Translations under genes and position numbers: made by a program
Part shown: positions 1 through 64,000 of the stretch, piece after piece
Layout: the number at the start of each line of letters is the position of its first letter
Numbering within the stretch: position 1 is the first letter of the stretch
The notes under the pieces: generated by a model
Database searches by the model: none
What the model was told of the DNA's origin: nothing
Seen by the model: only the letters and a program-made list of their open reading frames with translations
Source of the DNA: a bacterium
GTDB lineage: Bacteria > UBA10199 > DSSB01
Length of the DNA stretch: 64,000 nt
Assembly: GCA_046346845.1 (NCBI GenBank)
Contig: JAXMHH010000002.1
Span: 426,747 to 490,746 of the forward strand
Direction of reading: 5' to 3'

Positions 1-2892
1 TTCACCTTCCGTCGCGCCCTCGATGCCTCGGGGACTCGCAGGGGAAGATTCGAAGAGGATCTGCGCTACCGCAACCTCCATCCCATGTTGGCGCACCTCA
101 TCGAGCTGTGGCGGCTGCGAGACTTCAATTACACCCGGGATCAGGCGCATTCCGACCGCTTCAGCCATGTCTTTTTCGCCGCCAATCGGAAGACGAGCGG
201 CCTCGAGGCCGGGCAGGATCAACGCCTGATCGGCAAGGCCCTCATTCCCGAGGCGGAGGTGCAGCGCGCCCCGATCGGGGACGAGATCCGCATCCCCCAA
301 GTCGAAGCGGCCTTCGAGCGGCTCCTGACCGCCGCTCACGGCGCCATGGAAGCCCGGGAGGGCCGGCGCCCCTTCTGGAACCGGCTGGAGCTCTTCATCC
401 AGCCCATCCTCCACGTCAGCGACGCGCAGGTCGCGGCCTATGCGGAGAGCCTCTCCTTGCGTTACCAAGACCGACTGCGCGGACTCGGCTTGGAGAAGGT
501 CGTGGTCAAGGCCTGGCTCCGGGACTCTCGCCTGCCCGAGGGACATCGCAACATCCTGGTGCGCATCACCAACCCGACCGGCTATCGCTTCGAGCCAAAG
601 ATCGACAACGTGGTCCGGGCCCGGGTCGCGGCCAGTGACGGCTCGGTGACGACCCGCGAGGTGCTGCTCAACAACGGGGCCTACGAGAGGTGGTTGGGAG
701 CGAGGCTTCAGGGCGATTCCAACTTGGTCATTCCCCATGGCGAGTGGGCCCCCGCCGATATCCCGATCAAGCCCGCCACCCCCGCCGAGTTGCGGGAGGC
801 CCAGGCGCGGGCCCGCGGCGCGATGTGGGCCTACCGCATCCCCGACCTGATCGCCGACACGGCGGAACGTTTCCGGAATGCGCATAGCGAACACCGACAG
901 GAACGCCCCCTCGGCAGCGAACGCCCCCCCGCCGCGGAAAATTCCCTGGCCTCTCATTGGCAGGAGTTGGAATTGGAGAGCCCTCAAAGCGTCGATCCCC
1001 GGACCGGCATGGTCGATCCCAACCACGGGACCCTGGTCCCGGCCGTGGATCGCCAGGGTCGGCCTCGGCCGGAGGGGGAAAACCAGGCCGGCGTGGTGAT
1101 CGGGGTGCAGACCGACCATTTGGGCACCGGGGTGCCGGTGCGCCGCGTGGTCATCCTGGGCGACCTGACGCACGCGAGCCGCGGTTCGCTCTCGGCCAAC
1201 GAATGCGCCCGCATCAATGCCGCGATCCGCTACGCGGCCGAACAGGGCATCCCGGTGGACTGGTTCACGGCCAGCTCCGGGGCCGAGATCCACGAACGGC
1301 GTGGCGTGGAGGGCCTCGATGCCACCGCCTCGACCGTGCGCGAGATCGTCCGTCATGCCCACAGCCTCGGCGTCCCCATCAACTTGGTGGTGAGCGACGT
1401 GAACATCGGAGCCCAGTCCTATTGGAATTCCCTGGCCGCCATCGTCCAAGACACGGGCGGCGTTTTGATCATGACTCCGCGCGGCAGCATGGCGCTCACC
1501 GGGCCCGACGCCTGGACGGCCGCGATGCTGCGGGACATCCACAGCGAGGATCTGCCCGGGGCCGCCCGGCGCTTCTATCCCAATGGCCTGCAGAGCCTGG
1601 CGGGTTATCAAGAGGTGCACGGCCCGAACGGGGAGGCGATGGCCCTGGCCCCGGATTTGGCGGCCGCCACCGAGCTCCTGCTGCGGCACCACTACTTCAC
1701 CTCCACCTATCGCGGCGAGCTTGTCTCGGCGCGGGTCTGGGGACATCAGGATCCCTTCGAGCGGGATATCACCCGGCAAGACTCGGGTGGGGGACGTCAG
1801 GTGGGAGACGAGATCACGGCTATCCTGACTGGGCGCAGCGGGAACCGCGAGGCCATCCTCGAGGCCCTGCGCGATGTCGGCTCGCCCGCCCCGGTCCGCT
1901 GGTGGGCGGACGCCCAGGGCATCCGCCACCAACCGGACGGCAACGGTCTGATGCGGCAACGCCCCACCAGCATCATCCAAGAGATGCAGATCGGCGGCCG
2001 CCCCACCCTGGTGATCTTTCCGGCGCTCGGGCCCCTCACCCCCGCCGATTCCAACTTGATCGGCCGCGCCATCGAGAAGGCCAACGGCCGTCTCCCGGTC
2101 CTGCTGATCGGCAGCCTCAGCGGTTTCAACGGCGATCCGCGCTCCATGGAGAACGGACAATTGGCCGGCGGGGCGAGGATCGCCCAAGCCATCGTGCGGC
2201 ATCGCGGGCCTATCACCGTGGTCAACATGGGCTATATCGTCGGCGGGACCTATGTGGTCGTCAGCAAGCAGCTGAACCCCCATCTGCGCATGTTGGCCCT
2301 CGAGGGCTCGCACGCCCAGGTCATCGGAGGTCCCTCCGCGGCCAAGGTGGTGTTCCGCAGCCGAATCCGCGCCGCCGCCGACCGTGATCCGCGGGTGCTG
2401 CGGGCCAGAGAAAGTCTCGAGGGGGCCCCGGCCTCCGACCGCGCCCGGCTGGAGACCGAGCTGCAAAACGTCCGGCGCGCCGTCATCCTCGAGTTGGAGC
2501 AGGCCCAGGCGGGCGCCTTTGATTCGGTGCACAGCGTGCAGCGGGCCCAGGAGGTGGGCTCCGTCGATGAGGTGATCTCCCCCAGCGCCTTGCGCGCGGC
2601 CGTCATTCGACACCGGGAGGAGGCCTTGAATCAGTATCGCCTGGACCGGGAACGCGAGGCGGCCCTAGCGCTGGACCGGTCGGCAGACCAAGTCACCGCC
2701 CAGCCGGGCACCCTCGCCCTGCAGGCCTTGTGGGAAAGCCTGGTTCGAGTCCACGGCCCCGAGCGGGCCCGGGAATTGGCGCGGGCCTATAGCGAAGGCC
2801 TGCGGAATTTCGCGGGCGGCGACCCCGAATCGGGCCCGGACGGCGAGCCGCCCAGCGGTGCGGAGGGCGGCGGCAGCGCCGCGCCCCCCTGA
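1..2892 (+). CDS. Single-chain multidomain acyl-CoA/acetyl-CoA carboxylase, 5'-truncated (central region plus two carboxyltransferase subdomains)
   Basis: Frame is open from base 1 (FTFRR...FEEDLRYRNLHPMLAHLIELWRL). CT motifs match the actinobacterial/eukaryote-like single-chain family: ECARINAAIRYA..GIPVDWFTASSGAEI, NIGAQSYWN, GPNGEAMALAPDL, LSGFNGDPRSM, GGTYVVVSKQLN, AQVIGGPSAAKVVF. BC/BCCP domains would lie upstream of the window. Confidence 0.85.
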   Translation, partial: FTFRRALDASGTRRGRFEEDLRYRNLHPMLAHLIELWRLRDFNYTRDQAHSDRFSHVFFAANRKTSGLEAGQDQRLIGKALIPEAEVQRAPIGDEIRIPQVEAAFERLLTAAHGAMEAREGRRPFWNRLELFIQPILHVSDAQVAAYAESLSLRYQDRLRGLGLEKVVVKAWLRDSRLPEGHRNILVRITNPTGYRFEPKIDNVVRARVAASDGSVTTREVLLNNGAYERWLGARLQGDSNLVIPHGEWAPADIPIKPATPAELREAQARARGAMWAYRIPDLIADTAERFRNAHSEHRQERPLGSERPPAAENSLASHWQELELESPQSVDPRTGMVDPNHGTLVPAVDRQGRPRPEGENQAGVVIGVQTDHLGTGVPVRRVVILGDLTHASRGSLSANECARINAAIRYAAEQGIPVDWFTASSGAEIHERRGVEGLDATASTVREIVRHAHSLGVPINLVVSDVNIGAQSYWNSLAAIVQDTGGVLIMTPRGSMALTGPDAWTAAMLRDIHSEDLPGAARRFYPNGLQSLAGYQEVHGPNGEAMALAPDLAAATELLLRHHYFTSTYRGELVSARVWGHQDPFERDITRQDSGGGRQVGDEITAILTGRSGNREAILEALRDVGSPAPVRWWADAQGIRHQPDGNGLMRQRPTSIIQEMQIGGRPTLVIFPALGPLTPADSNLIGRAIEKANGRLPVLLIGSLSGFNGDPRSMENGQLAGGARIAQAIVRHRGPITVVNMGYIVGGTYVVVSKQLNPHLRMLALEGSHAQVIGGPSAAKVVFRSRIRAAADRDPRVLRARESLEGAPASDRARLETELQNVRRAVILELEQAQAGAFDSVHSVQRAQEVGSVDEVISPSALRAAVIRHREEALNQYRLDREREAALALDRSADQVTAQPGTLALQALWESLVRVHGPERARELARAYSEGLRNFAGGDPESGPDGEPPSGAEGGGSAAPP

Positions 2893-2973
2893 AGGGCCGC
2901 CGGGTCTCCCCCGCGACTCGACCGGAGGGAGACTGACGCGCGGATCCAGCGATCGCAATTAGACCTGCCGACG

Positions 2974-3786
2974 GTGACGGGGCCCGCCCTCGATCCGATG
3001 CAGGAGTTTTTTGACCAACTGCCTCGGGAGATCCGCACCCTGGTGGTGGGGCATATGGTTTATCTTGCGATGGACCACGGCAGGGTGCACGAGTACTGGT
3101 TGCCGGACAGCCTGGCACGGGCCCTGCGCGGCGCCAACCAGCAGGCCGAGTCGGCCCTCGAGACCGGCCAAGGCCATTGGTATCGGCACAACCAGCGAGT
3201 CGGGGATTGGATTCGCCAGGCGATCGACAATTACCACGCGGAAGGCAGCTTTCGCAGCGTGTTGATCCCCTACGAGGCCTTCTTGGCCCAGCATTCCCTG
3301 CCGGCGGTGGAGGGTGAATTCGATGAATTGCCGGCCTCGATCGTGATGCGGTTGAACGAGCGTCTCCCTGAGCTCATGGAGGCCCAGCCGCCGCGGCCCA
3401 GTCCCGCGGGCGAATTGTACGCGGCGGGCGGATTTTTGGCCCAAGGGCTCCATCGCCTGTACCTGGCGACGGCCGCCTTCGGGGTCGACCGGGGCCTGTT
3501 CACCCCCGAAGGACTGGGGGTGAGCCACGAGGACCTCGGGGAATATCCGGTGCGTCCCACCGGACCCCGCGGCGACGTCGTGGTCGTCGACGCCGACCAC
3601 CTGGCGAATATCCGCCTCTTGGAGGATTTGGTGGACAATGTAAGGCGGGACTGGGGCGCCATCCACCCCCTGGTCCAAGGTTTTGTCCAAAGTCTGCAGG
3701 AGGGGGGCTGGGCCGACGGGGAGGGGCGGCATCGCCTGCAAGCGGCCGCCGAGGAGGTGGAGCTCTACCTCGCAGACCCGCACTAG
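2974..3786 (+). CDS. Hypothetical protein, in frame with the carboxylase and separated from it by a single TGA
   Basis: 270-aa ORF with GC-typical codon use. No clear SD before GTG2974 or ATG2998. Bases 2893-2973 are stop-free in the same frame. Confidence 0.65.
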   Translation: MTGPALDPMQEFFDQLPREIRTLVVGHMVYLAMDHGRVHEYWLPDSLARALRGANQQAESALETGQGHWYRHNQRVGDWIRQAIDNYHAEGSFRSVLIPYEAFLAQHSLPAVEGEFDELPASIVMRLNERLPELMEAQPPRPSPAGELYAAGGFLAQGLHRLYLATAAFGVDRGLFTPEGLGVSHEDLGEYPVRPTGPRGDVVVVDADHLANIRLLEDLVDNVRRDWGAIHPLVQGFVQSLQEGGWADGEGRHRLQAAAEEVELYLADPH

Positions 3787-3871
3787 CACGCTGTTGAAAA
3801 ACCACCGATTTTGGGCGATGGATGGAGCCGGATTCATTCCGGCGGGAATAAAATCGTTTTTCAACAGCCTG
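3787..3871. mobile_element. MITE-like element, copy 1 (85 bp)
   Basis: Terminal inverted repeats (c)gctgttgaaaaac / gtttttcaacagc(c); flanking CTAG duplication at 3783-3786 and 3872-3875. Confidence 0.7.
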
Positions 3872-3982
3872 CTAGCATAGCCGACGAAAAGGGATTGCCA
3901 GCGACCGGCTTTCAGGCTTAGGGGAACCTCTCCGCCACAAGATTAAAAAATAATTCGGGGGCACAGCTGTCAAGGAGCCATC

Positions 3983-6900
3983 ATGACGCTGCGCGACCTG
4001 CTGCGCGGGGATTCCTCCCTGCCTGTCTTCCGTTCCTCCCCCTTGCCCGGACTGCCTCGCGAGTCGGCCCCGCCCCAGGCCTTTTCCTCCGCCGCCGTGC
4101 TGGCCCGCCTCCTCGAGGGAGGGGCCGAGCCCGGCAACCTCAGCCAAAGACTGGAAGTTCAAGGGGGCGAGCTGCGCGCCGCCTGGAACGGTCTCGCCGC
4201 AAGCCAGCGCCAGGCGATCGAGCGTCGCTTCAGCCGTCCTGTTTTGGAGGAGTTGTTTTCCCTTTCGCGGGGTTGCGATGCCGAGGGACTGGCCGAGGCC
4301 CTGCTGAGCATCGGGGCGGTCCAAGAGCGACAGGGGCGGATCGAATCGGCGGCGGAGCTCTACCAGGCGGTGCTGAGCCTGCGCGGATCGGGTGCGGGGT
4401 TAAATCCCGTTTGCGACCGGGCCGAGCGGCGTCTCAACGCGGTCTTGGGTCGGGGCGACGCCCTGCCGCGCGCGGAATTCCTGTTGCGCCGCCTGGCCAG
4501 CGAGGCCACCGAACCGACCGCCCTGCTGGGCATGGCGGCCGCGGGCTTCGCCTTCCGGTTGACGCGTTTGGCGACGCTCTCCCGCTTGGCGGCGAGTCCC
4601 ACGGCGAATTTTTTGACGCGCGGACTCGGCGCTCGAGCGGTGGCCTCGCTGGCGGGATTTGGGGTCGAGGCGACCGTCTTTCCCTATGCAGGACGCCTGG
4701 CCAACGCGGCCCTGGGTCGGCATCAGGATTGGAGCGCCCGGGCCCAGTTCCGCGACTTGGCAGGCAGCTTCCTAACCCTGGGCGGTTTGAGGGTCATGGG
4801 CTGGGCCGCGGGCGCCGGCTTCAACCGGCTCCATGGTATCGACCCGCTGACCGGCCAGGCGACACGCTTGGCGGGATTCAGCGCGATTTCCCAACGCCTC
4901 GTGCCCCAAGTGGGCATGTTCGGCGGCATCCTGCTCGGCCATCATTTGGAAGAACGCTTCGGGTTGCGGGAGCACCACGACAGCGCCACCACGATGGTGG
5001 ATTCCCTCGCGATGCTGCTCCAGTTCAACGTCGCCGGCGCCCTGCAGCGCCATGCCTTCGGCGCGCGGGTCCACGCCTGGGAACAAAGCCTGGACCTGCA
5101 GGCGGAGGGTTTGGCCCGCGGCATTTCCGGTCGTGGGACCCCGGAGGCCCGGCGTCCCTTGTTCAACTTAACGGAATCTTTGGGCGGCCTCCAACCCGCG
5201 CTGGCGACGGCTGGCGTGGCGGGAGAACCCGCCGGTCGGCCCTCGCGCGGCCCCCTCGAGGGGCCGCAGCTCGTCTTCATGGAGGGATTGGGCGAGGGCG
5301 GCGGCGCAAATTCGGGCGGAACCGAATCGGCACCGGCGCGGGAATCCCTGCCCAGCCGCGGCGAGCCCCGCCGCATTGACCCCAATGAGACCTTGGCGGT
5401 GTTGCCAATGGGTGCCCTGACCCCGCATGGCAACGAGCGGAGCACCCACGCGCGGGCGGTCGGCGACCTGCGCTGGCTGGCCGAGGTCGGCGTGATGAAC
5501 GGTCACCTCGAGTATCGCGGCGACGGCGTCTATGCGGACAAGGCGAGCGGCGAGGTTTTGGACTTCGACCAGATCGAGTCCCGCTACGGTGAGGCGATCC
5601 GCAGCGGCAGCGGGTTTCGCGAATTGACCAGCAGCCTGCCGATCGAGACGCCCTGGGGCGGCCAGATTCCGGCGGGGCTGCGCGGCGAGGACGGCAAGAT
5701 CGAGGCCCGGCTCCTCGAGGTGATGGGGCTCACTCCCAGCCGCGTCAAACAACTGAGCTTCAATCAGAGCACCACGCTGATCACCAAGGCCGACCAGTTC
5801 GCCCTGCAGGGGCTCTACGCCCTGTTCCGCTCCGGCGTTCGTTGGGGCGCGCGGCTCGATGAGATCGTCGGCCGCGACCCGGAGGGCCTGGGCATCAGCG
5901 CCGCTCCCGGCCTGGGCGGGATGAACCACTTGGTCCATCTGTTCCTGGCGTCCGCGCGGCGCAAAAGCCCGGACAGCACCCGCACGGACCCGGCGACCAT
6001 GCCGATGTGGCTGCCCAGCACCTTGGCGGATTCCATGCAGGGCGTCCTCGTCGCAGTCCTGGGCCCCAAGTACGAGAACACCAGCATCGGTCCCAACCCC
6101 GTCGACGTGGGCGCCTGCGCGACCGGCTACAAGGCCTTCGCCCAGGCCGCCGACATGTTCCGCCCCCAATGGCCGGGCGGCGGCAACGTGGAGCTCGCGA
6201 TCTTCGGGTCCTCGGAAGCGCCGCATGGCCAGCCCCACGCCCGCGTCTCCGCCACCGGCTTCAACGCGATGGGCGCGATGGAGACCCTGGAGCGGCTCGG
6301 CAAACGCCTCGGCCTGCAGCCCAGCGAATTCCGCCAGGCGATGGACCACCTCGAGCGGCACTACGCCCCGATGACCGAGGACGTTTACGGCTTCTGGCCC
6401 TCCGAGGGCGCTGGCGCCGGCGGCCTGATGCGACTGGCGCGGGCCATCGAGCTGGGCCTGCCGGTTTCTTCCACGGTGGCGGGTTATGCGATGCGCGGCG
6501 ACCAGGGCGGCAAAAAGAATCCCGCCGACATCGGTTACGGTGGCCGGAATGCCCTGCGCACCGCCCTGCGCATGGCCGAAGCTTGGCAGGGGATCAACCC
6601 GGCCCACTTGGATTACTTCAGCGGACATCTCACCGGGACCCCGACCAACAACGCGGCCGAGTCCGCGCTCTTCGCCGAGGTCCTGCCGGCCGAGACGCGG
6701 ATGCGGCTCTCCGCCTACAAGGCCTTTTTGGGTCACGGACTGGGCGCGGCGGGGACGATGGAGATCGCCCTGCTGCAGGCCTCGCTGGAAAGACAGTTGG
6801 GTCCCGGCGCCTTCAACGTCGAGGGCCGCACCTTGGCCCAGGCCTTTCTCGACTTGCACCCGCGGGTGCAGGTCAGCGCCGACTTGGTCCGCGACATCCG

Positions 6901-9337
6901 CATGGCTGGCGGGCAATCGCAGGGCTTCGCCGGCAACAACGCGGCGGCCCTGTTTCGCGCCATCGACGACCAGGTCCTGCACGAGGTCTATGGTTATTCG
7001 CTGCCGGAGATCGCGGCTTACCGTAGTCGCCGTTCCGAGCGCGAGGCGGTTGCTCGGGAATGGGAAGAGGACATCCTGACCGGCCGCAAGACGATCGGGG
7101 AATTCCTCTCCTGGTTCGGCCTGGGCGAGCGGCCGCCGGAGCCGGCGATTACCGTCGTCATGCCGGGCGCCGGGCCGGAAGGCGCGGACTCGACGCCGCG
7201 CGCATCGGTGGCGCCCCTGGGCGGCGAGAGCGTCCCGCCGCCCGCGGAGGAGCTGGTACGGATCGTGGCCGGCTGGGATCGGGACTTGAGCGCCGCCCGC
7301 GTCGCCGTGACGAGGGAGACGGATCCGGAGTCGACTGCTGGTGGAACGCCCACGGAACCGGCGAGCGGCGAAGTCGCGAGCGGCGCCCCTGCCGTGTTGC
7401 GCGGTTTCGGCGTACAGCCGGAGCAGATGGTGGTCAGCGTCGGCCGCGGCTCCTTGCTCACCACCCGCGGTACGACTCGGGCGACTCGCGCCGCCGCCAT
7501 GCACGGCGCCGACGCGGCCCTGACGCTGACCTACCTCGCCGAGGACTTCGGCTTGGTTCGCTACGCGGGCCGGGAAGACACCGCGAGCGGGCCCCGAGAG
7601 ACCTGGGTGCGGGCCGACAGCGGCCGAGCGATTCAGCCGGAAGAGATCGCCCGAGAATTCCGCGACACCCTGCTTTCCCAAAGCGGGATCCGCGAGATCC
7701 CTCTGCAGGGTGACGCCCAACGCCTCCCTGTCCGCCACGGGGGCCTGATTCCCGAACCCTTGCGCACCGGCGAACGGCTCTTGGCGAGGATGGGCATGAA
7801 CGGCGAGGGCTTGAAGGGGACGGCCTTCGAGAACCAGGGGCGTAACCTGCGTTACGCCTCCGACGCCGGTATCTATGGGCTTTACGCGGCGCTCAGCGCC
7901 TTGAGCGCCTTCGGCGGACCCTTGGGCGAACTGTTCCCGTCCAGCCGCTTCGGCTCCGCCCAGGGTTCGGCCTTCCCCGGCCTGGAGCGTTTCGTCCAGA
8001 TGACGGACGCCGCCCGGAAGGGAAATGACTCGCTGACCTACGTCCTGCAGTCCGCCCTGCCCGAGGACGCCCGCGGCCTGTTCATGAACCTGGTGATGCC
8101 GCCCTTCGATTTTTCCGAACTGAAGGACAACCCGCGGGCCCTGGAACGGATCCTGCCGCCGCAGCTGGCGCCGGGTGCCATGCCCAACACCGGCGGGGTC
8201 AACCTCGCGATGTCGGCCGCCTGCGCCTCCGCGCTCTATGCTCTCTACGGCGCCCGCCTCAGCATGCTGCGCACCGGCGTTCCCGGCGAATACCCGATGG
8301 ACGCGATGATGGTGTTCGGTGTCGACGCGACCTTCTCGCCTTATGACAGCGCCCCGATCGTCGCCGGCTTCAGCCGCCGCGCCCCGATGACGGTGGACGC
8401 GATGATGCGCAAGCTGGTGGAGCAGGGACACTTGGAAGCCTCTGTCTTGGAACGGTCGCAGGCGGAGCGGGAGGCGCTGTGGAATGAATTGCCCGCAGAC
8501 CTGCGGCGCCGCGCGATGAGCGAGTCCTCCGCGCCCTTCACCCGCCACGCCCGCGGCTTGGTCGTCGCGGAGGCGGCCGCGGGGATGCCCTGGGCCAACT
8601 TCCGGCGCGCCATCGAGCTGGGCCTCTGGCCCTCCAGCCGCCTCTTGGGCATCCACGTCAACAGCGGCGAGGGCGGCGCAGCCAACCTCGCCTCGATGGA
8701 TCAGGGCGTGGTTACGGCTACAATGGTGGCCTTGGATCAGGCCCGGGCCCATGGCGGCGCGGTGCCCCAGGTGGTGCAGACCCATGGAACCTCCACCGAG
8801 CTCAACAACATCGCGGAGATCCAATCCCTCTACCAGGCCTTCCGCTACCGCGGGTTGACGCAGCCGATGGCGGTGAGCGCGATCAAGGGATTGGTCGGGC
8901 ACTCGATGGGCGCCGCTTCCGCGGTGGACCTGGTGATGGGCGTGCAGAGCCTGCTCGACGGCGAGGCCCCGGGCCTGTTCAATTTCCGGACGGAAGACCT
9001 GGACCCGCGTTACGCCGAACGCCTCCCCGAGGCCTTGGCGCAATTGCGCTTCAGCGAAGCGCCGATCCGGGGCGGGATCGAGAATATCTTGATCACCTCG
9101 GAAGGTTTTCTCAGTTCGGACGCGGCGGCGGTCTTGGGACACTTTCCTCAGGACGGCGACGCGGCCGTGGAGATGCTGCGCGATTACGGCGTCCCCGAGC
9201 ATCAACGCCGCGATTGGCGGGTCCGCGCGGAAGAACGCCGCGCCCGCGCCGCGGAATTAGAAGACGGGCTGCGACGTGGAGAGGCGCCGTATCGGAACTT
9301 GCGGGAGCTATTAGATGTCCTGCGGTTTCGTCCTTAA
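3983..9337 (+). CDS. Array member 1: conserved N-terminal module fused to two type-I-FAS-like ketoacyl synthase domains
   Basis: SD aaggag. Module ~4270-5110. KS1: VGACATG (Cys 6116), SGHLTGT (His 6626), KAFLGHGLGAAG (His 6734), QGFAGNNA. KS2: SAACASA (Cys 8222), THGTSTE (His 8783), KGLVGHSMGAAS (His 8900). Confidence 0.88.
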   Translation: MTLRDLLRGDSSLPVFRSSPLPGLPRESAPPQAFSSAAVLARLLEGGAEPGNLSQRLEVQGGELRAAWNGLAASQRQAIERRFSRPVLEELFSLSRGCDAEGLAEALLSIGAVQERQGRIESAAELYQAVLSLRGSGAGLNPVCDRAERRLNAVLGRGDALPRAEFLLRRLASEATEPTALLGMAAAGFAFRLTRLATLSRLAASPTANFLTRGLGARAVASLAGFGVEATVFPYAGRLANAALGRHQDWSARAQFRDLAGSFLTLGGLRVMGWAAGAGFNRLHGIDPLTGQATRLAGFSAISQRLVPQVGMFGGILLGHHLEERFGLREHHDSATTMVDSLAMLLQFNVAGALQRHAFGARVHAWEQSLDLQAEGLARGISGRGTPEARRPLFNLTESLGGLQPALATAGVAGEPAGRPSRGPLEGPQLVFMEGLGEGGGANSGGTESAPARESLPSRGEPRRIDPNETLAVLPMGALTPHGNERSTHARAVGDLRWLAEVGVMNGHLEYRGDGVYADKASGEVLDFDQIESRYGEAIRSGSGFRELTSSLPIETPWGGQIPAGLRGEDGKIEARLLEVMGLTPSRVKQLSFNQSTTLITKADQFALQGLYALFRSGVRWGARLDEIVGRDPEGLGISAAPGLGGMNHLVHLFLASARRKSPDSTRTDPATMPMWLPSTLADSMQGVLVAVLGPKYENTSIGPNPVDVGACATGYKAFAQAADMFRPQWPGGGNVELAIFGSSEAPHGQPHARVSATGFNAMGAMETLERLGKRLGLQPSEFRQAMDHLERHYAPMTEDVYGFWPSEGAGAGGLMRLARAIELGLPVSSTVAGYAMRGDQGGKKNPADIGYGGRNALRTALRMAEAWQGINPAHLDYFSGHLTGTPTNNAAESALFAEVLPAETRMRLSAYKAFLGHGLGAAGTMEIALLQASLERQLGPGAFNVEGRTLAQAFLDLHPRVQVSADLVRDIRMAGGQSQGFAGNNAAALFRAIDDQVLHEVYGYSLPEIAAYRSRRSEREAVAREWEEDILTGRKTIGEFLSWFGLGERPPEPAITVVMPGAGPEGADSTPRASVAPLGGESVPPPAEELVRIVAGWDRDLSAARVAVTRETDPESTAGGTPTEPASGEVASGAPAVLRGFGVQPEQMVVSVGRGSLLTTRGTTRATRAAAMHGADAALTLTYLAEDFGLVRYAGREDTASGPRETWVRADSGRAIQPEEIAREFRDTLLSQSGIREIPLQGDAQRLPVRHGGLIPEPLRTGERLLARMGMNGEGLKGTAFENQGRNLRYASDAGIYGLYAALSALSAFGGPLGELFPSSRFGSAQGSAFPGLERFVQMTDAARKGNDSLTYVLQSALPEDARGLFMNLVMPPFDFSELKDNPRALERILPPQLAPGAMPNTGGVNLAMSAACASALYALYGARLSMLRTGVPGEYPMDAMMVFGVDATFSPYDSAPIVAGFSRRAPMTVDAMMRKLVEQGHLEASVLERSQAEREALWNELPADLRRRAMSESSAPFTRHARGLVVAEAAAGMPWANFRRAIELGLWPSSRLLGIHVNSGEGGAANLASMDQGVVTATMVALDQARAHGGAVPQVVQTHGTSTELNNIAEIQSLYQAFRYRGLTQPMAVSAIKGLVGHSMGAASAVDLVMGVQSLLDGEAPGLFNFRTEDLDPRYAERLPEALAQLRFSEAPIRGGIENILITSEGFLSSDAAAVLGHFPQDGDAAVEMLRDYGVPEHQRRDWRVRAEERRARAAELEDGLRRGEAPYRNLRELLDVLRFRP

Positions 9338-9417
9338 ACCCAGTCTTTTCCAAGGCTTAATTTGGAATGGGATTTTGGCAACTTCTCGCTTAGCCGGGCG
9401 AGAATCGCCAAAACACC

Positions 9418-11484
9418 ATGGCGGGCACCTTTTTCCCAAAAACCGCGCTGCGCGGGCCGCAACGGCTCGAGTGGGAGGCGCTGCAAGGCGAATCCGACCC
9501 GCAGCTCTACGCCTCGGGGCTGCTGGGCTTCGCTCAACGCCAGGGACAAATGGGGCAGCTCGAGCTGGCGGCCGAGGTCCTTCGGCACTTGGAAGCGACG
9601 GGTCCCGAGCCGCTGCGCGGTCGCGTGCGGCGGGAACTGGAGGCCATGCTAGGGCAGGGGACCTTCGGCCCCCGGGCGGAATTTTTGCTGCGGAATCTGG
9701 CGCAACAGGCCAGCGAGCCCAGCTCCCTTCTGGCCATGGGTGCGGCGGGGACCGTCTTTCGTATGACGCGGCTCTTGACGCTTTCTCGCCTTTGCCAAGC
9801 GGATTCCCTGGGGTGGATGACGTGCCTGCTGGGGGCCGGTCGCCTGGCGACGCTGGCCGGCTTCGCGGCCGAGGCCCCGGCCTTCGTCCTGGCGGGCCGT
9901 TTGGGGGGCGAGGTCCTGGGGCGTCGCCAGGACTGGAGTTTCCGGGCCCTGGCCGGCGAATTTGCCTCCAGCTACCTGCTCTTGGGGGCCCTCAAATTAG
10001 GAACCGGGTTCGGCGCCGGAGTCGCCCGCGCCTTGCCGGATGGGCCCTGGCGCGGGCTGCTGCGCCAGGGCGGGACCTTGGCCGGCATCGCGCTGGGGCG
10101 TCGCTTGGAGGCGTCCTGGGGCCCGCATCCCCAGCCCGGCGGCGCCACCGAGCTGACCGACTCCCTGGCCCTGCTCCTGCAATTCCAGGTGGCCGCGGGA
10201 TTGGGTCGAGGGCTGTTCGGAAACAAGCTCCACGCCTGGGAACGCGCCTTCGACCTTCAGGCCGCGGCCCTGAACCCCGCTGGGGGCTGGTCCGCCGGTC
10301 CCCAAGCGATCCCCGCCGGGGCTGGGGGGGAAGGCCAGGGATTGCCGGGACGAAGGGTCGAGCCGAGATTCCTCGGGCACTTCATGCAGATGTCGGGAGA
10401 GGGGGGAAGTGGCGGGGCCGGAAAAAAGGCCGGCGCGGTGGACTCTCCGGGATGGAGCGGCCGCCTGGGCTCGGTCCTGGCAAAACTGCCGGAGTGGTTC
10501 CGAGGGAATCGATCCCCGCCGGTCCCGGCGGACGAACCTGCCGAAACCGCCCCTTACCGTCGTCAGCCCTATCATTTTGCCACGCCGGCCGCGGCGCGGG
10601 CCCATGGCGAGGGGCTGTGGCAGCTGGTGCTGGACCCCAACCAAGCCCCGGAGCTGCGCCTGACGGGTTTGGCGGAGGTCGAGGCTTATTACGAAGGACT
10701 GCGGCGCGCGGCTTGGGATTATCAGGGGAATCTCCGCCAGGGACTGCAGCGGCTCCAAGGTTTGATCCGCGACCCCGGGGTTCGCTACCTCGAACCCGAG
10801 GGTTGGCCGGAAATCCTGTTGCAGCGGGAGATCCCCCTGCCGAAATCGGTGGCGGATTTTTATCGCAGCGACCTGCTGATCCGCGGCCGAGCCGCCGAGC
10901 TCTTCGCCGACCTGCATCGCCGGCCTCCGGTTTCGACACCCCTCCTCAAAAACGGCGTGGTCTTCCTCGAATCGGCCGTTCGCCAGCCGGGACTTTCCAC
11001 CAAGTTTCGCACCTATTGGCGGCCGGATGTCTGGTCCCGCGCCTATTTCGCCGCCGAGGCCCAGGCCCGGCAGGCCCTGTTTCGAGCCTACGCCCGATTG
11101 TTGCCGCAGCTGCCAGTGGGGAGCGTGGAGGCGGTGCAGGGATTTCGACTGCTCACCGAGGAGCCGCTCCTGGCGATGGCGCGCGGCGAGGGGCCCTTGC
11201 CGGATTACCTCAGCGACCCGGCTTGGGTCGTGGAGCTGCTCAGCGCCCAAGCGGAATTGCTGCGCCTGCTTCCGCTCCGCCACCCCGAGGTGCAGCGGGC
11301 GGATCGCATTTTGAGCCCCTTGCTGCAGAGCCTGGGAGAGCGGGCCCAGGAGGGTGATCCGGCGGCGATCGAGGCCCTGGGGCGTTTTGCGGTCTCGGAC
11401 GGCAGCGCGGTGGCCCTCTTGCAGGATTTGGCGGAGCGGGGCAACCCCATCGCCCGAAACCTGCTTGCGAAGGGGCGACCCTGA
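9418..11484 (+). CDS. Array member 2: module plus unknown helical cargo
   Basis: ESDPQLYASGLLGFAQRQ...GPRAEFLLRNLAQQASEPSSLLAMG...DSLALLLQF; the C-terminal region is HEAT-like and resembles member 4. Confidence 0.8.
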   Translation: MAGTFFPKTALRGPQRLEWEALQGESDPQLYASGLLGFAQRQGQMGQLELAAEVLRHLEATGPEPLRGRVRRELEAMLGQGTFGPRAEFLLRNLAQQASEPSSLLAMGAAGTVFRMTRLLTLSRLCQADSLGWMTCLLGAGRLATLAGFAAEAPAFVLAGRLGGEVLGRRQDWSFRALAGEFASSYLLLGALKLGTGFGAGVARALPDGPWRGLLRQGGTLAGIALGRRLEASWGPHPQPGGATELTDSLALLLQFQVAAGLGRGLFGNKLHAWERAFDLQAAALNPAGGWSAGPQAIPAGAGGEGQGLPGRRVEPRFLGHFMQMSGEGGSGGAGKKAGAVDSPGWSGRLGSVLAKLPEWFRGNRSPPVPADEPAETAPYRRQPYHFATPAAARAHGEGLWQLVLDPNQAPELRLTGLAEVEAYYEGLRRAAWDYQGNLRQGLQRLQGLIRDPGVRYLEPEGWPEILLQREIPLPKSVADFYRSDLLIRGRAAELFADLHRRPPVSTPLLKNGVVFLESAVRQPGLSTKFRTYWRPDVWSRAYFAAEAQARQALFRAYARLLPQLPVGSVEAVQGFRLLTEEPLLAMARGEGPLPDYLSDPAWVVELLSAQAELLRLLPLRHPEVQRADRILSPLLQSLGERAQEGDPAAIEALGRFAVSDGSAVALLQDLAERGNPIARNLLAKGRP

Positions 11485-11525
11485 AGGCTAGGGAGCGGAT
11501 TATTCGAATAAGATAGGGATCACTC

Positions 11526-14333
11526 ATGGAAATTTCGGCTCAAGGTTGGCCGCTCCCGCTGCGCCAGGAATGGGACTCGCTGGCGCGCGAGTCGGACCCC
11601 GACCTCTACGCGGAGGGGCTGCTGGATTTCGCCCGCCGCCAGGAGCGGGCCGGGCGCCTGGAGCTCGCCGTGGAGCTCTACCGCCGCCTGGCCGACGCGC
11701 CCGACCTGGCCCCCGCCCTGCGGCAGCGCGCCCGCCAGGGCCTGGATGCCATCCTGGGTCGGGGTGACTTCGGTCCCCGAGCGGAGTTCTTGCTGCGAAC
11801 CTTGGCCCAGCAGGCCAGCGAGCCCAGCGCCCTCCTCGCGATGGGTGCCGCCGGTGCGGCCTTTCGCCTGACGCGCCTGGCGGCGCTCTCCCGCTTGGCG
11901 GCGTCCCCGCGTCCTTGGTGCTTGGCACGGCTGGTCGGCGCGGGGCGGCTGGCCTCGATCGCGGGTTTTGCGGTGGAGGCGCCGACCTTCACCCTGGTCG
12001 GCCGCCTGGGGCACGAGGCCTTGGGGCGCGAGCAGGATTGGAGCGCCCGGGGCTTTGGCCGCGATTTGGCCTCGAGCTACCTCACCCTCGGTGGGCTGAG
12101 GTTGGTCGGGGGTCTGGCGACGCGGTGGGGCCGAGGCCAGGCTCCGGTCTTGCGCGGCCTCCTGCAAGAGGGCGGGATGCTCAGCGGCATCCTCCTCGGT
12201 CATCGCCTGGAGGAGTGGGCGGGTCTGCGGGAACGCCCCAGCGGGGCGACCACCCTGGTGGATTCCTTGGCCCTGCTGCTGCAGTTCCACGTGGCCGGAG
12301 GCCTGAGCCGCGCCGCCTTCGGGCCGCGCTGGGCCGCTTGGGAGCGGGGGCTCGACCTGCAAGGCGAGGCCCTGGGGCAGACACTGGAAGCCCCGCGGCG
12401 CCTCGCGGCCGCGCCAGCGCCGGCGGGTGCGGCCAGGATCGAGCTTCCCACCGTGTTCATGACCCAGGGAGGAAACGAGGGGGGCAACGGGAACCACGAG
12501 GGGCGGGGCGGGCGCCCGCGCAGCAATCGGCCGACCTTGGCGGGAATGGCCCCGGGGCCCAAGTCCAGCGCCCCCACCGCCCCGCCGGCGCCGCCCTATG
12601 CCGAGGAGTCGCCGTTTCCATTGGCCGACTTGGCGCCGGGCACCCGCCTGGTCCGCGCCGGCAGCACCCTGTCGGCCTCTACCAATACCATGGCGCATCT
12701 CCTCGAGGCCCTGGAGATCTACTTCCGGCATTACCGCGATCCGGTGGTCCTGCGGGTCGATGGCCGGGTGAGCCTGGACGTTCGTCAACTTGGGGTATTG
12801 CGGGTTGAGCTGCATCGCCTGTTTCGGGAGCACGGGGTCCCCGAGGGGACTCGGGTTTCCCTCCTCTTGCCGGCCGAGCAGGAGGTTTGGCATTTCCAAA
12901 AAGGGGGCCTGACCTTTGAGGCGAGGCGGGAGTCGTTGGTTGCCGCCGACCGCAAGTCGACCTTGCCCGCGCCACCGCCGGCCATCCCCACGCCGCCGCC
13001 TCGGCCCAGCGCCTCCATCCCCACCCCGGTCCCCTTTCGCGCGGACAGCCTGGTGGTGGAGGACTTCGAGGGCGTGAAACAGGCCTTTCGTCGCCTGATG
13101 GCGGGGCTGGATACGGAAGTCCTGCTCAGCCCCGCGGTTCGCCTCAACCGGGGCCGCGTCGAGGAAAAGGGCCTGCAGGCCCTGGCCGACATCTTGAGCG
13201 AGCACCCCCTGCCGGAGGGCCGGAAGATCTCCGTCTTTTGGGTAGAGGGCGGGGGAGGGACTTTGAGCTTCCAGCGCCAGGGGGAGCTCGTCCGCGCGGA
13301 TTGGAAGGCCTATAAGATTCCGCCGGAGACCTATTGGTTGGTGCCGGTGGCCTCCCGCCTGGGACAGATGCAGGTCTATCGCGCCTCGGCGCTGCCGAGC
13401 TATCCCGGGGAGGGATACCGCGGCTACGAGGTCGCGATGGAGGCGGAGACCAAGGCCTTGTTTTCGCGCCTCGCCCACCCGGGGGTTTGGGAGCAATGGG
13501 TGGGACGGGAAGAGGGAGCGGCCCGCCGGGGGGAAGGCTGGGCCCGACTCGCCTCGCATTGGCTCAAGGAGAACGCGAGTCCAGGGAAGACCCTGAGCCC
13601 CGCAGCCCAGGAGACTTTCTTAAGCCTCCACCGCATGCTGGAGCGCTCCCAGGCCTACCTCGACTTGGGGGCCTTGCAGCGCTTCCGTGATCGGCTCGGC
13701 GCGGCCAAGCTGCGGGAATACGATGAGCAGGTCGCGCGCTTCAACCGAGGCCGCCTCACGGCGGGTCTCGAGCAATTGATCCCGCTCGGCGAATTCGGTT
13801 CGCGGCAGCTCGGGGATTATGTGGTCCCGCTCAGCGATCACCTGCGGGCGGTATTCTGCGAACAGCTCTTCAAGAGCCGCGGCGGGTCGCGGATTCCGCT
13901 CGAAAACAACGCCCTGCTGCGCGATCCGCTTCGGCTCGGCGCTTTGTTTCGCGAGACCCTGCGCGTCCGCGCCCTGCCCCTCTTGGCCATCCACAAGATG
14001 ATCCAGCTCCAGGGCCTGGGCGAGACACCCGGCAGCCTGCTCACCCGCAGGCGCGAGGAGCTTGGCGATCACAGTCGGAAGCTGAGGGACGATTTCGAAT
14101 TCTTTCTCGCCGAATGGCCGGAGTTTGGCCGAATCCTGAGGGGTGGTGCCGGGTCCTTCCATCGCACCCTGCTCGCCGAGGTCTTCGAGGGGCCGCAATC
14201 GGTCCGCGATCTCTACCAGCAGGTCCTGAAGGTGCTGACGGCCTTGCCGCCGGCGGAGCGGCGCTCCCGGCTCCTCGACACCCTGCCCGAGTGGGCGGAG
14301 CTGGGCAACGCCCTGCGCGGGTCTCGGCCCTAG
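11526..14333 (+). CDS. Array member 3: module plus duplicated small alpha/beta unit and helical tail
   Basis: Module 11590-12370; junction LPTVFMTQGG; Pro-rich linkers. Confidence 0.8.
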   Translation: MEISAQGWPLPLRQEWDSLARESDPDLYAEGLLDFARRQERAGRLELAVELYRRLADAPDLAPALRQRARQGLDAILGRGDFGPRAEFLLRTLAQQASEPSALLAMGAAGAAFRLTRLAALSRLAASPRPWCLARLVGAGRLASIAGFAVEAPTFTLVGRLGHEALGREQDWSARGFGRDLASSYLTLGGLRLVGGLATRWGRGQAPVLRGLLQEGGMLSGILLGHRLEEWAGLRERPSGATTLVDSLALLLQFHVAGGLSRAAFGPRWAAWERGLDLQGEALGQTLEAPRRLAAAPAPAGAARIELPTVFMTQGGNEGGNGNHEGRGGRPRSNRPTLAGMAPGPKSSAPTAPPAPPYAEESPFPLADLAPGTRLVRAGSTLSASTNTMAHLLEALEIYFRHYRDPVVLRVDGRVSLDVRQLGVLRVELHRLFREHGVPEGTRVSLLLPAEQEVWHFQKGGLTFEARRESLVAADRKSTLPAPPPAIPTPPPRPSASIPTPVPFRADSLVVEDFEGVKQAFRRLMAGLDTEVLLSPAVRLNRGRVEEKGLQALADILSEHPLPEGRKISVFWVEGGGGTLSFQRQGELVRADWKAYKIPPETYWLVPVASRLGQMQVYRASALPSYPGEGYRGYEVAMEAETKALFSRLAHPGVWEQWVGREEGAARRGEGWARLASHWLKENASPGKTLSPAAQETFLSLHRMLERSQAYLDLGALQRFRDRLGAAKLREYDEQVARFNRGRLTAGLEQLIPLGEFGSRQLGDYVVPLSDHLRAVFCEQLFKSRGGSRIPLENNALLRDPLRLGALFRETLRVRALPLLAIHKMIQLQGLGETPGSLLTRRREELGDHSRKLRDDFEFFLAEWPEFGRILRGGAGSFHRTLLAEVFEGPQSVRDLYQQVLKVLTALPPAERRSRLLDTLPEWAELGNALRGSRP

Positions 14334-14390
14334 GACAACTGTCCGAGGAAATCCTCGATAAAGGCAAAATAGTTCAGGGCTCGGGAGAAA

Positions 14391-16445
14391 TTGGGGCACG
14401 GAATGGCCACGGAGCTGGCTGCGCTGCGACCCGCCTTGCAGCGGGAATACCAGGCCATCGCGGCGGAATCCGATCGTCAACTCAAGACAGAAGCGCTGCA
14501 GGGTTTTGCGCGCCGTTTGGAGGCCGAAGGGAGTTTTTCGGCCGCCGCGGAGCTCTATGCCCGCTTGGCCGCTGAGGCCCAATCGCCCGAAGCCAGCCGC
14601 CTTGCCCGGGATGGCCTCGACCGGCTCCGGGGCCGGGGGGGCTTTGGCTCCCGTCTCGAGCTGCAATTCCAACCCTGGATTCGCCAGGCCGCCGACCCGC
14701 GGCTGATCGCGCCGATGCTGGTGGGGGCCTTGGCCTTTCAGTTGGGGCGCGCCGTGGTCCTGGGCCGCCTCAGTTCGCTCGCGGAGGCCTCCTGGCTGAC
14801 CCGCGGCGCGGGCGCCCGAGCCGCAGCCGGGCTGGCGGGCTTCGCGGCGGAGGTCCCGAGCTTTGTGGCCGCCCAGCGGGCCCTGATGCCGGAACCGGCG
14901 GAGCTCGCCACTGATCTGCGGAACGCCGCCCTTGCCTTGGGGGCCATGAAGTTGTTCGCCGCCACGGGAAGGTGGAGTGTGCAGTCTTTTCCAGGCTTGC
15001 AGGGTAGGATGGCGACGGCCCATCTGGCGGGAATAAATCGCCTTAGCCACGTCGTGATCCCCGAGGTCGGAGCCCTCCTGGGACTGATGGCCACGCATCG
15101 CCTGGAGACGACCTTTGGCTGGCGGCCCGCCGTCGATCCGGGCATGGATTTCGCCGACAGCTTGCTAACCTTGTTCAGCCTGAGGATGGGGGAGGGCTTG
15201 GGCCGGCTGGCGCTGGGACCGGGCTTCGCCGCCTTTCGCGCCGAGCTGGGCCTTCGGGGGGAATTCGCGGCGTCGGGGAGGGCGAGCGGCGGCTATTCCT
15301 CCCTTGGGCAGCCGGCGTGGGCCGGGACGAATGCCCCGACCAGGACCTTGGGTGTCTTGGCGGAAAGGCCGACCTTACTGATGATGTCAGGCCGGGACGA
15401 CGGAACGGGGAGACGAGGTCCCCTCCAGAATAGCGCCGCGGGAACTCCTTACCGGGAAGGGGGAGGTTCTCCAGCTCCGGAGAATGCGATCCAGGTGGCC
15501 AAGGAATTGCGGCAGGCGATTCGGGATGGGGATATTCCTCCCGCCGAGCGTTTGCAGTACCTGGAGACCCTCGCCAGGATTCTCCCAAACTTCGGGACGG
15601 GGGAGGCGGCGGTAGCCGGCTTGAAGGACTTGGAGAGGATCCTGCGGAAACCGAAGGTGAGTTACGAGCTGCCGCGCCAGGTCCCCTCGCAGGTCACCCC
15701 CTATTACGGCTACGATTGTTTACTGCGAAGCCAGGCCGCCGAATTATCCCTCAAGGTTTTAGCGAATTTTCCGAGGGGCGCCCGGGAGCGGGAGCGGTTC
15801 GCGGCCGCCTTGCGAGAGACGATTCTCGAACCCCAGATTCCGACCCGGTTCCTGGCCCCGTCCAAAAACCCGGAATGGGGGCGCTACTATGCCGAGGCCG
15901 AATCCCATCTGCGCCGGACCTTGTTCCCGTATTATCCGCAGGCCCTCCGGGACTTGCCGACGGAGGCCTACGAAGTGGCGGAGGGCCTGAAGTTTTTGAG
16001 CTCTCCCGCCGTGAGCGGGCTCTATGAGGACCCCGCGGATCCCAGGGCCGCGCAGAGCGCCCAAGAGGCGGCGCTGGCCTATGCGGCCCTGCTCGCGGCC
16101 TCTTCTCCCTATCAGCGCAACTTTCGCGCCGCGGAACTAGCGGCCTTGAGCCCCTTGCTGGCATCGCTCGCCGGGCCTGCCGCGGCGGGGGATGAAGCGG
16201 CCCTGCGGGCCCTGGCCGAGGCAGGGCCGGGCGATCCGCGCGCGATCGAACTCCTCACCCGCCTCCGGCTGGAGGCACGCGATCCCCACCGCAAAGAAAC
16301 GATCCACCAAATCATGGCAGCGGCCCAGGAGCTCCAGGAAATCCGCCATCAGGAAATCGTGGAGAAGTACCTCGCCCGTGATCCGCAAAAGCGGGGCCTG
16401 CTTTACTGGCTTGAAAAATTGATCCGAATTCGGGGTTACGATTAG
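14391..16445 (+). CDS. Array member 4: divergent module plus helical cargo (alternative start ATG 14403)
   Basis: ESDRQLKTEALQGFARR...FGSRLE...DSLLTLFSL; junction PTLLMMSG; cargo aligns with member 2. Confidence 0.78.
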   Translation: MGHGMATELAALRPALQREYQAIAAESDRQLKTEALQGFARRLEAEGSFSAAAELYARLAAEAQSPEASRLARDGLDRLRGRGGFGSRLELQFQPWIRQAADPRLIAPMLVGALAFQLGRAVVLGRLSSLAEASWLTRGAGARAAAGLAGFAAEVPSFVAAQRALMPEPAELATDLRNAALALGAMKLFAATGRWSVQSFPGLQGRMATAHLAGINRLSHVVIPEVGALLGLMATHRLETTFGWRPAVDPGMDFADSLLTLFSLRMGEGLGRLALGPGFAAFRAELGLRGEFAASGRASGGYSSLGQPAWAGTNAPTRTLGVLAERPTLLMMSGRDDGTGRRGPLQNSAAGTPYREGGGSPAPENAIQVAKELRQAIRDGDIPPAERLQYLETLARILPNFGTGEAAVAGLKDLERILRKPKVSYELPRQVPSQVTPYYGYDCLLRSQAAELSLKVLANFPRGARERERFAAALRETILEPQIPTRFLAPSKNPEWGRYYAEAESHLRRTLFPYYPQALRDLPTEAYEVAEGLKFLSSPAVSGLYEDPADPRAAQSAQEAALAYAALLAASSPYQRNFRAAELAALSPLLASLAGPAAAGDEAALRALAEAGPGDPRAIELLTRLRLEARDPHRKETIHQIMAAAQELQEIRHQEIVEKYLARDPQKRGLLYWLEKLIRIRGYD

Positions 16446-16480
16446 GAAGCGGTTGAAAAGCGGTATTTTTCAACAGTCGG
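16446..16480. mobile_element. MITE-like element, minimal copy (35 bp)
   Basis: ggttgaaaag...tttttcaacag inverted ends with TTAG duplicated at 16442-16445 and 16481-16484. Confidence 0.55.
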
Positions 16481-16501
16481 TTAGCGCCGGCCACGAACCC
16501 A

Positions 16502-17131
16502 TCAATGGCTCGATTGCGGCAAGGCGGGTTTGTCCGGTCCGCGCGGCAGGCCCCCGAAAAACTTCCGCCACATCCAGCGAAAGCCGCGGAAGATCTTGGG
16601 CAAGAACCAGGCGAAGAAGACCAAGAACAACGCTACGATCGCCAGCATCAGGTAGGGGTGCTGGAACATGAACCAGATCGAGAAGAAGACCATCAGGTCT
16701 TCGCCCAGCGACAGGAACCAATTCGAAAAGGGCTCGGGGCTGGTGTTGACCATCGCCCGGAGGCTGGACTTGGTCGCGTGGCTGGAGAAGGCCAGGCTGC
16801 CCCCGACCAAGGTGGCCGCCAGCTTTAATTCCGGCGAGACATTGCCCGCCGCGCCATAGGCGAGCACGGCGCCCGCCGGGATGCGGATGAAGGTTTGGAT
16901 GCTGTCCCAGGCCGTGTCGAAGGCTGGGACTTTGTCGGCGATGAATTCCACCACGTAAAGGACCAGGGCGATGCCGAAGACGGCGGGGTGGCTTAAGGGG
17001 TGCAGGCCCGCGGGCAGATCCAGCCAGCCCAGCCTGCCGAACAGGCCCAGGAATCCGATCGTCGCATAGGCATTCAGGCCGCTCGCCCAAGAGGAACCCA
17101 GCATCAGACTGAGGGTGGAGAGGGTATCCAT
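16502..17131 (-). CDS. DUF4126 family membrane protein
   Basis: WASGLNAYAT, VEFIADKVPAFDTAWDSIQTFIRIPAGA, SPEPFSNWFLSLGED motifs. Confidence 0.85.
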   Translation of the reverse strand: MDTLSTLSLMLGSSWASGLNAYATIGFLGLFGRLGWLDLPAGLHPLSHPAVFGIALVLYVVEFIADKVPAFDTAWDSIQTFIRIPAGAVLAYGAAGNVSPELKLAATLVGGSLAFSSHATKSSLRAMVNTSPEPFSNWFLSLGEDLMVFFSIWFMFQHPYLMLAIVALFLVFFAWFLPKIFRGFRWMWRKFFGGLPRGPDKPALPQSSH

Positions 17132-17132
17132 T

Positions 17133-17645
17133 TTAGAGCCTATCGTACTCTTCCCGGAAGACTTGGTAAATCTCCGGATCGAGGAGCATGACCTCGACGC
17201 GTTCCAGGCTGGGGACTTCCGGGAGCAGGCGGGCGATCTCGCTGAGCAGGATCTCGGCGCAGCGCTGGGGATCGAAATCGGAGACCCCGGTGCCGATGGC
17301 GGGAAAGGCGATCGAACGCAGTTGCAGCTCCGCGGCCCGCAACAGGGAATTTTTCACCGCATCGTAGAGGGATTCGTCGGTGGTGGGCTCGTCGAAGCTC
17401 ATGCTGGCGGCGTGGATGATGTACTGGCACTTCAGGTTGCCGCCGCTGGTGACCGCCGCCTCGCCCCGCCCGATGGAGCCGATTTGGTCGCATTCTTCTT
17501 GGATCTTGGGACCGCCCTTTTTTCGGATGGCGCCGGCGACGCCGGAACCTAGCCAGAGGTCGGTGTTGGCTGCATTGACGATGGCTTGGGCCTCGCTCTC
17601 GGTGATGTCGCCTTGCAGGATATGGATCTTGGCCTTGGCCGACAT
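17133..17645 (-). CDS. Macro domain protein (MacroD/YmdB-like ADP-ribose deacetylase/hydrolase)
   Basis: GDIT..AIVNAAN..LWLGSGVAGAIRKKGG, AFPAIGTG. Confidence 0.9.
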   Translation of the reverse strand: MSAKAKIHILQGDITESEAQAIVNAANTDLWLGSGVAGAIRKKGGPKIQEECDQIGSIGRGEAAVTSGGNLKCQYIIHAASMSFDEPTTDESLYDAVKNSLLRAAELQLRSIAFPAIGTGVSDFDPQRCAEILLSEIARLLPEVPSLERVEVMLLDPEIYQVFREEYDRL

Positions 17646-17969
17646 GACGGTTCATCATAAAAAACAAAGGCCCCGAGCGTCAATCATTCCGATGCCGCGA
17701 TCTGTAAGATATTTTGTGCTATTTTTTCGACCGGCCGAGGTTTTTTTTCTGTTGCAGGGCCCCGGCGCTCTCCGTTACATCTCGACCATCCCAGCGCCAC
17801 CTGGTTTTTTTGAAAACATTGACAACCTCCGCGCCGCGGTCGCGATAAGGCCGTATACGTCAAAATCGGGTAAGGGACGTAGCCATTCCTCCAGCAGGGT
17901 GTTTCCTGTTCGGGGGTGTCTGTTTTCAGCACGCGGTGCTGTGGTTGGGCTTGAGAAAGGACCGTCCCC

Positions 17970-20471
17970 ATGTTTCCTACCCTAGTTGCCTCTGAAGGCG
18001 GGCTTACCCGTGCCTTGCCGGAGGCCCGTGTCGCCATCGCCCCCGCGATTCTAGCTAGAATTTTCGACCGTCGCCTCTTTCCGCAGGCCGATTCCGGCCC
18101 GGTGGAACAGGCCCTGGGCCGCACCGCGGAGCTGCGAGCGGCCCTCGCCGAGCTCCCTGCGGCCCAAAGCCTGGCCTTGCGGGCGAGCTTTGGAGAGGCG
18201 GCGCTCAGCGAATTGCTCAGCCTGGCCGGGGAATCCGATCCGGCCCTGTTGCACGAAGCCCTGCTGAGCTTTGCGGGCCGGCAGGAGACCTCCGGACGGG
18301 TCGAGATTGCCGCCGAGCTCTACCAGAGCGTCGTGGCGAATGCCGGGGCCGGCTCCGCCTTGGGCCGAAGGGCCCAGGCGAGGCTCGATGCCATCCTCGG
18401 CCGGGGCTCGGTTGCCTTGCGCGGCGAATACCTGCTCCGCAACCTCGCGCAGCAGGCCTGCGAGCCCAGCTCCCTGCTGGCGATGGGGGCGGCAGGCACG
18501 ATTTTTCGCGCGACGCGCCTCTTGGCCCTCAGCCGTTTGGCAGCGAGCCCCACGGCCAATTTCCTGACGCGGGGTTTCGGGGCCAGTGCCCTGGCGGGTT
18601 TGGCCGGTTTCGCGGTCGAGGCGCCCGCCTTCACCCTGAGCGGCCGGCTGGCGGCGGAGGCCCTGGGGCGCAGCCAAGATTGGAGCGGGGAGGCCCTGCG
18701 CCGGGACCTGCTCTCCAGCTACCTGGTCCTGGGGGGCTTAAGGGCGGCGGGCTTTGCGGGTGCCGGGCTGTACCGGCGCTTCGGCGGCTCCAGCGAATTC
18801 GCCCGAGGCCTCTTCGCCCAGGGCAGCATGCTGACCGGGATCCTGGGCGCCCATTGGCTCGAGACGCGCTTTGGCCTGCGTCCCGCCACCGACCGCGCCA
18901 ACACCCTGGTTGATTCCCTGGCGACCTTGCTGCAATTCAACGTCGCCGCCCGCTTGAGCCACCAGGCCTTCGGGCCCCGCGTGGCGGCCTGGGAGGCCGC
19001 CTTGGACGCCCAGACCCAGCTGGTTGCCGCAACCAATTTCCGCGCCTCCGGACCCCGGGGTCCGGGCCTCAGCCCGGCCTACGCGGTGGCGGGCGGCCGC
19101 GCCCCCGAGGCGCTCCGCGAACCGGAAGATCCGCTCGGCCGGGGTCTGCAAGTCCTCATGTCCAAGATGCACGACGGTAAGGGCAATCCCGGGCCGACCG
19201 GACGCCGCCTGGCCCCCGGGGAGGTCGGCGAGGGGGGCGTAGATCCCAGTCAGTTAGATAGGCAGATCTCCACCTTGCTACTCTCGGCCGGCGATAACCT
19301 CGAACGCGGCCTGCGCACCTTTATCGACGGCCTCCCCGTGGCCACCGCCGTGGCCCGCCTGGAACGCGGCAATAAAGACATGGGCCGCATCTTCATGGTG
19401 AATCGGAGGTTTCAGGAGCTGTTCGGCTACACCGAGCGAGAAATCGGCGAGCTTCCCCTCATCAAGTTTTACCACCCCCTCAAGAGCGCCTTTGTGCTGT
19501 CGCAGATCTGGAACATCTTCCGTAACGGAATCTTCCGCCCCAGCGATATGGAACTGAGGCATCGGGATGAGGGTTGGGTCAAGGTCCGCGGCAGCGGCGT
19601 GGTGAAAGACCTGGGCGACCACTCCATCGCCTTCGGATTTTTGGAAAACCGCGCCGAGGCCAATGAGGGACGGCAAAGCCAGATCCTGGCCGCCTTCGAA
19701 GAGTCGAAGCGACCCCAAGCGATCCGCACTGCAGCCGACGGACATGTCGAGGTGGGATCGGTCATCGAACTCAGCTCCCTCTTGACCCAAGATAATTCGG
19801 CCTTGCTGCGGCAGATCGTGGACCAGGATGTCCGCATCCGCATCACGAATATGCCTTGGGTCCAGGCCTCCGACGGCTATGCCGAGCCCTTGGCCCGTTT
19901 TTTCAATGTCCAAGACCGGAAATTCTCATTCCCCGTCGGACGGAGGGTGTCGGTGGAGTTCCCACCCTCCGAGTCCAATGGCCGGGCGCGCACGATCATT
20001 CCCTTGGTGAAATTCGATTCTGGATTTCGCGCCATCGGATTCGGAGGGCCCGAGGCCAATCCGTCGGGAAATCCGGCGGGGACGGAGCTGCCCACCGCCC
20101 TCCCCCGGACCTCGCCTTCCCTGGCGGCGCCCGCCTTCGACAAGCCGCCGAGTCCCATTCCTCCGGCGGTCGTCGACGCCACCACCGCCGAGCTCTTAAC
20201 CAGGCTGCAAAGCCAAATGGGGGCCGCGGTCTTGGGCGCCCGCGAGGCCCTTTCGCAGCAGGATGCGGAGGTGACGGTGGCCGGGGAGTTTCCCGCCGCC
20301 TTTTTGAACCAAAACCTCGAGTCGATCCAGGGCGAGCTCCAGGCCATCACCGAAAAGCGGGTGCCCATCACCTTAGGGCGCCAGGTGACGCTGCGCTTTC
20401 ACACCGACCGGGGTCCCCTCACCTTGGTTTTTCGTAAAGTATTACGCAGGTTTGAGCGGGTGGACGGCTAG
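17970..20471 (+). CDS. Array member 5: module plus PAS domain plus alpha/beta units
   Basis: SD gaaagga. Module 18232-19020. PAS at ~19307-19657 (FIDGLPVA...VNRRFQELFGYTEREI...ELRHRDEGWVKV). Confidence 0.82.
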   Translation: MFPTLVASEGGLTRALPEARVAIAPAILARIFDRRLFPQADSGPVEQALGRTAELRAALAELPAAQSLALRASFGEAALSELLSLAGESDPALLHEALLSFAGRQETSGRVEIAAELYQSVVANAGAGSALGRRAQARLDAILGRGSVALRGEYLLRNLAQQACEPSSLLAMGAAGTIFRATRLLALSRLAASPTANFLTRGFGASALAGLAGFAVEAPAFTLSGRLAAEALGRSQDWSGEALRRDLLSSYLVLGGLRAAGFAGAGLYRRFGGSSEFARGLFAQGSMLTGILGAHWLETRFGLRPATDRANTLVDSLATLLQFNVAARLSHQAFGPRVAAWEAALDAQTQLVAATNFRASGPRGPGLSPAYAVAGGRAPEALREPEDPLGRGLQVLMSKMHDGKGNPGPTGRRLAPGEVGEGGVDPSQLDRQISTLLLSAGDNLERGLRTFIDGLPVATAVARLERGNKDMGRIFMVNRRFQELFGYTEREIGELPLIKFYHPLKSAFVLSQIWNIFRNGIFRPSDMELRHRDEGWVKVRGSGVVKDLGDHSIAFGFLENRAEANEGRQSQILAAFEESKRPQAIRTAADGHVEVGSVIELSSLLTQDNSALLRQIVDQDVRIRITNMPWVQASDGYAEPLARFFNVQDRKFSFPVGRRVSVEFPPSESNGRARTIIPLVKFDSGFRAIGFGGPEANPSGNPAGTELPTALPRTSPSLAAPAFDKPPSPIPPAVVDATTAELLTRLQSQMGAAVLGAREALSQQDAEVTVAGEFPAAFLNQNLESIQGELQAITEKRVPITLGRQVTLRFHTDRGPLTLVFRKVLRRFERVDG

Positions 20472-20569
20472 GCCAGCCCCGCCGCGAATCCAGGCAACCA
20501 ATTCTGGAGGGCGACGAGAAGACGGCACCGAAGCTTTAAAAAAATTTCGTAATTTCGAAAAGGTTCCCG

Positions 20570-22375
20570 GTGTCCGACTTGATTCTCGATCGCCTTCGCC
20601 CAGGGTTCCCGCGGGAACCCGCGCCGTCCTTCGCCTTTCAGCCCCGTGAAAGCGCGGGCTGGACCCCTGCGCTCCGCCGCGAGTTGGCTGTCCTGGCCGC
20701 GGAGAGCGACCCGCAGCTCTACGCCGAAGGGCTGCTCAACCTCGCGCAGCGCCTGGAAGCGGGGGAGCACCCCGAGGCCGCGCCGGAGCTTTATCAGGCC
20801 CTGTTGGAATCCCCCGTTCCCGGCATTTCCGCTCGGGCTCGAACCCGACTCGACGCCCTACTGGGGCGCGGAGCCGTCGGTCCGCGCCTGGAATTCCTGC
20901 TGCGCCGCCTGACGCAAGCAGCGACGGAACCCAGCGCCTTGTTCGCGATGGGCGCGGCCGGGGCGGTCTTCCGGATGACGCGTTTATGGGCGCTCTCGCG
21001 GCTGGTCTCCGCGGGCGAGACCGGTCTGATGACGCGGCTTCTGGGCCCGGGCCGGATCGCCAGCCTGGCGGGCTTTGCGGCGGAGGCGCCCGCCTTTACC
21101 CTGGCCAACCGACTGGGCCACGCGGCCCTGGGCCGGTCGCAAGACTGGGGCGGGTCGGCCCTGGCGAGGGAGTTCGCTTCCAGTTTTTTGGTCTTGGGCG
21201 CCTTGAAATTATCCGGTTCCGCCGCGGCTTGGTTGGGGGCCGGGCAGGCGGCGAGCCTGCGGATGGTGCTCCGGCAGGGCGGGATGTTGACTGGGATCCT
21301 GCTGAGCCATCGCCTGGAAGAGCTGGCGGGCCTCCGGCCCAGCCAGCCCGGTGCGACCCGCTTGGCCGATTCCCTGGCGCTCTTGCTGCAATTCCAAATG
21401 GCCGGTCGTCTGGTGGAGGCCGGCCTGGGGCGCCCGGGGAGCGCGGCCGAGGCGCACCTGGAGGCCATGGCATTGACCCCGCGGCCGAGTCTTCCTCCGC
21501 CCCTGGCGCTGTCCCTGGGCGCGGAACCGGCCCTGGCGAGCGCGGCGGGCCCAAGCCGTTCCGGCAGCCCGGCAGCGCCCCGCTTGTCGGCGGGCGTCTT
21601 CGCCATGGCGGCCGGCAAACCCTTGGGCGGGCATGGCGGGAGCACCGCTCGCAAGAGCCCGGGTGAATTGGTCGAGGAACATCTTCAGACGCTGAGCGAG
21701 GTACCGCCCGCCGATGCGGAGGCTGCGCCGCCCGCCATCGAGTTCCGTTTCGAGGGCGTGACCCTCACTCCTTCCGCCGAGCTCCGGCAGAGATTTTTCT
21801 GCGAAACCCTGCAGCGCCTCTTGAGCAAGGGGGAATCCGGATTTCCCTACCCCCTGCGCGGCGAACTCAGCCAGGCGCTGCGTTCCAATGCGGACCTGCG
21901 AGCCTCTCTTCCTGCGCTGGGTGAGGGGACGGAGCGCCGCTGGGTCGCGGACATCGCCGCCAAGGGCCATGAGCTGCGCCACCTGCTCCTCCTGGAATCG
22001 GAAGGAGGCGGTCCGTGGCGGCCCCGGCGGCTTTTGCTCGGGGCGCAGATCCTGCGCTACGACGAGAGCCAGGATCCGGCGGTCTACGACCTGGAATTCG
22101 GTCGCGGCGAGGCCCCGGAGATCCGGGGACGGATCTTTCGCCCCGACCTCCACGAGAGGTGGAACCCCGACGGCTACCTCAGCCGGAGTTTCTCCCCGGT
22201 GGGAGACGGCGACCTGAGGTGGGAACTCTATCCGAAAAGCTCCTACCTCCTCCGGCTTGAAATGGCGGTGGAGCCTCAGCTCCGCCTGCAGGTGTTGGAA
22301 TTGAGCGGGCATCGCCTCTTCTCGTTGGGCCCTTGGGCCCGGGCCGGCAACGGCAAGGGGAGGCAGGGGCCATGA
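20570..22375 (+). CDS. Array member 6: module plus unknown beta-rich cargo
   Basis: GTG start; module 20703-21470; junction GVFAMAAG; stop overlaps the next ATG (ATGA). Confidence 0.8.
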   Translation: MSDLILDRLRPGFPREPAPSFAFQPRESAGWTPALRRELAVLAAESDPQLYAEGLLNLAQRLEAGEHPEAAPELYQALLESPVPGISARARTRLDALLGRGAVGPRLEFLLRRLTQAATEPSALFAMGAAGAVFRMTRLWALSRLVSAGETGLMTRLLGPGRIASLAGFAAEAPAFTLANRLGHAALGRSQDWGGSALAREFASSFLVLGALKLSGSAAAWLGAGQAASLRMVLRQGGMLTGILLSHRLEELAGLRPSQPGATRLADSLALLLQFQMAGRLVEAGLGRPGSAAEAHLEAMALTPRPSLPPPLALSLGAEPALASAAGPSRSGSPAAPRLSAGVFAMAAGKPLGGHGGSTARKSPGELVEEHLQTLSEVPPADAEAAPPAIEFRFEGVTLTPSAELRQRFFCETLQRLLSKGESGFPYPLRGELSQALRSNADLRASLPALGEGTERRWVADIAAKGHELRHLLLLESEGGGPWRPRRLLLGAQILRYDESQDPAVYDLEFGRGEAPEIRGRIFRPDLHERWNPDGYLSRSFSPVGDGDLRWELYPKSSYLLRLEMAVEPQLRLQVLELSGHRLFSLGPWARAGNGKGRQGP

Positions 22376-24786
22376 CCTTTTTTCCCCACCTGCCGTCCCG
22401 ACCCCCCGCGGTACCCAGGGAGGCCTATCCCTCGCTGCCGGACACCGCCCTGCGGCAACTTCCGGAGCCGCTGCGAGGGGAACTCCTCGCCCTGCCGGCG
22501 GAACGGGACCCGGAACTCTACGCCGAGGCCCTCTATCATTTCGCCCAACGGCAGGAGCGGGTGGGCCGCCTCCCCTTGGCGGTGGAGCTCTATCAAGTCC
22601 TGCTCGCCGGGCCGGCCAGCGCCTACCGAAATCGCGCCCAACTCGCCCTCGACGCGATCCTGGGGCGCGGCGCCTTTGGAGCCCGGGCGGAGTTCTTGAT
22701 GCGAAATTTCGCCGAGCAGGCCAGCGACCCCAGCGCCCTGCTCGCGATGGGCGTAGCCGGGGCGGTGTTTCGCATGACGCGCCTGGCGGCGCTCGCGCGC
22801 TTGACCGGCTCGGTTCGGCCGGGACTGATGACGCAGTTCCTCGGGGCGGGCCGGCTCGCCTCGCTGGCGGGCTTTGCGGTGGAGGCACCGACCTTTACCT
22901 TGGTCCACCGTTTTGGCGATGCGGCCTTGGGTCGGTCCCAGGACCGAAGCGGGGAGGACCTGGCTAGGGAGCTGGCCTCGAGCTATTTGACCTTGGGCGG
23001 GCTCCGGCTCGCGGGTGCCGGCGCGGTGTTGCTGGCAGAGGGGCAGGCGGTTCCCCTGCGGCATCTGCTCCACCAGGGCGGGATGCTCACCGGCATCCTC
23101 CTCGGTCATCGCCTGGAGGAGTGGGCGGGTCTGCGGCCGCGGCAGGCGGGCGCCACGACCTTGGTGGATTCCCTGGCCCTACTGCTCCAATTCCACGTGG
23201 CGGGCCGCCTGAGCCGTGCGGCCTTCGGGCATGACTTCGCCGCCTGGGAGGCGGGGCTCGATCGGCAGGCCGAGCTTATGACACGCCCTCCGCCGGGTTC
23301 CGGCCCCCGCCCCATCCCGATTCCGAATCCTGCCCGGCGCTTGGCTTGGGCCAGTGGCGGTGCCGAGGTTCCGGTCCCCGTCGGCCCTACCGTGCTGATG
23401 ATGTCCGGCAGGGGGCGCGACGGCGGAGACGATTGGCGCGCAGGTCTATTTCGGGCCTCCAATTTGCGGCTTCGGATCAGTCCGGCCGATGCCTACCAGC
23501 GGCGGGCGGATAATGCGGCGGACTACGTCAAGCAGGTTCAGGAGCTGACGCCGGGACATGCGGGGGTCATGACCGAGATCCTGATGGGGCTCGACCTGTT
23601 CGGGTCTTGGCTGGAGGGCGGCGATCCCTTTCGCCGGGCCATCGGCTTTCGGCACCACGCCGAGCTGTGGCGGGTCTTGGCGAACAAGTGGACCCATGTT
23701 TCCCTCACGGTCTCCCTGACCGAGGCCTTTCGCGACCAGATCCGGCGCCAAATCCGGCTCCTGGCCCAGGGCTCCAACCAGCGCTTCCTCGCCGCGACCC
23801 TGGAGGGGGCGCCCGAGATCTCCCGCATCTACAGCCATACCCTGGGCGCCTTGGTGGAAGGCTCGCCGCGGGAACGCGAGTTGACCCAAACCCTCTTGGA
23901 TCTGCTGGCCGCCCTGCGCGGCGGGGCCTTGGCCCCCAACCCTTCTGTCCAGCGAGGGCTTTGGCTGGAGGCCTTCCACGCGAGCTTGAATTACGCGGCC
24001 AATGAGCGGCTCGGGTTCGCCCGGGAGGCCCTGCGCGGGATCCAGGGGACTCGGGCCTGGCTCGGCAGCGCCGACCCCGAGCGGCAACTCTTGGGACGCC
24101 GCTACTTCCCGCTGTTTTGGAACCGGCTGGCGGAGCGGGGTCATCCCGAACAAAAAGACCCCTTCCTCTCCGAGGTCCAAGAGGAAGTCGCCTTTCTGCA
24201 GCAGAGCACTTCGCCGCAACGGGTCCCGAAGGAGACCTTGTTGGCCGCCTTGCAGGCCTACCCCCACTACGCGGAATGGGTCTTCAACCTCCTGGGCGAT
24301 CACCCCCTGCAGGGCTACATGCTGCTCAACACCTTCCTTGGCCAGGCCCGCACCCTGCGGCCCTGGATCTCCGGCCACAGCGATGCGGAGGTCCGCGAGA
24401 CTTGCGCGGCTTCTTATTTAAGGGTTCTTTCCCGGTTGAATCGACAGGCAGAAGCGCTTCGCGACTTTCCTAACCTGCCGACCCCCATCGGCAGCGATAT
24501 CGTCGCCGAGGCCTGGGAGGGGATCCCGGTCTTTGAGCAGCGTTGGCAGGGCGCCCCGGGGCCGGATGCCATGATCTCGGCCCTCCGCGACTATCTGCAA
24601 CTGCTCGACCTCTTGCCGCCGGAGGCCCGGTTTGGTCGCGAGCTCAGCGCCGAGTCGCGCTTGAAACCCCTGGTCCGGCTCAGTATGCATCAAAATCCCA
24701 CGCTTCGGCGCCTTGCCGAAGATGCGATGGAAAAGATTCTGACGAAATTCCCCTCGGGACCGACCGAACCCTCGGGAGGCAACTGA
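22372..24786 (+). CDS. Array member 7: module plus helical cargo
   Basis: ATG 22372 overlaps the previous TGA; module 22500-23275; junction GPTVLMMSG. Confidence 0.8.
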   Translation: MTFFPHLPSRPPAVPREAYPSLPDTALRQLPEPLRGELLALPAERDPELYAEALYHFAQRQERVGRLPLAVELYQVLLAGPASAYRNRAQLALDAILGRGAFGARAEFLMRNFAEQASDPSALLAMGVAGAVFRMTRLAALARLTGSVRPGLMTQFLGAGRLASLAGFAVEAPTFTLVHRFGDAALGRSQDRSGEDLARELASSYLTLGGLRLAGAGAVLLAEGQAVPLRHLLHQGGMLTGILLGHRLEEWAGLRPRQAGATTLVDSLALLLQFHVAGRLSRAAFGHDFAAWEAGLDRQAELMTRPPPGSGPRPIPIPNPARRLAWASGGAEVPVPVGPTVLMMSGRGRDGGDDWRAGLFRASNLRLRISPADAYQRRADNAADYVKQVQELTPGHAGVMTEILMGLDLFGSWLEGGDPFRRAIGFRHHAELWRVLANKWTHVSLTVSLTEAFRDQIRRQIRLLAQGSNQRFLAATLEGAPEISRIYSHTLGALVEGSPRERELTQTLLDLLAALRGGALAPNPSVQRGLWLEAFHASLNYAANERLGFAREALRGIQGTRAWLGSADPERQLLGRRYFPLFWNRLAERGHPEQKDPFLSEVQEEVAFLQQSTSPQRVPKETLLAALQAYPHYAEWVFNLLGDHPLQGYMLLNTFLGQARTLRPWISGHSDAEVRETCAASYLRVLSRLNRQAEALRDFPNLPTPIGSDIVAEAWEGIPVFEQRWQGAPGPDAMISALRDYLQLLDLLPPEARFGRELSAESRLKPLVRLSMHQNPTLRRLAEDAMEKILTKFPSGPTEPSGGN

Positions 24787-24860
24787 GGCGGTTTTTCGAC
24801 GATACCTCGACGATCTCAATGCGTCATTGTGGAGCGGGGGGCCCTCCCAGGAGCCGAGCA

Positions 24861-27377
24861 GTGTCTCTACGTGTCCCCCATTGGAATCGACCTGCCCCCG
24901 AACGGGGGGAACTCCCCGCGACCGCCTCCTGGACCGCCTTGCTGAGAAACTGCCCCGATGCCGGCGCTCGCGCCGAGCTGAACTCCCTCGCTGCGGAAGG
25001 CGACGCTCAGCTCTTGGGGGAGGGCCTGCTGAATTTTGCCCAGCGGCAGGAACGCGACGGTCGTTTGGAACTGGCGATGGAGGCCTACCAGGCCGTCCAG
25101 ACCCTGCCGGTGGAAGCGCTGCGTCGCCGCGCCCAACAAGGCTTGGATGCCATCCAGGGCCGGGGCGACTTCGGTCCCCGCGCCGAGTTCTTGCTGCGCA
25201 ACCTCGCCCAACAGGCCAGCGAGCCGAGCGCCCTCCTGGCCATGGGCGTGGCTGGGACTGCCTTTCGCGTGACTCGCCTGGCGACACTTTCTTGGCTCGC
25301 CGGCGCCGGTGAGGCAGGCCTGGCGACACGGCTCTTGGGCGCGGGCCGAATCGCTACTTTGGCGGGCTTTGCGGTGGAGGCCCCCGCCTTTAGCTTGGCC
25401 GCTCGCCTGGGCAACGAGGCCCTGGGCCGACCGCAGGATTGGGGCGCCCGCGCCCTGGGCCGAGACCTCCTCTCCAGCTATTTCGTCCTGGGCGGCCTGA
25501 AGCTGGCGGGTGGCGCGGCGGGTTCTTTGGGCGCCGGGCGGCCTCGGCTGTTTCAGCATTTAATACACCAGGGCGGGATGCTCACCGGCATCCTCCTCGG
25601 TCATCGCCTGGAGGAGTGGGCGGGTCTGCGGCCGCGGCAGGCGGGCGCCACGACCTTGGTGGATTCCCTGGCCCTGCTGCTCCAATTCCATGTGGCGGGT
25701 CGCCTCAGTCGTGCCGCGGTGGGTCCTGGCCTCGGGGCCTGGGAGGCCAGCCTCGAGCATCGGGCCGCAAACCTGGCCTTGGGCCGAGGCCGTTCCAGTT
25801 TTCCGCAATTTCCCGGGCCGCCAACGCCTTCCTATGCCATGGCCTCCGCAATATCGGTGGAGGGTCCGAGGGGCGGGACGGAGGCGGGGCCGCGGATCCC
25901 CGACCGCCTCTATTCGGTTCGTCTCACCGGGGAAGCGGACGCTTCTTCCCCGACGACGGAATCCGCGGCGAACCTCCCGGAGGTTCGCGCCTTACCGGGA
26001 GGCCGGACCCGACCCGTGGATCGGGAGCGGCTGACTTCCATTCGCCTGATCGAGGCCCAAGGCGTGGCCTGGGTCATCGACATCGACACCGCTGAAAGAA
26101 ATCGGCAGTTGGAGGTTTGGGTGGGGGACCACCTCCTTCCGCCCGGCGGTTCCCTGCGAGTGCGGGAGGGTGAGGTGATTCGGATGGGGGACCGGAGCTA
26201 CCGGTTCCGCGAGATGGGCCCCGAGGCGGCGGAGGATTCGGGCAACCGCCTTCGGCAAGTCGTCGCCTTGCGCCGCCACCTGCACCACAGCTACGGCTCC
26301 GAAGGCGCGGCCCACTATGACCTGCAGCTGGGGGATTTTTTGGAGGGGATGGCGGCAGGAGAAGAAACGGTCTTTGCCACGGGTCCCTTGGGGACCGCGC
26401 GCCTGCGGGTTTTGAGTCGAGGTGCGGGCGAGGTCGGGGAGCGTTTCGACCTCGAGCTGCGCGACGACAGGAATTCCTTTCCCTTGAGCCTCGAGCTCGC
26501 CCCGGACCGGTTTCTCTATCATCATCCCCCGCGTCCCCAGCCCCGGCAGGCCCTTTTGCCGATGTTCGCCGATTGGGTGAACACCCATGCCATGATCCGC
26601 GCCGCTCAGCTGGAGGTTCGCGGCATCAGTCCCGAATTTCACGAGCTGCTCGAGCAAGGCTTGATCAACGGTAGCTACGATCGCCTGGAGGCCAGGGAGG
26701 GGCGGGTCGACCTGATCACCCAACCCCGTTCCATGCTGATCCCGCCGGAGTTCGGCCCTCAGCACCGCGCGGCCGCGGAGCGGGCCTTCCAGGCCTGGGC
26801 GCAGCGTCGCCTGGGGCGCACGATTCCGACCCTGGTGGAATTGGAGGAAGGGGTCCCGCCGCCGGAGTTCAATCACCTCGGCGTCGAGCCTTCCATGCAG
26901 GCGATCCTCGACCGCTTGGTCGACACGCGCAGCCGCTTTTTGGAGATCGGCTTCGGGGAGCGCACCGAGACCCTGGAGGCGGTGGAGCGGCGCGGTGGGG
27001 TCGCCTGGGGCCTGGAATTGGATCGCGTCTACCCGCCGGGCGCCGACCGAGCCCAGTTGCAGGCGGAGCCGGTGGATGTCCTGTTCGTCAACGGCTCGCC
27101 CTTCTTGTTCTATGCCCAACACCAGGTCGCCCTGCCGGCGGCCCTCGACATCCTCCGCCAATTTCCGCGCGCGGAGTGGTTGGTGCTGCAGGCTTACAAT
27201 CCGCGCACCCCCTTCGAGATCCTGCGCCATGCCGAGGAGCTCAATCGGATGGAGTGGGAGCCGCTCTATTTTCGCAGCCAGGCCGCACCGGACGAGGCAC
27301 CCCTCTTTCCCACCGACTGGTGCCAGAGGCCGGATACCGCCCATGCCGTCCTGATCGCCCGGCGGGTCCGACGTTAG
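24861..27377 (+). CDS. Array member 8: module plus degenerate FHA-like and SAM-methyltransferase-like cargo
   Basis: GTG 24861 with SD aggag (track start 24543 overlaps member 7). FHA-like tail LRVREGEVIRMGDRSYRF; MTase motif I-like RFLEIGFG, then GLELD and DVLFVNGSPF. Confidence 0.75.
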   Translation: MSLRVPHWNRPAPERGELPATASWTALLRNCPDAGARAELNSLAAEGDAQLLGEGLLNFAQRQERDGRLELAMEAYQAVQTLPVEALRRRAQQGLDAIQGRGDFGPRAEFLLRNLAQQASEPSALLAMGVAGTAFRVTRLATLSWLAGAGEAGLATRLLGAGRIATLAGFAVEAPAFSLAARLGNEALGRPQDWGARALGRDLLSSYFVLGGLKLAGGAAGSLGAGRPRLFQHLIHQGGMLTGILLGHRLEEWAGLRPRQAGATTLVDSLALLLQFHVAGRLSRAAVGPGLGAWEASLEHRAANLALGRGRSSFPQFPGPPTPSYAMASAISVEGPRGGTEAGPRIPDRLYSVRLTGEADASSPTTESAANLPEVRALPGGRTRPVDRERLTSIRLIEAQGVAWVIDIDTAERNRQLEVWVGDHLLPPGGSLRVREGEVIRMGDRSYRFREMGPEAAEDSGNRLRQVVALRRHLHHSYGSEGAAHYDLQLGDFLEGMAAGEETVFATGPLGTARLRVLSRGAGEVGERFDLELRDDRNSFPLSLELAPDRFLYHHPPRPQPRQALLPMFADWVNTHAMIRAAQLEVRGISPEFHELLEQGLINGSYDRLEAREGRVDLITQPRSMLIPPEFGPQHRAAAERAFQAWAQRRLGRTIPTLVELEEGVPPPEFNHLGVEPSMQAILDRLVDTRSRFLEIGFGERTETLEAVERRGGVAWGLELDRVYPPGADRAQLQAEPVDVLFVNGSPFLFYAQHQVALPAALDILRQFPRAEWLVLQAYNPRTPFEILRHAEELNRMEWEPLYFRSQAAPDEAPLFPTDWCQRPDTAHAVLIARRVRR

Positions 27378-27448
27378 GCGGAAAATACTGCCTTCTTTCT
27401 TGGTGAATTTGGAGTAAACTGGCCCTGCTTGTCCGAGAGGAGGAAGCG

Positions 27449-28147
27449 ATGTTTTCCGTCCGCAGGGCCGAAGAGCGGGGCCACTTCGATCACGGCTGGC
27501 TCAACACCTATCACACCTTTTCCTTCGGCGATTATTTCGATCCCCATTTTATGGGCTTCCGCGACCTGCGGGTGATCAACGAGGACTATGTCCAACCCGG
27601 CAAGGGTTTTCCCACCCATCCCCACCGCGACATGGAGATCCTCACCTACGTCTTGGCCGGGGCCCTCGAGCACCGGGACAGCATGAGCAATGGCTCCGTC
27701 ATCAAGCCCGGCGAGGTCCAAAGGATGAGCGCGGGCACCGGCGTGACCCACAGCGAGTACAACGCCTCGACGGAGGACCTCGTCCACCTCTTGCAGATCT
27801 GGATACTGCCCAAGGCCAGGGGCCAGGTCCCCAGCTACGAGCAGAAGCAGTTCCTGCCCGAGCAAAAAAAGGGAAAGTGGCTGTTGGTGGCCTCGCCGAA
27901 TGGCGTCCAGGGCTCGGTGACCATCCATCAGGACGTCTATGTCCATGCCAGCCTGGTGGCGCCCAACGAGGAGCTCTTCTACCAGGTGAGGCCCGGTCGC
28001 CATGTCTGGGTGCAGGTGGCCCGCGGCGAGATCCAATTGAACGGCGAGCCCCTGAAGGCCGGGGATGGGGCGGCGTTGAGCGAGGTGGCGACCGTGGACG
28101 TGCAGGGGAAGCGGGACGCCGAGGTCCTGCTCTTCGAGTTGGCCTAG
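27449..28147 (+). CDS. yhhW: Pirin family protein
   Basis: [47 protein letters not shown]. Confidence 0.92.
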
Positions 28148-29238
28148 ACGTTGAAGCGGAAATGCATGATGTCGCCGTCGCGGACGACGTAGTCCTTGCC
28201 CTCGAGGCGCAGCAGCCCCGCCTCTTTCACCGCCTGTTCCGACTTGTATTTCATGAGATCGTCGAAGTGATAGACCTCGGCGCGGATGAAGCCCTTTTCG
28301 AAGTCGCTGTGGATCACGCCGGCGGCCTGCGGTGCCTTCGCGCCCGTGGGGATAGTCCAGGCCCGGACCTCTTTTTCTCCGGCGGTGAAATAGGTCGAGA
28401 GATGCAGGAGCTTGTATCCGGCGCGGGCCATCCGGTCCAATCCGGATTCGTGCAGTCCCAAGTCTTCCAAGAAGGCCTTCTGTTCCGCCTCGGGGAGGTT
28501 GGAAATCTCGGCCTCGATGGCGCCGGAGAGCACGACGCAGGGCGCGCCTTCGCGCTCGGCGTGGGCGATGACTTTTTGCGCGGCCGGCCCTGGGTTGGCG
28601 GCCTCCGCCTCGTTGACGTTGGCCACGTACATGACGGGCTTGGCGGTCAGGAGGAAGAGCTCGCGCAGCGCCTCATTCTCTTTGTCGCTCAAGGCTATGC
28701 GGCGCACCGGAACGCCCTCGTTCAGGCCCGCTTGGACCTTCTTCAAGGCCTCCACCTCGGCGATCAGGTCTTTGTCGCCGCTCTTCGCGGCCTTGGCGCT
28801 GCGCTCCAGCCGCTTTTCGACGGTGGCGAGGTCGGCGAGCATCAGCTCGGTATCGATCACCTCGATGTCGCGGATCGGGTCGACGCTGCCCTCGACGTGG
28901 ACGACGTCGGGGTCCTCGAAACAACGCACGATGTGGGCGATGGCGTCGGTGTTCTTGATGTTGCCCAAAAATTGGTTGCCGAGCCCCTCGCCCTTGGAGG
29001 CCCCCTTCACCAGGCCGGCGATGTCGACGAACTCGACCGTGGTGGGGACCAGCTTTTGCGGCGGGATGTACTGGGCGATGCGCTGCAGGCGCTCGTCGGG
29101 GAGGGGCACGATGCCGACGTTCGGGTCGATGGTGCAGAAGGGATAATTCGCCGCCTGCGCCCCCGCGTGAGTCAGGGCGTTGAAGATGGTGGATTTGCCG
29201 ACGTTGGGGAGGCCGACGATGCCGCAGTTGAAGCCCAT
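28144..29238 (-). CDS. ychF: Redox-regulated ATPase YchF
   Basis: [46 protein letters not shown]-like tail [13 protein letters not shown]. Confidence 0.97.
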
Positions 29239-29303
29239 AGTGAAAACCTTTTTAGCACAGGTTCTTTTCCGAGACGAGTTCTCGGGGTTATTCGGGGAGG
29301 AAA

Positions 29304-30323
29304 TTATTTCTTCCGCTGGATGACATAGTCGCTGAGCTTCAGGAGGGCCTCCTTGGCGGGGCTGTCCGGAAGGGATTGCAGGGAGTCGCGCGCCGCCGCG
29401 GAACGCTGCGCGGCGAGGCCCAGGGCGTAGTCGATCGCGCCGTATTTTTTCAGCACCTCGAGGACCTTGAGGAAGATGTCCCGCCTTGCGCTGATCGTGC
29501 CGTCACGGATGATCTCGCGCTCGGCGGGGGTGCAGCGTTCCAGGGCGTAGAGCAGGGGCAGGGTGATCTTGCCTTCCTTGAGGTCGACGCCCTTTTCCTT
29601 CCCGAACTCGGCCTCGACGCTGATGTAATCGAGCACGTCGTCGGCCAATTGGAAGGCGATGCCCAGGTGCATGCCGTAGTCGGTGAGGGCGCGCTCTTGG
29701 TCGGGCCCGGCCTTGGCGATGATCGCGCCCACCTGGGTCGAGCAGGCCATCAGCACGCCGGTCTTGAACTCGATGATCTTGAAGTACTCCGTCTCGCCGA
29801 GCCGGAGGTCGCGGGACTTGGTGATCTCGAGCACCTCGCCCTCGGTGGTGTTGGTGGTGGCGTCGGTGATGCTGCGCAGCACCTTCAGGTCGCCATCGCG
29901 GGCGATCAAGGAGGAGGCTTGGCAGTAGAGGAAGTCCCCCACCAGGACCGACATCTTATTGTCCCAGATTGCGTTGCAGGAGGGCCGCCCGCGCCGCAGC
30001 TGGGCGTTGTCGATGACGTCGTCGTGCAGCAGGGTGGCGGTATGGATGAACTCGATGGCCGTCGCCAGGGTCAGGACCCTCGGCCCCCGGTAGCCCAGGG
30101 CCTGGGCCGCCAGGATGCAGAGCATGGGCCGCAGCCGCTTGCCGCCGCTCATCACGATGTGCTCGGCGACCTGGGTCACGGTGGGGACGTGGCTTTGCAG
30201 GTTCTTTTGGATCTCGACTTCGACCAAGGCCAGCTCTTCGCGCAATTGCTGGGCGAGGACTTCTAGGGCATCACCCGAGAGTGGTTCGGAAGGCGAAGGG
30301 CTGGGGACCGGACGTGAAGACAT
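29304..30323 (-). CDS. ispB: Polyprenyl (octaprenyl-type) diphosphate synthase
   Basis: [19 protein letters not shown]...[19 protein letters not shown]. Confidence 0.9.
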
Positions 30324-30460
30324 GCCAATGGGCTCGCGAAATTAGGTCGTTGGCCCGCCGGGATCGGCGGAGTTTACGGCGGGGGCCATATCCAGTAGGA
30401 TGGGCCCGCCGTTACCGTCCACAGGCGCTATCGAGCGCACGGAGGCTTGTCAAGGGAAGC

Positions 30461-31243
30461 ATGCTGACCATGCCCGCCAAGGCGATCCACACCGAATCCA
30501 TCCACCTGCCGGGTGGAGAGGCGGGGGTCTTGCTGCTGCATGGTTTCACCGCCACCCCGGATTCGATGCGCTATCTGGCCCAGGCCCTGAACCGGGGGAA
30601 ATTCACGGTCCTGGCCCCGGTATTGGCGGGACACGGCACTAAGGTGGAGCACCTCGAGCAGACCCAATGGCAGGATTGGTACCGCAGCGCGGAGGACGCC
30701 CTGCACGCCCTCCGGGCGGAGTGCCGGACGGTGATGGTGGCGGGGCTTTCGATGGGGGGACTGCTGGCCGCCCACCTGGCCTTTCACCACCGGCAGACGG
30801 TGCGGGCCCTGGCGCTCATGGCCACGCCCTTATTCTTGGACGGCTTCTTGATCCGAAGCGTCTTTCCCGCCGTCTGGAAGACCCCGCTCAAGCACTTCTA
30901 CAAATACCAGCCCAAGGGCATTGCCTCGATCAACGACCCGGCGGCGCGGCGCCGCTATCAGACCTACCACAAGGTGCCCGTGGTCTCGGTGGCCAGCATG
31001 CTCGAGCTCCAGCAGACGGTGCGGCAAGAGCTGAAGCACCTGCGTCAACCGGCGATCATCCTGCATTCCCTGCACGACGAGACCGTGCCCTACGGCAACC
31101 TCGATTACATCCAGGCGATCCTGCCTAGCGACGAGGTGGAGACGGTCACCCTCAAGAAGAGCAATCACATCATTACCCTGGATTACGAAAAAGACCTCGT
31201 TGCCAAGCGGGTGCTGCGTTTTTTCAAACGATTCCGGAAATGA
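30461..31243 (+). CDS. Alpha/beta-hydrolase carboxylesterase
   Basis: LLLHGFTA, LAGHGT, nucleophile elbow GLSMGG, HDETVP, SNHII. Start ATG 30461 or 30470. Confidence 0.88.
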   Translation: MLTMPAKAIHTESIHLPGGEAGVLLLHGFTATPDSMRYLAQALNRGKFTVLAPVLAGHGTKVEHLEQTQWQDWYRSAEDALHALRAECRTVMVAGLSMGGLLAAHLAFHHRQTVRALALMATPLFLDGFLIRSVFPAVWKTPLKHFYKYQPKGIASINDPAARRRYQTYHKVPVVSVASMLELQQTVRQELKHLRQPAIILHSLHDETVPYGNLDYIQAILPSDEVETVTLKKSNHIITLDYEKDLVAKRVLRFFKRFRK

Positions 31244-31278
31244 GGGGCGGGGAAAGATCTGCCCTGCTCGAGATCGAG

Positions 31279-31761
31279 TTAAAGCCCTCGTCGCTGCCTG
31301 CGCAGGAAAAGCGCTAGGGCGAGGCCCAGCCCCCACATTCCATAGTCGCGCGGCGCGCCGCTAGCCCAGGTATTGAGACTACAGCCCAATTTGCCGCTCC
31401 CTTCCAAAAAAGGCAGCCCCGGGTCGAAGTCTTGCTTGGGAGGGTCCTGGGGTTCGCCCGGCGGGGGCGTGACCGGAGGAGTGGGTTTTGGAGTCGGAGA
31501 GGGACTCGGACTCGGCGTCGGCACCTCTCCGCAGTCGCCGTAGGCGAAGCTTACCTGGCCGTGGCTCGGCACGGGAGGCGGGGTTGCGGGGCCAGGATCC
31601 GGCGCGGTGAAATCGCCGATCCCCGGCGGCGGCGGGGTGGGTTGCGGCCGCGGATGGAGCCAGGGGTCGCAGTGCGGCGGTAAATGGGCCGGAACCGCCC
31701 TGGCCTCCGGGAGGCCCCCAAGCCCGAGGGTCAAAAATAATATTCCTAAGATCGTTTTCAT
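31279..31761 (-). CDS. Secreted Pro-rich protein with MYXO-CTERM-like C-terminal sorting signal
   Basis: SD aaggag; signal peptide MKTILGILFLTLGLGGLPEARA; PT/PS repeats; tail GCS...WGLGLALALFLRRQRR. Confidence 0.72.
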   Translation of the reverse strand: MKTILGILFLTLGLGGLPEARAVPAHLPPHCDPWLHPRPQPTPPPPGIGDFTAPDPGPATPPPVPSHGQVSFAYGDCGEVPTPSPSPSPTPKPTPPVTPPPGEPQDPPKQDFDPGLPFLEGSGKLGCSLNTWASGAPRDYGMWGLGLALALFLRRQRRGL

Positions 31762-32008
31762 GCTCTCGCTCCTTGCCGAGATCGGCGCTGTTTCCATGCG
31801 GACGCTTGCCGCCCCCGGGGGCCCTGCCTCTGGATAGGGTCTCCGGGGGCGGGGACCGGCCAAGGCCGATCCCCTTGGGTTCATGTCTGGCCCCGCCAGC
31901 CCTGAAACCTCGTCTCAGGGCTCGGGGGGTTGGGGGTCTCCGGGGAGACCCCCAGGGTTCACGATATTTCCCACTCCAAGCGAGCGGGCTGTCTGGTTCC
32001 TTTCCAAA

Positions 32009-32025
32009 AGCAAGCGGGGGGCCAG
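32009..32025 (-). promoter_or_regulatory. Putative sigma54 promoter for the 31761 gene
   Basis: Minus strand reads CTGGCCCCCCGCTTGCT (GG-N10-GC with TTGCT). Confidence 0.55.
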
Positions 32026-32173
32026 GGGATTTTTTTGGAACGAGCTTTGCAAATGGTTGAAAAGGAAGGCGCTTTTTCGAGGGCTGAGAAAAGGATTGGA
32101 GACAAGGGACCTCGATCGCGGCTAAAATTCCGAGAAAATCGGAAATTTTCTGAAATGAGAAATTGGGAAGCCT

Positions 32174-37105
<4,932 letters not shown>

Positions 37106-37114
37106 GTGGCGGGT

Positions 37115-37414
37115 TTATTCCGCGCCTTTGAAAGTCTTCGGGCCGAGCAGGTCGGTGCCGTGAGGCGCTTCGGGATCGTCGGGCGGGGGCGCCGGGATGA
37201 AGGTGTCTTTGTAATCGGGCTCGTCGCCGGTGGGGATGCCGGGCTGGTGGTCCGCCCCCGGTTGGATGGTCGGCTGGCCTTGGCCCCCCACAGGTCCGCC
37301 CACGGGGTTGCCGGGGGCGCCCGGACCTTCCAAGACGGCGCTGCCTTGACCTGCGCAGGCGGAGAGCAGGCTTAAGGAAAATGCCAATAGGATGAATGTT
37401 GTTCTTATCTTCAC
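37115..37414 (-). CDS. Small Pro/Gly-rich lipoprotein
   Basis: GTG start, basic N-terminus, hydrophobic stretch, lipobox LSAC. Confidence 0.65.
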   Translation of the reverse strand: MKIRTTFILLAFSLSLLSACAGQGSAVLEGPGAPGNPVGGPVGGQGQPTIQPGADHQPGIPTGDEPDYKDTFIPAPPPDDPEAPHGTDLLGPKTFKGAE

Positions 37415-37681
37415 CTAGAGCCCCTTCAGACAGAAAATCGGCGCTTGGGCCTCGAAAGTTGTGCTCAGTATAACTCAGGGACCTGCCCCAGTAGAACCCC
37501 TAGACTTTGATGGGCCTAGGCCCCGTGTCCCTAGCTTGAAACGCCCTACCATGGATTCCGAGGGGAATGGGCCTTCCTCGCCCTGGGTAATAATTTTCCT
37601 AAGAGTTAAAAAAATAACCCATTCTATCGGAGTGTAAAATCGTAACTATTTATAATTTATAATTTATTTTTATTTATTTTT

Positions 37682-37697
37682 TGGCATTTGCCTTGCT
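37682..37697 (+). promoter_or_regulatory. Sigma54 promoter
   Basis: TGGCATTTGCCTTGCT, near consensus, directly downstream of an AT-rich tract (37645-37681). Confidence 0.75.
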
Positions 37698-37707
37698 TTT
37701 ATTTTTG

Positions 37708-37809
37708 GCAACCCCTCTGGGGGAAAAAAATAGAAGAGTCACCTGCTATCTCGATAGCAGGGGCTTGAACCACTAAGGCGGGGGCAGGGGCATGCTCCCG
37801 CCTCTTTTT
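37708..37809 (+). ncRNA. Candidate sigma54-dependent small RNA or attenuated leader
   Basis: Predicted +1 at 37708; hairpin CCTGCTATC-TC-GATAGCAGG (37742-37761); intrinsic terminator at 37776-37809. Confidence 0.45.
37776..37809 (+). terminator. Rho-independent terminator
   Basis: 11-bp stem aggcgggggca / tgctcccgcct (one G-U) followed by ctttttc. Confidence 0.7.
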
Positions 37810-37998
37810 CTCCGGAAACATCTCGTTCAACCTTGCAACGTAGAATTTTCGAAAAATCTTTTTCGCTCCTGGCAATCTCGAAACTATTTTTCGTGGTTCC
37901 CGATATTCTCTGGCCAATGCCCCTGGTTCGCTAGATCCCTCTGTCCGGTTCAATCCCCCGCGATGCCGAGTCTTAACAGGTGACCTTGAGAGGTCACC

Positions 37999-40900
37999 AT
38001 GCATCCAAGGATACCTAAACAAAGTTTTTTTGCCCCGGCGTTTTCCCCTAAGGAAAAGCAGGGGACTTTCCAAGAAGACTCTCTGGCCAGGGTCCCTTCA
38101 GGACCCTGGGAAGACCAATTTCAAAATAACTTCCAAACCACCCCAAAGTTTGAATCGCCTCGTCCTTCGGGACTCTGGAGGGCTGAAGGCGCAGCGCCTT
38201 CGCTGCAGACATCGCTTTCCGATCTCTTGCCCCAACTGAATGACTTGTCGCCGCGAGACGTCGCCATGGCGCTGGAAAACCTGCGGGCCTTGGGGGTCTA
38301 CCTAAGCTCGGAAAAATCCGGAGGCGAAATCGATGCGGCTGCCGAACTGTTCGGCGCCCTGGCCGCCTTCGCGGACGCCAGCAGCCATGGGGAGATCCGC
38401 GCACTGGCCCCGCTCTACGACGGATATCGCCTACTGGCTTTGGGGGATTTGGAGCCGGCGATCGCCCGCTTCCGTCGGGTTCAAGACATCCTCCCCGAGG
38501 CGAAGGCACTCGTCACCCATTGGGAAACCGACCAAAAAAGAGGATTCAATCTCCGTGTTTTGGAAGCTTGGGAGGAATTCTCTAGGGAAGGCGAGGCGAT
38601 CCAAAGCGACGAGGTGGAAGGTTTGCTCGGCAAGGCGCTGGTAGGGATCGACGGCTGGTTTCGCCAGGACGGCAAGACATTGGCCGACGACCTGCGTTCA
38701 AAGTTTCAGCTGGAAAGGGAGTTGCGCGAGGAACTGCGGCAAGGGCTTTACTCCGGCGCCTATTCTGATCTCCAGCAGGGGCTATCGGTGATCGCCCAAC
38801 AGGGTCCGGAGAAATTCCAGGCCCGGGCCCGAAAAATCTTGGCGGAGGCAAGGGAGCAGGACCATGCCGGGTCTTATTTGTTGGGGCACCTCATCGCCTA
38901 TACCGGGGAGACCGAGTCGAAAGGCAAATGGGAAGGGACCCTCTACGAAGAGACCGAGCAATTGCGCCTGCGTTACGGTGCCAAGGGCAGCGCCTGGCAA
39001 CTGTATGCCCTGCTTGGAGGCTCGGCCGCGGACGAAACGGTGCGAAAAAAATCCGCCAAGCAGGCCGAGGCGCTGTGGCGCGAGGCCCTCGGCCAGAAAA
39101 TCGAAAGGGAGATCGGAGAAATCTTGTGGGACGAGGTGCGCGCTATCGGCACCGACGATCTCCTACAGGTGGCCTTGATGGGTGGCGCCATCAAGGTGGG
39201 CAACAGCGCCCGCCTCGCCGGTCTGCAACTTTTGCAGAAGGCAGGGGTCACCGGATTTAAGGCCCTGCTCTTTGCGGGTGCCTCGGGTGCCTTTGCAGAA
39301 GCCAACGCCCTGTTAGGCCTCCAATTGGGGCAAGAAGTGCTACGGCACGACCCTCGGAAGGTGTTGACCCGGGAGCACCTCGCGAGGGCCTATGGTTCCA
39401 ATCTGATCATGATTTTTGGACTAAAGGGGGCCGGGGGAGCGGCCCCTGCGCTGGCGCCTCGTTTGGCGCGGGGCCTGGGTTTGACGACGGCGGAGGGCGC
39501 GCGTCTCTCCGGAGCTGGCGAACTGTTGGCTCAGGGAGCCGGGCACGGCGCGGGCCTCTCGGCCATGATCGCGACGGCCCAAGTCAATCAAGCCTTGGGT
39601 TGGCAGGCCTCGCCCCGTGGCGGCCTCCAAGAAAACGTCGTCCACGAGGTCTTCAATTATCTGAAATACGCCATCGCTCAGCGGGGCTTCGATCGGATGC
39701 TCGGCAAGGGTTGGGCGGAGCATGTCCAGCGTCAACACCGGGAGATCGCTATGCGCGAGGCGGAGCTATTAGGTGAGGCCCAGGTTGTGCAAGCCGGATA
39801 CGCCCTGGCTTCCAAAGATCCCGAAGGACGACCGCGCTTTGCGACCCAGACAGGACAGAGGCTCTTCGAGCAGTGGAGGTCGGTCCTGCTCAGCCGCTCT
39901 GGTTTCAACGGCGACAAATTGGCAACTCTCCTGGCGCGCGGCGAACGTGGCAAAGCGGAAAGCTATGCGTTGTCCTTCGGACTCAATTTGCAGTTCGAGG
40001 GGGGACGATTGGCGGGGCTTTCGGAAATACAGGGCCGATCCCAGGCGCCCGAAAAATCCCGAGGCACGGGCTCCTCCGCCTTCCGAAACTTCGCCGTCCA
40101 ACTTGCCTTGAGCCCCCTGACGTTTTTGGGCGTGATGGGGGGCGGGGCGGCCGGCTTTGGCGCTAGGTCGCGACGGAGCTTGTTGATTCAAAGTTCCCTT
40201 GGCGAGACTCGCGGCTTCGAGGTTCCCTTCCAAGCCAATTTTCATTCAGGTAAGGCCCTCGATTTTGCCCGCGACGGCGCGCGGTTTGGGATATTTTGCA
40301 AAGCCCTGGAGGAAATTTTGGTCCAGGGTGAGGAGGGGCGCGGAAACCTAAGGCTGAAGGGAAAAGTCGCGTCAGAGTTGCGGTTGAACCCCAAGCTCGC
40401 GGAAGAAATCCTGCAAGACAGCCTGCGCTTGGAATTGGAATTTGATTTCGACTCCGAGGAAATTCTTTCTCTGAAGGTTTGGAAAGGCGATCAACTGCGG
40501 AGAGAATTTCAAAAACCCCTCGAGACACCCGTAGTTCCAGCCGCGGAACCGGTTTCGCCGCTGGTGATCGAAGCGGTGATGAAGGAACCTGCGGCTCCAG
40601 CGCCGGAACCCGAGGTCTTAGCCGACCAGGCTTTTTCGGGCAACGAGTCGATCCTACCTCATATCCCATTTCCGAAGCGGCGGGGTGAACCCTTAAGCAC
40701 CCTGATAATTGCCCAACTTCAAGCCCACCCGGAGGGGCTTATGAGAACACATCTCCGTCGTCTGTTAAGTCGCAGCGGTCGCAATATCCAAAACGCCTTG
40801 GATACCTTGTTGGAACGGGGGGTGGTGGAGGGAGTGGGGTTGGATAGTTTTAGGCGGATTTATCGGCTAAAGACGCCGGCCCTTCCGATGCCGGAGACCA

Positions 40901-43900
40901 GCGAGGCCGCCTCTGCCCAAATTCCTTTAGCCCCTACCGTTACAGAGCCAACGGGGGCCTTGACGGAGCCTGATCTGACCGAGGAGATCGCGTCGGTTGC
41001 AGCGTCCAGCAGCTCCATCCCTCCTTCATCGCCTCCCGAGGCGAGGCCACTTGACCAGACCCCGCTGCCTCCGCCGGTCGAAATGCATCCCGACATTGCT
41101 GAAGACCCTCCCTCGGACAGTGAGCCGCCAAGCTCGGGCTCGGGTATCCCGGTGAAATCCACGCAATTTATGGAGGGAGATACCACTCAGCCCTTGGGTG
41201 TTAGCCCGACTTGGCCCTCGGCCGGTGTGGCTACCCCAAAATATCCGAAGGAAATCGTCTCGGAGGTCACCCTTCCCGAAGCGGTCAGCGACAGGTCCCT
41301 TCGGACGAGTATTACCTTGATTCCCGCCGAGGGCGAACGTGCCGGCCTGATGGGATTCGGCGACGCGGTCCGTCTCTTTTGCACTGCGCTTAGCTCTTCC
41401 GGGCAAGAGAACGGAAGGACCTTCCAGTTGCATTTGGTCTTTCCAAACCAGGAGCGCTGGGGCTTTCGAATCATGTTCGATCGCAAGGGATTTCCCCAAC
41501 TCGCCGATGAAGGGCTGGGGACTTGGTCCAAGGCCGAAGCTTCTCCGCCTCACGCCATCACCTTGTCGAAAGTAGCGGGATTCCAATTCCGCTTTCAGGC
41601 TTCCTACTCCAAAGACCGTCCTCCCTTGGCCTTCGATCTCCAGGCCGTTCAGAACCAATTCGGCAAAACGATCGGCCTGACCTTGCCATTGGTGCAACCC
41701 AAGTACGAGGGCCCAAGGAATGCCTTCATCGCTGTCCAGCAACCGGCTGCGCCGCAGGTGGAAGTCCTTGGCCAACAGGTCGTTTCTTCGAATACCATAG
41801 CCAAAAGCGACGGCATGAGGGTTCGGCATCAATTCCACCTCTCCAACGGAGATTTCGTCCAGCTGTTGGTCTATTCTTTACACCATGCCAAAGGCCGGAT
41901 GACGATCGAGGAGGCCAAATTGTTCCGGTTGGGAGAGGGCCCCGACCAGGCGATTCCTTTGACCGTCATCAGCGGAGGCAAGGATACCGGGGGGAAAAAC
42001 ACCCTGCTCCTAGAGGAGGGGTCCCTGGGTTTCCATTTGAAAATGGACCTCCAATCGCCAAAGGCGAGCTCCGGATGCTATGTGGAATTTTCCAATTTTC
42101 AGATGTCGAAGGATTACCGTGGGATTTGGGTCAAAGTCCTTCTGCCTGAGGTTGAGGCCGTGGATCGGCGCGTTTCCTCGCAACCTCCTCTTCTCCAAGA
42201 AGGAGAGCCGTCCAATGCGGTCGAGGCCTTGGAAGGGGAGATCTTCCAGGGCAACTTAAGGGCGGTTCGTGAAATGGGAGTCTTAGCCAGACAAGACTCC
42301 TCCGCTGCGGCTCGCCTCGTTGAATTGCATCAACTCATCGAGGACCCTACGGCCATTGGAAGCGGACCCGAGCTGCGAGTCGCCCTAATGGACGAAATCC
42401 TAGACCTGGCGGAGACCAGTCCAAAGGCTTTGGATTATTTAACCATATTGGACCAGGCCTCCGAACCGGAAGCGAGGGTCTCCCAGCGTCTCTTGGATAC
42501 GGCCTTGGGCAGATCCCAAAACGCGGGAAGCGCCTTCGAATATTTTCAGGTAGGGGCAGAAACGGAATCTCCCAGACACCTAATGGCGTTAGCGACCATC
42601 GCCTGCCAAGCCGAAAAAACCGATCTAAGGGAGATGGCCGCTGCAACCCTGGGTGATCTCACCTGGGTTCCACGTGTCGGGGGACCCCTGGATCAGGCCG
42701 GATTATCTCAAATCCATCGACTCGCCCAGTTTCAAGAGGGCGCGAATCGCGCCCTCCAAGATTTTATCGAAGCGAAGGATGGAGGAGGGACCCTTGCCGA
42801 ACTGTCCGCTATCCTCGACCTGGCCACTCAAAACGAGGAGCTAGGATGGGTCTATTGGGAAAAGTTGCGCTACCTCTGCGGCCACCAAGCCGGTTTTTTG
42901 GAAACAATAATGGCAAAGCATTCTGGCTTGCCCGAAGGGGAACCGAAGCGCCAACTCGAGAATTTTTTGCGAAACTACGATGTCAGTCAGGGAGCGGACA
43001 CGGATAATCGAATGGCCGTCGAGTTATTGGCGACCCGATTCGCAAATGAGGCGGCCGCCTCCCGATTGCAGGTTCTCCAAAACCGAGACGATGCATCCCA
43101 GCCGCCTCCGGCATCCGGGGAAATGCCCGAGGAATTTTTGGATGAAGATATTCAGGAGGGAGTTGGGGAGCTTGAGAAACCTCCCTTGGAAGGCGAGGGG
43201 GCTCTACAGGGCCAGCCTACTCAGTCCTACTGCTCCAGTCCCGCCGGATCCGCCGCCAGTGGTCCATTCTCAGAGGAAGTACGATGGTTGTTTAGTCACG
43301 GAAGGTTGGTTCAACAGTTGAGCAGGTATCCGCAGATTCGCGGTCCACTGAGCGCAGTGATAGTAAGGCTATTGCAAGAATATTCTGGGATATATCGCAC
43401 TGACATCGAGTGGTTTGTCTCTAGCGTGGTTGGCCCGGAAGGCCATAAGGTGCCCACCACCGAGGGCGAATGGTTCGAATCCTGGACGCGGTATTATGCC
43501 AAGTATCAATCCACGTTCGAGCACTTAGCGCGGGAGCTTAACTCCGCGATTATTGAATTAAGCGAACGAGGGGGAGGATTTGTCGATTTGGCGAGACGGG
43601 CCGGTGCCTTGAAAGACGACATCGTGGCGGAGGCCCCAAGGCTTTCTCTGGTAGAACGAAATAAAACCATCAAACAACTCCGCGAAATCGTTCGGGCAGG
43701 CGCCAAGATGGATTTAGAGCCCCTGGATCTATTGATTGGAGGCTTGGAAAAACTACGCCGTGGAGAAATGTTTCTCATAACGTTCAAGGCCCTTTATTTA
43801 AGCTATATGCCCGGTCCCCCGAAAAAGAACGCGATAGAGATCAAAGATGTAGAAATGCCTACCCGTGATGGAGACTTCCAAAGGGGGCAAAAGTTGCTTC

Positions 43901-44205
43901 AGCAACTGAATGAAAGGGTTGTGTCGAATCCGGAATGGATCGAGATTCGGGACAAGGTCGAGGCCATGGAACGAGCCTGGCAGGGCCTGGGCTACGAACC
44001 TCCTTTTTCTGTTCAGGAGGCGGTGGAGTTCATCCTGGAGGAGCGCGGCATGACGGCCCCCCTCGCACGCAGCCTTCTAGACATGATGGAACAAGCGGCA
44101 GGGGAGAAGCATTGGGATGCCATACAAAATGTCATGGAGGCGGATAATCCCATTCCACTCCTGCAGGCCTTTATCCGCAAGCGCCGACAAGGCGGCAAAC
44201 CCTGA
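37999..44205 (+). CDS. Giant 2068-aa divergent member of the module family with multi-domain, lower-GC cargo (includes winged HTH)
   Basis: 39130-39780 aligns with the module (AFAEANALLGLQLGQEVL, LARAYGSNLIMIFGLKGAG); junction FLGVMGGG; wHTH-like region 40696-40869. Confidence 0.72.
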   Translation: MHPRIPKQSFFAPAFSPKEKQGTFQEDSLARVPSGPWEDQFQNNFQTTPKFESPRPSGLWRAEGAAPSLQTSLSDLLPQLNDLSPRDVAMALENLRALGVYLSSEKSGGEIDAAAELFGALAAFADASSHGEIRALAPLYDGYRLLALGDLEPAIARFRRVQDILPEAKALVTHWETDQKRGFNLRVLEAWEEFSREGEAIQSDEVEGLLGKALVGIDGWFRQDGKTLADDLRSKFQLERELREELRQGLYSGAYSDLQQGLSVIAQQGPEKFQARARKILAEAREQDHAGSYLLGHLIAYTGETESKGKWEGTLYEETEQLRLRYGAKGSAWQLYALLGGSAADETVRKKSAKQAEALWREALGQKIEREIGEILWDEVRAIGTDDLLQVALMGGAIKVGNSARLAGLQLLQKAGVTGFKALLFAGASGAFAEANALLGLQLGQEVLRHDPRKVLTREHLARAYGSNLIMIFGLKGAGGAAPALAPRLARGLGLTTAEGARLSGAGELLAQGAGHGAGLSAMIATAQVNQALGWQASPRGGLQENVVHEVFNYLKYAIAQRGFDRMLGKGWAEHVQRQHREIAMREAELLGEAQVVQAGYALASKDPEGRPRFATQTGQRLFEQWRSVLLSRSGFNGDKLATLLARGERGKAESYALSFGLNLQFEGGRLAGLSEIQGRSQAPEKSRGTGSSAFRNFAVQLALSPLTFLGVMGGGAAGFGARSRRSLLIQSSLGETRGFEVPFQANFHSGKALDFARDGARFGIFCKALEEILVQGEEGRGNLRLKGKVASELRLNPKLAEEILQDSLRLELEFDFDSEEILSLKVWKGDQLRREFQKPLETPVVPAAEPVSPLVIEAVMKEPAAPAPEPEVLADQAFSGNESILPHIPFPKRRGEPLSTLIIAQLQAHPEGLMRTHLRRLLSRSGRNIQNALDTLLERGVVEGVGLDSFRRIYRLKTPALPMPETSEAASAQIPLAPTVTEPTGALTEPDLTEEIASVAASSSSIPPSSPPEARPLDQTPLPPPVEMHPDIAEDPPSDSEPPSSGSGIPVKSTQFMEGDTTQPLGVSPTWPSAGVATPKYPKEIVSEVTLPEAVSDRSLRTSITLIPAEGERAGLMGFGDAVRLFCTALSSSGQENGRTFQLHLVFPNQERWGFRIMFDRKGFPQLADEGLGTWSKAEASPPHAITLSKVAGFQFRFQASYSKDRPPLAFDLQAVQNQFGKTIGLTLPLVQPKYEGPRNAFIAVQQPAAPQVEVLGQQVVSSNTIAKSDGMRVRHQFHLSNGDFVQLLVYSLHHAKGRMTIEEAKLFRLGEGPDQAIPLTVISGGKDTGGKNTLLLEEGSLGFHLKMDLQSPKASSGCYVEFSNFQMSKDYRGIWVKVLLPEVEAVDRRVSSQPPLLQEGEPSNAVEALEGEIFQGNLRAVREMGVLARQDSSAAARLVELHQLIEDPTAIGSGPELRVALMDEILDLAETSPKALDYLTILDQASEPEARVSQRLLDTALGRSQNAGSAFEYFQVGAETESPRHLMALATIACQAEKTDLREMAAATLGDLTWVPRVGGPLDQAGLSQIHRLAQFQEGANRALQDFIEAKDGGGTLAELSAILDLATQNEELGWVYWEKLRYLCGHQAGFLETIMAKHSGLPEGEPKRQLENFLRNYDVSQGADTDNRMAVELLATRFANEAAASRLQVLQNRDDASQPPPASGEMPEEFLDEDIQEGVGELEKPPLEGEGALQGQPTQSYCSSPAGSAASGPFSEEVRWLFSHGRLVQQLSRYPQIRGPLSAVIVRLLQEYSGIYRTDIEWFVSSVVGPEGHKVPTTEGEWFESWTRYYAKYQSTFEHLARELNSAIIELSERGGGFVDLARRAGALKDDIVAEAPRLSLVERNKTIKQLREIVRAGAKMDLEPLDLLIGGLEKLRRGEMFLITFKALYLSYMPGPPKKNAIEIKDVEMPTRDGDFQRGQKLLQQLNERVVSNPEWIEIRDKVEAMERAWQGLGYEPPFSVQEAVEFILEERGMTAPLARSLLDMMEQAAGEKHWDAIQNVMEADNPIPLLQAFIRKRRQGGKP

Positions 44206-44677
44206 GCCGAAGACCAAGAGAGGCCTTTGCCTCTGGGGATGTTTTAGCCCAGGCCTGCCCGGGCTCTTGGTGATTTTTTTGATTTTTACCTGATCTCTGG
44301 AAGTCTGCCCGTGCCCCCGGGCGGAGAAAAAAGAGGTTAGGCGAGCCGGCCAGAGGGCTCGGGGTTTTGGTCACGGCCCGCCTTTCCTCAAAGTTTTTAT
44401 TCGCAGCGCCAAAAAGCCCTCGACGTCAACCGCGCTGCGCGGGTCACGAGGGCTCGCTGGAGTCTTTGTAATCTCGAGCCCTCGATCTTACAGCCTTTCA
44501 TAGAAGCAAAGGACGTGCCATTGAGATGTGTTTTATAACTATATGAAAATATTAAATTTTTTATAAATGGTGTTTCTTTTCCAATATCTTCCCTTTGCAA
44601 TGGAATCCTTATTTGTGAACTAATTATTCTCATAAGAGGCAGTAGTTAACGATCCACAGCTGCATGGCAAAGGCGCT

Positions 44678-44693
44678 TGGCAAAATACTGGCT
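44678..44693 (+). promoter_or_regulatory. Putative sigma54 promoter of cstA
   Basis: TGGCAAAATACTGGCT (GG-N10-GC), AT-rich region upstream. Confidence 0.45.
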
Positions 44694-44714
44694 TTGCATT
44701 ACAGCTCAGGACCC

Positions 44715-46571
44715 ATGAACGCCCTCCCCATCGTCATCGGCGCCGCCTGCATCTTCGTCATTGCTTACCGCTTTTATTCCGGCTTCATCGCCGCCAAGGT
44801 CCTGGCCCTCGACGACTCCCGCCAGACCCCGGCCCACACCTATTATGACGGGCACAATTATTACCCGACCAACAAATGGGTCCTCTTCGGTCACCACTTC
44901 GCCGCAATCACTGGGGCGGGGCCCTTGATCGGGCCCGTGCTCGCCACGCAGTTCGGCTTTCTCCCCGGCCTGCTCTGGCTGGTGATCGGCGTGGTCTTGG
45001 GCGGGGCGGTCCACGACTTCATCATCCTCACCGCCTCGCTGCGCCACAAGGGCAGGTCCCTGGCCCAGATCGCCCGGGAGGAATTGGGCCCCTTTTCGGG
45101 GCTCATCTGTTCGCTCGCCATCTTATTCATCATCATCATCGCGCTCTCGGGGCTGGGGCTGGCCGTGGTGAACGCCTTGAAGGACAGCGCCTGGGGGACC
45201 TTCACGATCTTCCTGACCATCCCCCTCGCCCTGTTCATGGGCCTCTACATGTACCGCTTCCGCAAGGGGAAGATCGCCGAGGCCACCGCGATCGGCGTGA
45301 TTGGCCTGATCGCCGCGGTGATCTTCGGAAAGTTCATCCCCGAGAGCTCCCTCGGGCACTATTTCAGCCTCTCCAAGAACGGCATCACCCTCGCCATCGC
45401 CGCCTACGGCTTCATCGCCAGCGTGCTGCCGGTATGGATGCTGCTCTGTCCCCGGGATTACCTCTCTTCTTATATGAAGATCGGGACCATCCTGTTTTTG
45501 GCCATCGCGGTGATCGTGGTCCATCCTGACCTCAAGATGGCGCCGGTCACGGATTTCATCCACGGGCACGGGCCGATCGTGCCGGGCAAGGTCTTTCCCT
45601 TCGTCTTCATCACCATCGCCTGCGGGGCGATCTCGGGTTTTCACGGCCTGGTCGCCTCGGGGACTACCCCGAAGATGATTTCAAAGGAGAGCGACGCCCG
45701 CCCCATCGGCTACGGCGCCATGCTGATCGAGAGCTTCGTCGGCATCATGGCCCTGATCGCCGCGGCCTCGCTGTTTCCCAGCGATTACTTCGCGATCAAC
45801 GTGAGCCCGGAGAAATTCCAGCTCTTGGGGATGGATCCGGTCAATTTGGGCGAGCTCTCGCGTCAGGTCGGGGAAAACGTGGCGGGTCGCCCCGGCGGGG
45901 CCGTCTCGCTGGCGGTGGGCATGGCGCAGATCTTTTCCGGAATGCCCGGGATGCGCCACCTGATGGACTATTGGTACCACTTCGCCATCATGTTCGAGGC
46001 GCTGTTCATCCTCACCACCATCGATACCGGGACGCGGGTGGGGCGCTTCGTGGTGCAGGAATTCGGCGGGCTGTTCCACAAGAAATTCGAGCAGGCCGAT
46101 TGGCTGCCGGGGACCATCCTGTCTTCCTTGGTGATCGTTGGCTCCTGGAGCTATTTCATCTATACCGGCAGCATCGCCACGATCTGGCCGATGTTCGGCA
46201 TCTCCAACCAACTGCTCGCCGCGGTGGCCTTATGCATCGCGACCATCCTCCTGGTGCGGAGCGGCAAGTCGCGTTACGCCTGGGTGACCCTCTTGCCGCT
46301 GAGCTTCGTCGGGGTCACCACCCTGACCGCGGGTTGGGAGAGCATCCGTGATATTTTTTATCCGCTGACCTCTAGCGGCGATGCGGCGAAGGTCACGCAG
46401 GGTTGGGTCAACACCACCTTGACCGTGGCGATCATGGTCTTGGCCATCTTGATCGTGCTGGCTTCCGCCAAGAAGTGGGTGGAGTTGGCCTATTCCAAAA
46501 ACAAGGCCGCCCTTCCTGTGGGCTCAGACCAGCCGGATCGGCAGGATCCCCTGACCGAAGAGGTCCACTAA
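44715..46571 (+). CDS. cstA: Carbon starvation protein A (CstA) transporter
   Basis: [68 protein letters not shown]. Confidence 0.95.
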
Positions 46572-46769
46572 GAGGCTGTTGAAAAAGAGTTATTATTCCC
46601 TCCGGAATGAATCCGGCTCCCCTCACCGCCCGAAAATCCGAAGGATTTTCGGGGCCCCCCCAGCCGCCTGTGGGGCGGGGTTCGAGTTTCCCGAACCTTG
46701 CAGAAAATTCGAAGAATTTGCGGAGTGCAATAACCTTGGGCTAAGCACCGGCGATTATTCAACTGCCTG
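46572..46769. mobile_element. MITE-like element, long copy (198 bp)
   Basis: Ends gaggctgttgaaaaag / ttattcaactgcctg; CTAA duplicated at 46568-46571 and 46770-46773; internal ccggaatgaatccggctcc is the reverse complement of copy 1. Confidence 0.7.
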
Positions 46770-46773
46770 CTAA

Positions 46774-46810
46774 TAAAAAAACCCCCGCTGTTGCCAGCGG
46801 GGGTTTTTTT
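46774..46810. terminator. Bidirectional intrinsic terminator
   Basis: aaaaaaacccccgctg-ttgc-cagcgggggttttttt between convergent genes. Confidence 0.85.
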
Positions 46811-46825
46811 CGGTTTGGGCTGAGT

Positions 46826-47581
46826 TTACTTGCGGGCCGCGCGGCGACGCAGGGTCAGGCCGAGGCCGCTGAGGGCCATCCAGGCCGCCAGGTTCAGCGA
46901 GGAGCCGCTGCTCGCACCGACCAGCATGCTGCATCCGCCGGAGCTGGCTTGGGGACCGTCGACGTTGCCGTCGCCGTTATTCCCGCCGTCGTTGTTGTCC
47001 GGGTTCTGGCCGTCCTCGGGCTGCTCGGCGGCCTGCACCTTGAAGCGGATTTCCAAAAATCCCACCTTGGAGAAGTTTTGGATCTGGTCGCCCAACAGGA
47101 TCGATTGAGGAGGCTCATTGATAATCTCATCCTGTCCGCCGACCGGGACCACCTCGACGGTGGCGCCGACCGCGTTGATGTAGAGAGGCTGGCTGCCATC
47201 CCACTGGGCCGACTCGTTGGTCGACTTGAAGTGGATGTAGTGATCGAGCCCCATCGGCTGGGTGCCGGTCATCTGGAATTGGAAGCTGCCTTCCGCCTCT
47301 TCGTAGGCGCTGAAGTAGAGCTTGCCGAGGATGCCGTCCTTTTCGGCGTGCAGTTTCACCACCTCGCCGTCGCTGGGGAAGGCCTCCACCTTCTCGCCGT
47401 TGATCGTGTAGACGATTCGGGCCTCGGCCAGGCTGGCCTCGGGGATGGTGACGCGGACGTAGTCCGAACTGCCCATTTCGTTGAGGACGGGCATCGCCTT
47501 CGCAGTCTGGGCGACAAGGCCGCAGGCCAGGGCGAGGAGGGTTAAGGTGATTTTCTTTTTCAGGTTCTCGAGCGTTTTCAT
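46826..47581 (-). CDS. Secreted beta-rich protein with MYXO-CTERM-like tail
   Basis: Signal peptide ending ...QTAKA; D/N/G linker; tail GGCSM...AWMALSGLGLTLRRR. Confidence 0.78.
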   Translation of the reverse strand: MKTLENLKKKITLTLLALACGLVAQTAKAMPVLNEMGSSDYVRVTIPEASLAEARIVYTINGEKVEAFPSDGEVVKLHAEKDGILGKLYFSAYEEAEGSFQFQMTGTQPMGLDHYIHFKSTNESAQWDGSQPLYINAVGATVEVVPVGGQDEIINEPPQSILLGDQIQNFSKVGFLEIRFKVQAAEQPEDGQNPDNNDGGNNGDGNVDGPQASSGGCSMLVGASSGSSLNLAAWMALSGLGLTLRRRAARK

Positions 47582-47646
47582 AACGATCTTCCTTTCTTCG
47601 GTTTGGAGTGCCGGTGAAGGAGTGCTGTTTGTCGCCGAGAAGAGAT

Positions 47647-47662
47647 TGCAGGCCGGGTGCCA
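47647..47662 (-). promoter_or_regulatory. Sigma54 promoter for the 47581 gene
   Basis: Minus strand TGGCACCCGGCCTGCA. Confidence 0.65.
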
Positions 47663-47762
47663 GAAACATGGACAGTTGAAATCATTGATTATTTTTAATT
47701 TTCGAGGCGAAAAAATCGGGGTCGGGGTCCCCGAATCGGAAATTTTGTGAAATGGGCTTGGC

Positions 47763-48491
47763 CTATTTTGGATGGCGGAGGTCGCGTCGGGCCAGGGCGG
47801 CGACCGCGGCGAGGACCTCGCCGTGGACGCGGTCTAGGTGTCGGGCGGCGGATTCGCCCCTGCGGCGTTTTATCGAGATGGGGCGGCCGACCCAATGGAC
47901 CAGCTTCATGGGGAAGGGCAGGAGGCCCAGGCCCATAAAGAAGGGCACGCTGAAGCGCAGCCTTTCGAGCAGTTTGATGCGCGGTTTCAGCAGGAAGTAG
48001 GAGTTGAAATAGGCCGAGTTGATCCCGCGGCAATAGGTAGGGACGATCGGCGTTTGGGTCTTGATCGCGAGCCGCACGAAACCCTTGCGGCGCTCCCAGG
48101 GGATGCGGCGGAGTCCGGACTTGGCGATGAGGGCCTCGTAGATGCCGCCGGGGGCGAGCATGACGATGTGGTCCTGCTTCAGGAGGCGTTCGGCATTGCG
48201 TGGATCGGCCTGGACCGCCCCTCCCTTCAAGAAGAGCTCGCGCAGCCCGGGGACCTGAAAGAGAAAGTCCGCCCCCAAGCCGCGCGCCATCAGCTTGCGG
48301 CGTTGCAGCAGCTTCCAGGCGAGGAGGAAACCGTGGAAGGGGATGATGCCGTGGTTCATCACCACCAGGCATCGCTTCGCGGGGATGTGATCCAAGCCGT
48401 GGACCTCGTAGCGGAAGTATTTTTCCAGCAGTCGAAAGGCCGGCGAGAGTTTGCGCAGGAATTCCGGGTCCGCCTGATGCTGAGTCCGCAT
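47763..48491 (-). CDS. Lysophospholipid/DGAT2-like acyltransferase
   Basis: VVMNHG, APGGIYEAL, RKGFVRLAIKTQTPIVP, VGRPI. Confidence 0.82.
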   Translation of the reverse strand: MRTQHQADPEFLRKLSPAFRLLEKYFRYEVHGLDHIPAKRCLVVMNHGIIPFHGFLLAWKLLQRRKLMARGLGADFLFQVPGLRELFLKGGAVQADPRNAERLLKQDHIVMLAPGGIYEALIAKSGLRRIPWERRKGFVRLAIKTQTPIVPTYCRGINSAYFNSYFLLKPRIKLLERLRFSVPFFMGLGLLPFPMKLVHWVGRPISIKRRRGESAARHLDRVHGEVLAAVAALARRDLRHPK

Positions 48492-48620
48492 GGCAGGCCC
48501 TTAGCATAGGCTCCTGGGCGTCCCCACGAAAAAATCGCGGCGTGGCGTGGTAAATCAGCCATCAAGCGCGGCCTATTGCCCTCCGGGGAGCAATCCTGCA
48601 AAATTTCACCCAGGTCGGCC

Positions 48621-48800
48621 ATGAGGAAGCTTGCCTTCATCCTCTTGTTGCTGGGGGTTTTTTTGTTGTGGAAACCCGCGCCGGTGCTCTGCGTGTATTG
48701 CGCCGGGGGTGGCCCCTGCTTTTCCAACACCGATTGCAGCCTAGGCTGCCGCTGTCAGGCCCCGCCCTTTTTCCAAGGGGTCTGCGTGCCGAATTATTAA
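48621..48800 (+). CDS. Small secreted cysteine-rich (knottin-like) peptide
   Basis: Signal peptide, then C-x5-C-x5-C-x3-C-x-C-x9-C. Confidence 0.65.
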   Translation: MRKLAFILLLLGVFLLWKPAPVLCVYCAGGGPCFSNTDCSLGCRCQAPPFFQGVCVPNY

Positions 48801-48885
48801 CAGGCTGTGAAAAAACAGGGCTGGGCGGGCGATGGCGGAAGCCAGAGATACTCCGGCGCGAACCAAACTTATTTTCAGCAGCCTC
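48801..48885. mobile_element. MITE-like element, degenerate copy (85 bp)
   Basis: caggctgtgaaaaa...ttattttcagcagcct, collinear with copy 1 (gggcgatgg...ccggcg). Follows TTAA; the right-hand duplication is not preserved. Confidence 0.55.
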
Positions 48886-48934
48886 CGAAGAGCCCCTGGA
48901 TTTTCCGCCCGGCGCCGGGCTATCGTTTCCCCGC

Positions 48935-51900
48935 ATGCATCCCTCCCTGCAGAGTTTTCATCCGGTCATCGCCCGTTGGTTTGAAGGGCGCTTCGGCGCG
49001 CCCACCGAGCCGCAGCGGCGCGGGTGGCCGCTCATCGCCTCCGGCCGCGACACCCTGATCGCGGCGCCCACCGGCTCCGGCAAGACCTTGGCGGCCTTCC
49101 TGGCCTGCCTGGATCGCCTGGTCCGGGCCGGGGAGGCGGGCCTGCTCAAGGATCAGACCTCCGTCGTCTACGTCTCGCCGCTGAAGGCCCTCGGCAACGA
49201 TATCCAGAAGAACTTGGCCGAGCCGCTCGCCGAATTGCGCGCCTTGGGGCAGGCGATGGGCATCGCCTTGCCGGAGATCCGCAGCGCCGTGCGCAGCGGG
49301 GACACCACGGCCGGCGAACGCGCGGCGATGCTGAAGCAGCCCCCGCACCTGCTGATCACCACCCCGGAATCCCTTTACCTCCTGCTCACCTCGCAGCGCG
49401 GCCGCGAGCTGCTGGCTCCGGCGCAGACGGTGATCGTCGACGAGATCCACGCCCTGGCCCGCGACAAGCGGGGCTCGCACTTCGCGTTGAGCTTGGAACG
49501 CCTCGACCGCCTGGCGCGGCGCCGGATCCCGCGTGGGCCTGTCGGCAACCCAACGGCCCATCCAGGAGATCGCGCGCTTTTGGTGGGCAGCTCCCGGGTG
49601 GCGGCGGATGGGTCCCCGGACTGCGTCATCGTCGACTCGGGCCACCGCCGCGAGCTGGACCTGGCGCTGGAGATCCCCGAGGAGGAATTGGGCGCGGTCG
49701 CCTCCAAGGAATTGTGGGGCGACATCTACGACCGCGTCGCGCAGTTGGTGCAGGAGCACCGCAGCACCTTGGTCTTTGTCAACACCCGCCGCCTGGTCGA
49801 ACGCGCCACCCACGCCCTGTCGGAGCGGCTGGGCGAGGAGGCGGTGGCGGCGCACCACGGCAGCCTGTCGAAGGAGACCCGCCTCGACGCCGAGACCCGC
49901 CTCAAGTCGGGGCTTACCAAGGCGGTGGTGGCGACGGCGTCGCTGGAGTTGGGCATCGACGTCGGCGCGGTCGATCTGGTCTGCCACATCGGCAGCCCGC
50001 GCAGCCTGGCCGTGGGCCTTCAACGGATCGGCCGCGCGGGGCATGCCCCCAATTCCCAGGACGCGGAGACGGCCCTCGTCCTGCCCAAGGGCAGACTTTT
50101 CCCGGCGACGCGCGACGAGCTGTTGGAATGCGCGGCCTTCGTGCGGGGGGTAAGGCGGGGCAATCTGGAAAAGACCCACCTTATGGCCCACCCGCTGGAC
50201 ATCCTGGCCCAACAGATGGCCGCGGCGGTGGCCTGCGAGGAGCTGGGCGAGGACGAGCTCTTCGCCTTGGTGCGTGGCGCCTGGCCCTATGCCCGCCTGC
50301 CGCGGGAGGAATTTGACGCGGTCTTGACACTGCTCTCGGAAGGCATCGCGACCTCAAGGGGCCCGCGCGGGGCCTGGCTGCATCGGGACGGAGTCACGCA
50401 CCGCCTCCGGCCGCGGCGCGGGGCCCGCCTGGCGGCGCTGACCTCCGGCGGGGCCATTCCGGACAACTTTACCTATACGGTGGTGAAAGAGCCCGAGGGC
50501 ACGGTGATCGGCTCGCTCGACGAGGACTTCGCCATCGAGAGCCTGGCCGGCGACGTCATCCTGCTGGGCAACACCTCGTGGCGGATCCGCCGAATCGAGG
50601 CCGGCCGGGTGCGCGTCGAGGACGCCCATGGCCAGGCCCCCAATATCCCCTTCTGGCTGGGCGAGGCGCCGGGCCGAAGTCCGGAGCTTTCCTGGGAGGT
50701 CTCGGAGTTGCGCAAGGCCCTGGAGCCCCTCCTCGAGACGCCGGAGCGGGCGATCGCTTTTCTCGAGCAGGAATGCGGCGTCCCGATCCTCGGGGCCGAG
50801 CAGGCGGTGAGCTATCTGCGGCAGGCGAAACAGGCGCTGGGGACCCTCCCCACCCAGGAGACGTTGATTGCGGAGCGCTTCTTCGACGAGGGGGGCGGGA
50901 TGCAATTGGTCCTGCACGCCCCCTTCGGCGGTCGGATGAATCGGGCCTTCGGCCTCGCCTTGCGCAAGCGCTTCTGCGCCGGCTTCAACTTCGAATTGCA
51001 GGCGGCGGCGACCGACGACGGGATCCTGCTTTCGCTGGGTCCGCAGCACAGCTTTCCGCTCGATTCGGTGTTCCGTTTTCTTTCCACCCAGACGGTCCAG
51101 CATACCTTGGAACAGGCGGTGTTGGACGCCCCGGTGTTCGGCGTGCGCTGGCGGTGGAACGCCACCCGCGCCCTGGCGCTGCTGCGTCAATCCGGCGGCA
51201 AGCGGGTGCCGCCGGCCATCCAACGCATGCGCAGCGACGATCTGCTGGCGGCGGCCTTCCCCGACCAGGCGGCCTGCCAGGAAAATGTGACGCGCCCGAT
51301 CGCCATCCCCGACCATCCCTTGGTGACCGAGACGATGCGCAATTGTCTGGAGGAGGCCATGGACCTGCCGGGCCTTACGGCCTTGCTGCGCCGGATCGAG
51401 GCGGGGGAGATCCGCCTGCTCGCCCGCGATACGCCGACGCCCTCGCCGCTGAGCCATGAGATCCTCAATTCCAATCCCTACACGTTTTTGGACGACGCGC
51501 CCTTGGAAGAGCGCCGGGCCCGCGCGGTGGCGACGCGGCGGACGCTCTCGGAGGAAGACCTGCGGGCCTTTGGCGCCCTCGACGAGGCCGCGATCGCGGC
51601 GGTCGAAGCAGAGAATTGGCCGGACCTGCGCAGTGCCGACGAACTGGCCGATGCCCTGCGCGACCTGTTCTTGTTGCCGGAGCTGAGCGTCAGCACGGCC
51701 TGGCGCCCTTGGCTGCAAGAGCTGGAAGCCGCGGGCCGTGCCGCGGCCCTAGGGCGTCACTATGCGAGCCATGATCGTCGCGAGCTGGCGGAACGCGCCC
51801 TGCTTGGTGATTCGGAGGCGGTGGCCGCGGTGCTGCGGGGTTGGTTGACGGCGGGAGGGCCGGCAACGGTCGCTCAATGGGCGAACAAAATTCAGTTGCC

Positions 51901-53224
51901 GTCTCAGGCCGTGGAACAGGCCATGCTGCACTTGGAGTCGCAGGGCTTCGCCTTGCGGGGGCGCTTTCGCGCGGCAGCCTTGGCGGGGGGCGCGGAGGAG
52001 TGGTGCGACCGCGAGGTCTTGGCGCGCATCCATCGGCGCTGTCTCTCCCGCCTGCGTCAAGAATTGGAGCCGGTGACGACGGCGGATTTCGTGCGCTTCC
52101 TCTTGCATTGGCAGCACGTCGCCCCGGGAACGCAGTTGGTCGGCGCACCGGGACTCCTGGAGGTGATCGCCCAATTGCAAGGCCTGCAGCTCCCCGCCGC
52201 GGCCTGGGAGCGGGAGGTCTTTCCCGCCCGGGTCGTCGGTTATCAGAGCTCGATGTTGGATGAGTTGTGCCTGAATGGGACAGTACTGTGGGGGCGGCTG
52301 TTGCCCGTCGGCGGCGAGGAGGAAGAGGCATCCAGCACTTCAGCGCGCGGACGCCGCCGGGCCGCGCCCAACCGGAATACGACGCTGTCAGTATTGCTGC
52401 GGGAGAGTCTTCTACATTTTTTGCGAGCCAGCTCACCCAAGGAGCCGAGTTATGCTGGGCTAGGCGCCTCCGCAAGACAGATTTTGGAATTGCTGAGCCA
52501 ACGTGGGGCGATGTTTTTTAACGAATTGCAATCGGTTACCGGAAGACTGCGCACGGATCTAGATCAGGCCCTCTGGGAGCTGGTGACGGCGGGGGCGATC
52601 ACCTGCGACGGTTTCGCGGGGCTGCGTAACTTATTGCAGCCCTCGCGGCGCCGGGAGAAGGCGCGGCTCTTGGCGCGCTATCCCTACGCGCGGGGGCCGA
52701 TGTTCGTCGGCGGAGGCGGGCGTTGGTCGCTGCTTCGGCCGCCCGGATCGGCGAGGCCGGGGGCGCGCGGTCCCTTGGGCGAAACGGCGGAGCTGGAGTT
52801 CCTGGCGGACCAGTACCTGCACCGTTGGGGTGTGGTGTTTCGGGACGTCTTGGCGCGCGAGCCCTTCGCCCCCCCGTGGCGGAGCCTGCTCGGCGTCTAC
52901 CGGCGACTGGAGGCCCGCGGCTTATTGCGCGGCGGCCGTTTCGTCGCGGCCTTCGGCGGCGAGCAGTTCGCCTTGCCCCAGGCGGTGGAGGCCTTGCGGG
53001 CCCTGCGTCGGGAGGAGGCCAAGGAAGAGGAACCGCCTGTCTTTTTGTCGGCGGCGGATCCGCTGAACGTCACCGGCTACCTCACGCCGCCGCCGCGGGT
53101 CCCCGGGACCTTGACGCATCGCCTGCGTATTATCGGCGGGGTGCCGGAGGCTTGGGAAGGCTTGGGGCCCCAAGCCGCGCCGCTGAACTCCTCGAGGGGA
53201 GGGGCATTGCGATTGATTCGTTGA
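48935..53224 (+). CDS. lhr: Lhr-family DEAD/DEAH helicase (long form) with locally scrambled motif III
   Basis: APTGSGKT, VDEIH, TASLELGID, QRIGRAGH, C-terminal winged-helix region. The canonical GLSATQRPIQEIARF sits in another frame at 49533-49580. Confidence 0.9.
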   Translation: MHPSLQSFHPVIARWFEGRFGAPTEPQRRGWPLIASGRDTLIAAPTGSGKTLAAFLACLDRLVRAGEAGLLKDQTSVVYVSPLKALGNDIQKNLAEPLAELRALGQAMGIALPEIRSAVRSGDTTAGERAAMLKQPPHLLITTPESLYLLLTSQRGRELLAPAQTVIVDEIHALARDKRGSHFALSLERLDRLARRRIPRGPVGNPTAHPGDRALLVGSSRVAADGSPDCVIVDSGHRRELDLALEIPEEELGAVASKELWGDIYDRVAQLVQEHRSTLVFVNTRRLVERATHALSERLGEEAVAAHHGSLSKETRLDAETRLKSGLTKAVVATASLELGIDVGAVDLVCHIGSPRSLAVGLQRIGRAGHAPNSQDAETALVLPKGRLFPATRDELLECAAFVRGVRRGNLEKTHLMAHPLDILAQQMAAAVACEELGEDELFALVRGAWPYARLPREEFDAVLTLLSEGIATSRGPRGAWLHRDGVTHRLRPRRGARLAALTSGGAIPDNFTYTVVKEPEGTVIGSLDEDFAIESLAGDVILLGNTSWRIRRIEAGRVRVEDAHGQAPNIPFWLGEAPGRSPELSWEVSELRKALEPLLETPERAIAFLEQECGVPILGAEQAVSYLRQAKQALGTLPTQETLIAERFFDEGGGMQLVLHAPFGGRMNRAFGLALRKRFCAGFNFELQAAATDDGILLSLGPQHSFPLDSVFRFLSTQTVQHTLEQAVLDAPVFGVRWRWNATRALALLRQSGGKRVPPAIQRMRSDDLLAAAFPDQAACQENVTRPIAIPDHPLVTETMRNCLEEAMDLPGLTALLRRIEAGEIRLLARDTPTPSPLSHEILNSNPYTFLDDAPLEERRARAVATRRTLSEEDLRAFGALDEAAIAAVEAENWPDLRSADELADALRDLFLLPELSVSTAWRPWLQELEAAGRAAALGRHYASHDRRELAERALLGDSEAVAAVLRGWLTAGGPATVAQWANKIQLPSQAVEQAMLHLESQGFALRGRFRAAALAGGAEEWCDREVLARIHRRCLSRLRQELEPVTTADFVRFLLHWQHVAPGTQLVGAPGLLEVIAQLQGLQLPAAAWEREVFPARVVGYQSSMLDELCLNGTVLWGRLLPVGGEEEEASSTSARGRRRAAPNRNTTLSVLLRESLLHFLRASSPKEPSYAGLGASARQILELLSQRGAMFFNELQSVTGRLRTDLDQALWELVTAGAITCDGFAGLRNLLQPSRRREKARLLARYPYARGPMFVGGGGRWSLLRPPGSARPGARGPLGETAELEFLADQYLHRWGVVFRDVLAREPFAPPWRSLLGVYRRLEARGLLRGGRFVAAFGGEQFALPQAVEALRALRREEAKEEEPPVFLSAADPLNVTGYLTPPPRVPGTLTHRLRIIGGVPEAWEGLGPQAAPLNSSRGGALRLIR

Positions 53225-53298
53225 AAAATCGGGGAAAACGGCGGGCTTGAACCGTGGTTAGCGGCACCGAAGCAGAATTGGCCCCGGGCGACCCATGA

Positions 53299-53312
53299 TT
53301 GACTTGGGTCAA
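53299..53312. promoter_or_regulatory. Crp/Fnr-family-like box
   Basis: Perfect TTGAC-N4-GTCAA, with TATTCT -10 at 53334-53339. Confidence 0.5.
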
Positions 53313-53365
53313 AGCTATTTTCGTCCAGAGGGATATTCTCTACTTTTTCAAGAAAGGATATTTTC

Positions 53366-53854
53366 ATGATTCAAGAAGTCAGCGGAGATATATTGCTGTC
53401 ACAAGCCCAGGTCATGGCCCACGGGATCGCCCCAGGCGACCATTTCGATCAAGGGTTGGCCCTTGCCGTTCGGGAGCGATGGCCGGCCATGGTGAAAGAT
53501 TTCCGGCATTATTGTCACCAGAGCTCGCCGAAGCCGGGCGAGATCTGGAGCTGGGCTGGTCCCCAAGTCCACATCGTCAATTTGTTCACGCAAGATCCAG
53601 CGCCGAGTTCCGCCGCATTGCCCGGCAAGGCGCAGGTGAAGTACCTTCGATCTTGCCTGGAGAAATTATCCCAGCTCGCGGAGTCCGAAAGATTTCGCAG
53701 CATCGCCCTGCCCAAGGTTGGGACGGGCGTGGGAAAACTCGAGTGGTCCGAGGTTCGGGGACTGATCGAGGAGAAGCTGAAGGGCTTGTCTATCCCCGTA
53801 TTTGTTTATGCCAAATACGTTCCCGGGCAAAAGGCCGAGGAGCGGGGGGCCTAG
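53366..53854 (+). CDS. Macro domain protein (Poa1p/TARG1/DarG-like class)
   Basis: MIQEVSGDILLS, GLALAVRERWP, IVNLFTQ, SIALPKVGTGVGKLEWSEV. Confidence 0.82.
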   Translation: MIQEVSGDILLSQAQVMAHGIAPGDHFDQGLALAVRERWPAMVKDFRHYCHQSSPKPGEIWSWAGPQVHIVNLFTQDPAPSSAALPGKAQVKYLRSCLEKLSQLAESERFRSIALPKVGTGVGKLEWSEVRGLIEEKLKGLSIPVFVYAKYVPGQKAEERGA

Positions 53855-53903
53855 GAAGCATTGCCCCACCTCCTAGGGTCTCCCTAGGTGGTGGGCGGCG
53901 AGG

Positions 53904-53946
53904 GTCGGGGCGACTGGATTTGAACCAGCGACTCCTTGCTCCCGAA
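53904..53946 (-). repeat. 43-bp duplicate of the tRNA-Pro 3' half (att site)
   Basis: Identical to 55960-56002. Confidence 0.9.
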
Positions 53947-54060
53947 ACCACTCGGGGAATTTTTCCGCTTTTCGCGGTGTCTTCCCATGGTGGGTCAAGA
54001 CATTGTGAGGTCATTATTGGGTCAAATGCGTTTCTTTTGTGGGAGTATTGTGGGGAAAAA

Positions 54061-55302
54061 TTAAGTCTCGAAGAATCTTTTTGCGGTGTTTTCGATTTCT
54101 GTGACAATTTTCGTTAAAGTCTTTTCTCCACCGAAATGTTCGGTGAAGAATTCAGCCTCACTTTTCGCGATACTAGGAAGTTCCTTTGAAAATTCGTTTA
54201 CTATCTTAAGGACGAACCTAGTGCCTACCCCTGCCTCTTGCGCAAAGGTTTCCCAGTGCCGCTCAAAAATATCCCTACGTTTATATTTCTCCCCGATCTT
54301 CATGGCCAATTTTTCTGAAAGGCCTTCATAGACTGAAGTCGACATGAGGTCATAAAATGGCGCCAGATGAACCCCTTCCGAGGAGATGAGAAGGGAAATG
54401 TTCTTTGCGTGGGCGTCGCAATTGCCAATGAGGAAGTTAAAGACCGCCCACGAAATTAGCCCCTTCTTGTCGACCGCCGGTCGTTGGCTGAATTCTTCCA
54501 CAACCCTAAAGCAGTCTGAAAATGAAGGTCCCCCTTCGCTTTGGTACTTTTGGTCGGGATATCTCCCTAAAGCTTGGCAAAAATCCTCCTGGTGCAAACG
54601 TTTGAGATTTGAGCGCGAAGCCCCTTCCCGATCGTATCGTTTGACCAGATAAATGGGCTTCTTTTTGCAAAAAATAATTTCGATGTCCGGCACTTCGAGC
54701 CCGATAGATCTCGCCAGTTTCATGCAAAAAGCTTCGTTGAATACGGTATCTTCAAAGTTAGGCATGGAGGGTTTAAGAATATGCGAGCTAGGGGCTCCAT
54801 CCTCTGGAAGGAAGAGTTTTTTGTCCTCATAAAAAACCGGCAACTTGTCCTGAACCCCTGCCAAGGATAAGCGAGCTTTTCCATCCGCCAGTAGTAAGGG
54901 ACGTCGAGGCATTTCACTGATCAGGTCGTCTAGCTCGGATTCGCTAAGCTCCCGATAGTTCCCATTTTTAGGTGGTGGTTGTTCTGCTGGATAAGTTGAA
55001 ATGGCTCCAGCGCACTCACCTCCCAGGACCGCTAACATTTCAAAATCATTGGTCGCTGATTGGCCCTGTTTTGCTGCGATGAGCTGGCGTACTTTCCCTT
55101 CCGGTAGGAGGTTAGAGAAAAAGGGTTTTGCAAAATCGTCTTCGAACGGTGCTTCCTGTAACGGAAGGCGGATGGAAAGAGGAAAGGGGTTTTGGTTTTT
55201 TAGCCAAACGGGATCGTATTGAAATACCCAGCGGCGCCTTTCATCGATAGTAAGCTTGCCGACATTATCGGAGTTGCAGAGCACAAAAAGAGTGGAGGTC
55301 AT
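54061..55302 (-). CDS. hipA: HipA family toxin kinase (N-terminal couple domain plus kinase)
   Basis: FFSNLLPEG, SLAGVQDK, HILKP, RLHQEDFCQAL, GNCDAHAKNIS, LAPFYD. Confidence 0.93.
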   Translation of the reverse strand: MTSTLFVLCNSDNVGKLTIDERRRWVFQYDPVWLKNQNPFPLSIRLPLQEAPFEDDFAKPFFSNLLPEGKVRQLIAAKQGQSATNDFEMLAVLGGECAGAISTYPAEQPPPKNGNYRELSESELDDLISEMPRRPLLLADGKARLSLAGVQDKLPVFYEDKKLFLPEDGAPSSHILKPSMPNFEDTVFNEAFCMKLARSIGLEVPDIEIIFCKKKPIYLVKRYDREGASRSNLKRLHQEDFCQALGRYPDQKYQSEGGPSFSDCFRVVEEFSQRPAVDKKGLISWAVFNFLIGNCDAHAKNISLLISSEGVHLAPFYDLMSTSVYEGLSEKLAMKIGEKYKRRDIFERHWETFAQEAGVGTRFVLKIVNEFSKELPSIAKSEAEFFTEHFGGEKTLTKIVTEIENTAKRFFET

Positions 55303-55520
55303 TGGCGTCCTCGCGACTTGATTTCGCAGGACAATCCCAGCCCGTTGAGCACCTTGAAGACTTTGCCAATTTGCAGGCTGTCCTTTCCGTTTTCAAGCTC
55401 AGAGAGGAAACGTGTTCCTACCCCGCAAAGGGCGGCCGTTTCTGTTTGAGTAAGACCAGAGGCTTTGCGTTTTTCCCGAACCTTTTGAGCCAAAGCTTTT
55501 ATATTATCGGTTTGCGGCAT
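55299..55520 (-). CDS. hipB: HipB-like XRE HTH antitoxin
   Basis: RKASGLTQTETAALCGVGTRFLSELENGK; ATGA overlap with hipA. Confidence 0.9.
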   Translation of the reverse strand: MPQTDNIKALAQKVREKRKASGLTQTETAALCGVGTRFLSELENGKDSLQIGKVFKVLNGLGLSCEIKSRGRQ

Positions 55521-55526
55521 ATGTTT

Positions 55527-55643
55527 TATTCCCGTTCGGGAATAATGAGCTTGTGAACGTGCTATTTCAAGATAAATATTCCCGAACGGGAATATTTTTA
55601 TAATTCAAGGGTGAAAATTCAATAATATTCCCGTTCGGGAATA
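55527..55643. promoter_or_regulatory. Three 18-bp palindromic operators upstream of hipB
   Basis: TATTCCCG-NN-CGGGAATA at 55527-55544, 55577-55594 and 55626-55643. Confidence 0.8.
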
Positions 55644-55673
55644 AAATTTGAGACTGATTTTAGGGATCCGGTT

Positions 55674-55943
55674 TTGGACGATTTAATAACCTTAAATCAT
55701 AAGTTCTCAATGTTGGTCTTATCTAATTTTTCATCAGATCAACTCCAATCTACAATTAAAGAAGATAACTTTTATGTTTTAGATAAAAATCCATTCGACT
55801 TGGAGGAGCATTGGGAAAAGTGGCTCGGAGTAATTGAACACATCAGGAAGGCGGTAAGTTCCAGGCGGTGGTTGGTGGGAAAAAATGAAATCGTGGAAGT
55901 ATTCTGGGAAAATTTCTCCAACCACCTAGGGCGAATGCCCTAA
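55674..55943 (+). pseudogene. AT-rich ORF fragment inside the island
   Basis: 89-codon ORF with TTG start; no recognisable family. Confidence 0.3.
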
Positions 55944-55960
55944 GTAGTTGAAAAAAATAG

Positions 55961-56034
55961 TCGGGGCGACTGGATTTGAACCAGCGACTCCTTGCTCCCG
56001 AAGCAAGTACTCTACCAGGCTGAGCTACGCCCCG
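55961..56034 (-). tRNA. tRNA-Pro(CGG), CCA not encoded
   Basis: cggggcgtagctcagcctggtagagtacttgcttcgggagcaaggagtcgctggttcaaatccagtcgccccga; anticodon arm cttgc-ttcggga-gcaag. Confidence 0.95.
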
Positions 56035-56074
56035 AATCAGGCGCCCCTGCGCTAGCGCGAAGGGGATCCTAAAT

Positions 56075-56587
56075 CTACTGATATTTCTTGAGCAGCGCCA
56101 AGGCTTTTTTCTTTTCCTTCGGTGGACGGAAGGCCTCGCCCTTGCCCGGCCGGCGTCGGGTCCGCAAGACCTCCTCGTCCGGGGCCTCCGCTTCCAAGAT
56201 CTTTCCCACCTCCCGCTCGAATTCCTCTGATTTCAGCACCGATGCGCCGGCCTTCACGGCGGCCTCGAGGATCATCCGGTCCGAGCTGACCACCACCGCC
56301 GCCTCGCCCTGGGCCTGGACCATCGCGATGATCTCCTCGTCGGCCGTGTAGCCGCCGCGCGAGGCCAAGACGGTCAGGCCATGCGGGTGGCTGGACTGCA
56401 GCTCCCGCTGCAGTCCGGAATAGGCGTCGAAGACCACGCAGAGCCGCTCCCCGGTTCGGGCGCTGAATTCGCCCAGCCAGCGCAGGGCGCTGGCCTTACC
56501 CCGCGCGCCATGGCGGGCCTCCAGCTCCGCAAAGCGTCGGCTCTGGCGGATGAAATTATAGCCATCGATGATCCAAAGTGTGGGCAT
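56075..56587 (-). CDS. NYN/PIN domain protein (YacP-like)
   Basis: IIDGYN, VVFD, TADEEI, VVSSDR. Confidence 0.85.
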   Translation of the reverse strand: MPTLWIIDGYNFIRQSRRFAELEARHGARGKASALRWLGEFSARTGERLCVVFDAYSGLQRELQSSHPHGLTVLASRGGYTADEEIIAMVQAQGEAAVVVSSDRMILEAAVKAGASVLKSEEFEREVGKILEAEAPDEEVLRTRRRPGKGEAFRPPKEKKKALALLKKYQ

Positions 56588-56699
56588 GGAGATTAAATAT
56601 TAGGCAATTGCTGCGAATGTGGGCACAAGAGCTAGTCCTATCGACCCAAAATTGTTCAAAATATCTTTCCGTTTTAATGAGTTATTCCACTTGCTTTTA

Positions 56700-56715
56700 T
56701 GGCATGAGGCTTGCT
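56700..56715 (+). promoter_or_regulatory. Sigma54 promoter of amtB-PII
   Basis: TGGCATGAGGCTTGCT. Confidence 0.8.
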
Positions 56716-56798
56716 TTGCTGTCGAGCGTGCATCCCTTCGGCTCCCTCCCGGGGCCTGAGGTTTAAACCATTTATTCCATTCATAAGGAGAGCACCCG

Positions 56799-58325
56799 AT
56801 GTTTTCCTCCCAGCTGGGGCGTCGTGCCGCCCTCGTTTTCTTATTTGTACTCGTGACGGTCTCGGCCGCGGTTCGCGCGGGCGCTACGCCGTCCGAACCC
56901 GCCGCCGCTTGGACCCTCGCCCAAGCCGAGGCGTCCGCCCCCGCCGCGGTCAGCGGCGCCGCCAAGGCCGAACCCAGCCTCGAGCAGCGCATCGCCGACC
57001 TCGAGGCCTACATCAACAACACCGCCCGCGGCTCGGACGCCGCGGACAGCAAGGTGAGCTCGAAGGTCCCCGGCGCAGGTCCCGGCCACAACGCCTGGAT
57101 GATGACCTCGGCGGCGCTCGTCCTGTTCATGACCTTGCCCGGACTGGCCTTGTTTTACGGCGGCTTGGTTCGCAAGAAGAACGTGCTCTCGGTCCTGGCA
57201 CAATGCCTTGGCATCACCGGCCTCGTCACTCTGCTCTGGTGGGCGGTCGGCTATAGCTTGGTCTTCTCGCCGGGCGGCCCGCTCTTGGGCAACCTCGACT
57301 TCGCCTTCCTCAAGGGGGTCGACTCCAACCCGAACACCAACTACTCCTACTGGGTCTCCCACAACGTCTTTTCGATGTACCAGATGATGTTCGCGATCAT
57401 CACTCCCGGCCTGATCATCGGCGCGATTGCCGAGCGCATGAAGTTTTCGGCGATCATGCTGTTCGTGGCCCTCTGGATGTTCGTGATCTACTTCCCCCTC
57501 GCCCACATGGTCTGGGGCATCGACGGCCTGATGAACGGGGTCTGGAACGCCAATGCGTCGATCAAGGCCATCGATTTCGCGGGCGGGACGGTCGTTCACA
57601 TGTCCTCCGGTTGGTCGGCCCTGATCCTCTGCATGATCCTCGGCAAGCGCATCGGCTTCGGCAAGGAGCATATGCCGCCGCACAGCATGGTGCTCTGCAT
57701 GGTCGGCACCGGCATGCTCTGGGTGGGCTGGTACGGTTTTAACGCGGGCAGCGCGGTGGCCGCGGACGGAGTCGCCGCCAACGCCTTCATGACCACCACG
57801 GTGGCCGCGGCGGTGGGCAGCTTCGCCTGGGCCCTCGCCGAATACCTCGACCGCGGCAAGCCCAGCGTGCTGGGTTTTTGTTCCGGCGCGGTCGGCGGCC
57901 TGGTCGTCATCACGCCGGGTGCCGGCTTCGTCAACGTCGGTTCGGCCGTGATCATCGGCATCCTGGCCGGCGTGGTTCCCTATTTCGCGGTGACCCGGCT
58001 CAAGCATTGGCTGGGCTACGACGACGCCCTCGACACCTTCGGAGTCCACGCCGTGGGCGGGACGATGGGCGCCTTCCTCACCGGGATCTTCGCCACCGCG
58101 GACGTGAACGCCAACCTGCTCACCAACCTGAAAGACGTCCTCGCGAAGAACTCGCTGTGGGTCGAGCAGCTCAAGGCGATGGGCCTAACCATCCTCATGT
58201 CGGTCTTGGGCACCGTCGTGATCGCCTACCTGATCAAGGCTACCTTGGGTCTCCGCGCCAGCCCCGAGACCGAGGTCCAGGGCCTCGACCTCTCCGAGCA
58301 CGGCGAAGAGGGCTATATCTATTAA
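56799..58325 (+). CDS. amtB: Ammonium transporter
   Basis: PGLALFYGGLVRKKNVL, DFAGGTVVH, WYGFNAGS, DDALDTFGVH, HGEEGY. Confidence 0.96.
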   Translation: MFSSQLGRRAALVFLFVLVTVSAAVRAGATPSEPAAAWTLAQAEASAPAAVSGAAKAEPSLEQRIADLEAYINNTARGSDAADSKVSSKVPGAGPGHNAWMMTSAALVLFMTLPGLALFYGGLVRKKNVLSVLAQCLGITGLVTLLWWAVGYSLVFSPGGPLLGNLDFAFLKGVDSNPNTNYSYWVSHNVFSMYQMMFAIITPGLIIGAIAERMKFSAIMLFVALWMFVIYFPLAHMVWGIDGLMNGVWNANASIKAIDFAGGTVVHMSSGWSALILCMILGKRIGFGKEHMPPHSMVLCMVGTGMLWVGWYGFNAGSAVAADGVAANAFMTTTVAAAVGSFAWALAEYLDRGKPSVLGFCSGAVGGLVVITPGAGFVNVGSAVIIGILAGVVPYFAVTRLKHWLGYDDALDTFGVHAVGGTMGAFLTGIFATADVNANLLTNLKDVLAKNSLWVEQLKAMGLTILMSVLGTVVIAYLIKATLGLRASPETEVQGLDLSEHGEEGYIY

Positions 58326-58352
58326 CCCGGCGCGTCTTTGACGCAGCCATGA

Positions 58353-58718
<366 letters not shown>

Positions 58719-58904
58719 AAATGCCGGAGAAATGCCCTTTTCCTGGGCGCCGGCCGCCGGGCCCGGCGGCCAGATGCCTAGATTATGGGCAACCGTGGAT
58801 AAGGTTGGTTTTTTTAACAGAGAATTCTTGACAGTCCGAAGACGTCGCATTAGCGGCCTGTCGTCGAACTATCCAGGTTCAACATAATTCAAAGGAGATC
58901 CCTT

Positions 58905-60323
58905 ATGGGAATGACCCCCAAAGACGTAGTGGAATTCGCCAAAAAGAACGGCGCCGTCATGGTCGACCTGAAATTCATCGACTACCCCGGCGTGTGGCAA
59001 CATCTCAGCATTCCGATCAGCGAGTTTGACGAAGGTTTCTTCGAGCGCGGCCAAGGCTTCGACGGATCCAGCATCCGCGGCTGGCAACCCATCCACGCCT
59101 CCGACATGCTGCTCGTCGCCGATCCCACCACGGCGGTCATGGATCCCATCATGGCTCATCCCACGCTGAGCTTGATCTGCAACATCTACGACCCGATCAC
59201 CCGCGAGCCCTACACCCGCGACCCGCGCCACGTCGCCCAAAAGGCCGAGGCCTTCCTGAAGTCCTCCGGCGTCGGCGATATCGCCTACTTTGGTCCCGAG
59301 GCCGAATTCTTCATCTTCGACGACGTGCGTTTCAGCCAGAGCTCCAACGAGGCCTTCTACGCCGTTGACTCGGTCGAAGGCATCTGGAACACCGGCCGCG
59401 ACGAGGGCCCCAACCTGGGCTACAAGCCGCGCCATAAAGAGGGCTACTTCCCTGCGCCCCCGACCGACAGCCTGATGGACCTCCGCACCGAGATCTGCCT
59501 GACCCTCGAGAAGGTCGGCATCCGCGTCGAGGCCCAGCATCACGAAGTCGCCACCGGTGGCCAATGCGAGATCGACATGCGCTTCGACAGCCTCACTCGG
59601 ATGGCCGATAAGCTCATGTGGTTCAAGTACATCATCAAGAACGTCGCGGTGAAGCACGGCCGCACGGTCACCTTCATGCCGAAGCCCCTGTTCGGCGACA
59701 ACGGCTCGGGCATGCACTGCCACCAGTCGATCTGGAAGGGCGAGAACAACCTGTTCGCCGGCGACAAGTACGGCGGTCTCTCGGACATGGGCCTCAACTA
59801 CATCGGCGGCATCCTGAAGCATGCCCCGGCCACCTGCGCCTTCACCAACCCCACCACCAACAGCTATCGCCGTCTGGTGCCGGGTTTCGAGGCGCCGGTC
59901 AACCTGGCCTACTCCAGCCGCAACCGCTCGGCCGCGATCCGTATCCCGATGCTCTCGACTTCGCCGAAGGCGAAGCGCATCGAGTTCCGGACCCCCGATC
60001 CTTCCTGCAACGCCTACCTGGCCTTCGCCGCCATGCTGATGGCGGGCCTGGACGGCGTCGAGAAGAAGATGGATCCGGGCCAGCCGCTCAACAAGAACAT
60101 CTACGCGCTGAGCCCCGAGGAGCTGAAGGACATCCCCAGCGTCCCCGGCTCGCTCGAGGAATCGATCAACAACCTCAAGAAGGACAACGCCTTCTTGAAG
60201 AAGGGCGACGTCTTCACCCAAGATGCGCTCGACATGTGGATCGAGTACAAGACCGACCAGGAGATCAACCCGGTCAAGCTGCGTCCGGTCCCCTACGAGT
60301 TCGCGCTGTACTACGACATTTAG
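58905..60323 (+). CDS. glnA: Glutamine synthetase type I
   Basis: [43 protein letters not shown] adenylylation site. Confidence 0.97.
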
Positions 60324-60361
60324 TGGTCGCGGCCGCCAGGCGCGGCCCACCGCAAGAAATT

Positions 60362-60398
60362 TCCCCGGTTCCGCCGCTGGCGGACCGGGGATTTTTTT
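60362..60398 (+). terminator. Intrinsic terminator after glnA
   Basis: tccccggttccgcc-gct-ggcggaccgggga followed by a T7 tract. Confidence 0.8.
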
Positions 60399-60532
60399 AT
60401 GCGGTGGCCGTAAGGATCTCGGACTTCGGAGAGATCGGTTCCGATGGGTGGTGAGGGCTCGTCCCTCCGAGGGGAGAGCGGCGTTCCGAAACACTTAGCT
60501 TCGTCGTCGGCTCGAGAGCTTCGCCTTCGCGC

Positions 60533-61744
60533 TCAAAGCAGGAAAAAGGGCGGCAAGGGAGGGAAATCGGAAGGCAGCAAGACGTCGGCTTCCGTGGTGG
60601 CAGGCAGGAAGGCCTCGCCGCTGGTGTCGATTCCCAAGTCGATGCAGATCCCTTGTTCCACTTCGCTGGCGGTCGTGATGCGGGCACAGGTGGTGGGCAA
60701 GACCGTCTCGACTTCGGTGTTGGGGTTCTTGTCGAAAAAGGAGCCGCTCCAGAAATTCTGGTCGTCGCGAAACCTGCCGATGTACTTCTGGCTCGAAATC
60801 AGGTCCCGATCACCACCCATGGCCTTCGTTTCGATGCCGTCGAAGGTGCTCTTGACCGTCTTCTCGAGATAATTTTCTCCCGTGGTGGTGGTTTTGCCCA
60901 GCTGCACCACCGAGTTGTCGAGGCGGTTGGAAAACAACAAGGTGCCGTCGCTCTGCGTAAAATCGTTCAACAAGAAGACCTGGGTCGATAGATTATGCTC
61001 GTTTTGCGGGTCGCGATGGTTGTAAACGACGCCGATCAGGAAGCGTTCGAAGAGATTCACGTCGGGAACGTCGAAAACATTGATGCGAAAGCTTCCCGCC
61101 CCCGGATTTTCCTCATTGCCGGGGGTGGCGGGGTCGTCTTTCAGCGGAAGTTGGGTGAAGAAACCGGCCATCATCGGGACGAAGGGTTGGTCCGGTGCCA
61201 TTTGCCGCCATACGCGAAACCCGACCGGTTTCAGATCGGCGAGTGGGGCGGCCTTGGGGCAAGCATCCAACTGGCAGCCCACGGGACAGGTGCAGCCGGT
61301 GAAGCCGTCATCGACCCCGTCGCCGTTGAAGTCGTAATCGGAAAAATCGAATTTAAAGGTTTGAGGCAGCGCATCCGGATCCTGAAAAGTGCCCTGGAAG
61401 GTTCGCACTTGGGGGCTTACCGGGATATCGATCGCATTGAAAGGGGTAAGCAGACCAGACAAAACATCTTCGTTGAGCGACCGCGCGACATCCGGACCGA
61501 TGGGTATGATGTTGGCGAGGGTAAACTGAGCGGTCTGAATTTTCTCCGCAAGGAATTTTTGGGTGGGCCCGCTGCTGGCGGTACTCACTTCGGAGACATC
61601 GATAGCGACATCCTTGGGAATGTTGACGACCGAGGGAATTTCCACGAGCGGCGCGGGGTTGGTTGCGCTGCCGCTGCAAGCCAACAGGCCCCATATCAGA
61701 ATTCCGGGTAATATTTTACTTACCTTGCGAAGGCAACCCATCAA
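60533..61744 (-). CDS. Hypothetical beta-rich lipoprotein
   Basis: Lipobox LLAC; DFNGDGVDD Ca-binding-like loop; CTCPVGC cluster. Confidence 0.65.
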   Translation of the reverse strand: MMGCLRKVSKILPGILIWGLLACSGSATNPAPLVEIPSVVNIPKDVAIDVSEVSTASSGPTQKFLAEKIQTAQFTLANIIPIGPDVARSLNEDVLSGLLTPFNAIDIPVSPQVRTFQGTFQDPDALPQTFKFDFSDYDFNGDGVDDGFTGCTCPVGCQLDACPKAAPLADLKPVGFRVWRQMAPDQPFVPMMAGFFTQLPLKDDPATPGNEENPGAGSFRINVFDVPDVNLFERFLIGVVYNHRDPQNEHNLSTQVFLLNDFTQSDGTLLFSNRLDNSVVQLGKTTTTGENYLEKTVKSTFDGIETKAMGGDRDLISSQKYIGRFRDDQNFWSGSFFDKNPNTEVETVLPTTCARITTASEVEQGICIDLGIDTSGEAFLPATTEADVLLPSDFPPLPPFFLL

Positions 61745-61830
61745 AGTACCTTATCCATTGCCAGCTTTTCACCGCTCTCCTACAATGGAGCTTCCGAGGA
61801 ATTGTAAGCTATAGTGGTCGGGTAACAACA

Positions 61831-62469
61831 ATGAAAAAAAACCTGTTGCGTCGTATCCTGGCGATGACAATCGTGTTTATCCCCCTGCTCTTTGGAGGAA
61901 GTCTTCAGGGCTCCAACGGCGCTCAGGTTTCGGGAGGCGCCTGCTCCAAGCAATCGAATGTACCGCCCAGCGACATCGATAGCGATGGAATCCCGGATGA
62001 ATTAGACAATTGCCCCGGCGATTATAATCCCAATCAAAACGACAGCGATGGAAACGGTGTTGGAGAAATTTGCGAAGCCTTCGAGCCCTTTGATGGCCAG
62101 ATCACTTGCGAGTTGCCTGCCTGCGATAGCGCTGAGGAATGCCAGGATGCCCTCGACGACCTATGTCCCCAAGACGCGATCGAGTTGAATTTTTTGGGGC
62201 TGGCATTGAATTGCTGTGACCGGGCCTGCGCGGTGACGAATCCCGAATCAGAAATTCTTTGTCCGGCGGACTCTTGTCCCGAACCTTTTGTTCATTGTTC
62301 CAGCGACGAGGATTGCTCCTCCGAGGGTTTGGGGCCATGCGTCGAGGGTTGTTGCATGGGGTTCGTTGAGGAACCGGCTCCTTGCGAGTGCGTCTGTCCT
62401 GTCGACGATCCCGGATGCGTCTGTCCGCCTTGTGAGGAGCCGGGTGGCGAACCCCCACCGCCGCCCTGA
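61831..62469 (+). CDS. Secreted Cys-rich protein with thrombospondin type-3 repeat
   Basis: Signal peptide; DIDSDGIPDELDNCP..NPNQNDSDGNGVGEIC; many Cys; Pro tail. Confidence 0.78.
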   Translation: MKKNLLRRILAMTIVFIPLLFGGSLQGSNGAQVSGGACSKQSNVPPSDIDSDGIPDELDNCPGDYNPNQNDSDGNGVGEICEAFEPFDGQITCELPACDSAEECQDALDDLCPQDAIELNFLGLALNCCDRACAVTNPESEILCPADSCPEPFVHCSSDEDCSSEGLGPCVEGCCMGFVEEPAPCECVCPVDDPGCVCPPCEEPGGEPPPPP

Positions 62470-62547
62470 GCCCGCTACTACCCTTCCGAAAATAATCCAT
62501 GACCTACCCGAGCCGCCTCGCTAAAATATGCTTCGGGGGAGGGGGCG

Positions 62548-64000
62548 ATGCGCCTTAAAGAGATCGGTTTAGCAAAATCATCCTTGAAACACGTCGCCAA
62601 GCCCTATGGCATCACCACGGCCGTGGCGGGTTTTATCAGCGATTTCATCAAGCCCGGCTTTAATACCCCTCCTTACCTGCTCGTGGTCGCAGCGCTTGGC
62701 TTTGTCGCCACGCTGGTATTGTTCCGCAAGCGCGCCAAAGCGGAGGGCCTGGAATCCACCTTCAATTCGAAGCTCGGCGGCTGGCTCACCTTTTTCTCGC
62801 TTTCCATGGTGACCTGGGGCGCCATCACCTTGATCTTTACGGCGACTCCCGAGAAGGGGGTGACGGCCACGGTGATCCCGGGCGTCGCCGATTTGCAAGC
62901 GCGGCTCTTGAAGATCGGCGAGGACGTGACCGAGATCAAGGGCACCGTCGGACGCATCGAGGAGAAGATCGATCAGCTGTCCAAATCCGGCACGGTGATT
63001 CCCCACCCCCAGACGCCCGAGGAATACTTCGTGAATGCCCGCTTCTACGAGGTAAAGGGCAATACCGGCGAGGCCTTGAAGGCCTATGAAAAATTTTTGG
63101 AATTAAAGCCCGATTACGCCGACGTCCACGCGGCCTACCAAACCCTGATGAACAACACCCAGGGCCTCGAGGCCACTCGTCAGGTCTATAACTCCTTGCA
63201 GATTCGATACCCCAACGATCCCATCGTGGCGCTGATGGCCATTCGCCTGTTCCCGGACCGGAACGAGCGCCTCGAAAAGCTCCGGGCCTTGGCGGCCAAA
63301 TACCCGGTTTTGGGTCCGGTGCAATTCGAGTTGGCCCAGGAATACCTGAGCCCGGGACCAGGGAACGTGACGATCGGAGAGATGAAGAGCGCCAAGACCG
63401 CCTTCGAGCAATTGAAAAAGGCGGAGGAGGCGGGCGGGCTGAAAGGCTATTACCTCGATAAAGTGGCACTGGAGAAGGTCTACCAGAAGCGGGACGAATT
63501 CGAAAAAATGTCGACCGCCTTTTACGGCTCGATGATGGCAAAACCCATCGTGATGAGCGTCGAGATCCTGCCGGAATTGGTGAGTCTCAACATCGCGCCC
63601 CAAGAACCTAAGGTCCAAAAGATCTATTATTCCATCGACGCCCCCAACCCCACGATCGACACCGGGGTCTCGCCTTATTTGAAGGACCCCGCGACGGGTG
63701 CGGGCATGCCCAACACCCAGGTGACGGGCAAAATCGCCACGGGCAAGCACGTTCTCTACGCGAAATACGTGAACGCCCAAGGCAAGGAGAGCCCCGTGTC
63801 CAGCTTTCCCTTCGAGGTGCCGCCGATCCAGGCCCAGGCCCAACCCGATCCCGGTGTCTTGGGGGATCCCCGGCAAAATTTCACGGTGATTTTTCAGAGC
63901 ATCGACGGCAAAAGCTACGAGTACTTCTACAGCCTCGACCAACCGAACCTCGACCAGCGCACCAAAGGACCGAGCGTGGCCTTAACGGGACTGGGCCCTG
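62548..64000 (+). CDS. Membrane-anchored coiled-coil/TPR protein, 3'-truncated
   Basis: Not in the ORF track (no stop). SD ggagggg; MRLKEIG..., 2-3 hydrophobic segments, IKGTVGRIEEKIDQL coil, TPR EALKAYEKFLELKPDYAD; open to the window end. Confidence 0.75.
   Translation, partial: MRLKEIGLAKSSLKHVAKPYGITTAVAGFISDFIKPGFNTPPYLLVVAALGFVATLVLFRKRAKAEGLESTFNSKLGGWLTFFSLSMVTWGAITLIFTATPEKGVTATVIPGVADLQARLLKIGEDVTEIKGTVGRIEEKIDQLSKSGTVIPHPQTPEEYFVNARFYEVKGNTGEALKAYEKFLELKPDYADVHAAYQTLMNNTQGLEATRQVYNSLQIRYPNDPIVALMAIRLFPDRNERLEKLRALAAKYPVLGPVQFELAQEYLSPGPGNVTIGEMKSAKTAFEQLKKAEEAGGLKGYYLDKVALEKVYQKRDEFEKMSTAFYGSMMAKPIVMSVEILPELVSLNIAPQEPKVQKIYYSIDAPNPTIDTGVSPYLKDPATGAGMPNTQVTGKIATGKHVLYAKYVNAQGKESPVSSFPFEVPPIQAQAQPDPGVLGDPRQNFTVIFQSIDGKSYEYFYSLDQPNLDQRTKGPSVALTGLGP

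What the first reader, a model, noticed from the sequence alone, without database searches (positions are those of the whole stretch)
3983..27377. Tandem array of proteins with a conserved N-terminal module and swappable C-terminal cargo
Seen: eight co-oriented ORFs share a ~270-aa module: ESDPxLYxExLLxFAxRQExxGRxExAxELY, LDAILGRGxxGPRAEFLLRNLAQQASEPSxLLAMG, AGFAVEAPxFTL, QDWS, ASSYLxLGGL, QGGMLxGILLGHRLEE, DSLALLLQF, AAWE. The cargos after a Pro/Gly linker mostly differ (tandem KS, PAS, FHA/MTase-like, several unknown). Established: constant carrier plus variable tip is the layout of polymorphic toxin/effector systems (CdiA, Rhs). Inference: the long Gly/Ala-rich hydrophobic helices act as a membrane-insertion, translocation or compartment-targeting tag. 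I recognise no named family for the module, and the cargos look like captured metabolic and signalling domains rather than nucleases. This is the best candidate for an undescribed system.
Basis: partly seen in the sequence, partly recalled or inferred. Interest (0 to 1): 0.92.

Follow-up and report, generated by a model that had tools for sequence, protein, structure and literature searches.

The report
Expanded novel N-terminal domain protein family
An uncultivated wastewater bacterium (candidate phylum UBA10199) puts one previously undescribed ~300-residue helical domain on the front of about 76 different proteins, including its only fatty-acid synthase, which points to an unknown way of placing or assembling proteins inside the cell, not to a toxin system.

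Summary
The eight co-oriented genes share a ~295-aa N-terminal module (30-64% identity). Two more members lie directly upstream, and the 3.3-Mb genome has 76 module-bearing frames (7.5% of the DNA). The module has no Pfam, NCBIfam, PADLOC or PDB-sequence match. AlphaFold2 gives a confident all-helical model (pLDDT 93) with no Foldseek match. It has a TPR-like head and a ~210-aa apolar helical bundle. Only the bundle is shared with a second, distant UBA10199 clade, which has 38-74 copies per genome. A disordered Pro/Gly linker follows, with two conserved short motifs (PxLAxAG; hydrophobic-hydrophobic-Met then a Gly run).

The cargos are cytoplasmic enzymes and signalling proteins, not toxins: the only FAS-I, two ACCs, KS-KS, PFK, sigma-70, kinases and GGDEF. 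They are orthologous and syntenic in relatives. The modules, in contrast, are homogenised within each genome by gene conversion. There are no signal peptides or immunity genes. T6SS, C39 peptidase and BMC shell genes are absent, and VirB4 is sporadic across genomes.

Best reading (about 0.45): an intracellular anchoring or assembly domain on a flexible tether. It is probably membrane-associated through an apolar helical hairpin, but it is not a classical multi-pass anchor. The polymorphic-toxin reading is not supported.

The parts
1..2892 (+). C-terminal 963 aa of array member M-1 (2463-aa frame, G000:C2:422247-429635). It is a single-chain acetyl-CoA carboxylase cargo; its module lies upstream of the window.
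   Evidence: Pfam ACC_central and Carboxyl_trans. The whole frame carries the module at aa 121-425. The cargo also hits CPSase_L_D2 and Biotin_carb.
3983..9337 (+). M1, 1784 aa: module (nt 4199-5143), linker, then two tandem ketosynthase domains.
   Evidence: SD-like AAGGAG lies before ATG 3983.
9418..11484 (+). M2, 688 aa: module (nt 9439-10308) plus unknown cargo distantly related to the M4 cargo.
11526..14333 (+). M3, 935 aa: module (nt 11538-12416) plus unknown cargo. This member was modelled with AlphaFold2.
14391..16445 (+). M4, 684 aa: the most divergent module in the array (nt 14406-15305; 29-36% identity to the others) plus unknown helical cargo.
17970..20471 (+). M5, 833 aa: module (nt 18162-19052) plus PAS-containing cargo.
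20570..22375 (+). M6, 601 aa: module (nt 20639-21502) plus unknown cargo.
22372..24786 (+). M7, about 804 aa from ATG 22372, which overlaps the M6 stop as ATGA. Module (nt 22447-23310) plus unknown cargo.
24819..27377 (+). M8, about 852 aa from ATG 24819. Module (nt 24927-25796) plus unknown cargo.
5195..5305 (+). Example of the junction in a predicted-disordered linker: PALATAG (5195-5215), then VFMEGLGEGGG (5273-5305). The hydrophobic-hydrophobic-Met/Gly-run motif also occurs at 10378-10413, 12453-12485, 15375-15410, 19152-19184, 21599-21631 and 23392-23427. M8 lacks it.
   Evidence: The linker and motif have pLDDT < 50.
23071..23180 (+). Gene-conversion tract: 110 nt identical to 25566-25675 (M7 versus M8, near the 3' end of the module) within DNA that is otherwise 59-73% identical. 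A 46-nt core is shared with M3 at 12185-12230.
25566..25675 (+). Partner copy of the 110-nt identical tract.
38971..39741 (+). Divergent internal copy of the module (aa 328-584) in the 2068-aa protein encoded at 37999-44205.
   Evidence: hmmsearch i-E 9e-4, model positions 45-290. The protein has no Pfam hit.

Best explanation
The module is a lineage-specific, independently folding N-terminal localisation or assembly domain that works inside the producing cell. It has two parts: a soluble TPR-like head, found only in this clade, and a ~210-residue, charge-poor apolar helical bundle, which is the ancient core. A long amphipathic exit helix and a disordered Pro/Gly tether connect it to the C-terminal domain. 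I propose that the bundle attaches each protein to a common hydrophobic platform. The most likely platform is the cytoplasmic face of the cell membrane, reached by inserting its two most apolar helices (H7 and H9) as a hairpin so that head and cargo both stay in the cytoplasm. About 76 enzymes, kinases and transcription factors would then be displayed there on flexible tethers. The conserved linker motifs would be a docking or processing site for a shared partner, for example a protease that releases cargos such as the sigma factor. Shown: the family, its size, the predicted fold, the cargo types, the disordered junction, the concerted evolution, and the absence of secretion hallmarks. Inferred: membrane or platform attachment, topology, and the role of the motif.
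For: There are 76 module-bearing frames in a 100%-complete 3.31-Mb genome, and the module is almost always at the N-terminus. AF2 gives pLDDT 93.4 and pTM 0.84 for a 13-helix model. Cargos are cytoplasmic types: FAS-I, ACC x2, KS-KS, PFK, carbonic anhydrase, PLP enzymes, Ser/Thr kinases, histidine kinases, GGDEF, HTH and sigma-70. Apart from the M1 KS-KS cargo (another family member), the only PF00109 ketosynthase match apart from two thiolases is in the module-tagged FAS-I, so the module must be compatible with housekeeping cytoplasmic chemistry. N-termini show no signal peptide. In H7, H9, H10 and H12 the variable positions are apolar with 6-9% charged residues, against 18-32% in the head helices, and the charged residues are the conserved ones, such as invariant E154. 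The hydrophobic face coincides with the variable face in H7, H11 and H12 but lies opposite it in the head helices and H13. TM-like segments are about 5 times denser in modules than in cargos. Net charge of the inter-helix segments alternates +4.2, +0.3, +0.9, -0.1, +1.6. Some members add a true TM hairpin just after the module, and two kinases have a later TM helix, which is consistent with the module's C-terminus being cytoplasmic. The junction is disordered, and its motifs are position-specific: 35/61 near the module versus 2/61 in a control window. The motif is also present in the distant f18 clade.
Against: The module helices are only marginally hydrophobic. My GES/TopPred-like peaks have a median of 0.92 and a maximum of 1.64, and KD19 maxima are 1.2-1.8. 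FlhA of the same genome gives 1.9-2.3 and 3.08. In the lower-GC f18 clade, H11 and H12 are rich in Gln, His and Asp and cannot be classical TM helices, so a conserved multi-pass topology is unlikely. A permanently anchored sigma-70 factor would be inactive unless it were released. Kinases that already carry a TM helix would not need another anchor. No localisation, proteomic or RNA data exist. The hydropathy scales and thresholds were implemented from memory.
Confidence: 0.45

Rival explanations
1. Soluble docking or oligomerisation domain. The sticky, charge-poor bundles bind each other or a scaffold protein. They would assemble many enzymes and regulators into one large cytoplasmic complex or condensate, much as dockerins gather cellulosomal enzymes, with no membrane involved.
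For: Hydrophobicity is well below that of real TM helices. H11 and H12 are polar in clade f18. The model is a compact, high-confidence bundle. Module sequences are homogenised within a genome, which would keep modules mutually compatible. Lipid-synthesis enzymes that act in sequence (ACC + KS-KS; ACC-like + FAS-I) are adjacent and all tagged. Giant multidomain proteins with internal divergent modules recur beside family genes.
Against: A protein-protein interface should be conserved, but the apolar positions are the variable ones. No scaffold partner was identified. Homogenisation may simply reflect tandem arrangement.
Confidence: 0.2
2. Sensory or regulatory input domain. The bundle senses a ligand or a membrane or redox state, and controls the fused output through the long exit helix, like the MASE, PAS or GAF input modules of signalling proteins.
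For: Many cargos are classical outputs: Ser/Thr kinase x4, HATPase_c x4, GGDEF, HTH, response regulator, FHA and sigma-70. Polar and charged residues are invariant inside apolar helices (E154, K/R195, Q218, H229, D249). H12 and H13 form one continuous 49-residue helix in the second model.
Against: A disordered 30-60-residue Pro/Gly linker separates module and cargo, which is poorly suited to transmitting conformational change. Megasynthases, PFK and many unrelated unknown domains are unusual outputs. 76-130 copies of one sensor would be unprecedented.
Confidence: 0.13
3. One reading: a carrier or translocation domain of a polymorphic effector family. An unknown secretion route would export it, and the bundle would insert into a target or own membrane to deliver the C-terminal cargo.
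For: The layout is constant N-terminus and variable C-terminus with a demarcating motif. The bundle has an apolar hairpin (H7/H9) among more amphipathic helices, recalling colicin or diphtheria-T-type insertion domains. The family is large and shows gene conversion, as PE/PPE does.
Against: The cargos include the only FAS-I, ACCs, PFK and a sigma factor. There are no signal peptides or immunity genes. T6SS is absent from 0/93 genomes, there is one flagellar-type FHIPEP gene, VirB4 is present in 10/93 genomes and missing from the module-rich G034 and G030, and there is no C39 peptidase. The cargos are syntenic orthologues, not swapped tips. Foldseek finds no match to pore-forming or translocation domains.
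Confidence: 0.07

Closest known systems
Mycobacterial PE/PPE proteins
   Same: A helical conserved N-terminal domain followed by a linker and highly diverse C-terminal domains. There are dozens to more than 100 paralogues taking up 7-10% of coding capacity, often in tandem, and they evolve by gene conversion.
   Different: There is no sequence or fold relationship. PE/PPE proteins are ESX (type VII) substrates located at the cell surface. Here the cargos are cytoplasmic housekeeping and signalling enzymes and no secretion signature was found. T7SS itself was not tested.
Polymorphic toxin systems (CdiA, Rhs, MafB)
   Same: A constant N-terminal part, a short demarcating motif, then a variable C-terminal domain.
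   Different: There are no toxin domains, no immunity genes and no matching secretion system. The cargos are vertically inherited orthologues.
Dockerin-bearing cellulosomal enzymes
   Same: One shared module on some 70 different enzymes of one organism, used to assemble them on a common platform through a flexible linker.
   Different: Dockerins are about 70-aa Ca-binding C-terminal modules on secreted enzymes with a known cohesin partner. This is a ~300-aa N-terminal helical domain on cytoplasmic proteins, and no partner is known.
Chlamydial Inc proteins and other hairpin-anchored proteins (reticulon or oleosin type)
   Same: An apolar helical hairpin that would keep both flanking parts on the same side of a membrane. 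The families are large and lineage-specific.
   Different: Inc hairpins are short (40-60 aa), not conserved in sequence, and delivered by a T3SS. Here the hairpin is part of a conserved 210-aa bundle, and only a flagellar-type FHIPEP gene is present.
Membrane-tethered pro-sigma factors (B. subtilis pro-sigma-K / SpoIVFB)
   Same: An N-terminal extension that holds a sigma factor inactive at the membrane until it is cleaved. This parallels the module-tagged sigma-70 plus the conserved linker motif.
   Different: The pro-sigma-K pro-sequence is about 20 aa and specific to one protein. Neither cleavage nor a protease has been shown here. The comparison rests on my own knowledge.
Membrane-integrated sensor modules (MASE1/2, 7TMR-DISM, 5TMR-LYT)
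   Same: An N-terminal helical domain reused in front of kinases, GGDEF and other outputs.
   Different: Those modules are strongly hydrophobic multi-pass domains and have no long disordered linker. This module is only marginally hydrophobic and is also fused to megasynthases and metabolic enzymes.

Membership tests
Polymorphic toxin/effector systems (CdiA, Rhs and similar) | C-terminal toxin domain (nuclease, deaminase, pore-former, ADP-ribosyltransferase) | tested here: not met
   Pfam on 73 cargos gives FAS-I, ACC, PFK, kinases, GGDEF, PAS and MBL, and no toxin family. PADLOC gives nothing.
Polymorphic toxin/effector systems (CdiA, Rhs and similar) | Cognate immunity gene immediately downstream of each toxin gene | tested here: not met
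   Family genes follow each other at -4 to 99 nt. The only gap (16446-17969) holds a Macro-domain gene on the opposite strand.
Polymorphic toxin/effector systems (CdiA, Rhs and similar) | Known N-terminal trafficking domain or signal peptide, plus a matching secretion system | tested here: not met
   The module has no Pfam or NCBIfam hit, and the N-termini lack an n-h-c signal. TssC is in 0/93 genomes, VirB4 is sporadic, there is a single FHIPEP gene, and no C39 peptidase. T1SS, T2SS, T5SS, T7SS and T9SS were not tested.
Polymorphic toxin/effector systems (CdiA, Rhs and similar) | C-terminal tips differ between strains at an otherwise orthologous locus | tested here: not met
   G035 (same genus) has the same cargos in the same order at 44-81% identity. 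G030 (another genus) keeps ACC and KS-KS.
PE/PPE | Homology to the PE (PF00934) or PPE (PF00823) domain | tested here: not met
   No Pfam hit at E <= 0.1. There is no PDB sequence or fold match.
PE/PPE | Dependence on an ESX/type VII secretion system | not tested
Integral multi-pass membrane domain | Several helices with transmembrane-grade hydrophobicity, conserved across homologues | tested here: inconclusive
   Each module has 3-5 marginal segments (GES score 0.6-1.6), against 1.9-2.3 in FlhA. H11 and H12 are polar in clade f18. However, the variable positions are apolar and the charge pattern alternates.
TPR repeat proteins (head subdomain only) | Matches to TPR profiles above the curated cut-off | tested here: inconclusive
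   TPR_12 scores 18.9 bits against a cut-off of 30.1 in M1 only. Designed TPR proteins match at E 0.75-9 over positions 28-64. The model shows helical hairpins.
Bacterial microcompartment cargo (encapsulation tag) | BMC shell proteins encoded in the genome | tested here: not met
   PF00936 is absent from the own genome, and the controls respond. Encapsulins were not tested.

The most novel reading that the evidence does not exclude
The module is an address tag for a cell structure not yet described in these UBA10199 bacteria. That structure would be a specialised membrane domain, internal compartment or giant scaffold that receives about 3% of the proteome, including fatty-acid synthesis, part of glycolysis, and many kinases and transcription factors. 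The conserved junction motif would be the site where a dedicated protease or receptor processes or docks the clients. This would be a bacterial counterpart of organelle targeting by a folded domain plus a processing site.
Probability: 0.2. Interest if true: 0.95.

Novelty: categorically new. Interest (0 to 1): 0.8.

Why it matters
If the reading is right, two clades of an undescribed candidate phylum have evolved a general, reusable address domain. They have attached it to a few percent of their genes, including essential megasynthases. No described bacterial system organises cytoplasmic proteins this way. It would give a concrete handle on subcellular organisation in an uncultivated lineage: a folded tag of about 300 aa and a roughly 10-residue linear motif. 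It would also supply a new protein fold, a possible tool for tethering enzymes, and a clear example of concerted evolution of one domain across dozens of otherwise unrelated genes. Even if the function proves to be simple anchoring, the family accounts for 7.5% of this genome and is annotated everywhere as 'hypothetical protein'.

Tried and rejected
- **Family and defence libraries.** Pfam, NCBIfam and PADLOC on the eight proteins gave nothing on the module.
- **Structure searches.** A PDB sequence search with a 59-sequence profile found only designed TPRs at E about 1. Foldseek gave best E 0.4 and TM <= 0.23 against PDB, and TM <= 0.31 against BFVD; the top hits (cytochrome b561, LapB, mitochondrial-carrier-like proteins) were not significant.
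- **Internal repeat in the bundle.** hhalign of the two halves gave probability about 2%.
- **Junction docking onto the module.** In the AF2 model of module plus junction, the junction is disordered.
- **Conserved Met as an internal start.** No SD-like context was seen by eye in the sequence. This was not pursued.
- **Recurrent small partner gene next to family members.** None was found; only giant proteins and kinases recur.
- **RNA evidence.** No RNA runs hold the locus.
- **Literature.** UBA10199 is called 'undescribed', and no paper mentions the family.
- **Secretion and compartment markers.** T6SS, T3SS, T4SS, C39 peptidase and BMC shell genes were absent or uncorrelated with the module.
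- **Classical four-TM topology.** I first favoured it from charge and variability patterns. I downgraded it after calibrating against FlhA and after seeing the polar helices of clade f18.
Full report
**Observation**

The eight ORFs are present, co-oriented and closely spaced. A profile of the module scores E = 1e-83 to 1e-121 on the eight genes. It scores nothing else in the window except a weak, near full-length match inside the 2068-aa protein at 37999-44205. Likely starts are ATG 3983, ATG 9418, ATG 11526, TTG 14391 or ATG 14403, ATG 17970, GTG 20570, ATG 22372 (which overlaps the M6 stop as ATGA) and ATG 24819. Among the array cargos, only M2 and M4 are detectably related.

**Scale**

The window lies at C2:426747-490746 of a 3.31-Mb genome in 8 contigs, rated 100% complete. 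A search of that genome with the module profile gave 77 matches. My own hmmsearch over stop-to-stop frames found 76 frames, 62 of them with a full-length module, almost always within the first 10-130 residues. Together they make up 83 kaa, or 7.5% of the DNA.

- The array is really ten genes (C2:419829-454120). Window 1-2892 is the tail of a 2463-aa member that carries a single-chain acetyl-CoA carboxylase.
- The module profile finds 1225 cluster representatives among 1.84 billion proteins (600 at E < 1e-30), and the module is N-terminal in all 150 listed.
- Named records come only from MAGs labelled Deltaproteobacteria or UBA10199. They are called 'hypothetical protein' or are named after the cargo.
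- The samples are wastewater and activated-sludge metagenomes.

**Distribution in the phylum**

Among 93 genomes of the phylum:

| Group | Copies per genome |
|---|---|
| Own genus (g1) | 93-132 first-pass candidates |
| Genus g3 | 108-136 candidates |
| Genus g6 | 53 candidates |
| Genera g2 and g7 | about 19-20 matches |
| Sister family (f2, g8) | 6 matches |
| Two genera (g54, g57) of distant family f18 | 38 and 74 confirmed matches |
| Elsewhere | none, or a single weak match |

In f18 only model positions ~90-302 match, and the domain starts 35-75 residues from the N-terminus. The ancient core is therefore the ~210-aa bundle. The TPR-like head is an addition in the f1/f2 clade.

**What the module is**

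No library or search gave a significant hit on the module:

- Pfam, NCBIfam and PADLOC give nothing. TPR models score below their cut-offs on one hairpin.
- The PDB sequence search gives only designed TPRs at E about 1.
- AlphaFold2 with 59 paralogues gives pLDDT 93.4 and pTM 0.84. The model has 13 helices: six short ones (13-100) and long ones of 25-29 residues (103-298).
- Foldseek finds nothing significant in PDB (best E 0.4, TM <= 0.23) or in BFVD.
- The two halves of the bundle are not repeats of each other.

**Physical character of the bundle**

Evidence for an apolar, membrane-like surface:

- In the head helices the variable positions are 18-32% charged, and the hydrophobic face lies opposite the variable face (125-166 degrees). 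That is typical of soluble amphipathic helices.
- In H7, H9, H10 and H12 the variable positions are apolar with only 6-9% charged residues.
- The charged residues are the conserved ones: R117, R120, R126, invariant E154, R163, D/E183, K/R195, E232, R238, D249 and R262.
- In H7, H11 and H12 the hydrophobic and variable faces coincide.
- Net charge of the inter-helix segments alternates +4.2, +0.3, +0.9, -0.1, +1.6.
- TM-like segments are about five times denser in modules than in cargos.

Evidence against a classical multi-pass domain:

- The absolute hydrophobicity is low. Peaks have a median of 0.92 and a maximum of 1.64, and KD19 is 1.2-1.8. FlhA of the same genome gives 1.9-2.3 and 3.08.
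- In the lower-GC f18 homologues, H11 and H12 are rich in Gln, His and Asp.

I therefore reject a classical multi-pass domain. The data fit a compact bundle with an unusually apolar surface and one markedly apolar hairpin (H7/H9). Such a domain could insert as a hairpin, lie on a hydrophobic surface, or self-associate. The hydropathy scales and thresholds were written from memory and are only approximate.

**Junction**

After the module comes a Pro/Ala/Gly-rich linker with two motifs: PxLAxAG, and about 32 residues past the module, hydrophobic-hydrophobic-Met followed by a Gly run.

- Both are position-specific. In own-genome paralogues the counts are 35/61 and 22/61 near the module, against 2/61 and 0/61 in a control window. 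In the representatives they are 64/128 and 34/128, against 2/128 and 1/128.
- The Met/Gly motif also occurs in clade f18, for example WMMMGAGG.
- In an AF2 model of module plus junction, residues 299-350 have pLDDT < 50 and do not dock on the module. The motif therefore behaves as a short linear motif for a partner acting in trans.

**Cargos**

Pfam on 73 cargos, together with the precomputed domains of relatives, gives:

- Lipid synthesis: a fungal/CMN-type FAS-I (4382-aa protein), two ACC-like proteins and KS-KS.
- Other metabolism: PFK, carbonic anhydrase, PLP enzymes, an aminotransferase, an amidase and an MBL hydrolase.
- Signalling and regulation: four Ser/Thr kinases, four HATPase_c proteins, GGDEF with HTH, FHA, PAS, a response regulator, and an amine oxidase fused to sigma-70.
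- Many cargos with no Pfam hit.

About 45 of the 73 cargos have no homologue elsewhere in the genome. About 15 pairs are diverged duplicates within the family.

Apart from the M1 KS-KS cargo (another family member), the only PF00109 ketosynthase match in the genome apart from two thiolases is the one inside the tagged FAS-I. The two other weak hits are thiolases. The cell's fatty-acid synthase therefore carries the module. PFK exists as one untagged copy and one tagged copy.

**Evolution**

A congener (G035) has the same array in the same order, with orthologous cargos at 44-81% identity, one extra member, and two members missing. Another genus (G030) keeps the tagged ACC and KS-KS side by side at 62% and 59% identity.

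The modules tell a different story. They cluster by genome and neighbourhood, not by cargo orthology: the ACC and KS modules are sisters within G030 (support 1.00) and within G035 (0.955), and there is a G035-only array clade (0.887). M7 and M8 share a perfect 110-nt tract inside DNA that is otherwise 59-73% identical. This is concerted evolution by gene conversion. Family genes have GC3 of 0.80-0.82, against 0.72 for other genes.

**Tests of the effector reading**

| Test | Result |
|---|---|
| Signal peptides | None seen at the N-termini |
| Immunity-like genes | None. Neighbours are a Macro-domain gene, pirin, polyprenyl synthetase and a hydrolase. |
| T6SS sheath (TssC) | 0 of 93 genomes |
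| FHIPEP | One copy in nearly every genome, independent of the module; flagellar type |
| VirB4 | 10 of 93 genomes; missing from the module-rich, complete G034 and G030 |
| C39 peptidase | None in the own genome |
| BMC shell protein | None in the own genome |

T1SS, T2SS, T5SS, T7SS, T9SS and encapsulins were not tested.

**Conclusion**

The best-supported reading is an intracellular anchoring or assembly domain on a flexible tether. It is probably associated with the cytoplasmic face of the membrane through the H7/H9 hairpin, and the junction motif would serve a shared partner (confidence about 0.45). The rivals are:

- a soluble docking or oligomerisation domain (0.2);
- a sensory input domain (0.13);
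- an export or translocation carrier (0.07).

The function has not been demonstrated. The domain, its predicted fold and the pattern of its use match nothing I could find in the libraries or the literature.

Noticed in passing
G000:C4:118547-139275 (outside the window): A second ACC-like protein (2471-aa frame) sits directly upstream of the 4382-aa FAS-I, and both carry the module. The ACC-like gene's module is split over two overlapping frames (model positions 8-200 in frame C4:118547-119482, and 197-289 in frame C4:118702-126114). This could be a frameshift, an assembly error or a pseudogene. The same kind of split occurs at C4:306180-310557.
   Followed up: partly
whole genome G000: Lipid synthesis looks type-I only. 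There is a fungal/CMN-type FAS-I and single-chain ACCs, and no FabF/FabB-type ketosynthase; the only other PF00109 hits are two thiolases. This is unusual for a lineage once filed under Deltaproteobacteria.
   Followed up: partly
window 17133-17645 (-): A Macro-domain protein gene on the opposite strand sits in the only gap of the array (16446-17969), where G+C drops to about 0.61.
   Followed up: partly
G000: C1:24586-40239, C1:299793-317531, C2:116395-126810, C2:508195-531271, C5:158107-168993 and others: A family of giant proteins (2000-5900 aa) recurs next to module genes. Some hold weak internal module matches, for example C2:523022-523723. Pfam sees only RelA_SpoT, FHA and TPR in them.
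   Followed up: partly
window 22372-22375: The M6 stop and the M7 start overlap as ATGA, with GGGGAGG upstream. This suggests translational coupling within the array.
   Followed up: no
G000:C1:563098-564222: A 375-aa frame consists of the module alone (aa 94-358) with only 17 residues after it. It is a possible cargo-free member.
   Followed up: no
G000:C6:154288-154896 (-): A VirB4-type T4SS ATPase lies on the lowest-GC contig (0.589). It is absent from congeners, so it is probably part of a mobile element.
   Followed up: partly
family genes genome-wide: Module genes have GC3 of 0.80-0.82, against 0.72 for other long ORFs. This might reflect GC-biased gene conversion or expression level.
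   Followed up: partly
G000: C2:272092-274698, C2:351204-354005, C3:317966-320212, C5:79554-81098; also L118 (G073): In a subset of members the Met/Gly junction motif is replaced by a strongly hydrophobic two-helix hairpin with a short loop, directly after the module.
   Followed up: partly
window 27449-31243: Downstream of the array are ordinary genes: pirin, polyprenyl synthetase (- strand) and an alpha/beta hydrolase.
   Followed up: yes

Follow-up and report, generated by a model that had tools for sequence, protein, structure and literature searches.

In a bacterium of the UBA10199 / 'Deltaproteobacteria' MAG group that has not been cultured, the members of a large protein family share an N-terminal helical module and carry different C-terminal domains (here called cargos), and a pair of short motifs marks the junction between them. 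The motifs are real and specific to the family. They are conserved against drifting flanks in a disordered context, sit at the edge of the homologous sequence, and do not serve as start codons. We tentatively favor the view that a single factor common to the family reads the pair, which is placed in a disordered tether, and that this most likely serves to release the cargo by proteolysis; we regard this reading as plausible but short of probable. Because the pair is the only conserved feature between the module and about 80 different cargos, it offers experiments the most direct way into the family. To our knowledge, almost nothing is known of the UBA10199 group.

The Protein Family and Its N-Terminal Module

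The window is the whole stretch of 64,000 nucleotides that was analyzed, and it comes from an apparently complete genome of 3.3 Mb. When the whole genome (3.31 Mb, 8 contigs) was searched, the HMM of the module found 76 paralogues and the iterated HMM found 80. The family occupies 8.8% of the genome DNA. It duplicates in tandem, and consecutive members of the array are separated by gaps of 36–72 bp or have overlapping ORFs. The module of the divergent member I (37999–44205) lies beyond the reach of these HMMs.

The module is about 270–300 residues long. In member A, residues ~30–385 were predicted by AlphaFold2 to form an all-alpha fold with pLDDT >90. The module had no match in Pfam or NCBIfam in nine members, weak TPR matches apart, and Foldseek found no fold neighbor in the PDB (best E 0.34, TM-scores 0.08–0.16). 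The sole match of the module profile against PDB sequences was to designed TPR repeats over its first ~50 positions, and the module opens with a TPR unit. TPR is a fold class that binds peptides. The N-terminal helical domain common to about 80 proteins appears to be new by these model searches, with neither a Pfam model nor a PDB neighbor. The module as a membrane anchor was rejected for typical members, as member A has no 19-residue Kyte–Doolittle window >1.4. Every long helix of its module carries 3–7 charged residues.

Two Motifs Recur in the Linkers

A preliminary description of this DNA had proposed a two-part junction motif, and both parts were found de novo by motif search on linkers genome-wide. 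Motif 1 has the form [R/Q]-P-A-[L/W/Y]-A-x-A/G and lies ~20 residues past the module, while motif 2 has the form P-x-[VLFI]-[LAF]-M-[MSAT] and is followed by ~10–25 Gly/Asp/Glu-rich residues. A blind Gibbs sampler run on 71 post-module segments returned [M/A/L/F]-M-[S/A/M]-x-x-G-x-G with a score of 11.1 bits compared to 8.7 bits for shuffled segments, and the Met was present in 50 of the 71 at a median position of 43. An independent Gibbs run returned P-A-[L/W]-A at a median position of 20 (10.6 bits), and a further motif search scored 9.8 bits compared to 7.5–7.7 bits.

The pattern [hydrophobic][hydrophobic]M[x] was present within 120 aa past the module in 55 of the 71 paralogues with a complete module end, compared to 12.5 ± 3.1 matches (maximum 22 in 1000) when the same linkers were shuffled. 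The enrichment in a larger paralogue set on which the earlier proposal depended was thus found. Equally long cargo windows contained hydrophobic-hydrophobic-Met in 9 of 65 cases. Motif 2 is missing in 16 of the 71 members. Member H, which the earlier list of motif 2 sites had passed over, indeed has no motif 2, and its orthologues keep DR[LF][YF]S instead.

The positions of both motifs in the window are shown in Table 1. The eight ATG codons named earlier (5279, 10390, 12459, 15381, 19158, 21605, 23398, and 40135) are all in-frame Met codons in the peptide contexts given for them. The distance from the module end to the Met was 45.8 ± 8.6 aa, and that from motif 1 to the Met was 26.2 ± 6.3 aa. 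This Met is the most conserved residue, and the next one is mostly Ser, Ala, Thr, Gly, or a second Met. The Gly-rich sequence reported to follow was also recovered, with Gly making up 26% of the 11 positions that follow the Met (132 sequences). Motifs 1 and 2 are alike in pattern (P-x-hydrophobic-[A/hydrophobic]-x-small-G), and the matrix of motif 2 picks up motif 1 above chance (p = 0.011). Motif 1 may be a degenerate copy of motif 2, as this likeness weakly suggests. PP[ST] after the Gly stretch was rejected as a third motif, since it occurs in only 20 of 132 sequences and is a subgroup feature.

Table 1. Module, linker, and junction motifs of the family members in the window (member I being the divergent one).
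Feature	Gene or ORF	Peptide	Position	Strand	Evidence or remark
N-terminal module of A, residues 83–373	3983–9337		4229–5101	+	HMM match spans whole 268-position model
Disordered linker of A, with both motifs and Gly-rich stretch	3983–9337		5102–5353	+	pLDDT <50 at 393–416, 419–423, 429–457
Motif 1 of A	3983–9337	LQPALATAG	5189–5215	+	Sequence and motif search
Motif 2 of A	3983–9337	PQLVFMEG	5264–5287	+	Met codon 5279–5281
Motif 1 of B	9418–11484	QAIPAGAGG	10303–10329	+	Degenerate
Motif 2 of B	9418–11484	FLGHFMQMSG	10369–10398	+	
Motif 1 of C	11526–14333	AAAPAPAGA	12405–12431	+	Degenerate
Motif 2 of C	11526–14333	LPTVFMTQG	12444–12470	+	
Motif 1 of D	14403–16445	GQPAWAGT	15306–15329	+	
Motif 2 of D	14403–16445	RPTLLMMSG	15366–15392	+	
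Motif 1 of E	17970–20471	LSPAYAVAG	19068–19094	+	Inside pLDDT <50 segment 367–427, full-length model
Motif 2 of E	17970–20471	GLQVLMSK	19143–19166	+	Form Q[VI]xMS kept in 8 orthologues
Motif 1 of F	20570–22375	AEPALASAAG	21521–21550	+	
Motif 2 of F	20570–22375	SAGVFAMAAG	21587–21616	+	
Motif 1 of G	22372–24786	RRLAWASGG	23335–23361	+	
Motif 2 of G	22372–24786	GPTVLMMSG	23383–23409	+	
Motif 1 of H	24543–27377	TPSYAMAS	25824–25847	+	
Motif 2-like segment of I	37999–44205	LTFLGVMGGG	40117–40146	+	

Conservation Outside the Genome and Specificity

The motif is kept in 94 of 120 homologues from other metagenomes, as well as in 76 of 112 further representatives clustered at 50% identity; the family counts 1,246 clusters in all. 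Its expansion is carried by genomes of a family-level clade (15 in the order sample) and is missing from about 50 of the genomes sampled in the phylum. Variants in other genera include LQLQM, VMMMQG, and ILQMS, and many homologues have a Met in both copies (PVFAMAS ... NAVLMSS). Where the flanks have drifted past alignment, orthologue groups still keep F[AM]MS (MBL group) and Q[VI]xMS (PAS group), and another group with unalignable linker flanks keeps P..LMM.G.xGEG. The core is thus kept in orthologue groups, across genera, and in the 50%-identity representatives, which agrees with the earlier remark that the motif survives inside otherwise unalignable linkers. Moreover, a position weight matrix gave only 3 matches in 2.6 million residues of non-family ORFs compared to 0–2 in shuffles, and one of the 3 sits in a divergent member. 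The motifs are specific to the family and almost absent elsewhere.

The Junction Lies at the Homology Boundary in a Disordered Linker

In pairwise alignments of paralogues with different cargo, the similarity covers the linker and ends 0–30 residues past the Met. These results support the motif as a real marker of the boundary between the constant and the variable part.

In two AlphaFold2 models (A and E), the junction has pLDDT <50 and lies between well-folded domains. Neither model docks the motifs on the protein's own module or cargo, and intramolecular (cis) binding is therefore unsupported. As modeled, the junction has the features of a short linear motif, namely a disordered context, a short conserved core, and variable flanks. 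An exposed and extended chain is a requirement of both proteases and peptide-binding domains.

A TM-like segment past the module is present in only 3 of 71 members. In 3–4 members a membrane hairpin takes the position of the junction. Its first helix ends in AWA-QD or AFA-QD, which are signal-peptidase-like, or in LTGC, which is lipobox-like, and the motif-like ALMVGG or GFAMT lies within its second helix. These variants give a slight hint that processing can take place at the junction. Motif 1 (P-A-L-A / x-A-G) was itself considered as a signal peptidase I site and rejected, because the hydrophobic h-region is missing (no 19-residue window exceeds 1.4 on the Kyte–Doolittle scale in A). The signal peptidase I pattern occurs only in the few TM-like members just described (AWA-QD, AFA-QD, LTGC).

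The Cargos

The identified cargos comprise Pkinase (two), PFK, biotin carboxylase with BCCP, sigma-70 with amine oxidase, PAS with HATPase_c, HTH with GGDEF, MBL, KS (two), and HEAT; many further cargos have no assignment. The identified ones are ordinary cytoplasmic enzymes and regulators in kind, with no toxin domain among them. The genome holds a second, stand-alone PFK, and the fused enzymes are extra copies rather than the housekeeping ones.

Proposed Processing or Docking at the Junction

We propose that the junction would serve as a flexible, disordered tether between the constant helical module and the variable cargo, extending roughly 60–100 residues from the module end to the end of the Gly stretch. 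Counted from the module, motif 1 (at about +20) and motif 2 (at +46 ± 9) would be short linear motifs whose distance varies little, and together they would close the unit that the ~80 paralogues have in common and that has been duplicated among them. One shared factor would recognize the two motifs in the protein itself, as a site common to the family. The favored outcome is site-specific endoproteolysis in the exposed linker, which would part the cargo from the module and set free the kinase, PFK, sigma factor, GGDEF, MBL, KS, and other cargos. A single intracellular processing activity would then govern the whole family. We infer both that a factor binds the motifs and that the binding leads to cleavage.

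Several observations weigh against cleavage. No candidate protease was found among the neighbors of the array or the ORFs within 4 kb of members, where an all-against-all comparison detected neither a small recurrent accessory gene nor a protease. Two similar hydrophobic motifs at fixed spacing would suit bivalent docking equally well, and 16 of the 71 members lack motif 2. We know of no protease specificity or motif class that the junction motif matches.

It is also possible, if doubtful, that the chain stays uncut and that the junction is a docking or tethering site whose motifs bind a shared partner as short extended strands. Possible partners are adaptors, scaffolds, chaperones, membrane surfaces, and the TPR-containing module of either the same protein or a different family member. 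The cargo would then be held at a place or held inactive, with the Gly-rich stretch as a flexible leash. The similarity of the two motifs is consistent with docking, as is the Met found in both copies in many homologues, and so are the constrained spacing between module and motif and the disordered context. The module starts with a unit of a peptide-binding fold class, and the rare members with a true membrane hairpin carry ALMVGG or GFAMT in the second helix, which also agree with a tether. However, neither motif is placed on module or cargo in the two models, no partner was identified, and the resemblance between motifs 1 and 2 is weak.

If cleavage is true, one site would control many enzymes and regulators, and if docking is true, the family would point to an unrecognised intracellular scaffold. 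Either result would be the first functional clue to a lineage-specific expansion in the UBA10199 group. On a wider scale, the family could be a cytoplasmic pro-protein set, with ~80 enzymes and regulators fused to one helical holding domain and released or activated together by a single junction-reading protease, or else a PE/PPE-like export repertoire using an unrecognised secretion route; we consider these broad interpretations unlikely. The cargos in view for a pro-protein set are kinases, a sigma factor, a diguanylate cyclase, PFK, and fatty-acid enzymes. Such a set would place nearly a tenth of the genome's coding capacity under one proteolytic master switch, in a candidate phylum of which little is known. 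An export repertoire would imply an unrecognised route in an organism for which no specialised secretion system is known.

Remnant, Export, and Internal Start as Unlikely Readings

We regard it as quite unlikely that the motifs have no function of their own and are remnants of an ancestral linker, for example of a decayed membrane hairpin, kept alike by recent duplication and by gene conversion between paralogues. The tandem duplication of the family, the pairwise similarity that runs through the linker, the 16 of 71 members that do without motif 2, and the existence of hairpin variants would all fit such an origin. However, the core persists within orthologue groups drawn from different genomes and across genera where the flanks have diverged past alignment and changed in length, while gene conversion would even out flanks and core alike. 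Furthermore, the codons differ while the residues are kept.

Improbable as well is a secreted repertoire like PE/PPE, LXG, or polymorphic toxins, in which the module would direct export and the carrier would be taken off at the junction, in the course of export or afterwards. The order of a helical N-terminal domain, a linker motif, a Gly-rich stretch, and a variable C-terminal domain is that of PE_PGRS and LipY (PMC7550000). The family's 8.8% share of the genome would fit an export repertoire too, and so would fused enzymes that are extra copies, as the stand-alone PFK illustrates. However, T6SS (TssC) was found in 0 of 61 genomes of the phylum, a contractile phage-type sheath in 0 of 15 genomes of the order, and WXG100, the one ESX marker searched, was absent from this genome. 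Of the 61 genomes, 8 had VirB4, and it was missing from three that carry large family expansions (G042, G053, and G016); its occurrence is sporadic and uncorrelated with the family. One FHIPEP is present in the genome, which we take to be flagellar. By inspection, the N-termini of members have no signal-peptide-like hydrophobic stretch. There are no immunity genes in the array, because its gaps are only 36–72 bp or the ORFs overlap, and the presence of a sigma factor, GGDEF, a histidine-kinase ATPase, and PFK among the cargos also argues against secretion.

An internal start, which the preliminary description had offered as one explanation of the motif, would yield a module-free cargo protein from the same gene. 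The Met is the most conserved residue, the one after it is usually Ser, Ala, Thr, Gly, or Met, a pattern shared with many true N-termini, and both the GC content and the predicted mRNA structure dip locally around the ATG. However, a Shine–Dalgarno sequence of at least 4 nt precedes 17% of junction ATGs compared to 21% of random internal Met codons and 38% of crudely called gene starts, and one of at least 5 nt precedes 4, 5, and 18%, respectively. The frequency at the junction is that of random internal Met codons and lies below that of gene starts. Four members have Leu encoded by CTC, which is no start codon, with the rest of the motif intact, and in others the Met is shifted by one residue (ILQMS, VHMSK). 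Initiation would have no use for the conserved Pro (−5 to −3) and hydrophobic residues (−2, −1), whose codons differ between members. Hydrophobic and Met codons account for the lowered GC content, and the mean folding energy of −10.5 kcal/mol is stronger than at real starts (about −7). An internal start is highly improbable given the missing Shine–Dalgarno enrichment, the CTC variants, and residues that are kept while codons vary. A DNA-level signal such as a recombination site was rejected too, as the sequences around 48 junction ATGs (24 nt before and 6 nt after) had no fixed word in common beyond what the residues need. Judged from codons and residues, the signal appears to act at the protein level and not as a hidden start codon.

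Comparison With Known Systems

The favored mechanism has an analogy in pro-sigma-E and pro-sigma-K of Bacillus sporulation, where an N-terminal pro-sequence is removed by a dedicated protease. As there, an N-terminal extension sits on a sigma factor or another regulator. The Bacillus pro-sequences have 20–30 residues and serve one protein each, whereas the N-terminal part here is common to 80 different cargos. As in short linear motifs, a general class that covers docking sites, degrons, and cleavage sites, the core of 4–8 residues has Pro and Gly flanks, lies in an unstructured region with drifting surroundings, and occurs in two similar copies.

VENN and DPxGL mark the boundary between constant and exchangeable sequence in polymorphic toxins. 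Like VENN in CdiA and DPxGL in Rhs, the junction motif is a short conserved peptide where constant sequence gives way to an exchangeable C-terminus. The earlier analogy to such boundaries stands for the role of a boundary marker, as the similarity ends 0–30 residues past the Met. It fails for membership among the toxins, since no matching secretion system or immunity genes were found and the cargos are of another type. This family has no delivery apparatus, immunity genes, or toxin domains, unlike polymorphic toxins. The sequences are also unrelated, the motif being neither VENN nor DPxGL. The release of the C-terminal part of CdiA by proteolysis is coupled to VENN, which belongs to a folded pretoxin domain and packs there against helices (PMC9424206), while the motif here is in a disordered linker.

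[quoted passage not shown] The present family resembles these mycobacterial proteins in being a very large paralogous family that takes up close to a tenth of the genome. It further shares with PE_PGRS an alpha-helical constant domain, a short motif at a nearly fixed distance, a Gly-rich stretch, and a variable C-terminus that may be an ordinary enzyme. On the other hand, the sequences are unrelated, Pfam detected neither a PE nor a PPE domain, and the ESX/T7SS marker WXG100 is absent from this genome. The module has ~270–300 residues compared to ~100 in the PE domain, the motif is hydrophobic-hydrophobic-Met rather than GRPLI, and the Gly-rich stretch covers 10–25 residues rather than a long GGA-GGX domain.

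Genes Around the Family Members

The junction as an encapsulin or microcompartment targeting peptide was rejected because the shell protein genes are missing, with no Linocin_M18 and no BMC domain found in this genome. Housekeeping genes (Pirin, YchF, polyprenyl synthase, and alpha/beta hydrolase) surround the array in conserved synteny. Sigma-54 kinase-activators lie within 4 kb of members in 5 of 25 cases, with about 3 expected, and are not enriched. The only recurrent neighbors genome-wide are other large paralogous families, namely these activators and a set of giant ORFs without Pfam domains, and ABC-ATPase-like ORFs adjoin a few members on contig C5.

The Module Family in the Window and the Genome

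A constant, all-alpha N-terminal domain (the module) was common to eight co-oriented genes of the window, members A to H, starting at 3983, 9418, 11526, 14403, 17970, 20570, 22372, and 24543. In the host genome (G000; 3.31 Mb in 8 contigs, completeness rated 100%), 76 paralogues were identified among six-frame ORFs by an HMM of the module trained on the window's sequences, and 80 by the iterated HMM. These ~80 members, some in arrays and some single, made up 8.8% of the genome (292.8 kb). Because member I, a distant carrier of the module, has diverged too far for even the iterated HMM to detect, the true family count exceeds ~80. Two members are split: their reading frames overlap within the module, probably because of a frameshift or an assembly error. 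The listed TTG start of member G at 22333 overlaps the 3' end of member F, and the ATG at 22372 (MTFFPHLP...) has GGGGAGG upstream; the ATG is the more likely start. FFP or TFFP, resembling this N-terminus, opens two other members.

According to Pfam, the variable C-terminal parts (cargos) other than those of members A and E included two Ser/Thr kinases, a phosphofructokinase, biotin carboxylase with a biotinyl domain, sigma-70 region 2 with amine oxidase, PAS with a histidine-kinase ATPase, and HTH with GGDEF. MBL hydrolases and HEAT repeats were found among homologues, and many cargos had no Pfam match. As phosphofructokinase occurs both fused and stand-alone, the module-fused enzymes look like extra copies, not the housekeeping set.

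The module was found in MAGs labelled Deltaproteobacteria or UBA10199. Among 61 sampled genomes of the phylum, strong expansion was seen in the window's genus and in one other genome (G016); other genera of the same family carried 12-16 copies, and one further genus gave weaker matches. In a scan of 1.84 billion cluster representatives, 1,246 module clusters passed the E≤0.001 cut-off and 601 the stricter E≤1e-30.

Features of the window and of the genome G000 (C1 to C6, contigs of G000)
Feature	Location	Strand	Remarks
Member A	window 3983-9337	+	1784-residue protein; module at residues 83-373; cargo with two ketosynthase domains (Pfam)
Member E	window, start 17970		cargo with PAS (Pfam)
Member I	window 37999-44205		distant carrier of the module
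Pirin	window 27449-28147	+	synteny with Pfam-labelled JGI contig
YchF-type GTPase	window 28144-29238	-	synteny with Pfam-labelled JGI contig
Polyprenyl synthase	window 29304-30323	-	synteny with Pfam-labelled JGI contig
Alpha/beta hydrolase	window 30281-31243	+	synteny with JGI contig; Hydrolase_4, 1.8e-19
Sigma-54 activator	window 32174-37105		one of 25 in G000
HipA-type kinase gene	window 54061-55302	-	HipA_C 4e-56, Couple_hipA 3e-26
Split member	C4:118547-126114		312 aa + 2471 aa; cargo biotin carboxylase + biotinyl domain
Split member	C4:306180-310557		218 aa + 1321 aa
Phosphofructokinases	C4:6605-9064; C1:176764-177663		one stand-alone, one module-fused
VirB4-type ATPase gene	C6:154288-154896	-	single
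Putative membrane-hairpin members	C2:351204-354005; C3:317966-320212; C2:272092-274698; C5:79554-81098		outside the window
Second giant-ORF family	C5:158107-168993; C1:299793-317531; C2:508195-520113; C2:116395-126810		mutually similar

Two Conserved Motifs at the Junction

The preliminary description had pointed to two motifs in the linker between module and cargo (the junction): a PA[LYW]AxAG-like segment (motif 1, with the consensus [R/Q]-P-A-[L/W/Y]-A-x-A/G in the present analysis), and hydrophobic-hydrophobic-Met followed by a Gly-rich stretch (motif 2). At the junction of member A, the in-frame translation of the span in question reads LQPALATAGVAGEPAGRPSRGPLEGPQLVFMEGLGEGG. Each of the eight ATG positions named in the preliminary description was an in-frame Met codon in the context quoted. 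Lack of enrichment in a larger paralogue set was to refute the observation, but the enrichment held in the 71 paralogues with a complete module end: hydrophobic-hydrophobic-Met occurred within 120 residues after the module in 55, compared with 12.5 ± 3.1 in shuffled linkers and 9 of 65 cargo windows.

From the raw 120-residue segments, a Gibbs sampler recovered motif 2 (Met in 50/71, median position 43) with 11.1 bits versus 8.7 for shuffled segments. P-A-[L/W]-A emerged from a separate run (10.6 bits, median position 20), and further analysis of this motif gave 9.8 bits versus 7.5-7.7. The Met-aligned logo showed Pro at -5 to -3, V/L/F/I at -2, L/A/F/M at -1, Met, and then M/S/A/T, with downstream Gly peaking at +8 (26/48) and +9 (20/48). 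The columns of motif 1 were P in 29, A in 33, L/W/Y in 36, and A in 39 of 48 members. Spacing was fairly tight, with 45.8 ± 8.6 residues from module end to Met and 26.2 ± 6.3 from motif 1 to Met. Member H (24543-27377) and its orthologues have motif 1 with Met (P.LAMA / PSYAMAS) and no motif 2; a conserved DR[LF][YF]S and then PE[VI][RQ]..L.GR.[RK]P[VI]D follow.

Motif 2 was retained in 94 of 120 close homologues and 76 of 112 further representatives. Within same-cargo groups the motif core stayed constant while the remaining linker drifted and varied in length, with group-specific cores (F[AM]MS.SG+G for MBL, G+Q+..MS for PAS, and P..LMM.G.xGEG for another group); variant forms in distant genera were LQLQM, LQLEM, VMMMQG, and IYLSEMGG. 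A motif weight matrix matched non-family ORFs (2.6 million residues) only three times, one match being a divergent member subsequently caught by the iterated HMM. These matches and the conservation with the module indicated that the motif is a feature of this family and accompanies the module.

Structure of the Module and the Junction

In the AlphaFold2 model of member A (61 aligned sequences, pTM 0.69), residues ~30-385 formed an all-helical domain with pLDDT >90, and the segments holding both motifs (393-416, 419-423, and 429-457) had pLDDT <50. The full-length model of member E gave >90 for the module (20-360), 35-47 for the junction (367-427), and a folded PAS-containing cargo. The motifs docked on nothing in either model. 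Pfam and NCBIfam gave only a weak TPR match to the module, and its profile matched only designed TPR repeats among PDB sequences, over the first ~50 positions. Foldseek against the PDB returned no fold neighbour (best E=0.34), and hydropathy indicated no membrane-spanning helices in the module.

Comparison With Toxin Systems

The preliminary description had likened the junction to VENN/DPxG boundaries, which are known from polymorphic toxins. The boundary-marker part of this analogy stood. The ends of BLASTP alignments among 48 paralogues were concentrated 0-30 residues past the Met, with a mode of +10 to +20, so the motif and Gly-rich stretch form the distal edge of the paralogue-shared sequence. 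The toxin part did not stand. TssC was absent from all 61 sampled genomes of the phylum and a phage-type sheath from the 15 genomes of the order, while WXG100, encapsulin, and BMC shell domains were not found in G000. VirB4 occurred in 8 of 61 genomes, was missing from three with large module expansions, and by this sporadic distribution suggests a mobile or conjugative element. Module-family N-termini had no signal-peptide-like stretch, and gaps between array members were 36-72 bp. Given the lack of TssC, sheath, WXG100, and signal peptides, the sporadic VirB4, and these gaps, the defining features of polymorphic toxins are absent; what the two share is the boundary-motif logic. The array synteny was kept in a related metagenome contig, with Pirin, YchF, polyprenyl synthase, and alpha/beta hydrolase as neighbours.

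Possible Functions of the Junction

The junction acts like two short linear motifs set in a disordered tether, under selection and family-specific; a reader common to the family members is therefore very likely. We tentatively favor site-specific proteolysis, which would free the cargo, because the site is exposed, lies exactly at the module-cargo boundary, and is shared by very different cargos, and because in both of the nearest architectural precedents motifs of this kind are coupled to cleavage. The precedents are CdiA, in which VENN is a boundary motif coupled to cleavage (PMC9424206), and PE_PGRS, in which a GRPLI linker joins the PE domain to a Gly-rich region and the PE domain is removed by PecA (PMC7550000). 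The module family is new and very large, and its boundary motif follows a known design principle. A small hint of cleavage also comes from three or four members with a putative membrane hairpin in place of the junction: two hydrophobic segments, a short Ser/Gly loop, and a basic cluster. At the end of the first helix stands AWA-QD, AFA-QD, or lipobox-like LTGC, and the second helix carries, before the basic cluster, either ALMVGG, which resembles motif 2, or the motif-like GFAMT; database representative P0217 reads APAES ... IGFAMTRRR. Against cleavage, no candidate protease emerged among the neighbours of module-family genes.

Docking at the motifs without cleavage is nearly as likely, since two similar motifs at fixed spacing suit bivalent docking as well as cleavage. 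That the motifs have no function is unlikely, and an export-linked role, partly overlapping with cleavage, is quite unlikely. An internal translation start at the Met, the other proposal of the preliminary description, is highly improbable: Shine-Dalgarno matches were at background level (≥4 nt, 17% of 48 junction ATGs, 21% of random internal Met, and 38% of crudely called gene starts; ≥5 nt, 4, 5, and 18%), four members encode Leu by CTC in an otherwise kept motif (PLLSENHQG, HIFLSENRG, GIFLSESTK, and GLLLSEGHE), the Met is displaced by one residue in others (ILQMS and VHMSK), and codons of the conserved upstream residues vary. Around the junction ATG, GC dips to 0.57 and folding weakens because of the codons involved, and the mean folding energy is still stronger than at real starts.

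Other Genes of the Window and the Genome

Only one stretch of the window is AT-rich (54-56 kb, GC 0.45; 0.6-0.7 elsewhere), and the HipA-type gene lies in it, which suggests an acquired toxin-antitoxin island. Of the 25 sigma-54 activators in G000, 16 (1,236-1,707 aa) have a Ser/Thr kinase, TPR, and GAF domains fused at the N-terminus. Five of the 25 have a module-family gene within 4 kb, not more than expected (~3). No Pfam domains were found in the one giant ORF scanned. The giant ORFs (3,472-5,913 aa) adjoin module-family genes.

Follow-up and report, generated by a model that had tools for sequence, protein, structure and literature searches.

Rhs and CDI (CdiA-CT) proteins carry a constant N-terminal part followed by a variable C-terminal tip, with orphan C-terminal cassettes, and the replacement of tips has been proposed to proceed via homologous recombination in the conserved part. 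Among bacterial genes, tufA/tufB and the rRNA operons are examples of concerted evolution. Where concerted evolution is driven by interlocus gene conversion, paralogues become more alike than orthologues and contain homogeneous stretches (PMC2720389), and RF1/RF2 is a bacterial example of gene conversion (PMC4530459). The PE/PPE genes of Mycobacterium tuberculosis, a recombining family that accounts for ~10% of the genome (PMC4770551), include tandem paralogues such as those of the PPE38 region (PMC2758852), and the ‘12/40 polymorphism’ of PE_PGRS17 and PE_PGRS18 has arisen by gene conversion between such tandem paralogues (PMC1762029).

The family described here, from an uncultured UBA10199-type bacterium, comprises at least 67 genes and occupies at least 6.5% of a 3.3-Mb genome. 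Its members share an all-helical N-terminal domain of ~300 aa with a confidently predicted fold (the module), and the C-terminal part (the cargo) differs and is unrelated among members, so that more than 60 unrelated cargos stand behind one constant module. Like PE/PPE, this is a large GC-rich family with a conserved N-terminal domain and a variable C-terminus that takes up several per cent of the genome, and linked differences are copied as a block between adjacent tandem duplicates. Unlike PE/PPE, to which it shows no sequence or fold relationship and no Pfam match (PF00934 / PF00823), its cargos are enzymes, sensors and regulators, or unknown domains rather than repetitive PGRS/MPTR tails; moreover, conversion in PE/PPE was demonstrated on strain panels, whereas the present sequence comes from one assembly. 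Pfam and NCBIfam gave no match for the member m7 or for the module of any of the eight members in the window (the whole stretch of 64,000 nucleotides analysed). Similarly, no match was obtained in a PDB sequence search with the cargos of m7 and m8, nor in a PDB fold search with the module (best E 0.47, TM <= 0.22), and none of the 15 titles listed, out of 27 papers that mention UBA10199, deals with this gene family. The mechanism discussed below is an ordinary, textbook one, and it is the gene family itself that is unusual.

The members of the array are separated by gaps of ~30-100 bp. The gene m7 (22372..24786, + strand; 804 aa, P0001), whose ATG overlaps the stop codon of m6 (ATGA), consists of a module (~aa 1-300) joined through a Pro/Gly linker to a helical cargo, and it is followed on the same strand by its paralogue m8 (24819..27377; 852 aa, P0002), with the module at ~aa 40-315 and the cargo thereafter. 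For the comparison of orthologues, three other assemblies (X, Y, and Z) were set beside the source genome (W), and the orthology of m7 and m8 was fixed by cargo and synteny, independently of the module. Full-length orthologues exist for m7 (P0035, P0025, P0069) and for m8 (P0004-P0010; 53-61% identity at 94-95% coverage), the cargo of m8 being strongly conserved across the other genomes. In the protein database, m8 itself comes from the source contig only and its closest relatives belong to other species.

By direct comparison, positions 23071-23180 of the window equal 25566-25675 over exactly 110 bp. The copy in m7 (+ strand) covers codons 234-269 and two bases of codon 270 and encodes HQGGMLTGILLGHRLEEWAGLRPRQAGATTLVDSLA, and the copy in m8 (+ strand) covers codons 250-285 and two bases; in a codon alignment both stand at homologous codons of these adjacent, co-oriented paralogues. 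A BLAST search of the whole genome found the 110-mer twice, as the m7 and m8 copies only. The left edge of the tract is sharp, with only 59% identity across the 100 bp upstream, and on the right the first mismatch, at 23181, opens a shoulder of ~87% identity that extends to roughly 23219. In m7 the tract runs from the end of a predicted helix (227-251) through a loop into the start of the next helix (260-285). The initial annotation had described this identity between diverged flanks, placed it near the module end and noted a 46-bp core shared with the member m3, all of which is borne out: the 36 whole codons are identical without exception, the tract (aa 234-270 of m7) lies shortly before the conserved module end at ~aa 295-300, and 23091-23136 equals 12185-12230. 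Very probably, the N-terminal modules of m7 and m8 have recently undergone ectopic (interlocus) gene conversion, of which the tract is a short patch; non-reciprocity is putative and the sequence comes from a single assembly.

No part of the module is more conserved in protein sequence than the block encoded by the tract, and hence purifying selection on the protein together with codon bias might be held responsible for the identity, as might a very recent duplication, in either case without conversion. This is hardly credible in view of the synonymous sites. With the amino acids fixed, the chance of 36 identical codons out of 36 is 10^-14 under the codon usage of the family, and the preferred codon is used in only 20 of the 36, the other 16 not being preferred. 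The shoulder offers an internal control: over the 15 codons at 23179..23223 (+ strand; partner 25674-25718), which encode LLLQFHVAGRLSRAA, the protein is identical in m7 and m8, yet seven codons carry synonymous differences, so protein constraint alone lacks the power to give nucleotide identity in this block. A recent duplication is countered by the flanks of the tract, where dS between m7 and m8 is ~0.9-1.2, and by the tandem of m7 and m8 with both cargos, which is older than the split of the four genomes.

Synonymous divergence is not uniformly low along the module, whose nucleotide identity between m7 and m8 is ~65-72%. In a sliding window, pS/pN is 0.59/0.25 to the left of the tract, 0.03/0.00 within it, and 0.52/0.23 to its right. 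Divergence on both sides with low dS inside indicates a two-sided patch rather than a single crossover or a recent duplication. Likewise, the tract forms a run of 91 consecutive polymorphic sites, although the pair matches at only 66% of such sites, and this run is longer than in all 500 site permutations for m7/m8 (analytic estimate ~1e-14). Exact runs of >=50 bp, overlapping ORFs aside, occur in 2 of 2211 paralogue pairs, m7/m8 and C7:117005/119405 (on contig C7), both of which are adjacent tandem pairs. Pairwise permutation and analytic estimates were relied on here, GENECONV-like global p-values being inflated by the near-identical C7 pair. The synonymous sites of the family are saturated, even the closest relatives share only ~50-60% aa identity in the cargo, and hence the word ‘recent’ has only a relative meaning.

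The longest runs of three independent pairs (m7/m8 and the C7 pair in W, m5/m7 in Y) fall in the same module segment, which might point to a functional nucleotide element within the coding sequence, such as an RNA structure or a protein-binding or recombination site, under selection in both genes. Such an element is very unlikely, as the 110-mer is present in only 2 of at least 67 family members, the orthologues in X, Y, and Z differ in the block, and the runs in other pairs differ in sequence. Its synonymous sites are at saturation family-wide, and the ratio of observed to expected same codons in the block (1.03-1.21 across 67 members) is like that of other conserved blocks. The tract has no Rfam match at E <= 1, the sole match at this threshold being ZMP-ZTP outside it (25336-25419; 26.5 bits against a gathering score of 39, E 0.22), and its RNA fold is no better than that of shuffles (z = -1.0).

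Two further members of the array match parts of the tract. The gene m3 (11526..14333, + strand; 935 aa), 11-13 kb upstream, carries at 12169..12230 (+ strand) a segment that agrees in 61 of 62 bases with positions 5-66, the first half of the tract (BLAST). This segment contains the 46-bp exact core at 12185-12230, ends abruptly at tract position 66, and has a pairwise permutation p of 0.002, the floor for 500 permutations; it probably marks an older or nested conversion. The member C2:420081 matches the second half of the block at ~87%, rising to 95% across the final 60 nt. Besides the C7 pair, only the C2 array members m3, m7, m8, and C2:420081 show exact runs of 30-49 bp, and a scan of metagenome contigs with an exact 42-mer from the tract gave no matches. 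The motifs HRLEEW and TLVDS were considered as markers of the direction of conversion and were set aside, being common to several paralogues in W, and the orthologues in X, Y, and Z are themselves homogenised.

On the model established for gene conversion in bacteria, one copy would have suffered a break or gap and been repaired with the other, 2.5 kb away, as the template, and heteroduplex repair or synthesis would have overwritten ~110-125 bp, presumably through RecA-type homologous repair. The patch lies where the module is best conserved, in a predicted helix-loop-helix block at aa 234-285. This block may form an isolated stretch of homology, with a variable loop to its left and the end of the module, the linker, and unrelated cargo to its right, and the ends of tracts would accordingly accumulate at its edges. 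The m7/m8 patch is probably the latest of a continuing series, to which the m3 and C2:420081 matches in the same block would also belong.

A similar event is seen at a second locus. The C7 pair (117005/119405) shares a core of ~600 nt with 97-100% nucleotide identity, of which 202 bp, in the module segment that also contains the m7/m8 tract, match without a break. To the left of this core the identity falls to 60-67%, and to its right lies unrelated cargo. In two genomes of the same genus the homogenised core of ~600 nt is absent; there, the orthologues of the two modules, A and B, share only 67-71% identity, against 89-90% in the A-A and B-B comparisons. The C7 pair thus replicates the pattern of concerted evolution at another locus.

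Short-read polishing of paralogous regions in long-read assemblies can in principle homogenise them. The 3.3-Mb genome in 8 contigs suggests a long-read assembly and the sequence is present in one assembly only, so that the tract might be false, the reads of one paralogue having corrected the other or a consensus of strains having created the identity. Such an artefact is improbable, though, since the tract is in frame and sharply bounded, and with flanks of ~60% identity reads that overlap its edges would map unambiguously. Mosaics of the same type are found in three independent assemblies from other pipelines: Y has a 72-bp exact run between m5 and m7, and X and Y have windows of 76-96% between m7 and m8. 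The 600-nt case of the C7 pair, elsewhere in the genome, has clean boundaries. A collapse, moreover, would not create identity but would delete the 2.5 kb that separate the copies. Short-read assemblies of such organisms may nevertheless break or be mis-joined at these tracts.

The comparison of genomes places the tract within a longer process. The modules of m7 and m8 share 67% (W), 83% (X), and 80% (Y) aa identity within a genome, against 61-65% between orthologous modules among W, X, and Y. In the ML tree the m6, m7, and m8 modules cluster by genome and not by orthologue, and AU tests reject both a clade of m7 orthologues (p 1e-50) and one of m8 orthologues (p 8e-38); the m5 modules follow orthology in the same tree. 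Homogenisation of the m7 and m8 modules has taken place separately in at least three related genomes, with the cargos of both genes remaining orthologous. The closer resemblance of modules within a genome than between orthologues, the tree by genome, and the discrete drops in synonymous divergence are all as in concerted evolution. The present case departs from the classic ones in that one domain is homogenised and the rest of each gene is unrelated, with conversion stopping at the domain border because homology stops there. The tract marks active homogenisation of N-terminal modules between neighbouring genes of this family, each of which has kept its own cargo over long evolutionary times. 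Module trees in this family cannot be read as gene histories, and orthology has to come from cargo and synteny.

The resemblance to Rhs and CDI proteins, in which a constant N-terminal part likewise precedes a variable C-terminal part, raises the question of whether the identity is instead a crossover junction that reassorts cargo at the 3' end of the module, in the manner of orphan-cassette switching. A constant module with more than 60 unrelated cargos makes past fusions necessary, tract ends lie close to the end of the module in m7/m8 and coincide with it in the C7 pair, and m6, which W and X have but Y and Z lack between m5 and m7, could represent gain or loss of a unit by unequal crossing-over. 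For the m7/m8 tract itself, this explanation is nonetheless of low probability. Both of its flanks are diverged, which is the mark of a patch, and a crossover between direct tandem repeats deletes or duplicates a unit and swaps nothing. The features of Rhs and CDI are missing as well: there are no module-less orphan cassettes and no immunity-like small genes between the array genes, no recognised toxin-like cargo, and no promoter-less cassettes with a stub of the conserved region, every array member being a full gene with a complete module. Cargo homology exists in only 18 of 2211 pairs, in which cargo and module have often diverged to a similar degree, as fits whole-gene duplication; incongruence between cargo and module was therefore dropped as evidence of shuffling, the pattern in these few pairs not being decisive.

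At the m7/m8 locus the cargos are instead orthologous and positionally stable. Cargo and order of the genes m5, m7, and m8 are unchanged across all four genomes, and no cargo differing at one locus between these related genomes was found for them, although homogenisation has affected the modules of m7 and m8. The initial annotation had proposed recent gene conversion or recombination in the 3' part of the module, and had added that this would allow cargo exchange. The former agrees with the drop in pS and with the concerted evolution of the modules; the latter is not supported, as a patch within the module moves no cargo. The tract is part of the ongoing concerted evolution of modules and not of cargo reassortment, and the picture of ‘swappable cargo’ in the array is unsupported here.

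The recurrence of tracts in the block at aa 234-285 might be given a wider meaning. It is conceivable, but on balance improbable, that the block at aa ~234-285 is a favoured recombination substrate across the family, with homogenisation maintained by selection for compatibility and accompanied by occasional crossovers that drove the expansion to more than 60 cargos. Neighbouring modules would then have to stay compatible, for example by co-assembly into one scaffold, and an occasional crossover would create, delete, or re-pair units of module and cargo; if this were true, the block would be the engine of that expansion. The apparent preference for the block may in part be a detection bias, because a conserved protein gives longer exact runs. 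Such a bias, together with simple limits of homology, explains equally well the facts with which the favoured-substrate reading is consistent, namely three or four independent longest tracts within the block, the coincidence of tract ends with the module border, and the presence of m6 in two of the four genomes.

The adjacent and co-oriented genes m7 (22372-24786, plus strand, 804 aa, P0001) and m8 (24819-27377, plus strand, 852 aa, P0002) share with six more genes of the window an N-terminal module of about 300 aa, followed by a Pro/Gly-rich linker and by C-terminal parts ('cargo') unrelated to each other. At homologous codons of their modules, m7 and m8 are exactly identical over 110 bp (23071-23180 and 25566-25675). 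To the left of this tract the identity drops immediately, to 59% across 100 bp; rightwards, position 23181 is the first to differ, a shoulder of about 87% identity reaches to about 23219, and past about 23270 the identity is at random level. The initial annotation had described this identity with diverging flanks as well as a 46-bp core common to m3 (11526-14333), and both were confirmed, the core being 23091-23136 and 12185-12230. By BLAST, m3 matches tract positions 5-66 at 61 of 62 positions (12169-12230), and no third full copy of the 110-mer is present in the 3.3-Mb genome. The 110-mer appears to be a mosaic, the first 66 bp being nearly identical to m3 and the last 60 bp or so 95% identical to C2:420081, on the contig of which the window is C2:426747-490746.

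Such an identity might be ascribed to chance or to constraint on the protein, as no block of the module is better conserved than the one that holds the tract. Where the amino acid is identical, the codon usage of the family makes the same codon about 0.3-0.6 probable per residue, the product across the 36 tract codons is 10^-14, and 16 of these are the non-preferred codon. Synonymous sites are saturated across all 67 family members, among which the observed/expected ratio of same codons in the tract block is 1.03-1.21, like in other conserved blocks. The 15 codons right after the tract (LLLQFHVAGRLSRAA) encode identical protein in m7 and m8, yet seven of them differ synonymously, and hence protein constraint is not the source of the nucleotide identity here. 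Synonymous divergence, a check suggested by the initial annotation, is not uniformly low: in Nei-Gojobori windows the m7-m8 pS/pN is 0.59/0.25 left of the tract, 0.03/0.00 inside it and 0.52/0.23 right of it. Likewise, the m7/m8 run of 91 polymorphic sites exceeds 500 of 500 permutations in a GENECONV-like test on the polymorphic sites of 20 close paralogues. Rfam gave no family inside the tract, and its RNA fold is no better than that of shuffled sequences (z = -1.0). Elsewhere in the m8 module coding sequence, 25336-25419 (plus strand) resembles the ZMP/ZTP riboswitch weakly and below threshold (26.5 bits where the gathering score is 39; E 0.22), a match almost certainly due to chance. Judged from the sequence, the identity of the tract exceeds both chance and protein constraint, on which several tests concur, and it very probably represents a short patch of recent gene conversion between the modules of adjacent paralogues.

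Comparison with other genomes places the patch in a longer history. Full-length orthologues of m7 and m8 (module and same cargo; 46-61% identity, 94-98% coverage) are found in the assemblies L020 (JGI 3300020129), L021 (JASOAK010000009, UBA10199-1) and L022 (Logan SRR8427159), in the gene order of window 17970-31243: DUF4126, Macro, m5 (PAS cargo), m6 where present, m7, m8, pirin, YchF, polyprenyl synthase and hydrolase. A close strain of the source organism was not found among metagenome contigs or in the protein database. The m7 and m8 modules are 67% identical (aa) within the source genome, 83% in L020, 80% in L021 and 56% in L022, and orthologous modules among the first three share 61-65%. 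Within-genome pairs of these three genomes have a same-codon fraction of 56-61%, orthologues one of 38-55%, saturation being about 0.42, the family-wide mean. With orthologue groups fixed in advance by cargo and synteny, the m6, m7 and m8 modules cluster by genome in the maximum-likelihood tree (support 100/99 for m7 and m8 of L020), while m5 modules follow orthology; a clade of m7 orthologues (p 1e-50) and one of m8 orthologues (p 8e-38) were both rejected by AU tests. The identity mosaics differ from genome to genome. For example, L020 has a broad block of 76-93% nucleotide identity, whereas L021 has several m7/m8 windows at 91-96% and an exact m5/m7 run of 72 bp. Since the sequence is known from one assembly, the identity might have been made by assembly or polishing; however, this is unlikely, as the tract boundaries are sharp and in frame and similar mosaics occur in three independent assemblies.

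Concerted evolution is by its standard definition marked by paralogues more alike than orthologues and by stretches of homogeneity (PMC2720389). The pattern of the modules fits this definition, and the tract can be read as the newest trace of their continuing concerted evolution. The patch sits in a high-homology island of about 150 bp, with a variable loop to its left and the module end, linker and cargo to its right. The limits of this island plausibly account for the tract ends and for several independent tracts falling there, with a contribution from detection bias.

The further proposal of the initial annotation, that the tract permits the exchange of cargo, finds no support. As a two-sided patch the event moved no cargo, and in four genomes m5, m7 and m8 each keep their cargo in place while the modules of m7 and m8 were overwritten. 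Moreover, crossing-over between direct tandem repeats would not exchange cargo but delete or duplicate a unit. The sole hint of change at the level of units is m6 (20570-22375; module and a cargo of about 290 aa), which lies between m5 and m7 in the source genome and in L020 (5732-7549) and is absent from this position in L021 and L022, so that a whole module-cargo unit has been gained or lost; unequal crossing-over between modules would give such a change. Cassette displacement of the Rhs/CDI type was rejected as a route of cargo exchange, its defining features being absent.

Within the genome, leaving out trivially overlapping ORFs, exact runs of at least 50 bp occur in just two of 2211 paralogue pairs, m7/m8 and C7:117005/C7:119405, both adjacent and in tandem. 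The latter pair (C7:116777-121507) has a module core of about 600 nt at 97-100% nucleotide identity, including an exact run of 202 bp in the module segment where the m7/m8 tract also lies; left of the core the sequence is still homologous, at 60-67% identity, and right of it, where the module ends, comes wholly unrelated cargo. Orthologues of the pair are adjacent and in unchanged order in two genomes of the same genus (G001 and G004), where the two cores are 67-71% identical (aa) to each other, as against 98% in the source genome and 89-90% between orthologues. To go by these values, the C7 locus repeats the m7/m8 pattern, and the orthologous pairs are not homogenised. Runs of 26-46 bp connect m3, m7, m8 and C2:420081, which belong to one array; once corrected for the number of pairs, these runs have only moderate significance.

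The mechanism of conversion is well known; more unusual is the gene family around the tract. By tblastn, the eight contigs contain at least 67 full-length genes with the module, whose stop-to-stop frames account for at least 6.5% of the 3.3-Mb genome; examples lie at C2:419829-454123 and C7:116777-121507. Cargo homology is found in only 18 of 2211 family pairs, and the tails, about 140 to 4000 aa long, are nearly all mutually unrelated. Pfam matches of cargos in relatives include MBL hydrolase, GGDEF, sigma-70, amine oxidase, HATPase, PAS and ATP-grasp. Related loci occur in MAGs labelled Deltaproteobacteria or UBA10199-1. The carboxylase-like ORF at 1-2892, open at its 5' end, extends upstream as one stop-to-stop frame of 2464 codons (C2:422247-429638); as the family module is recognisable in its N-terminal part, from about aa 120 on (52% identity to the m7 module), the carboxylase appears to be the cargo of a further member.

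Neither Pfam nor NCBIfam has a family that matches the module. The m7 module (22372-23430) was modelled with AlphaFold2 from a 92-sequence alignment; the model is all-helical and confident (mean pLDDT 85.9, pTM 0.74), and no fold in the PDB matches it (best E 0.47, TM at most 0.22). In all members a TPR-like N-terminal part is predicted, followed by six or seven long Gly/Ala-rich helices, each with 3-5 charged residues and hence unlike classical transmembrane segments. The tract encodes aa 234-270, which in the model span the last part of helix 227-251, a loop and the beginning of helix 260-285. Among known systems, the PE/PPE families of M. tuberculosis come closest in both layout and process: they combine conserved N-terminal domains with variable C-termini, occupy about 10% of the genome (PMC4770551) and show gene conversion between the adjacent duplicates PE_PGRS17 and PE_PGRS18 (PMC1762029); however, Pfam and the PDB fold comparison of the module indicate no homology.

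Elsewhere in the window, a perfect direct repeat of 43 bp (53904-53946 and 55960-56002) has as its second copy the 3' part of a tRNA-Pro(CGG) gene (55960-56034, minus strand). The roughly 2 kb between the copies carry a HipA-family toxin kinase gene (54061-55302, minus strand; HipA_C E 4e-56), and 53904-56034 looks like a small islet inserted in the tRNA gene with att-like repeats.
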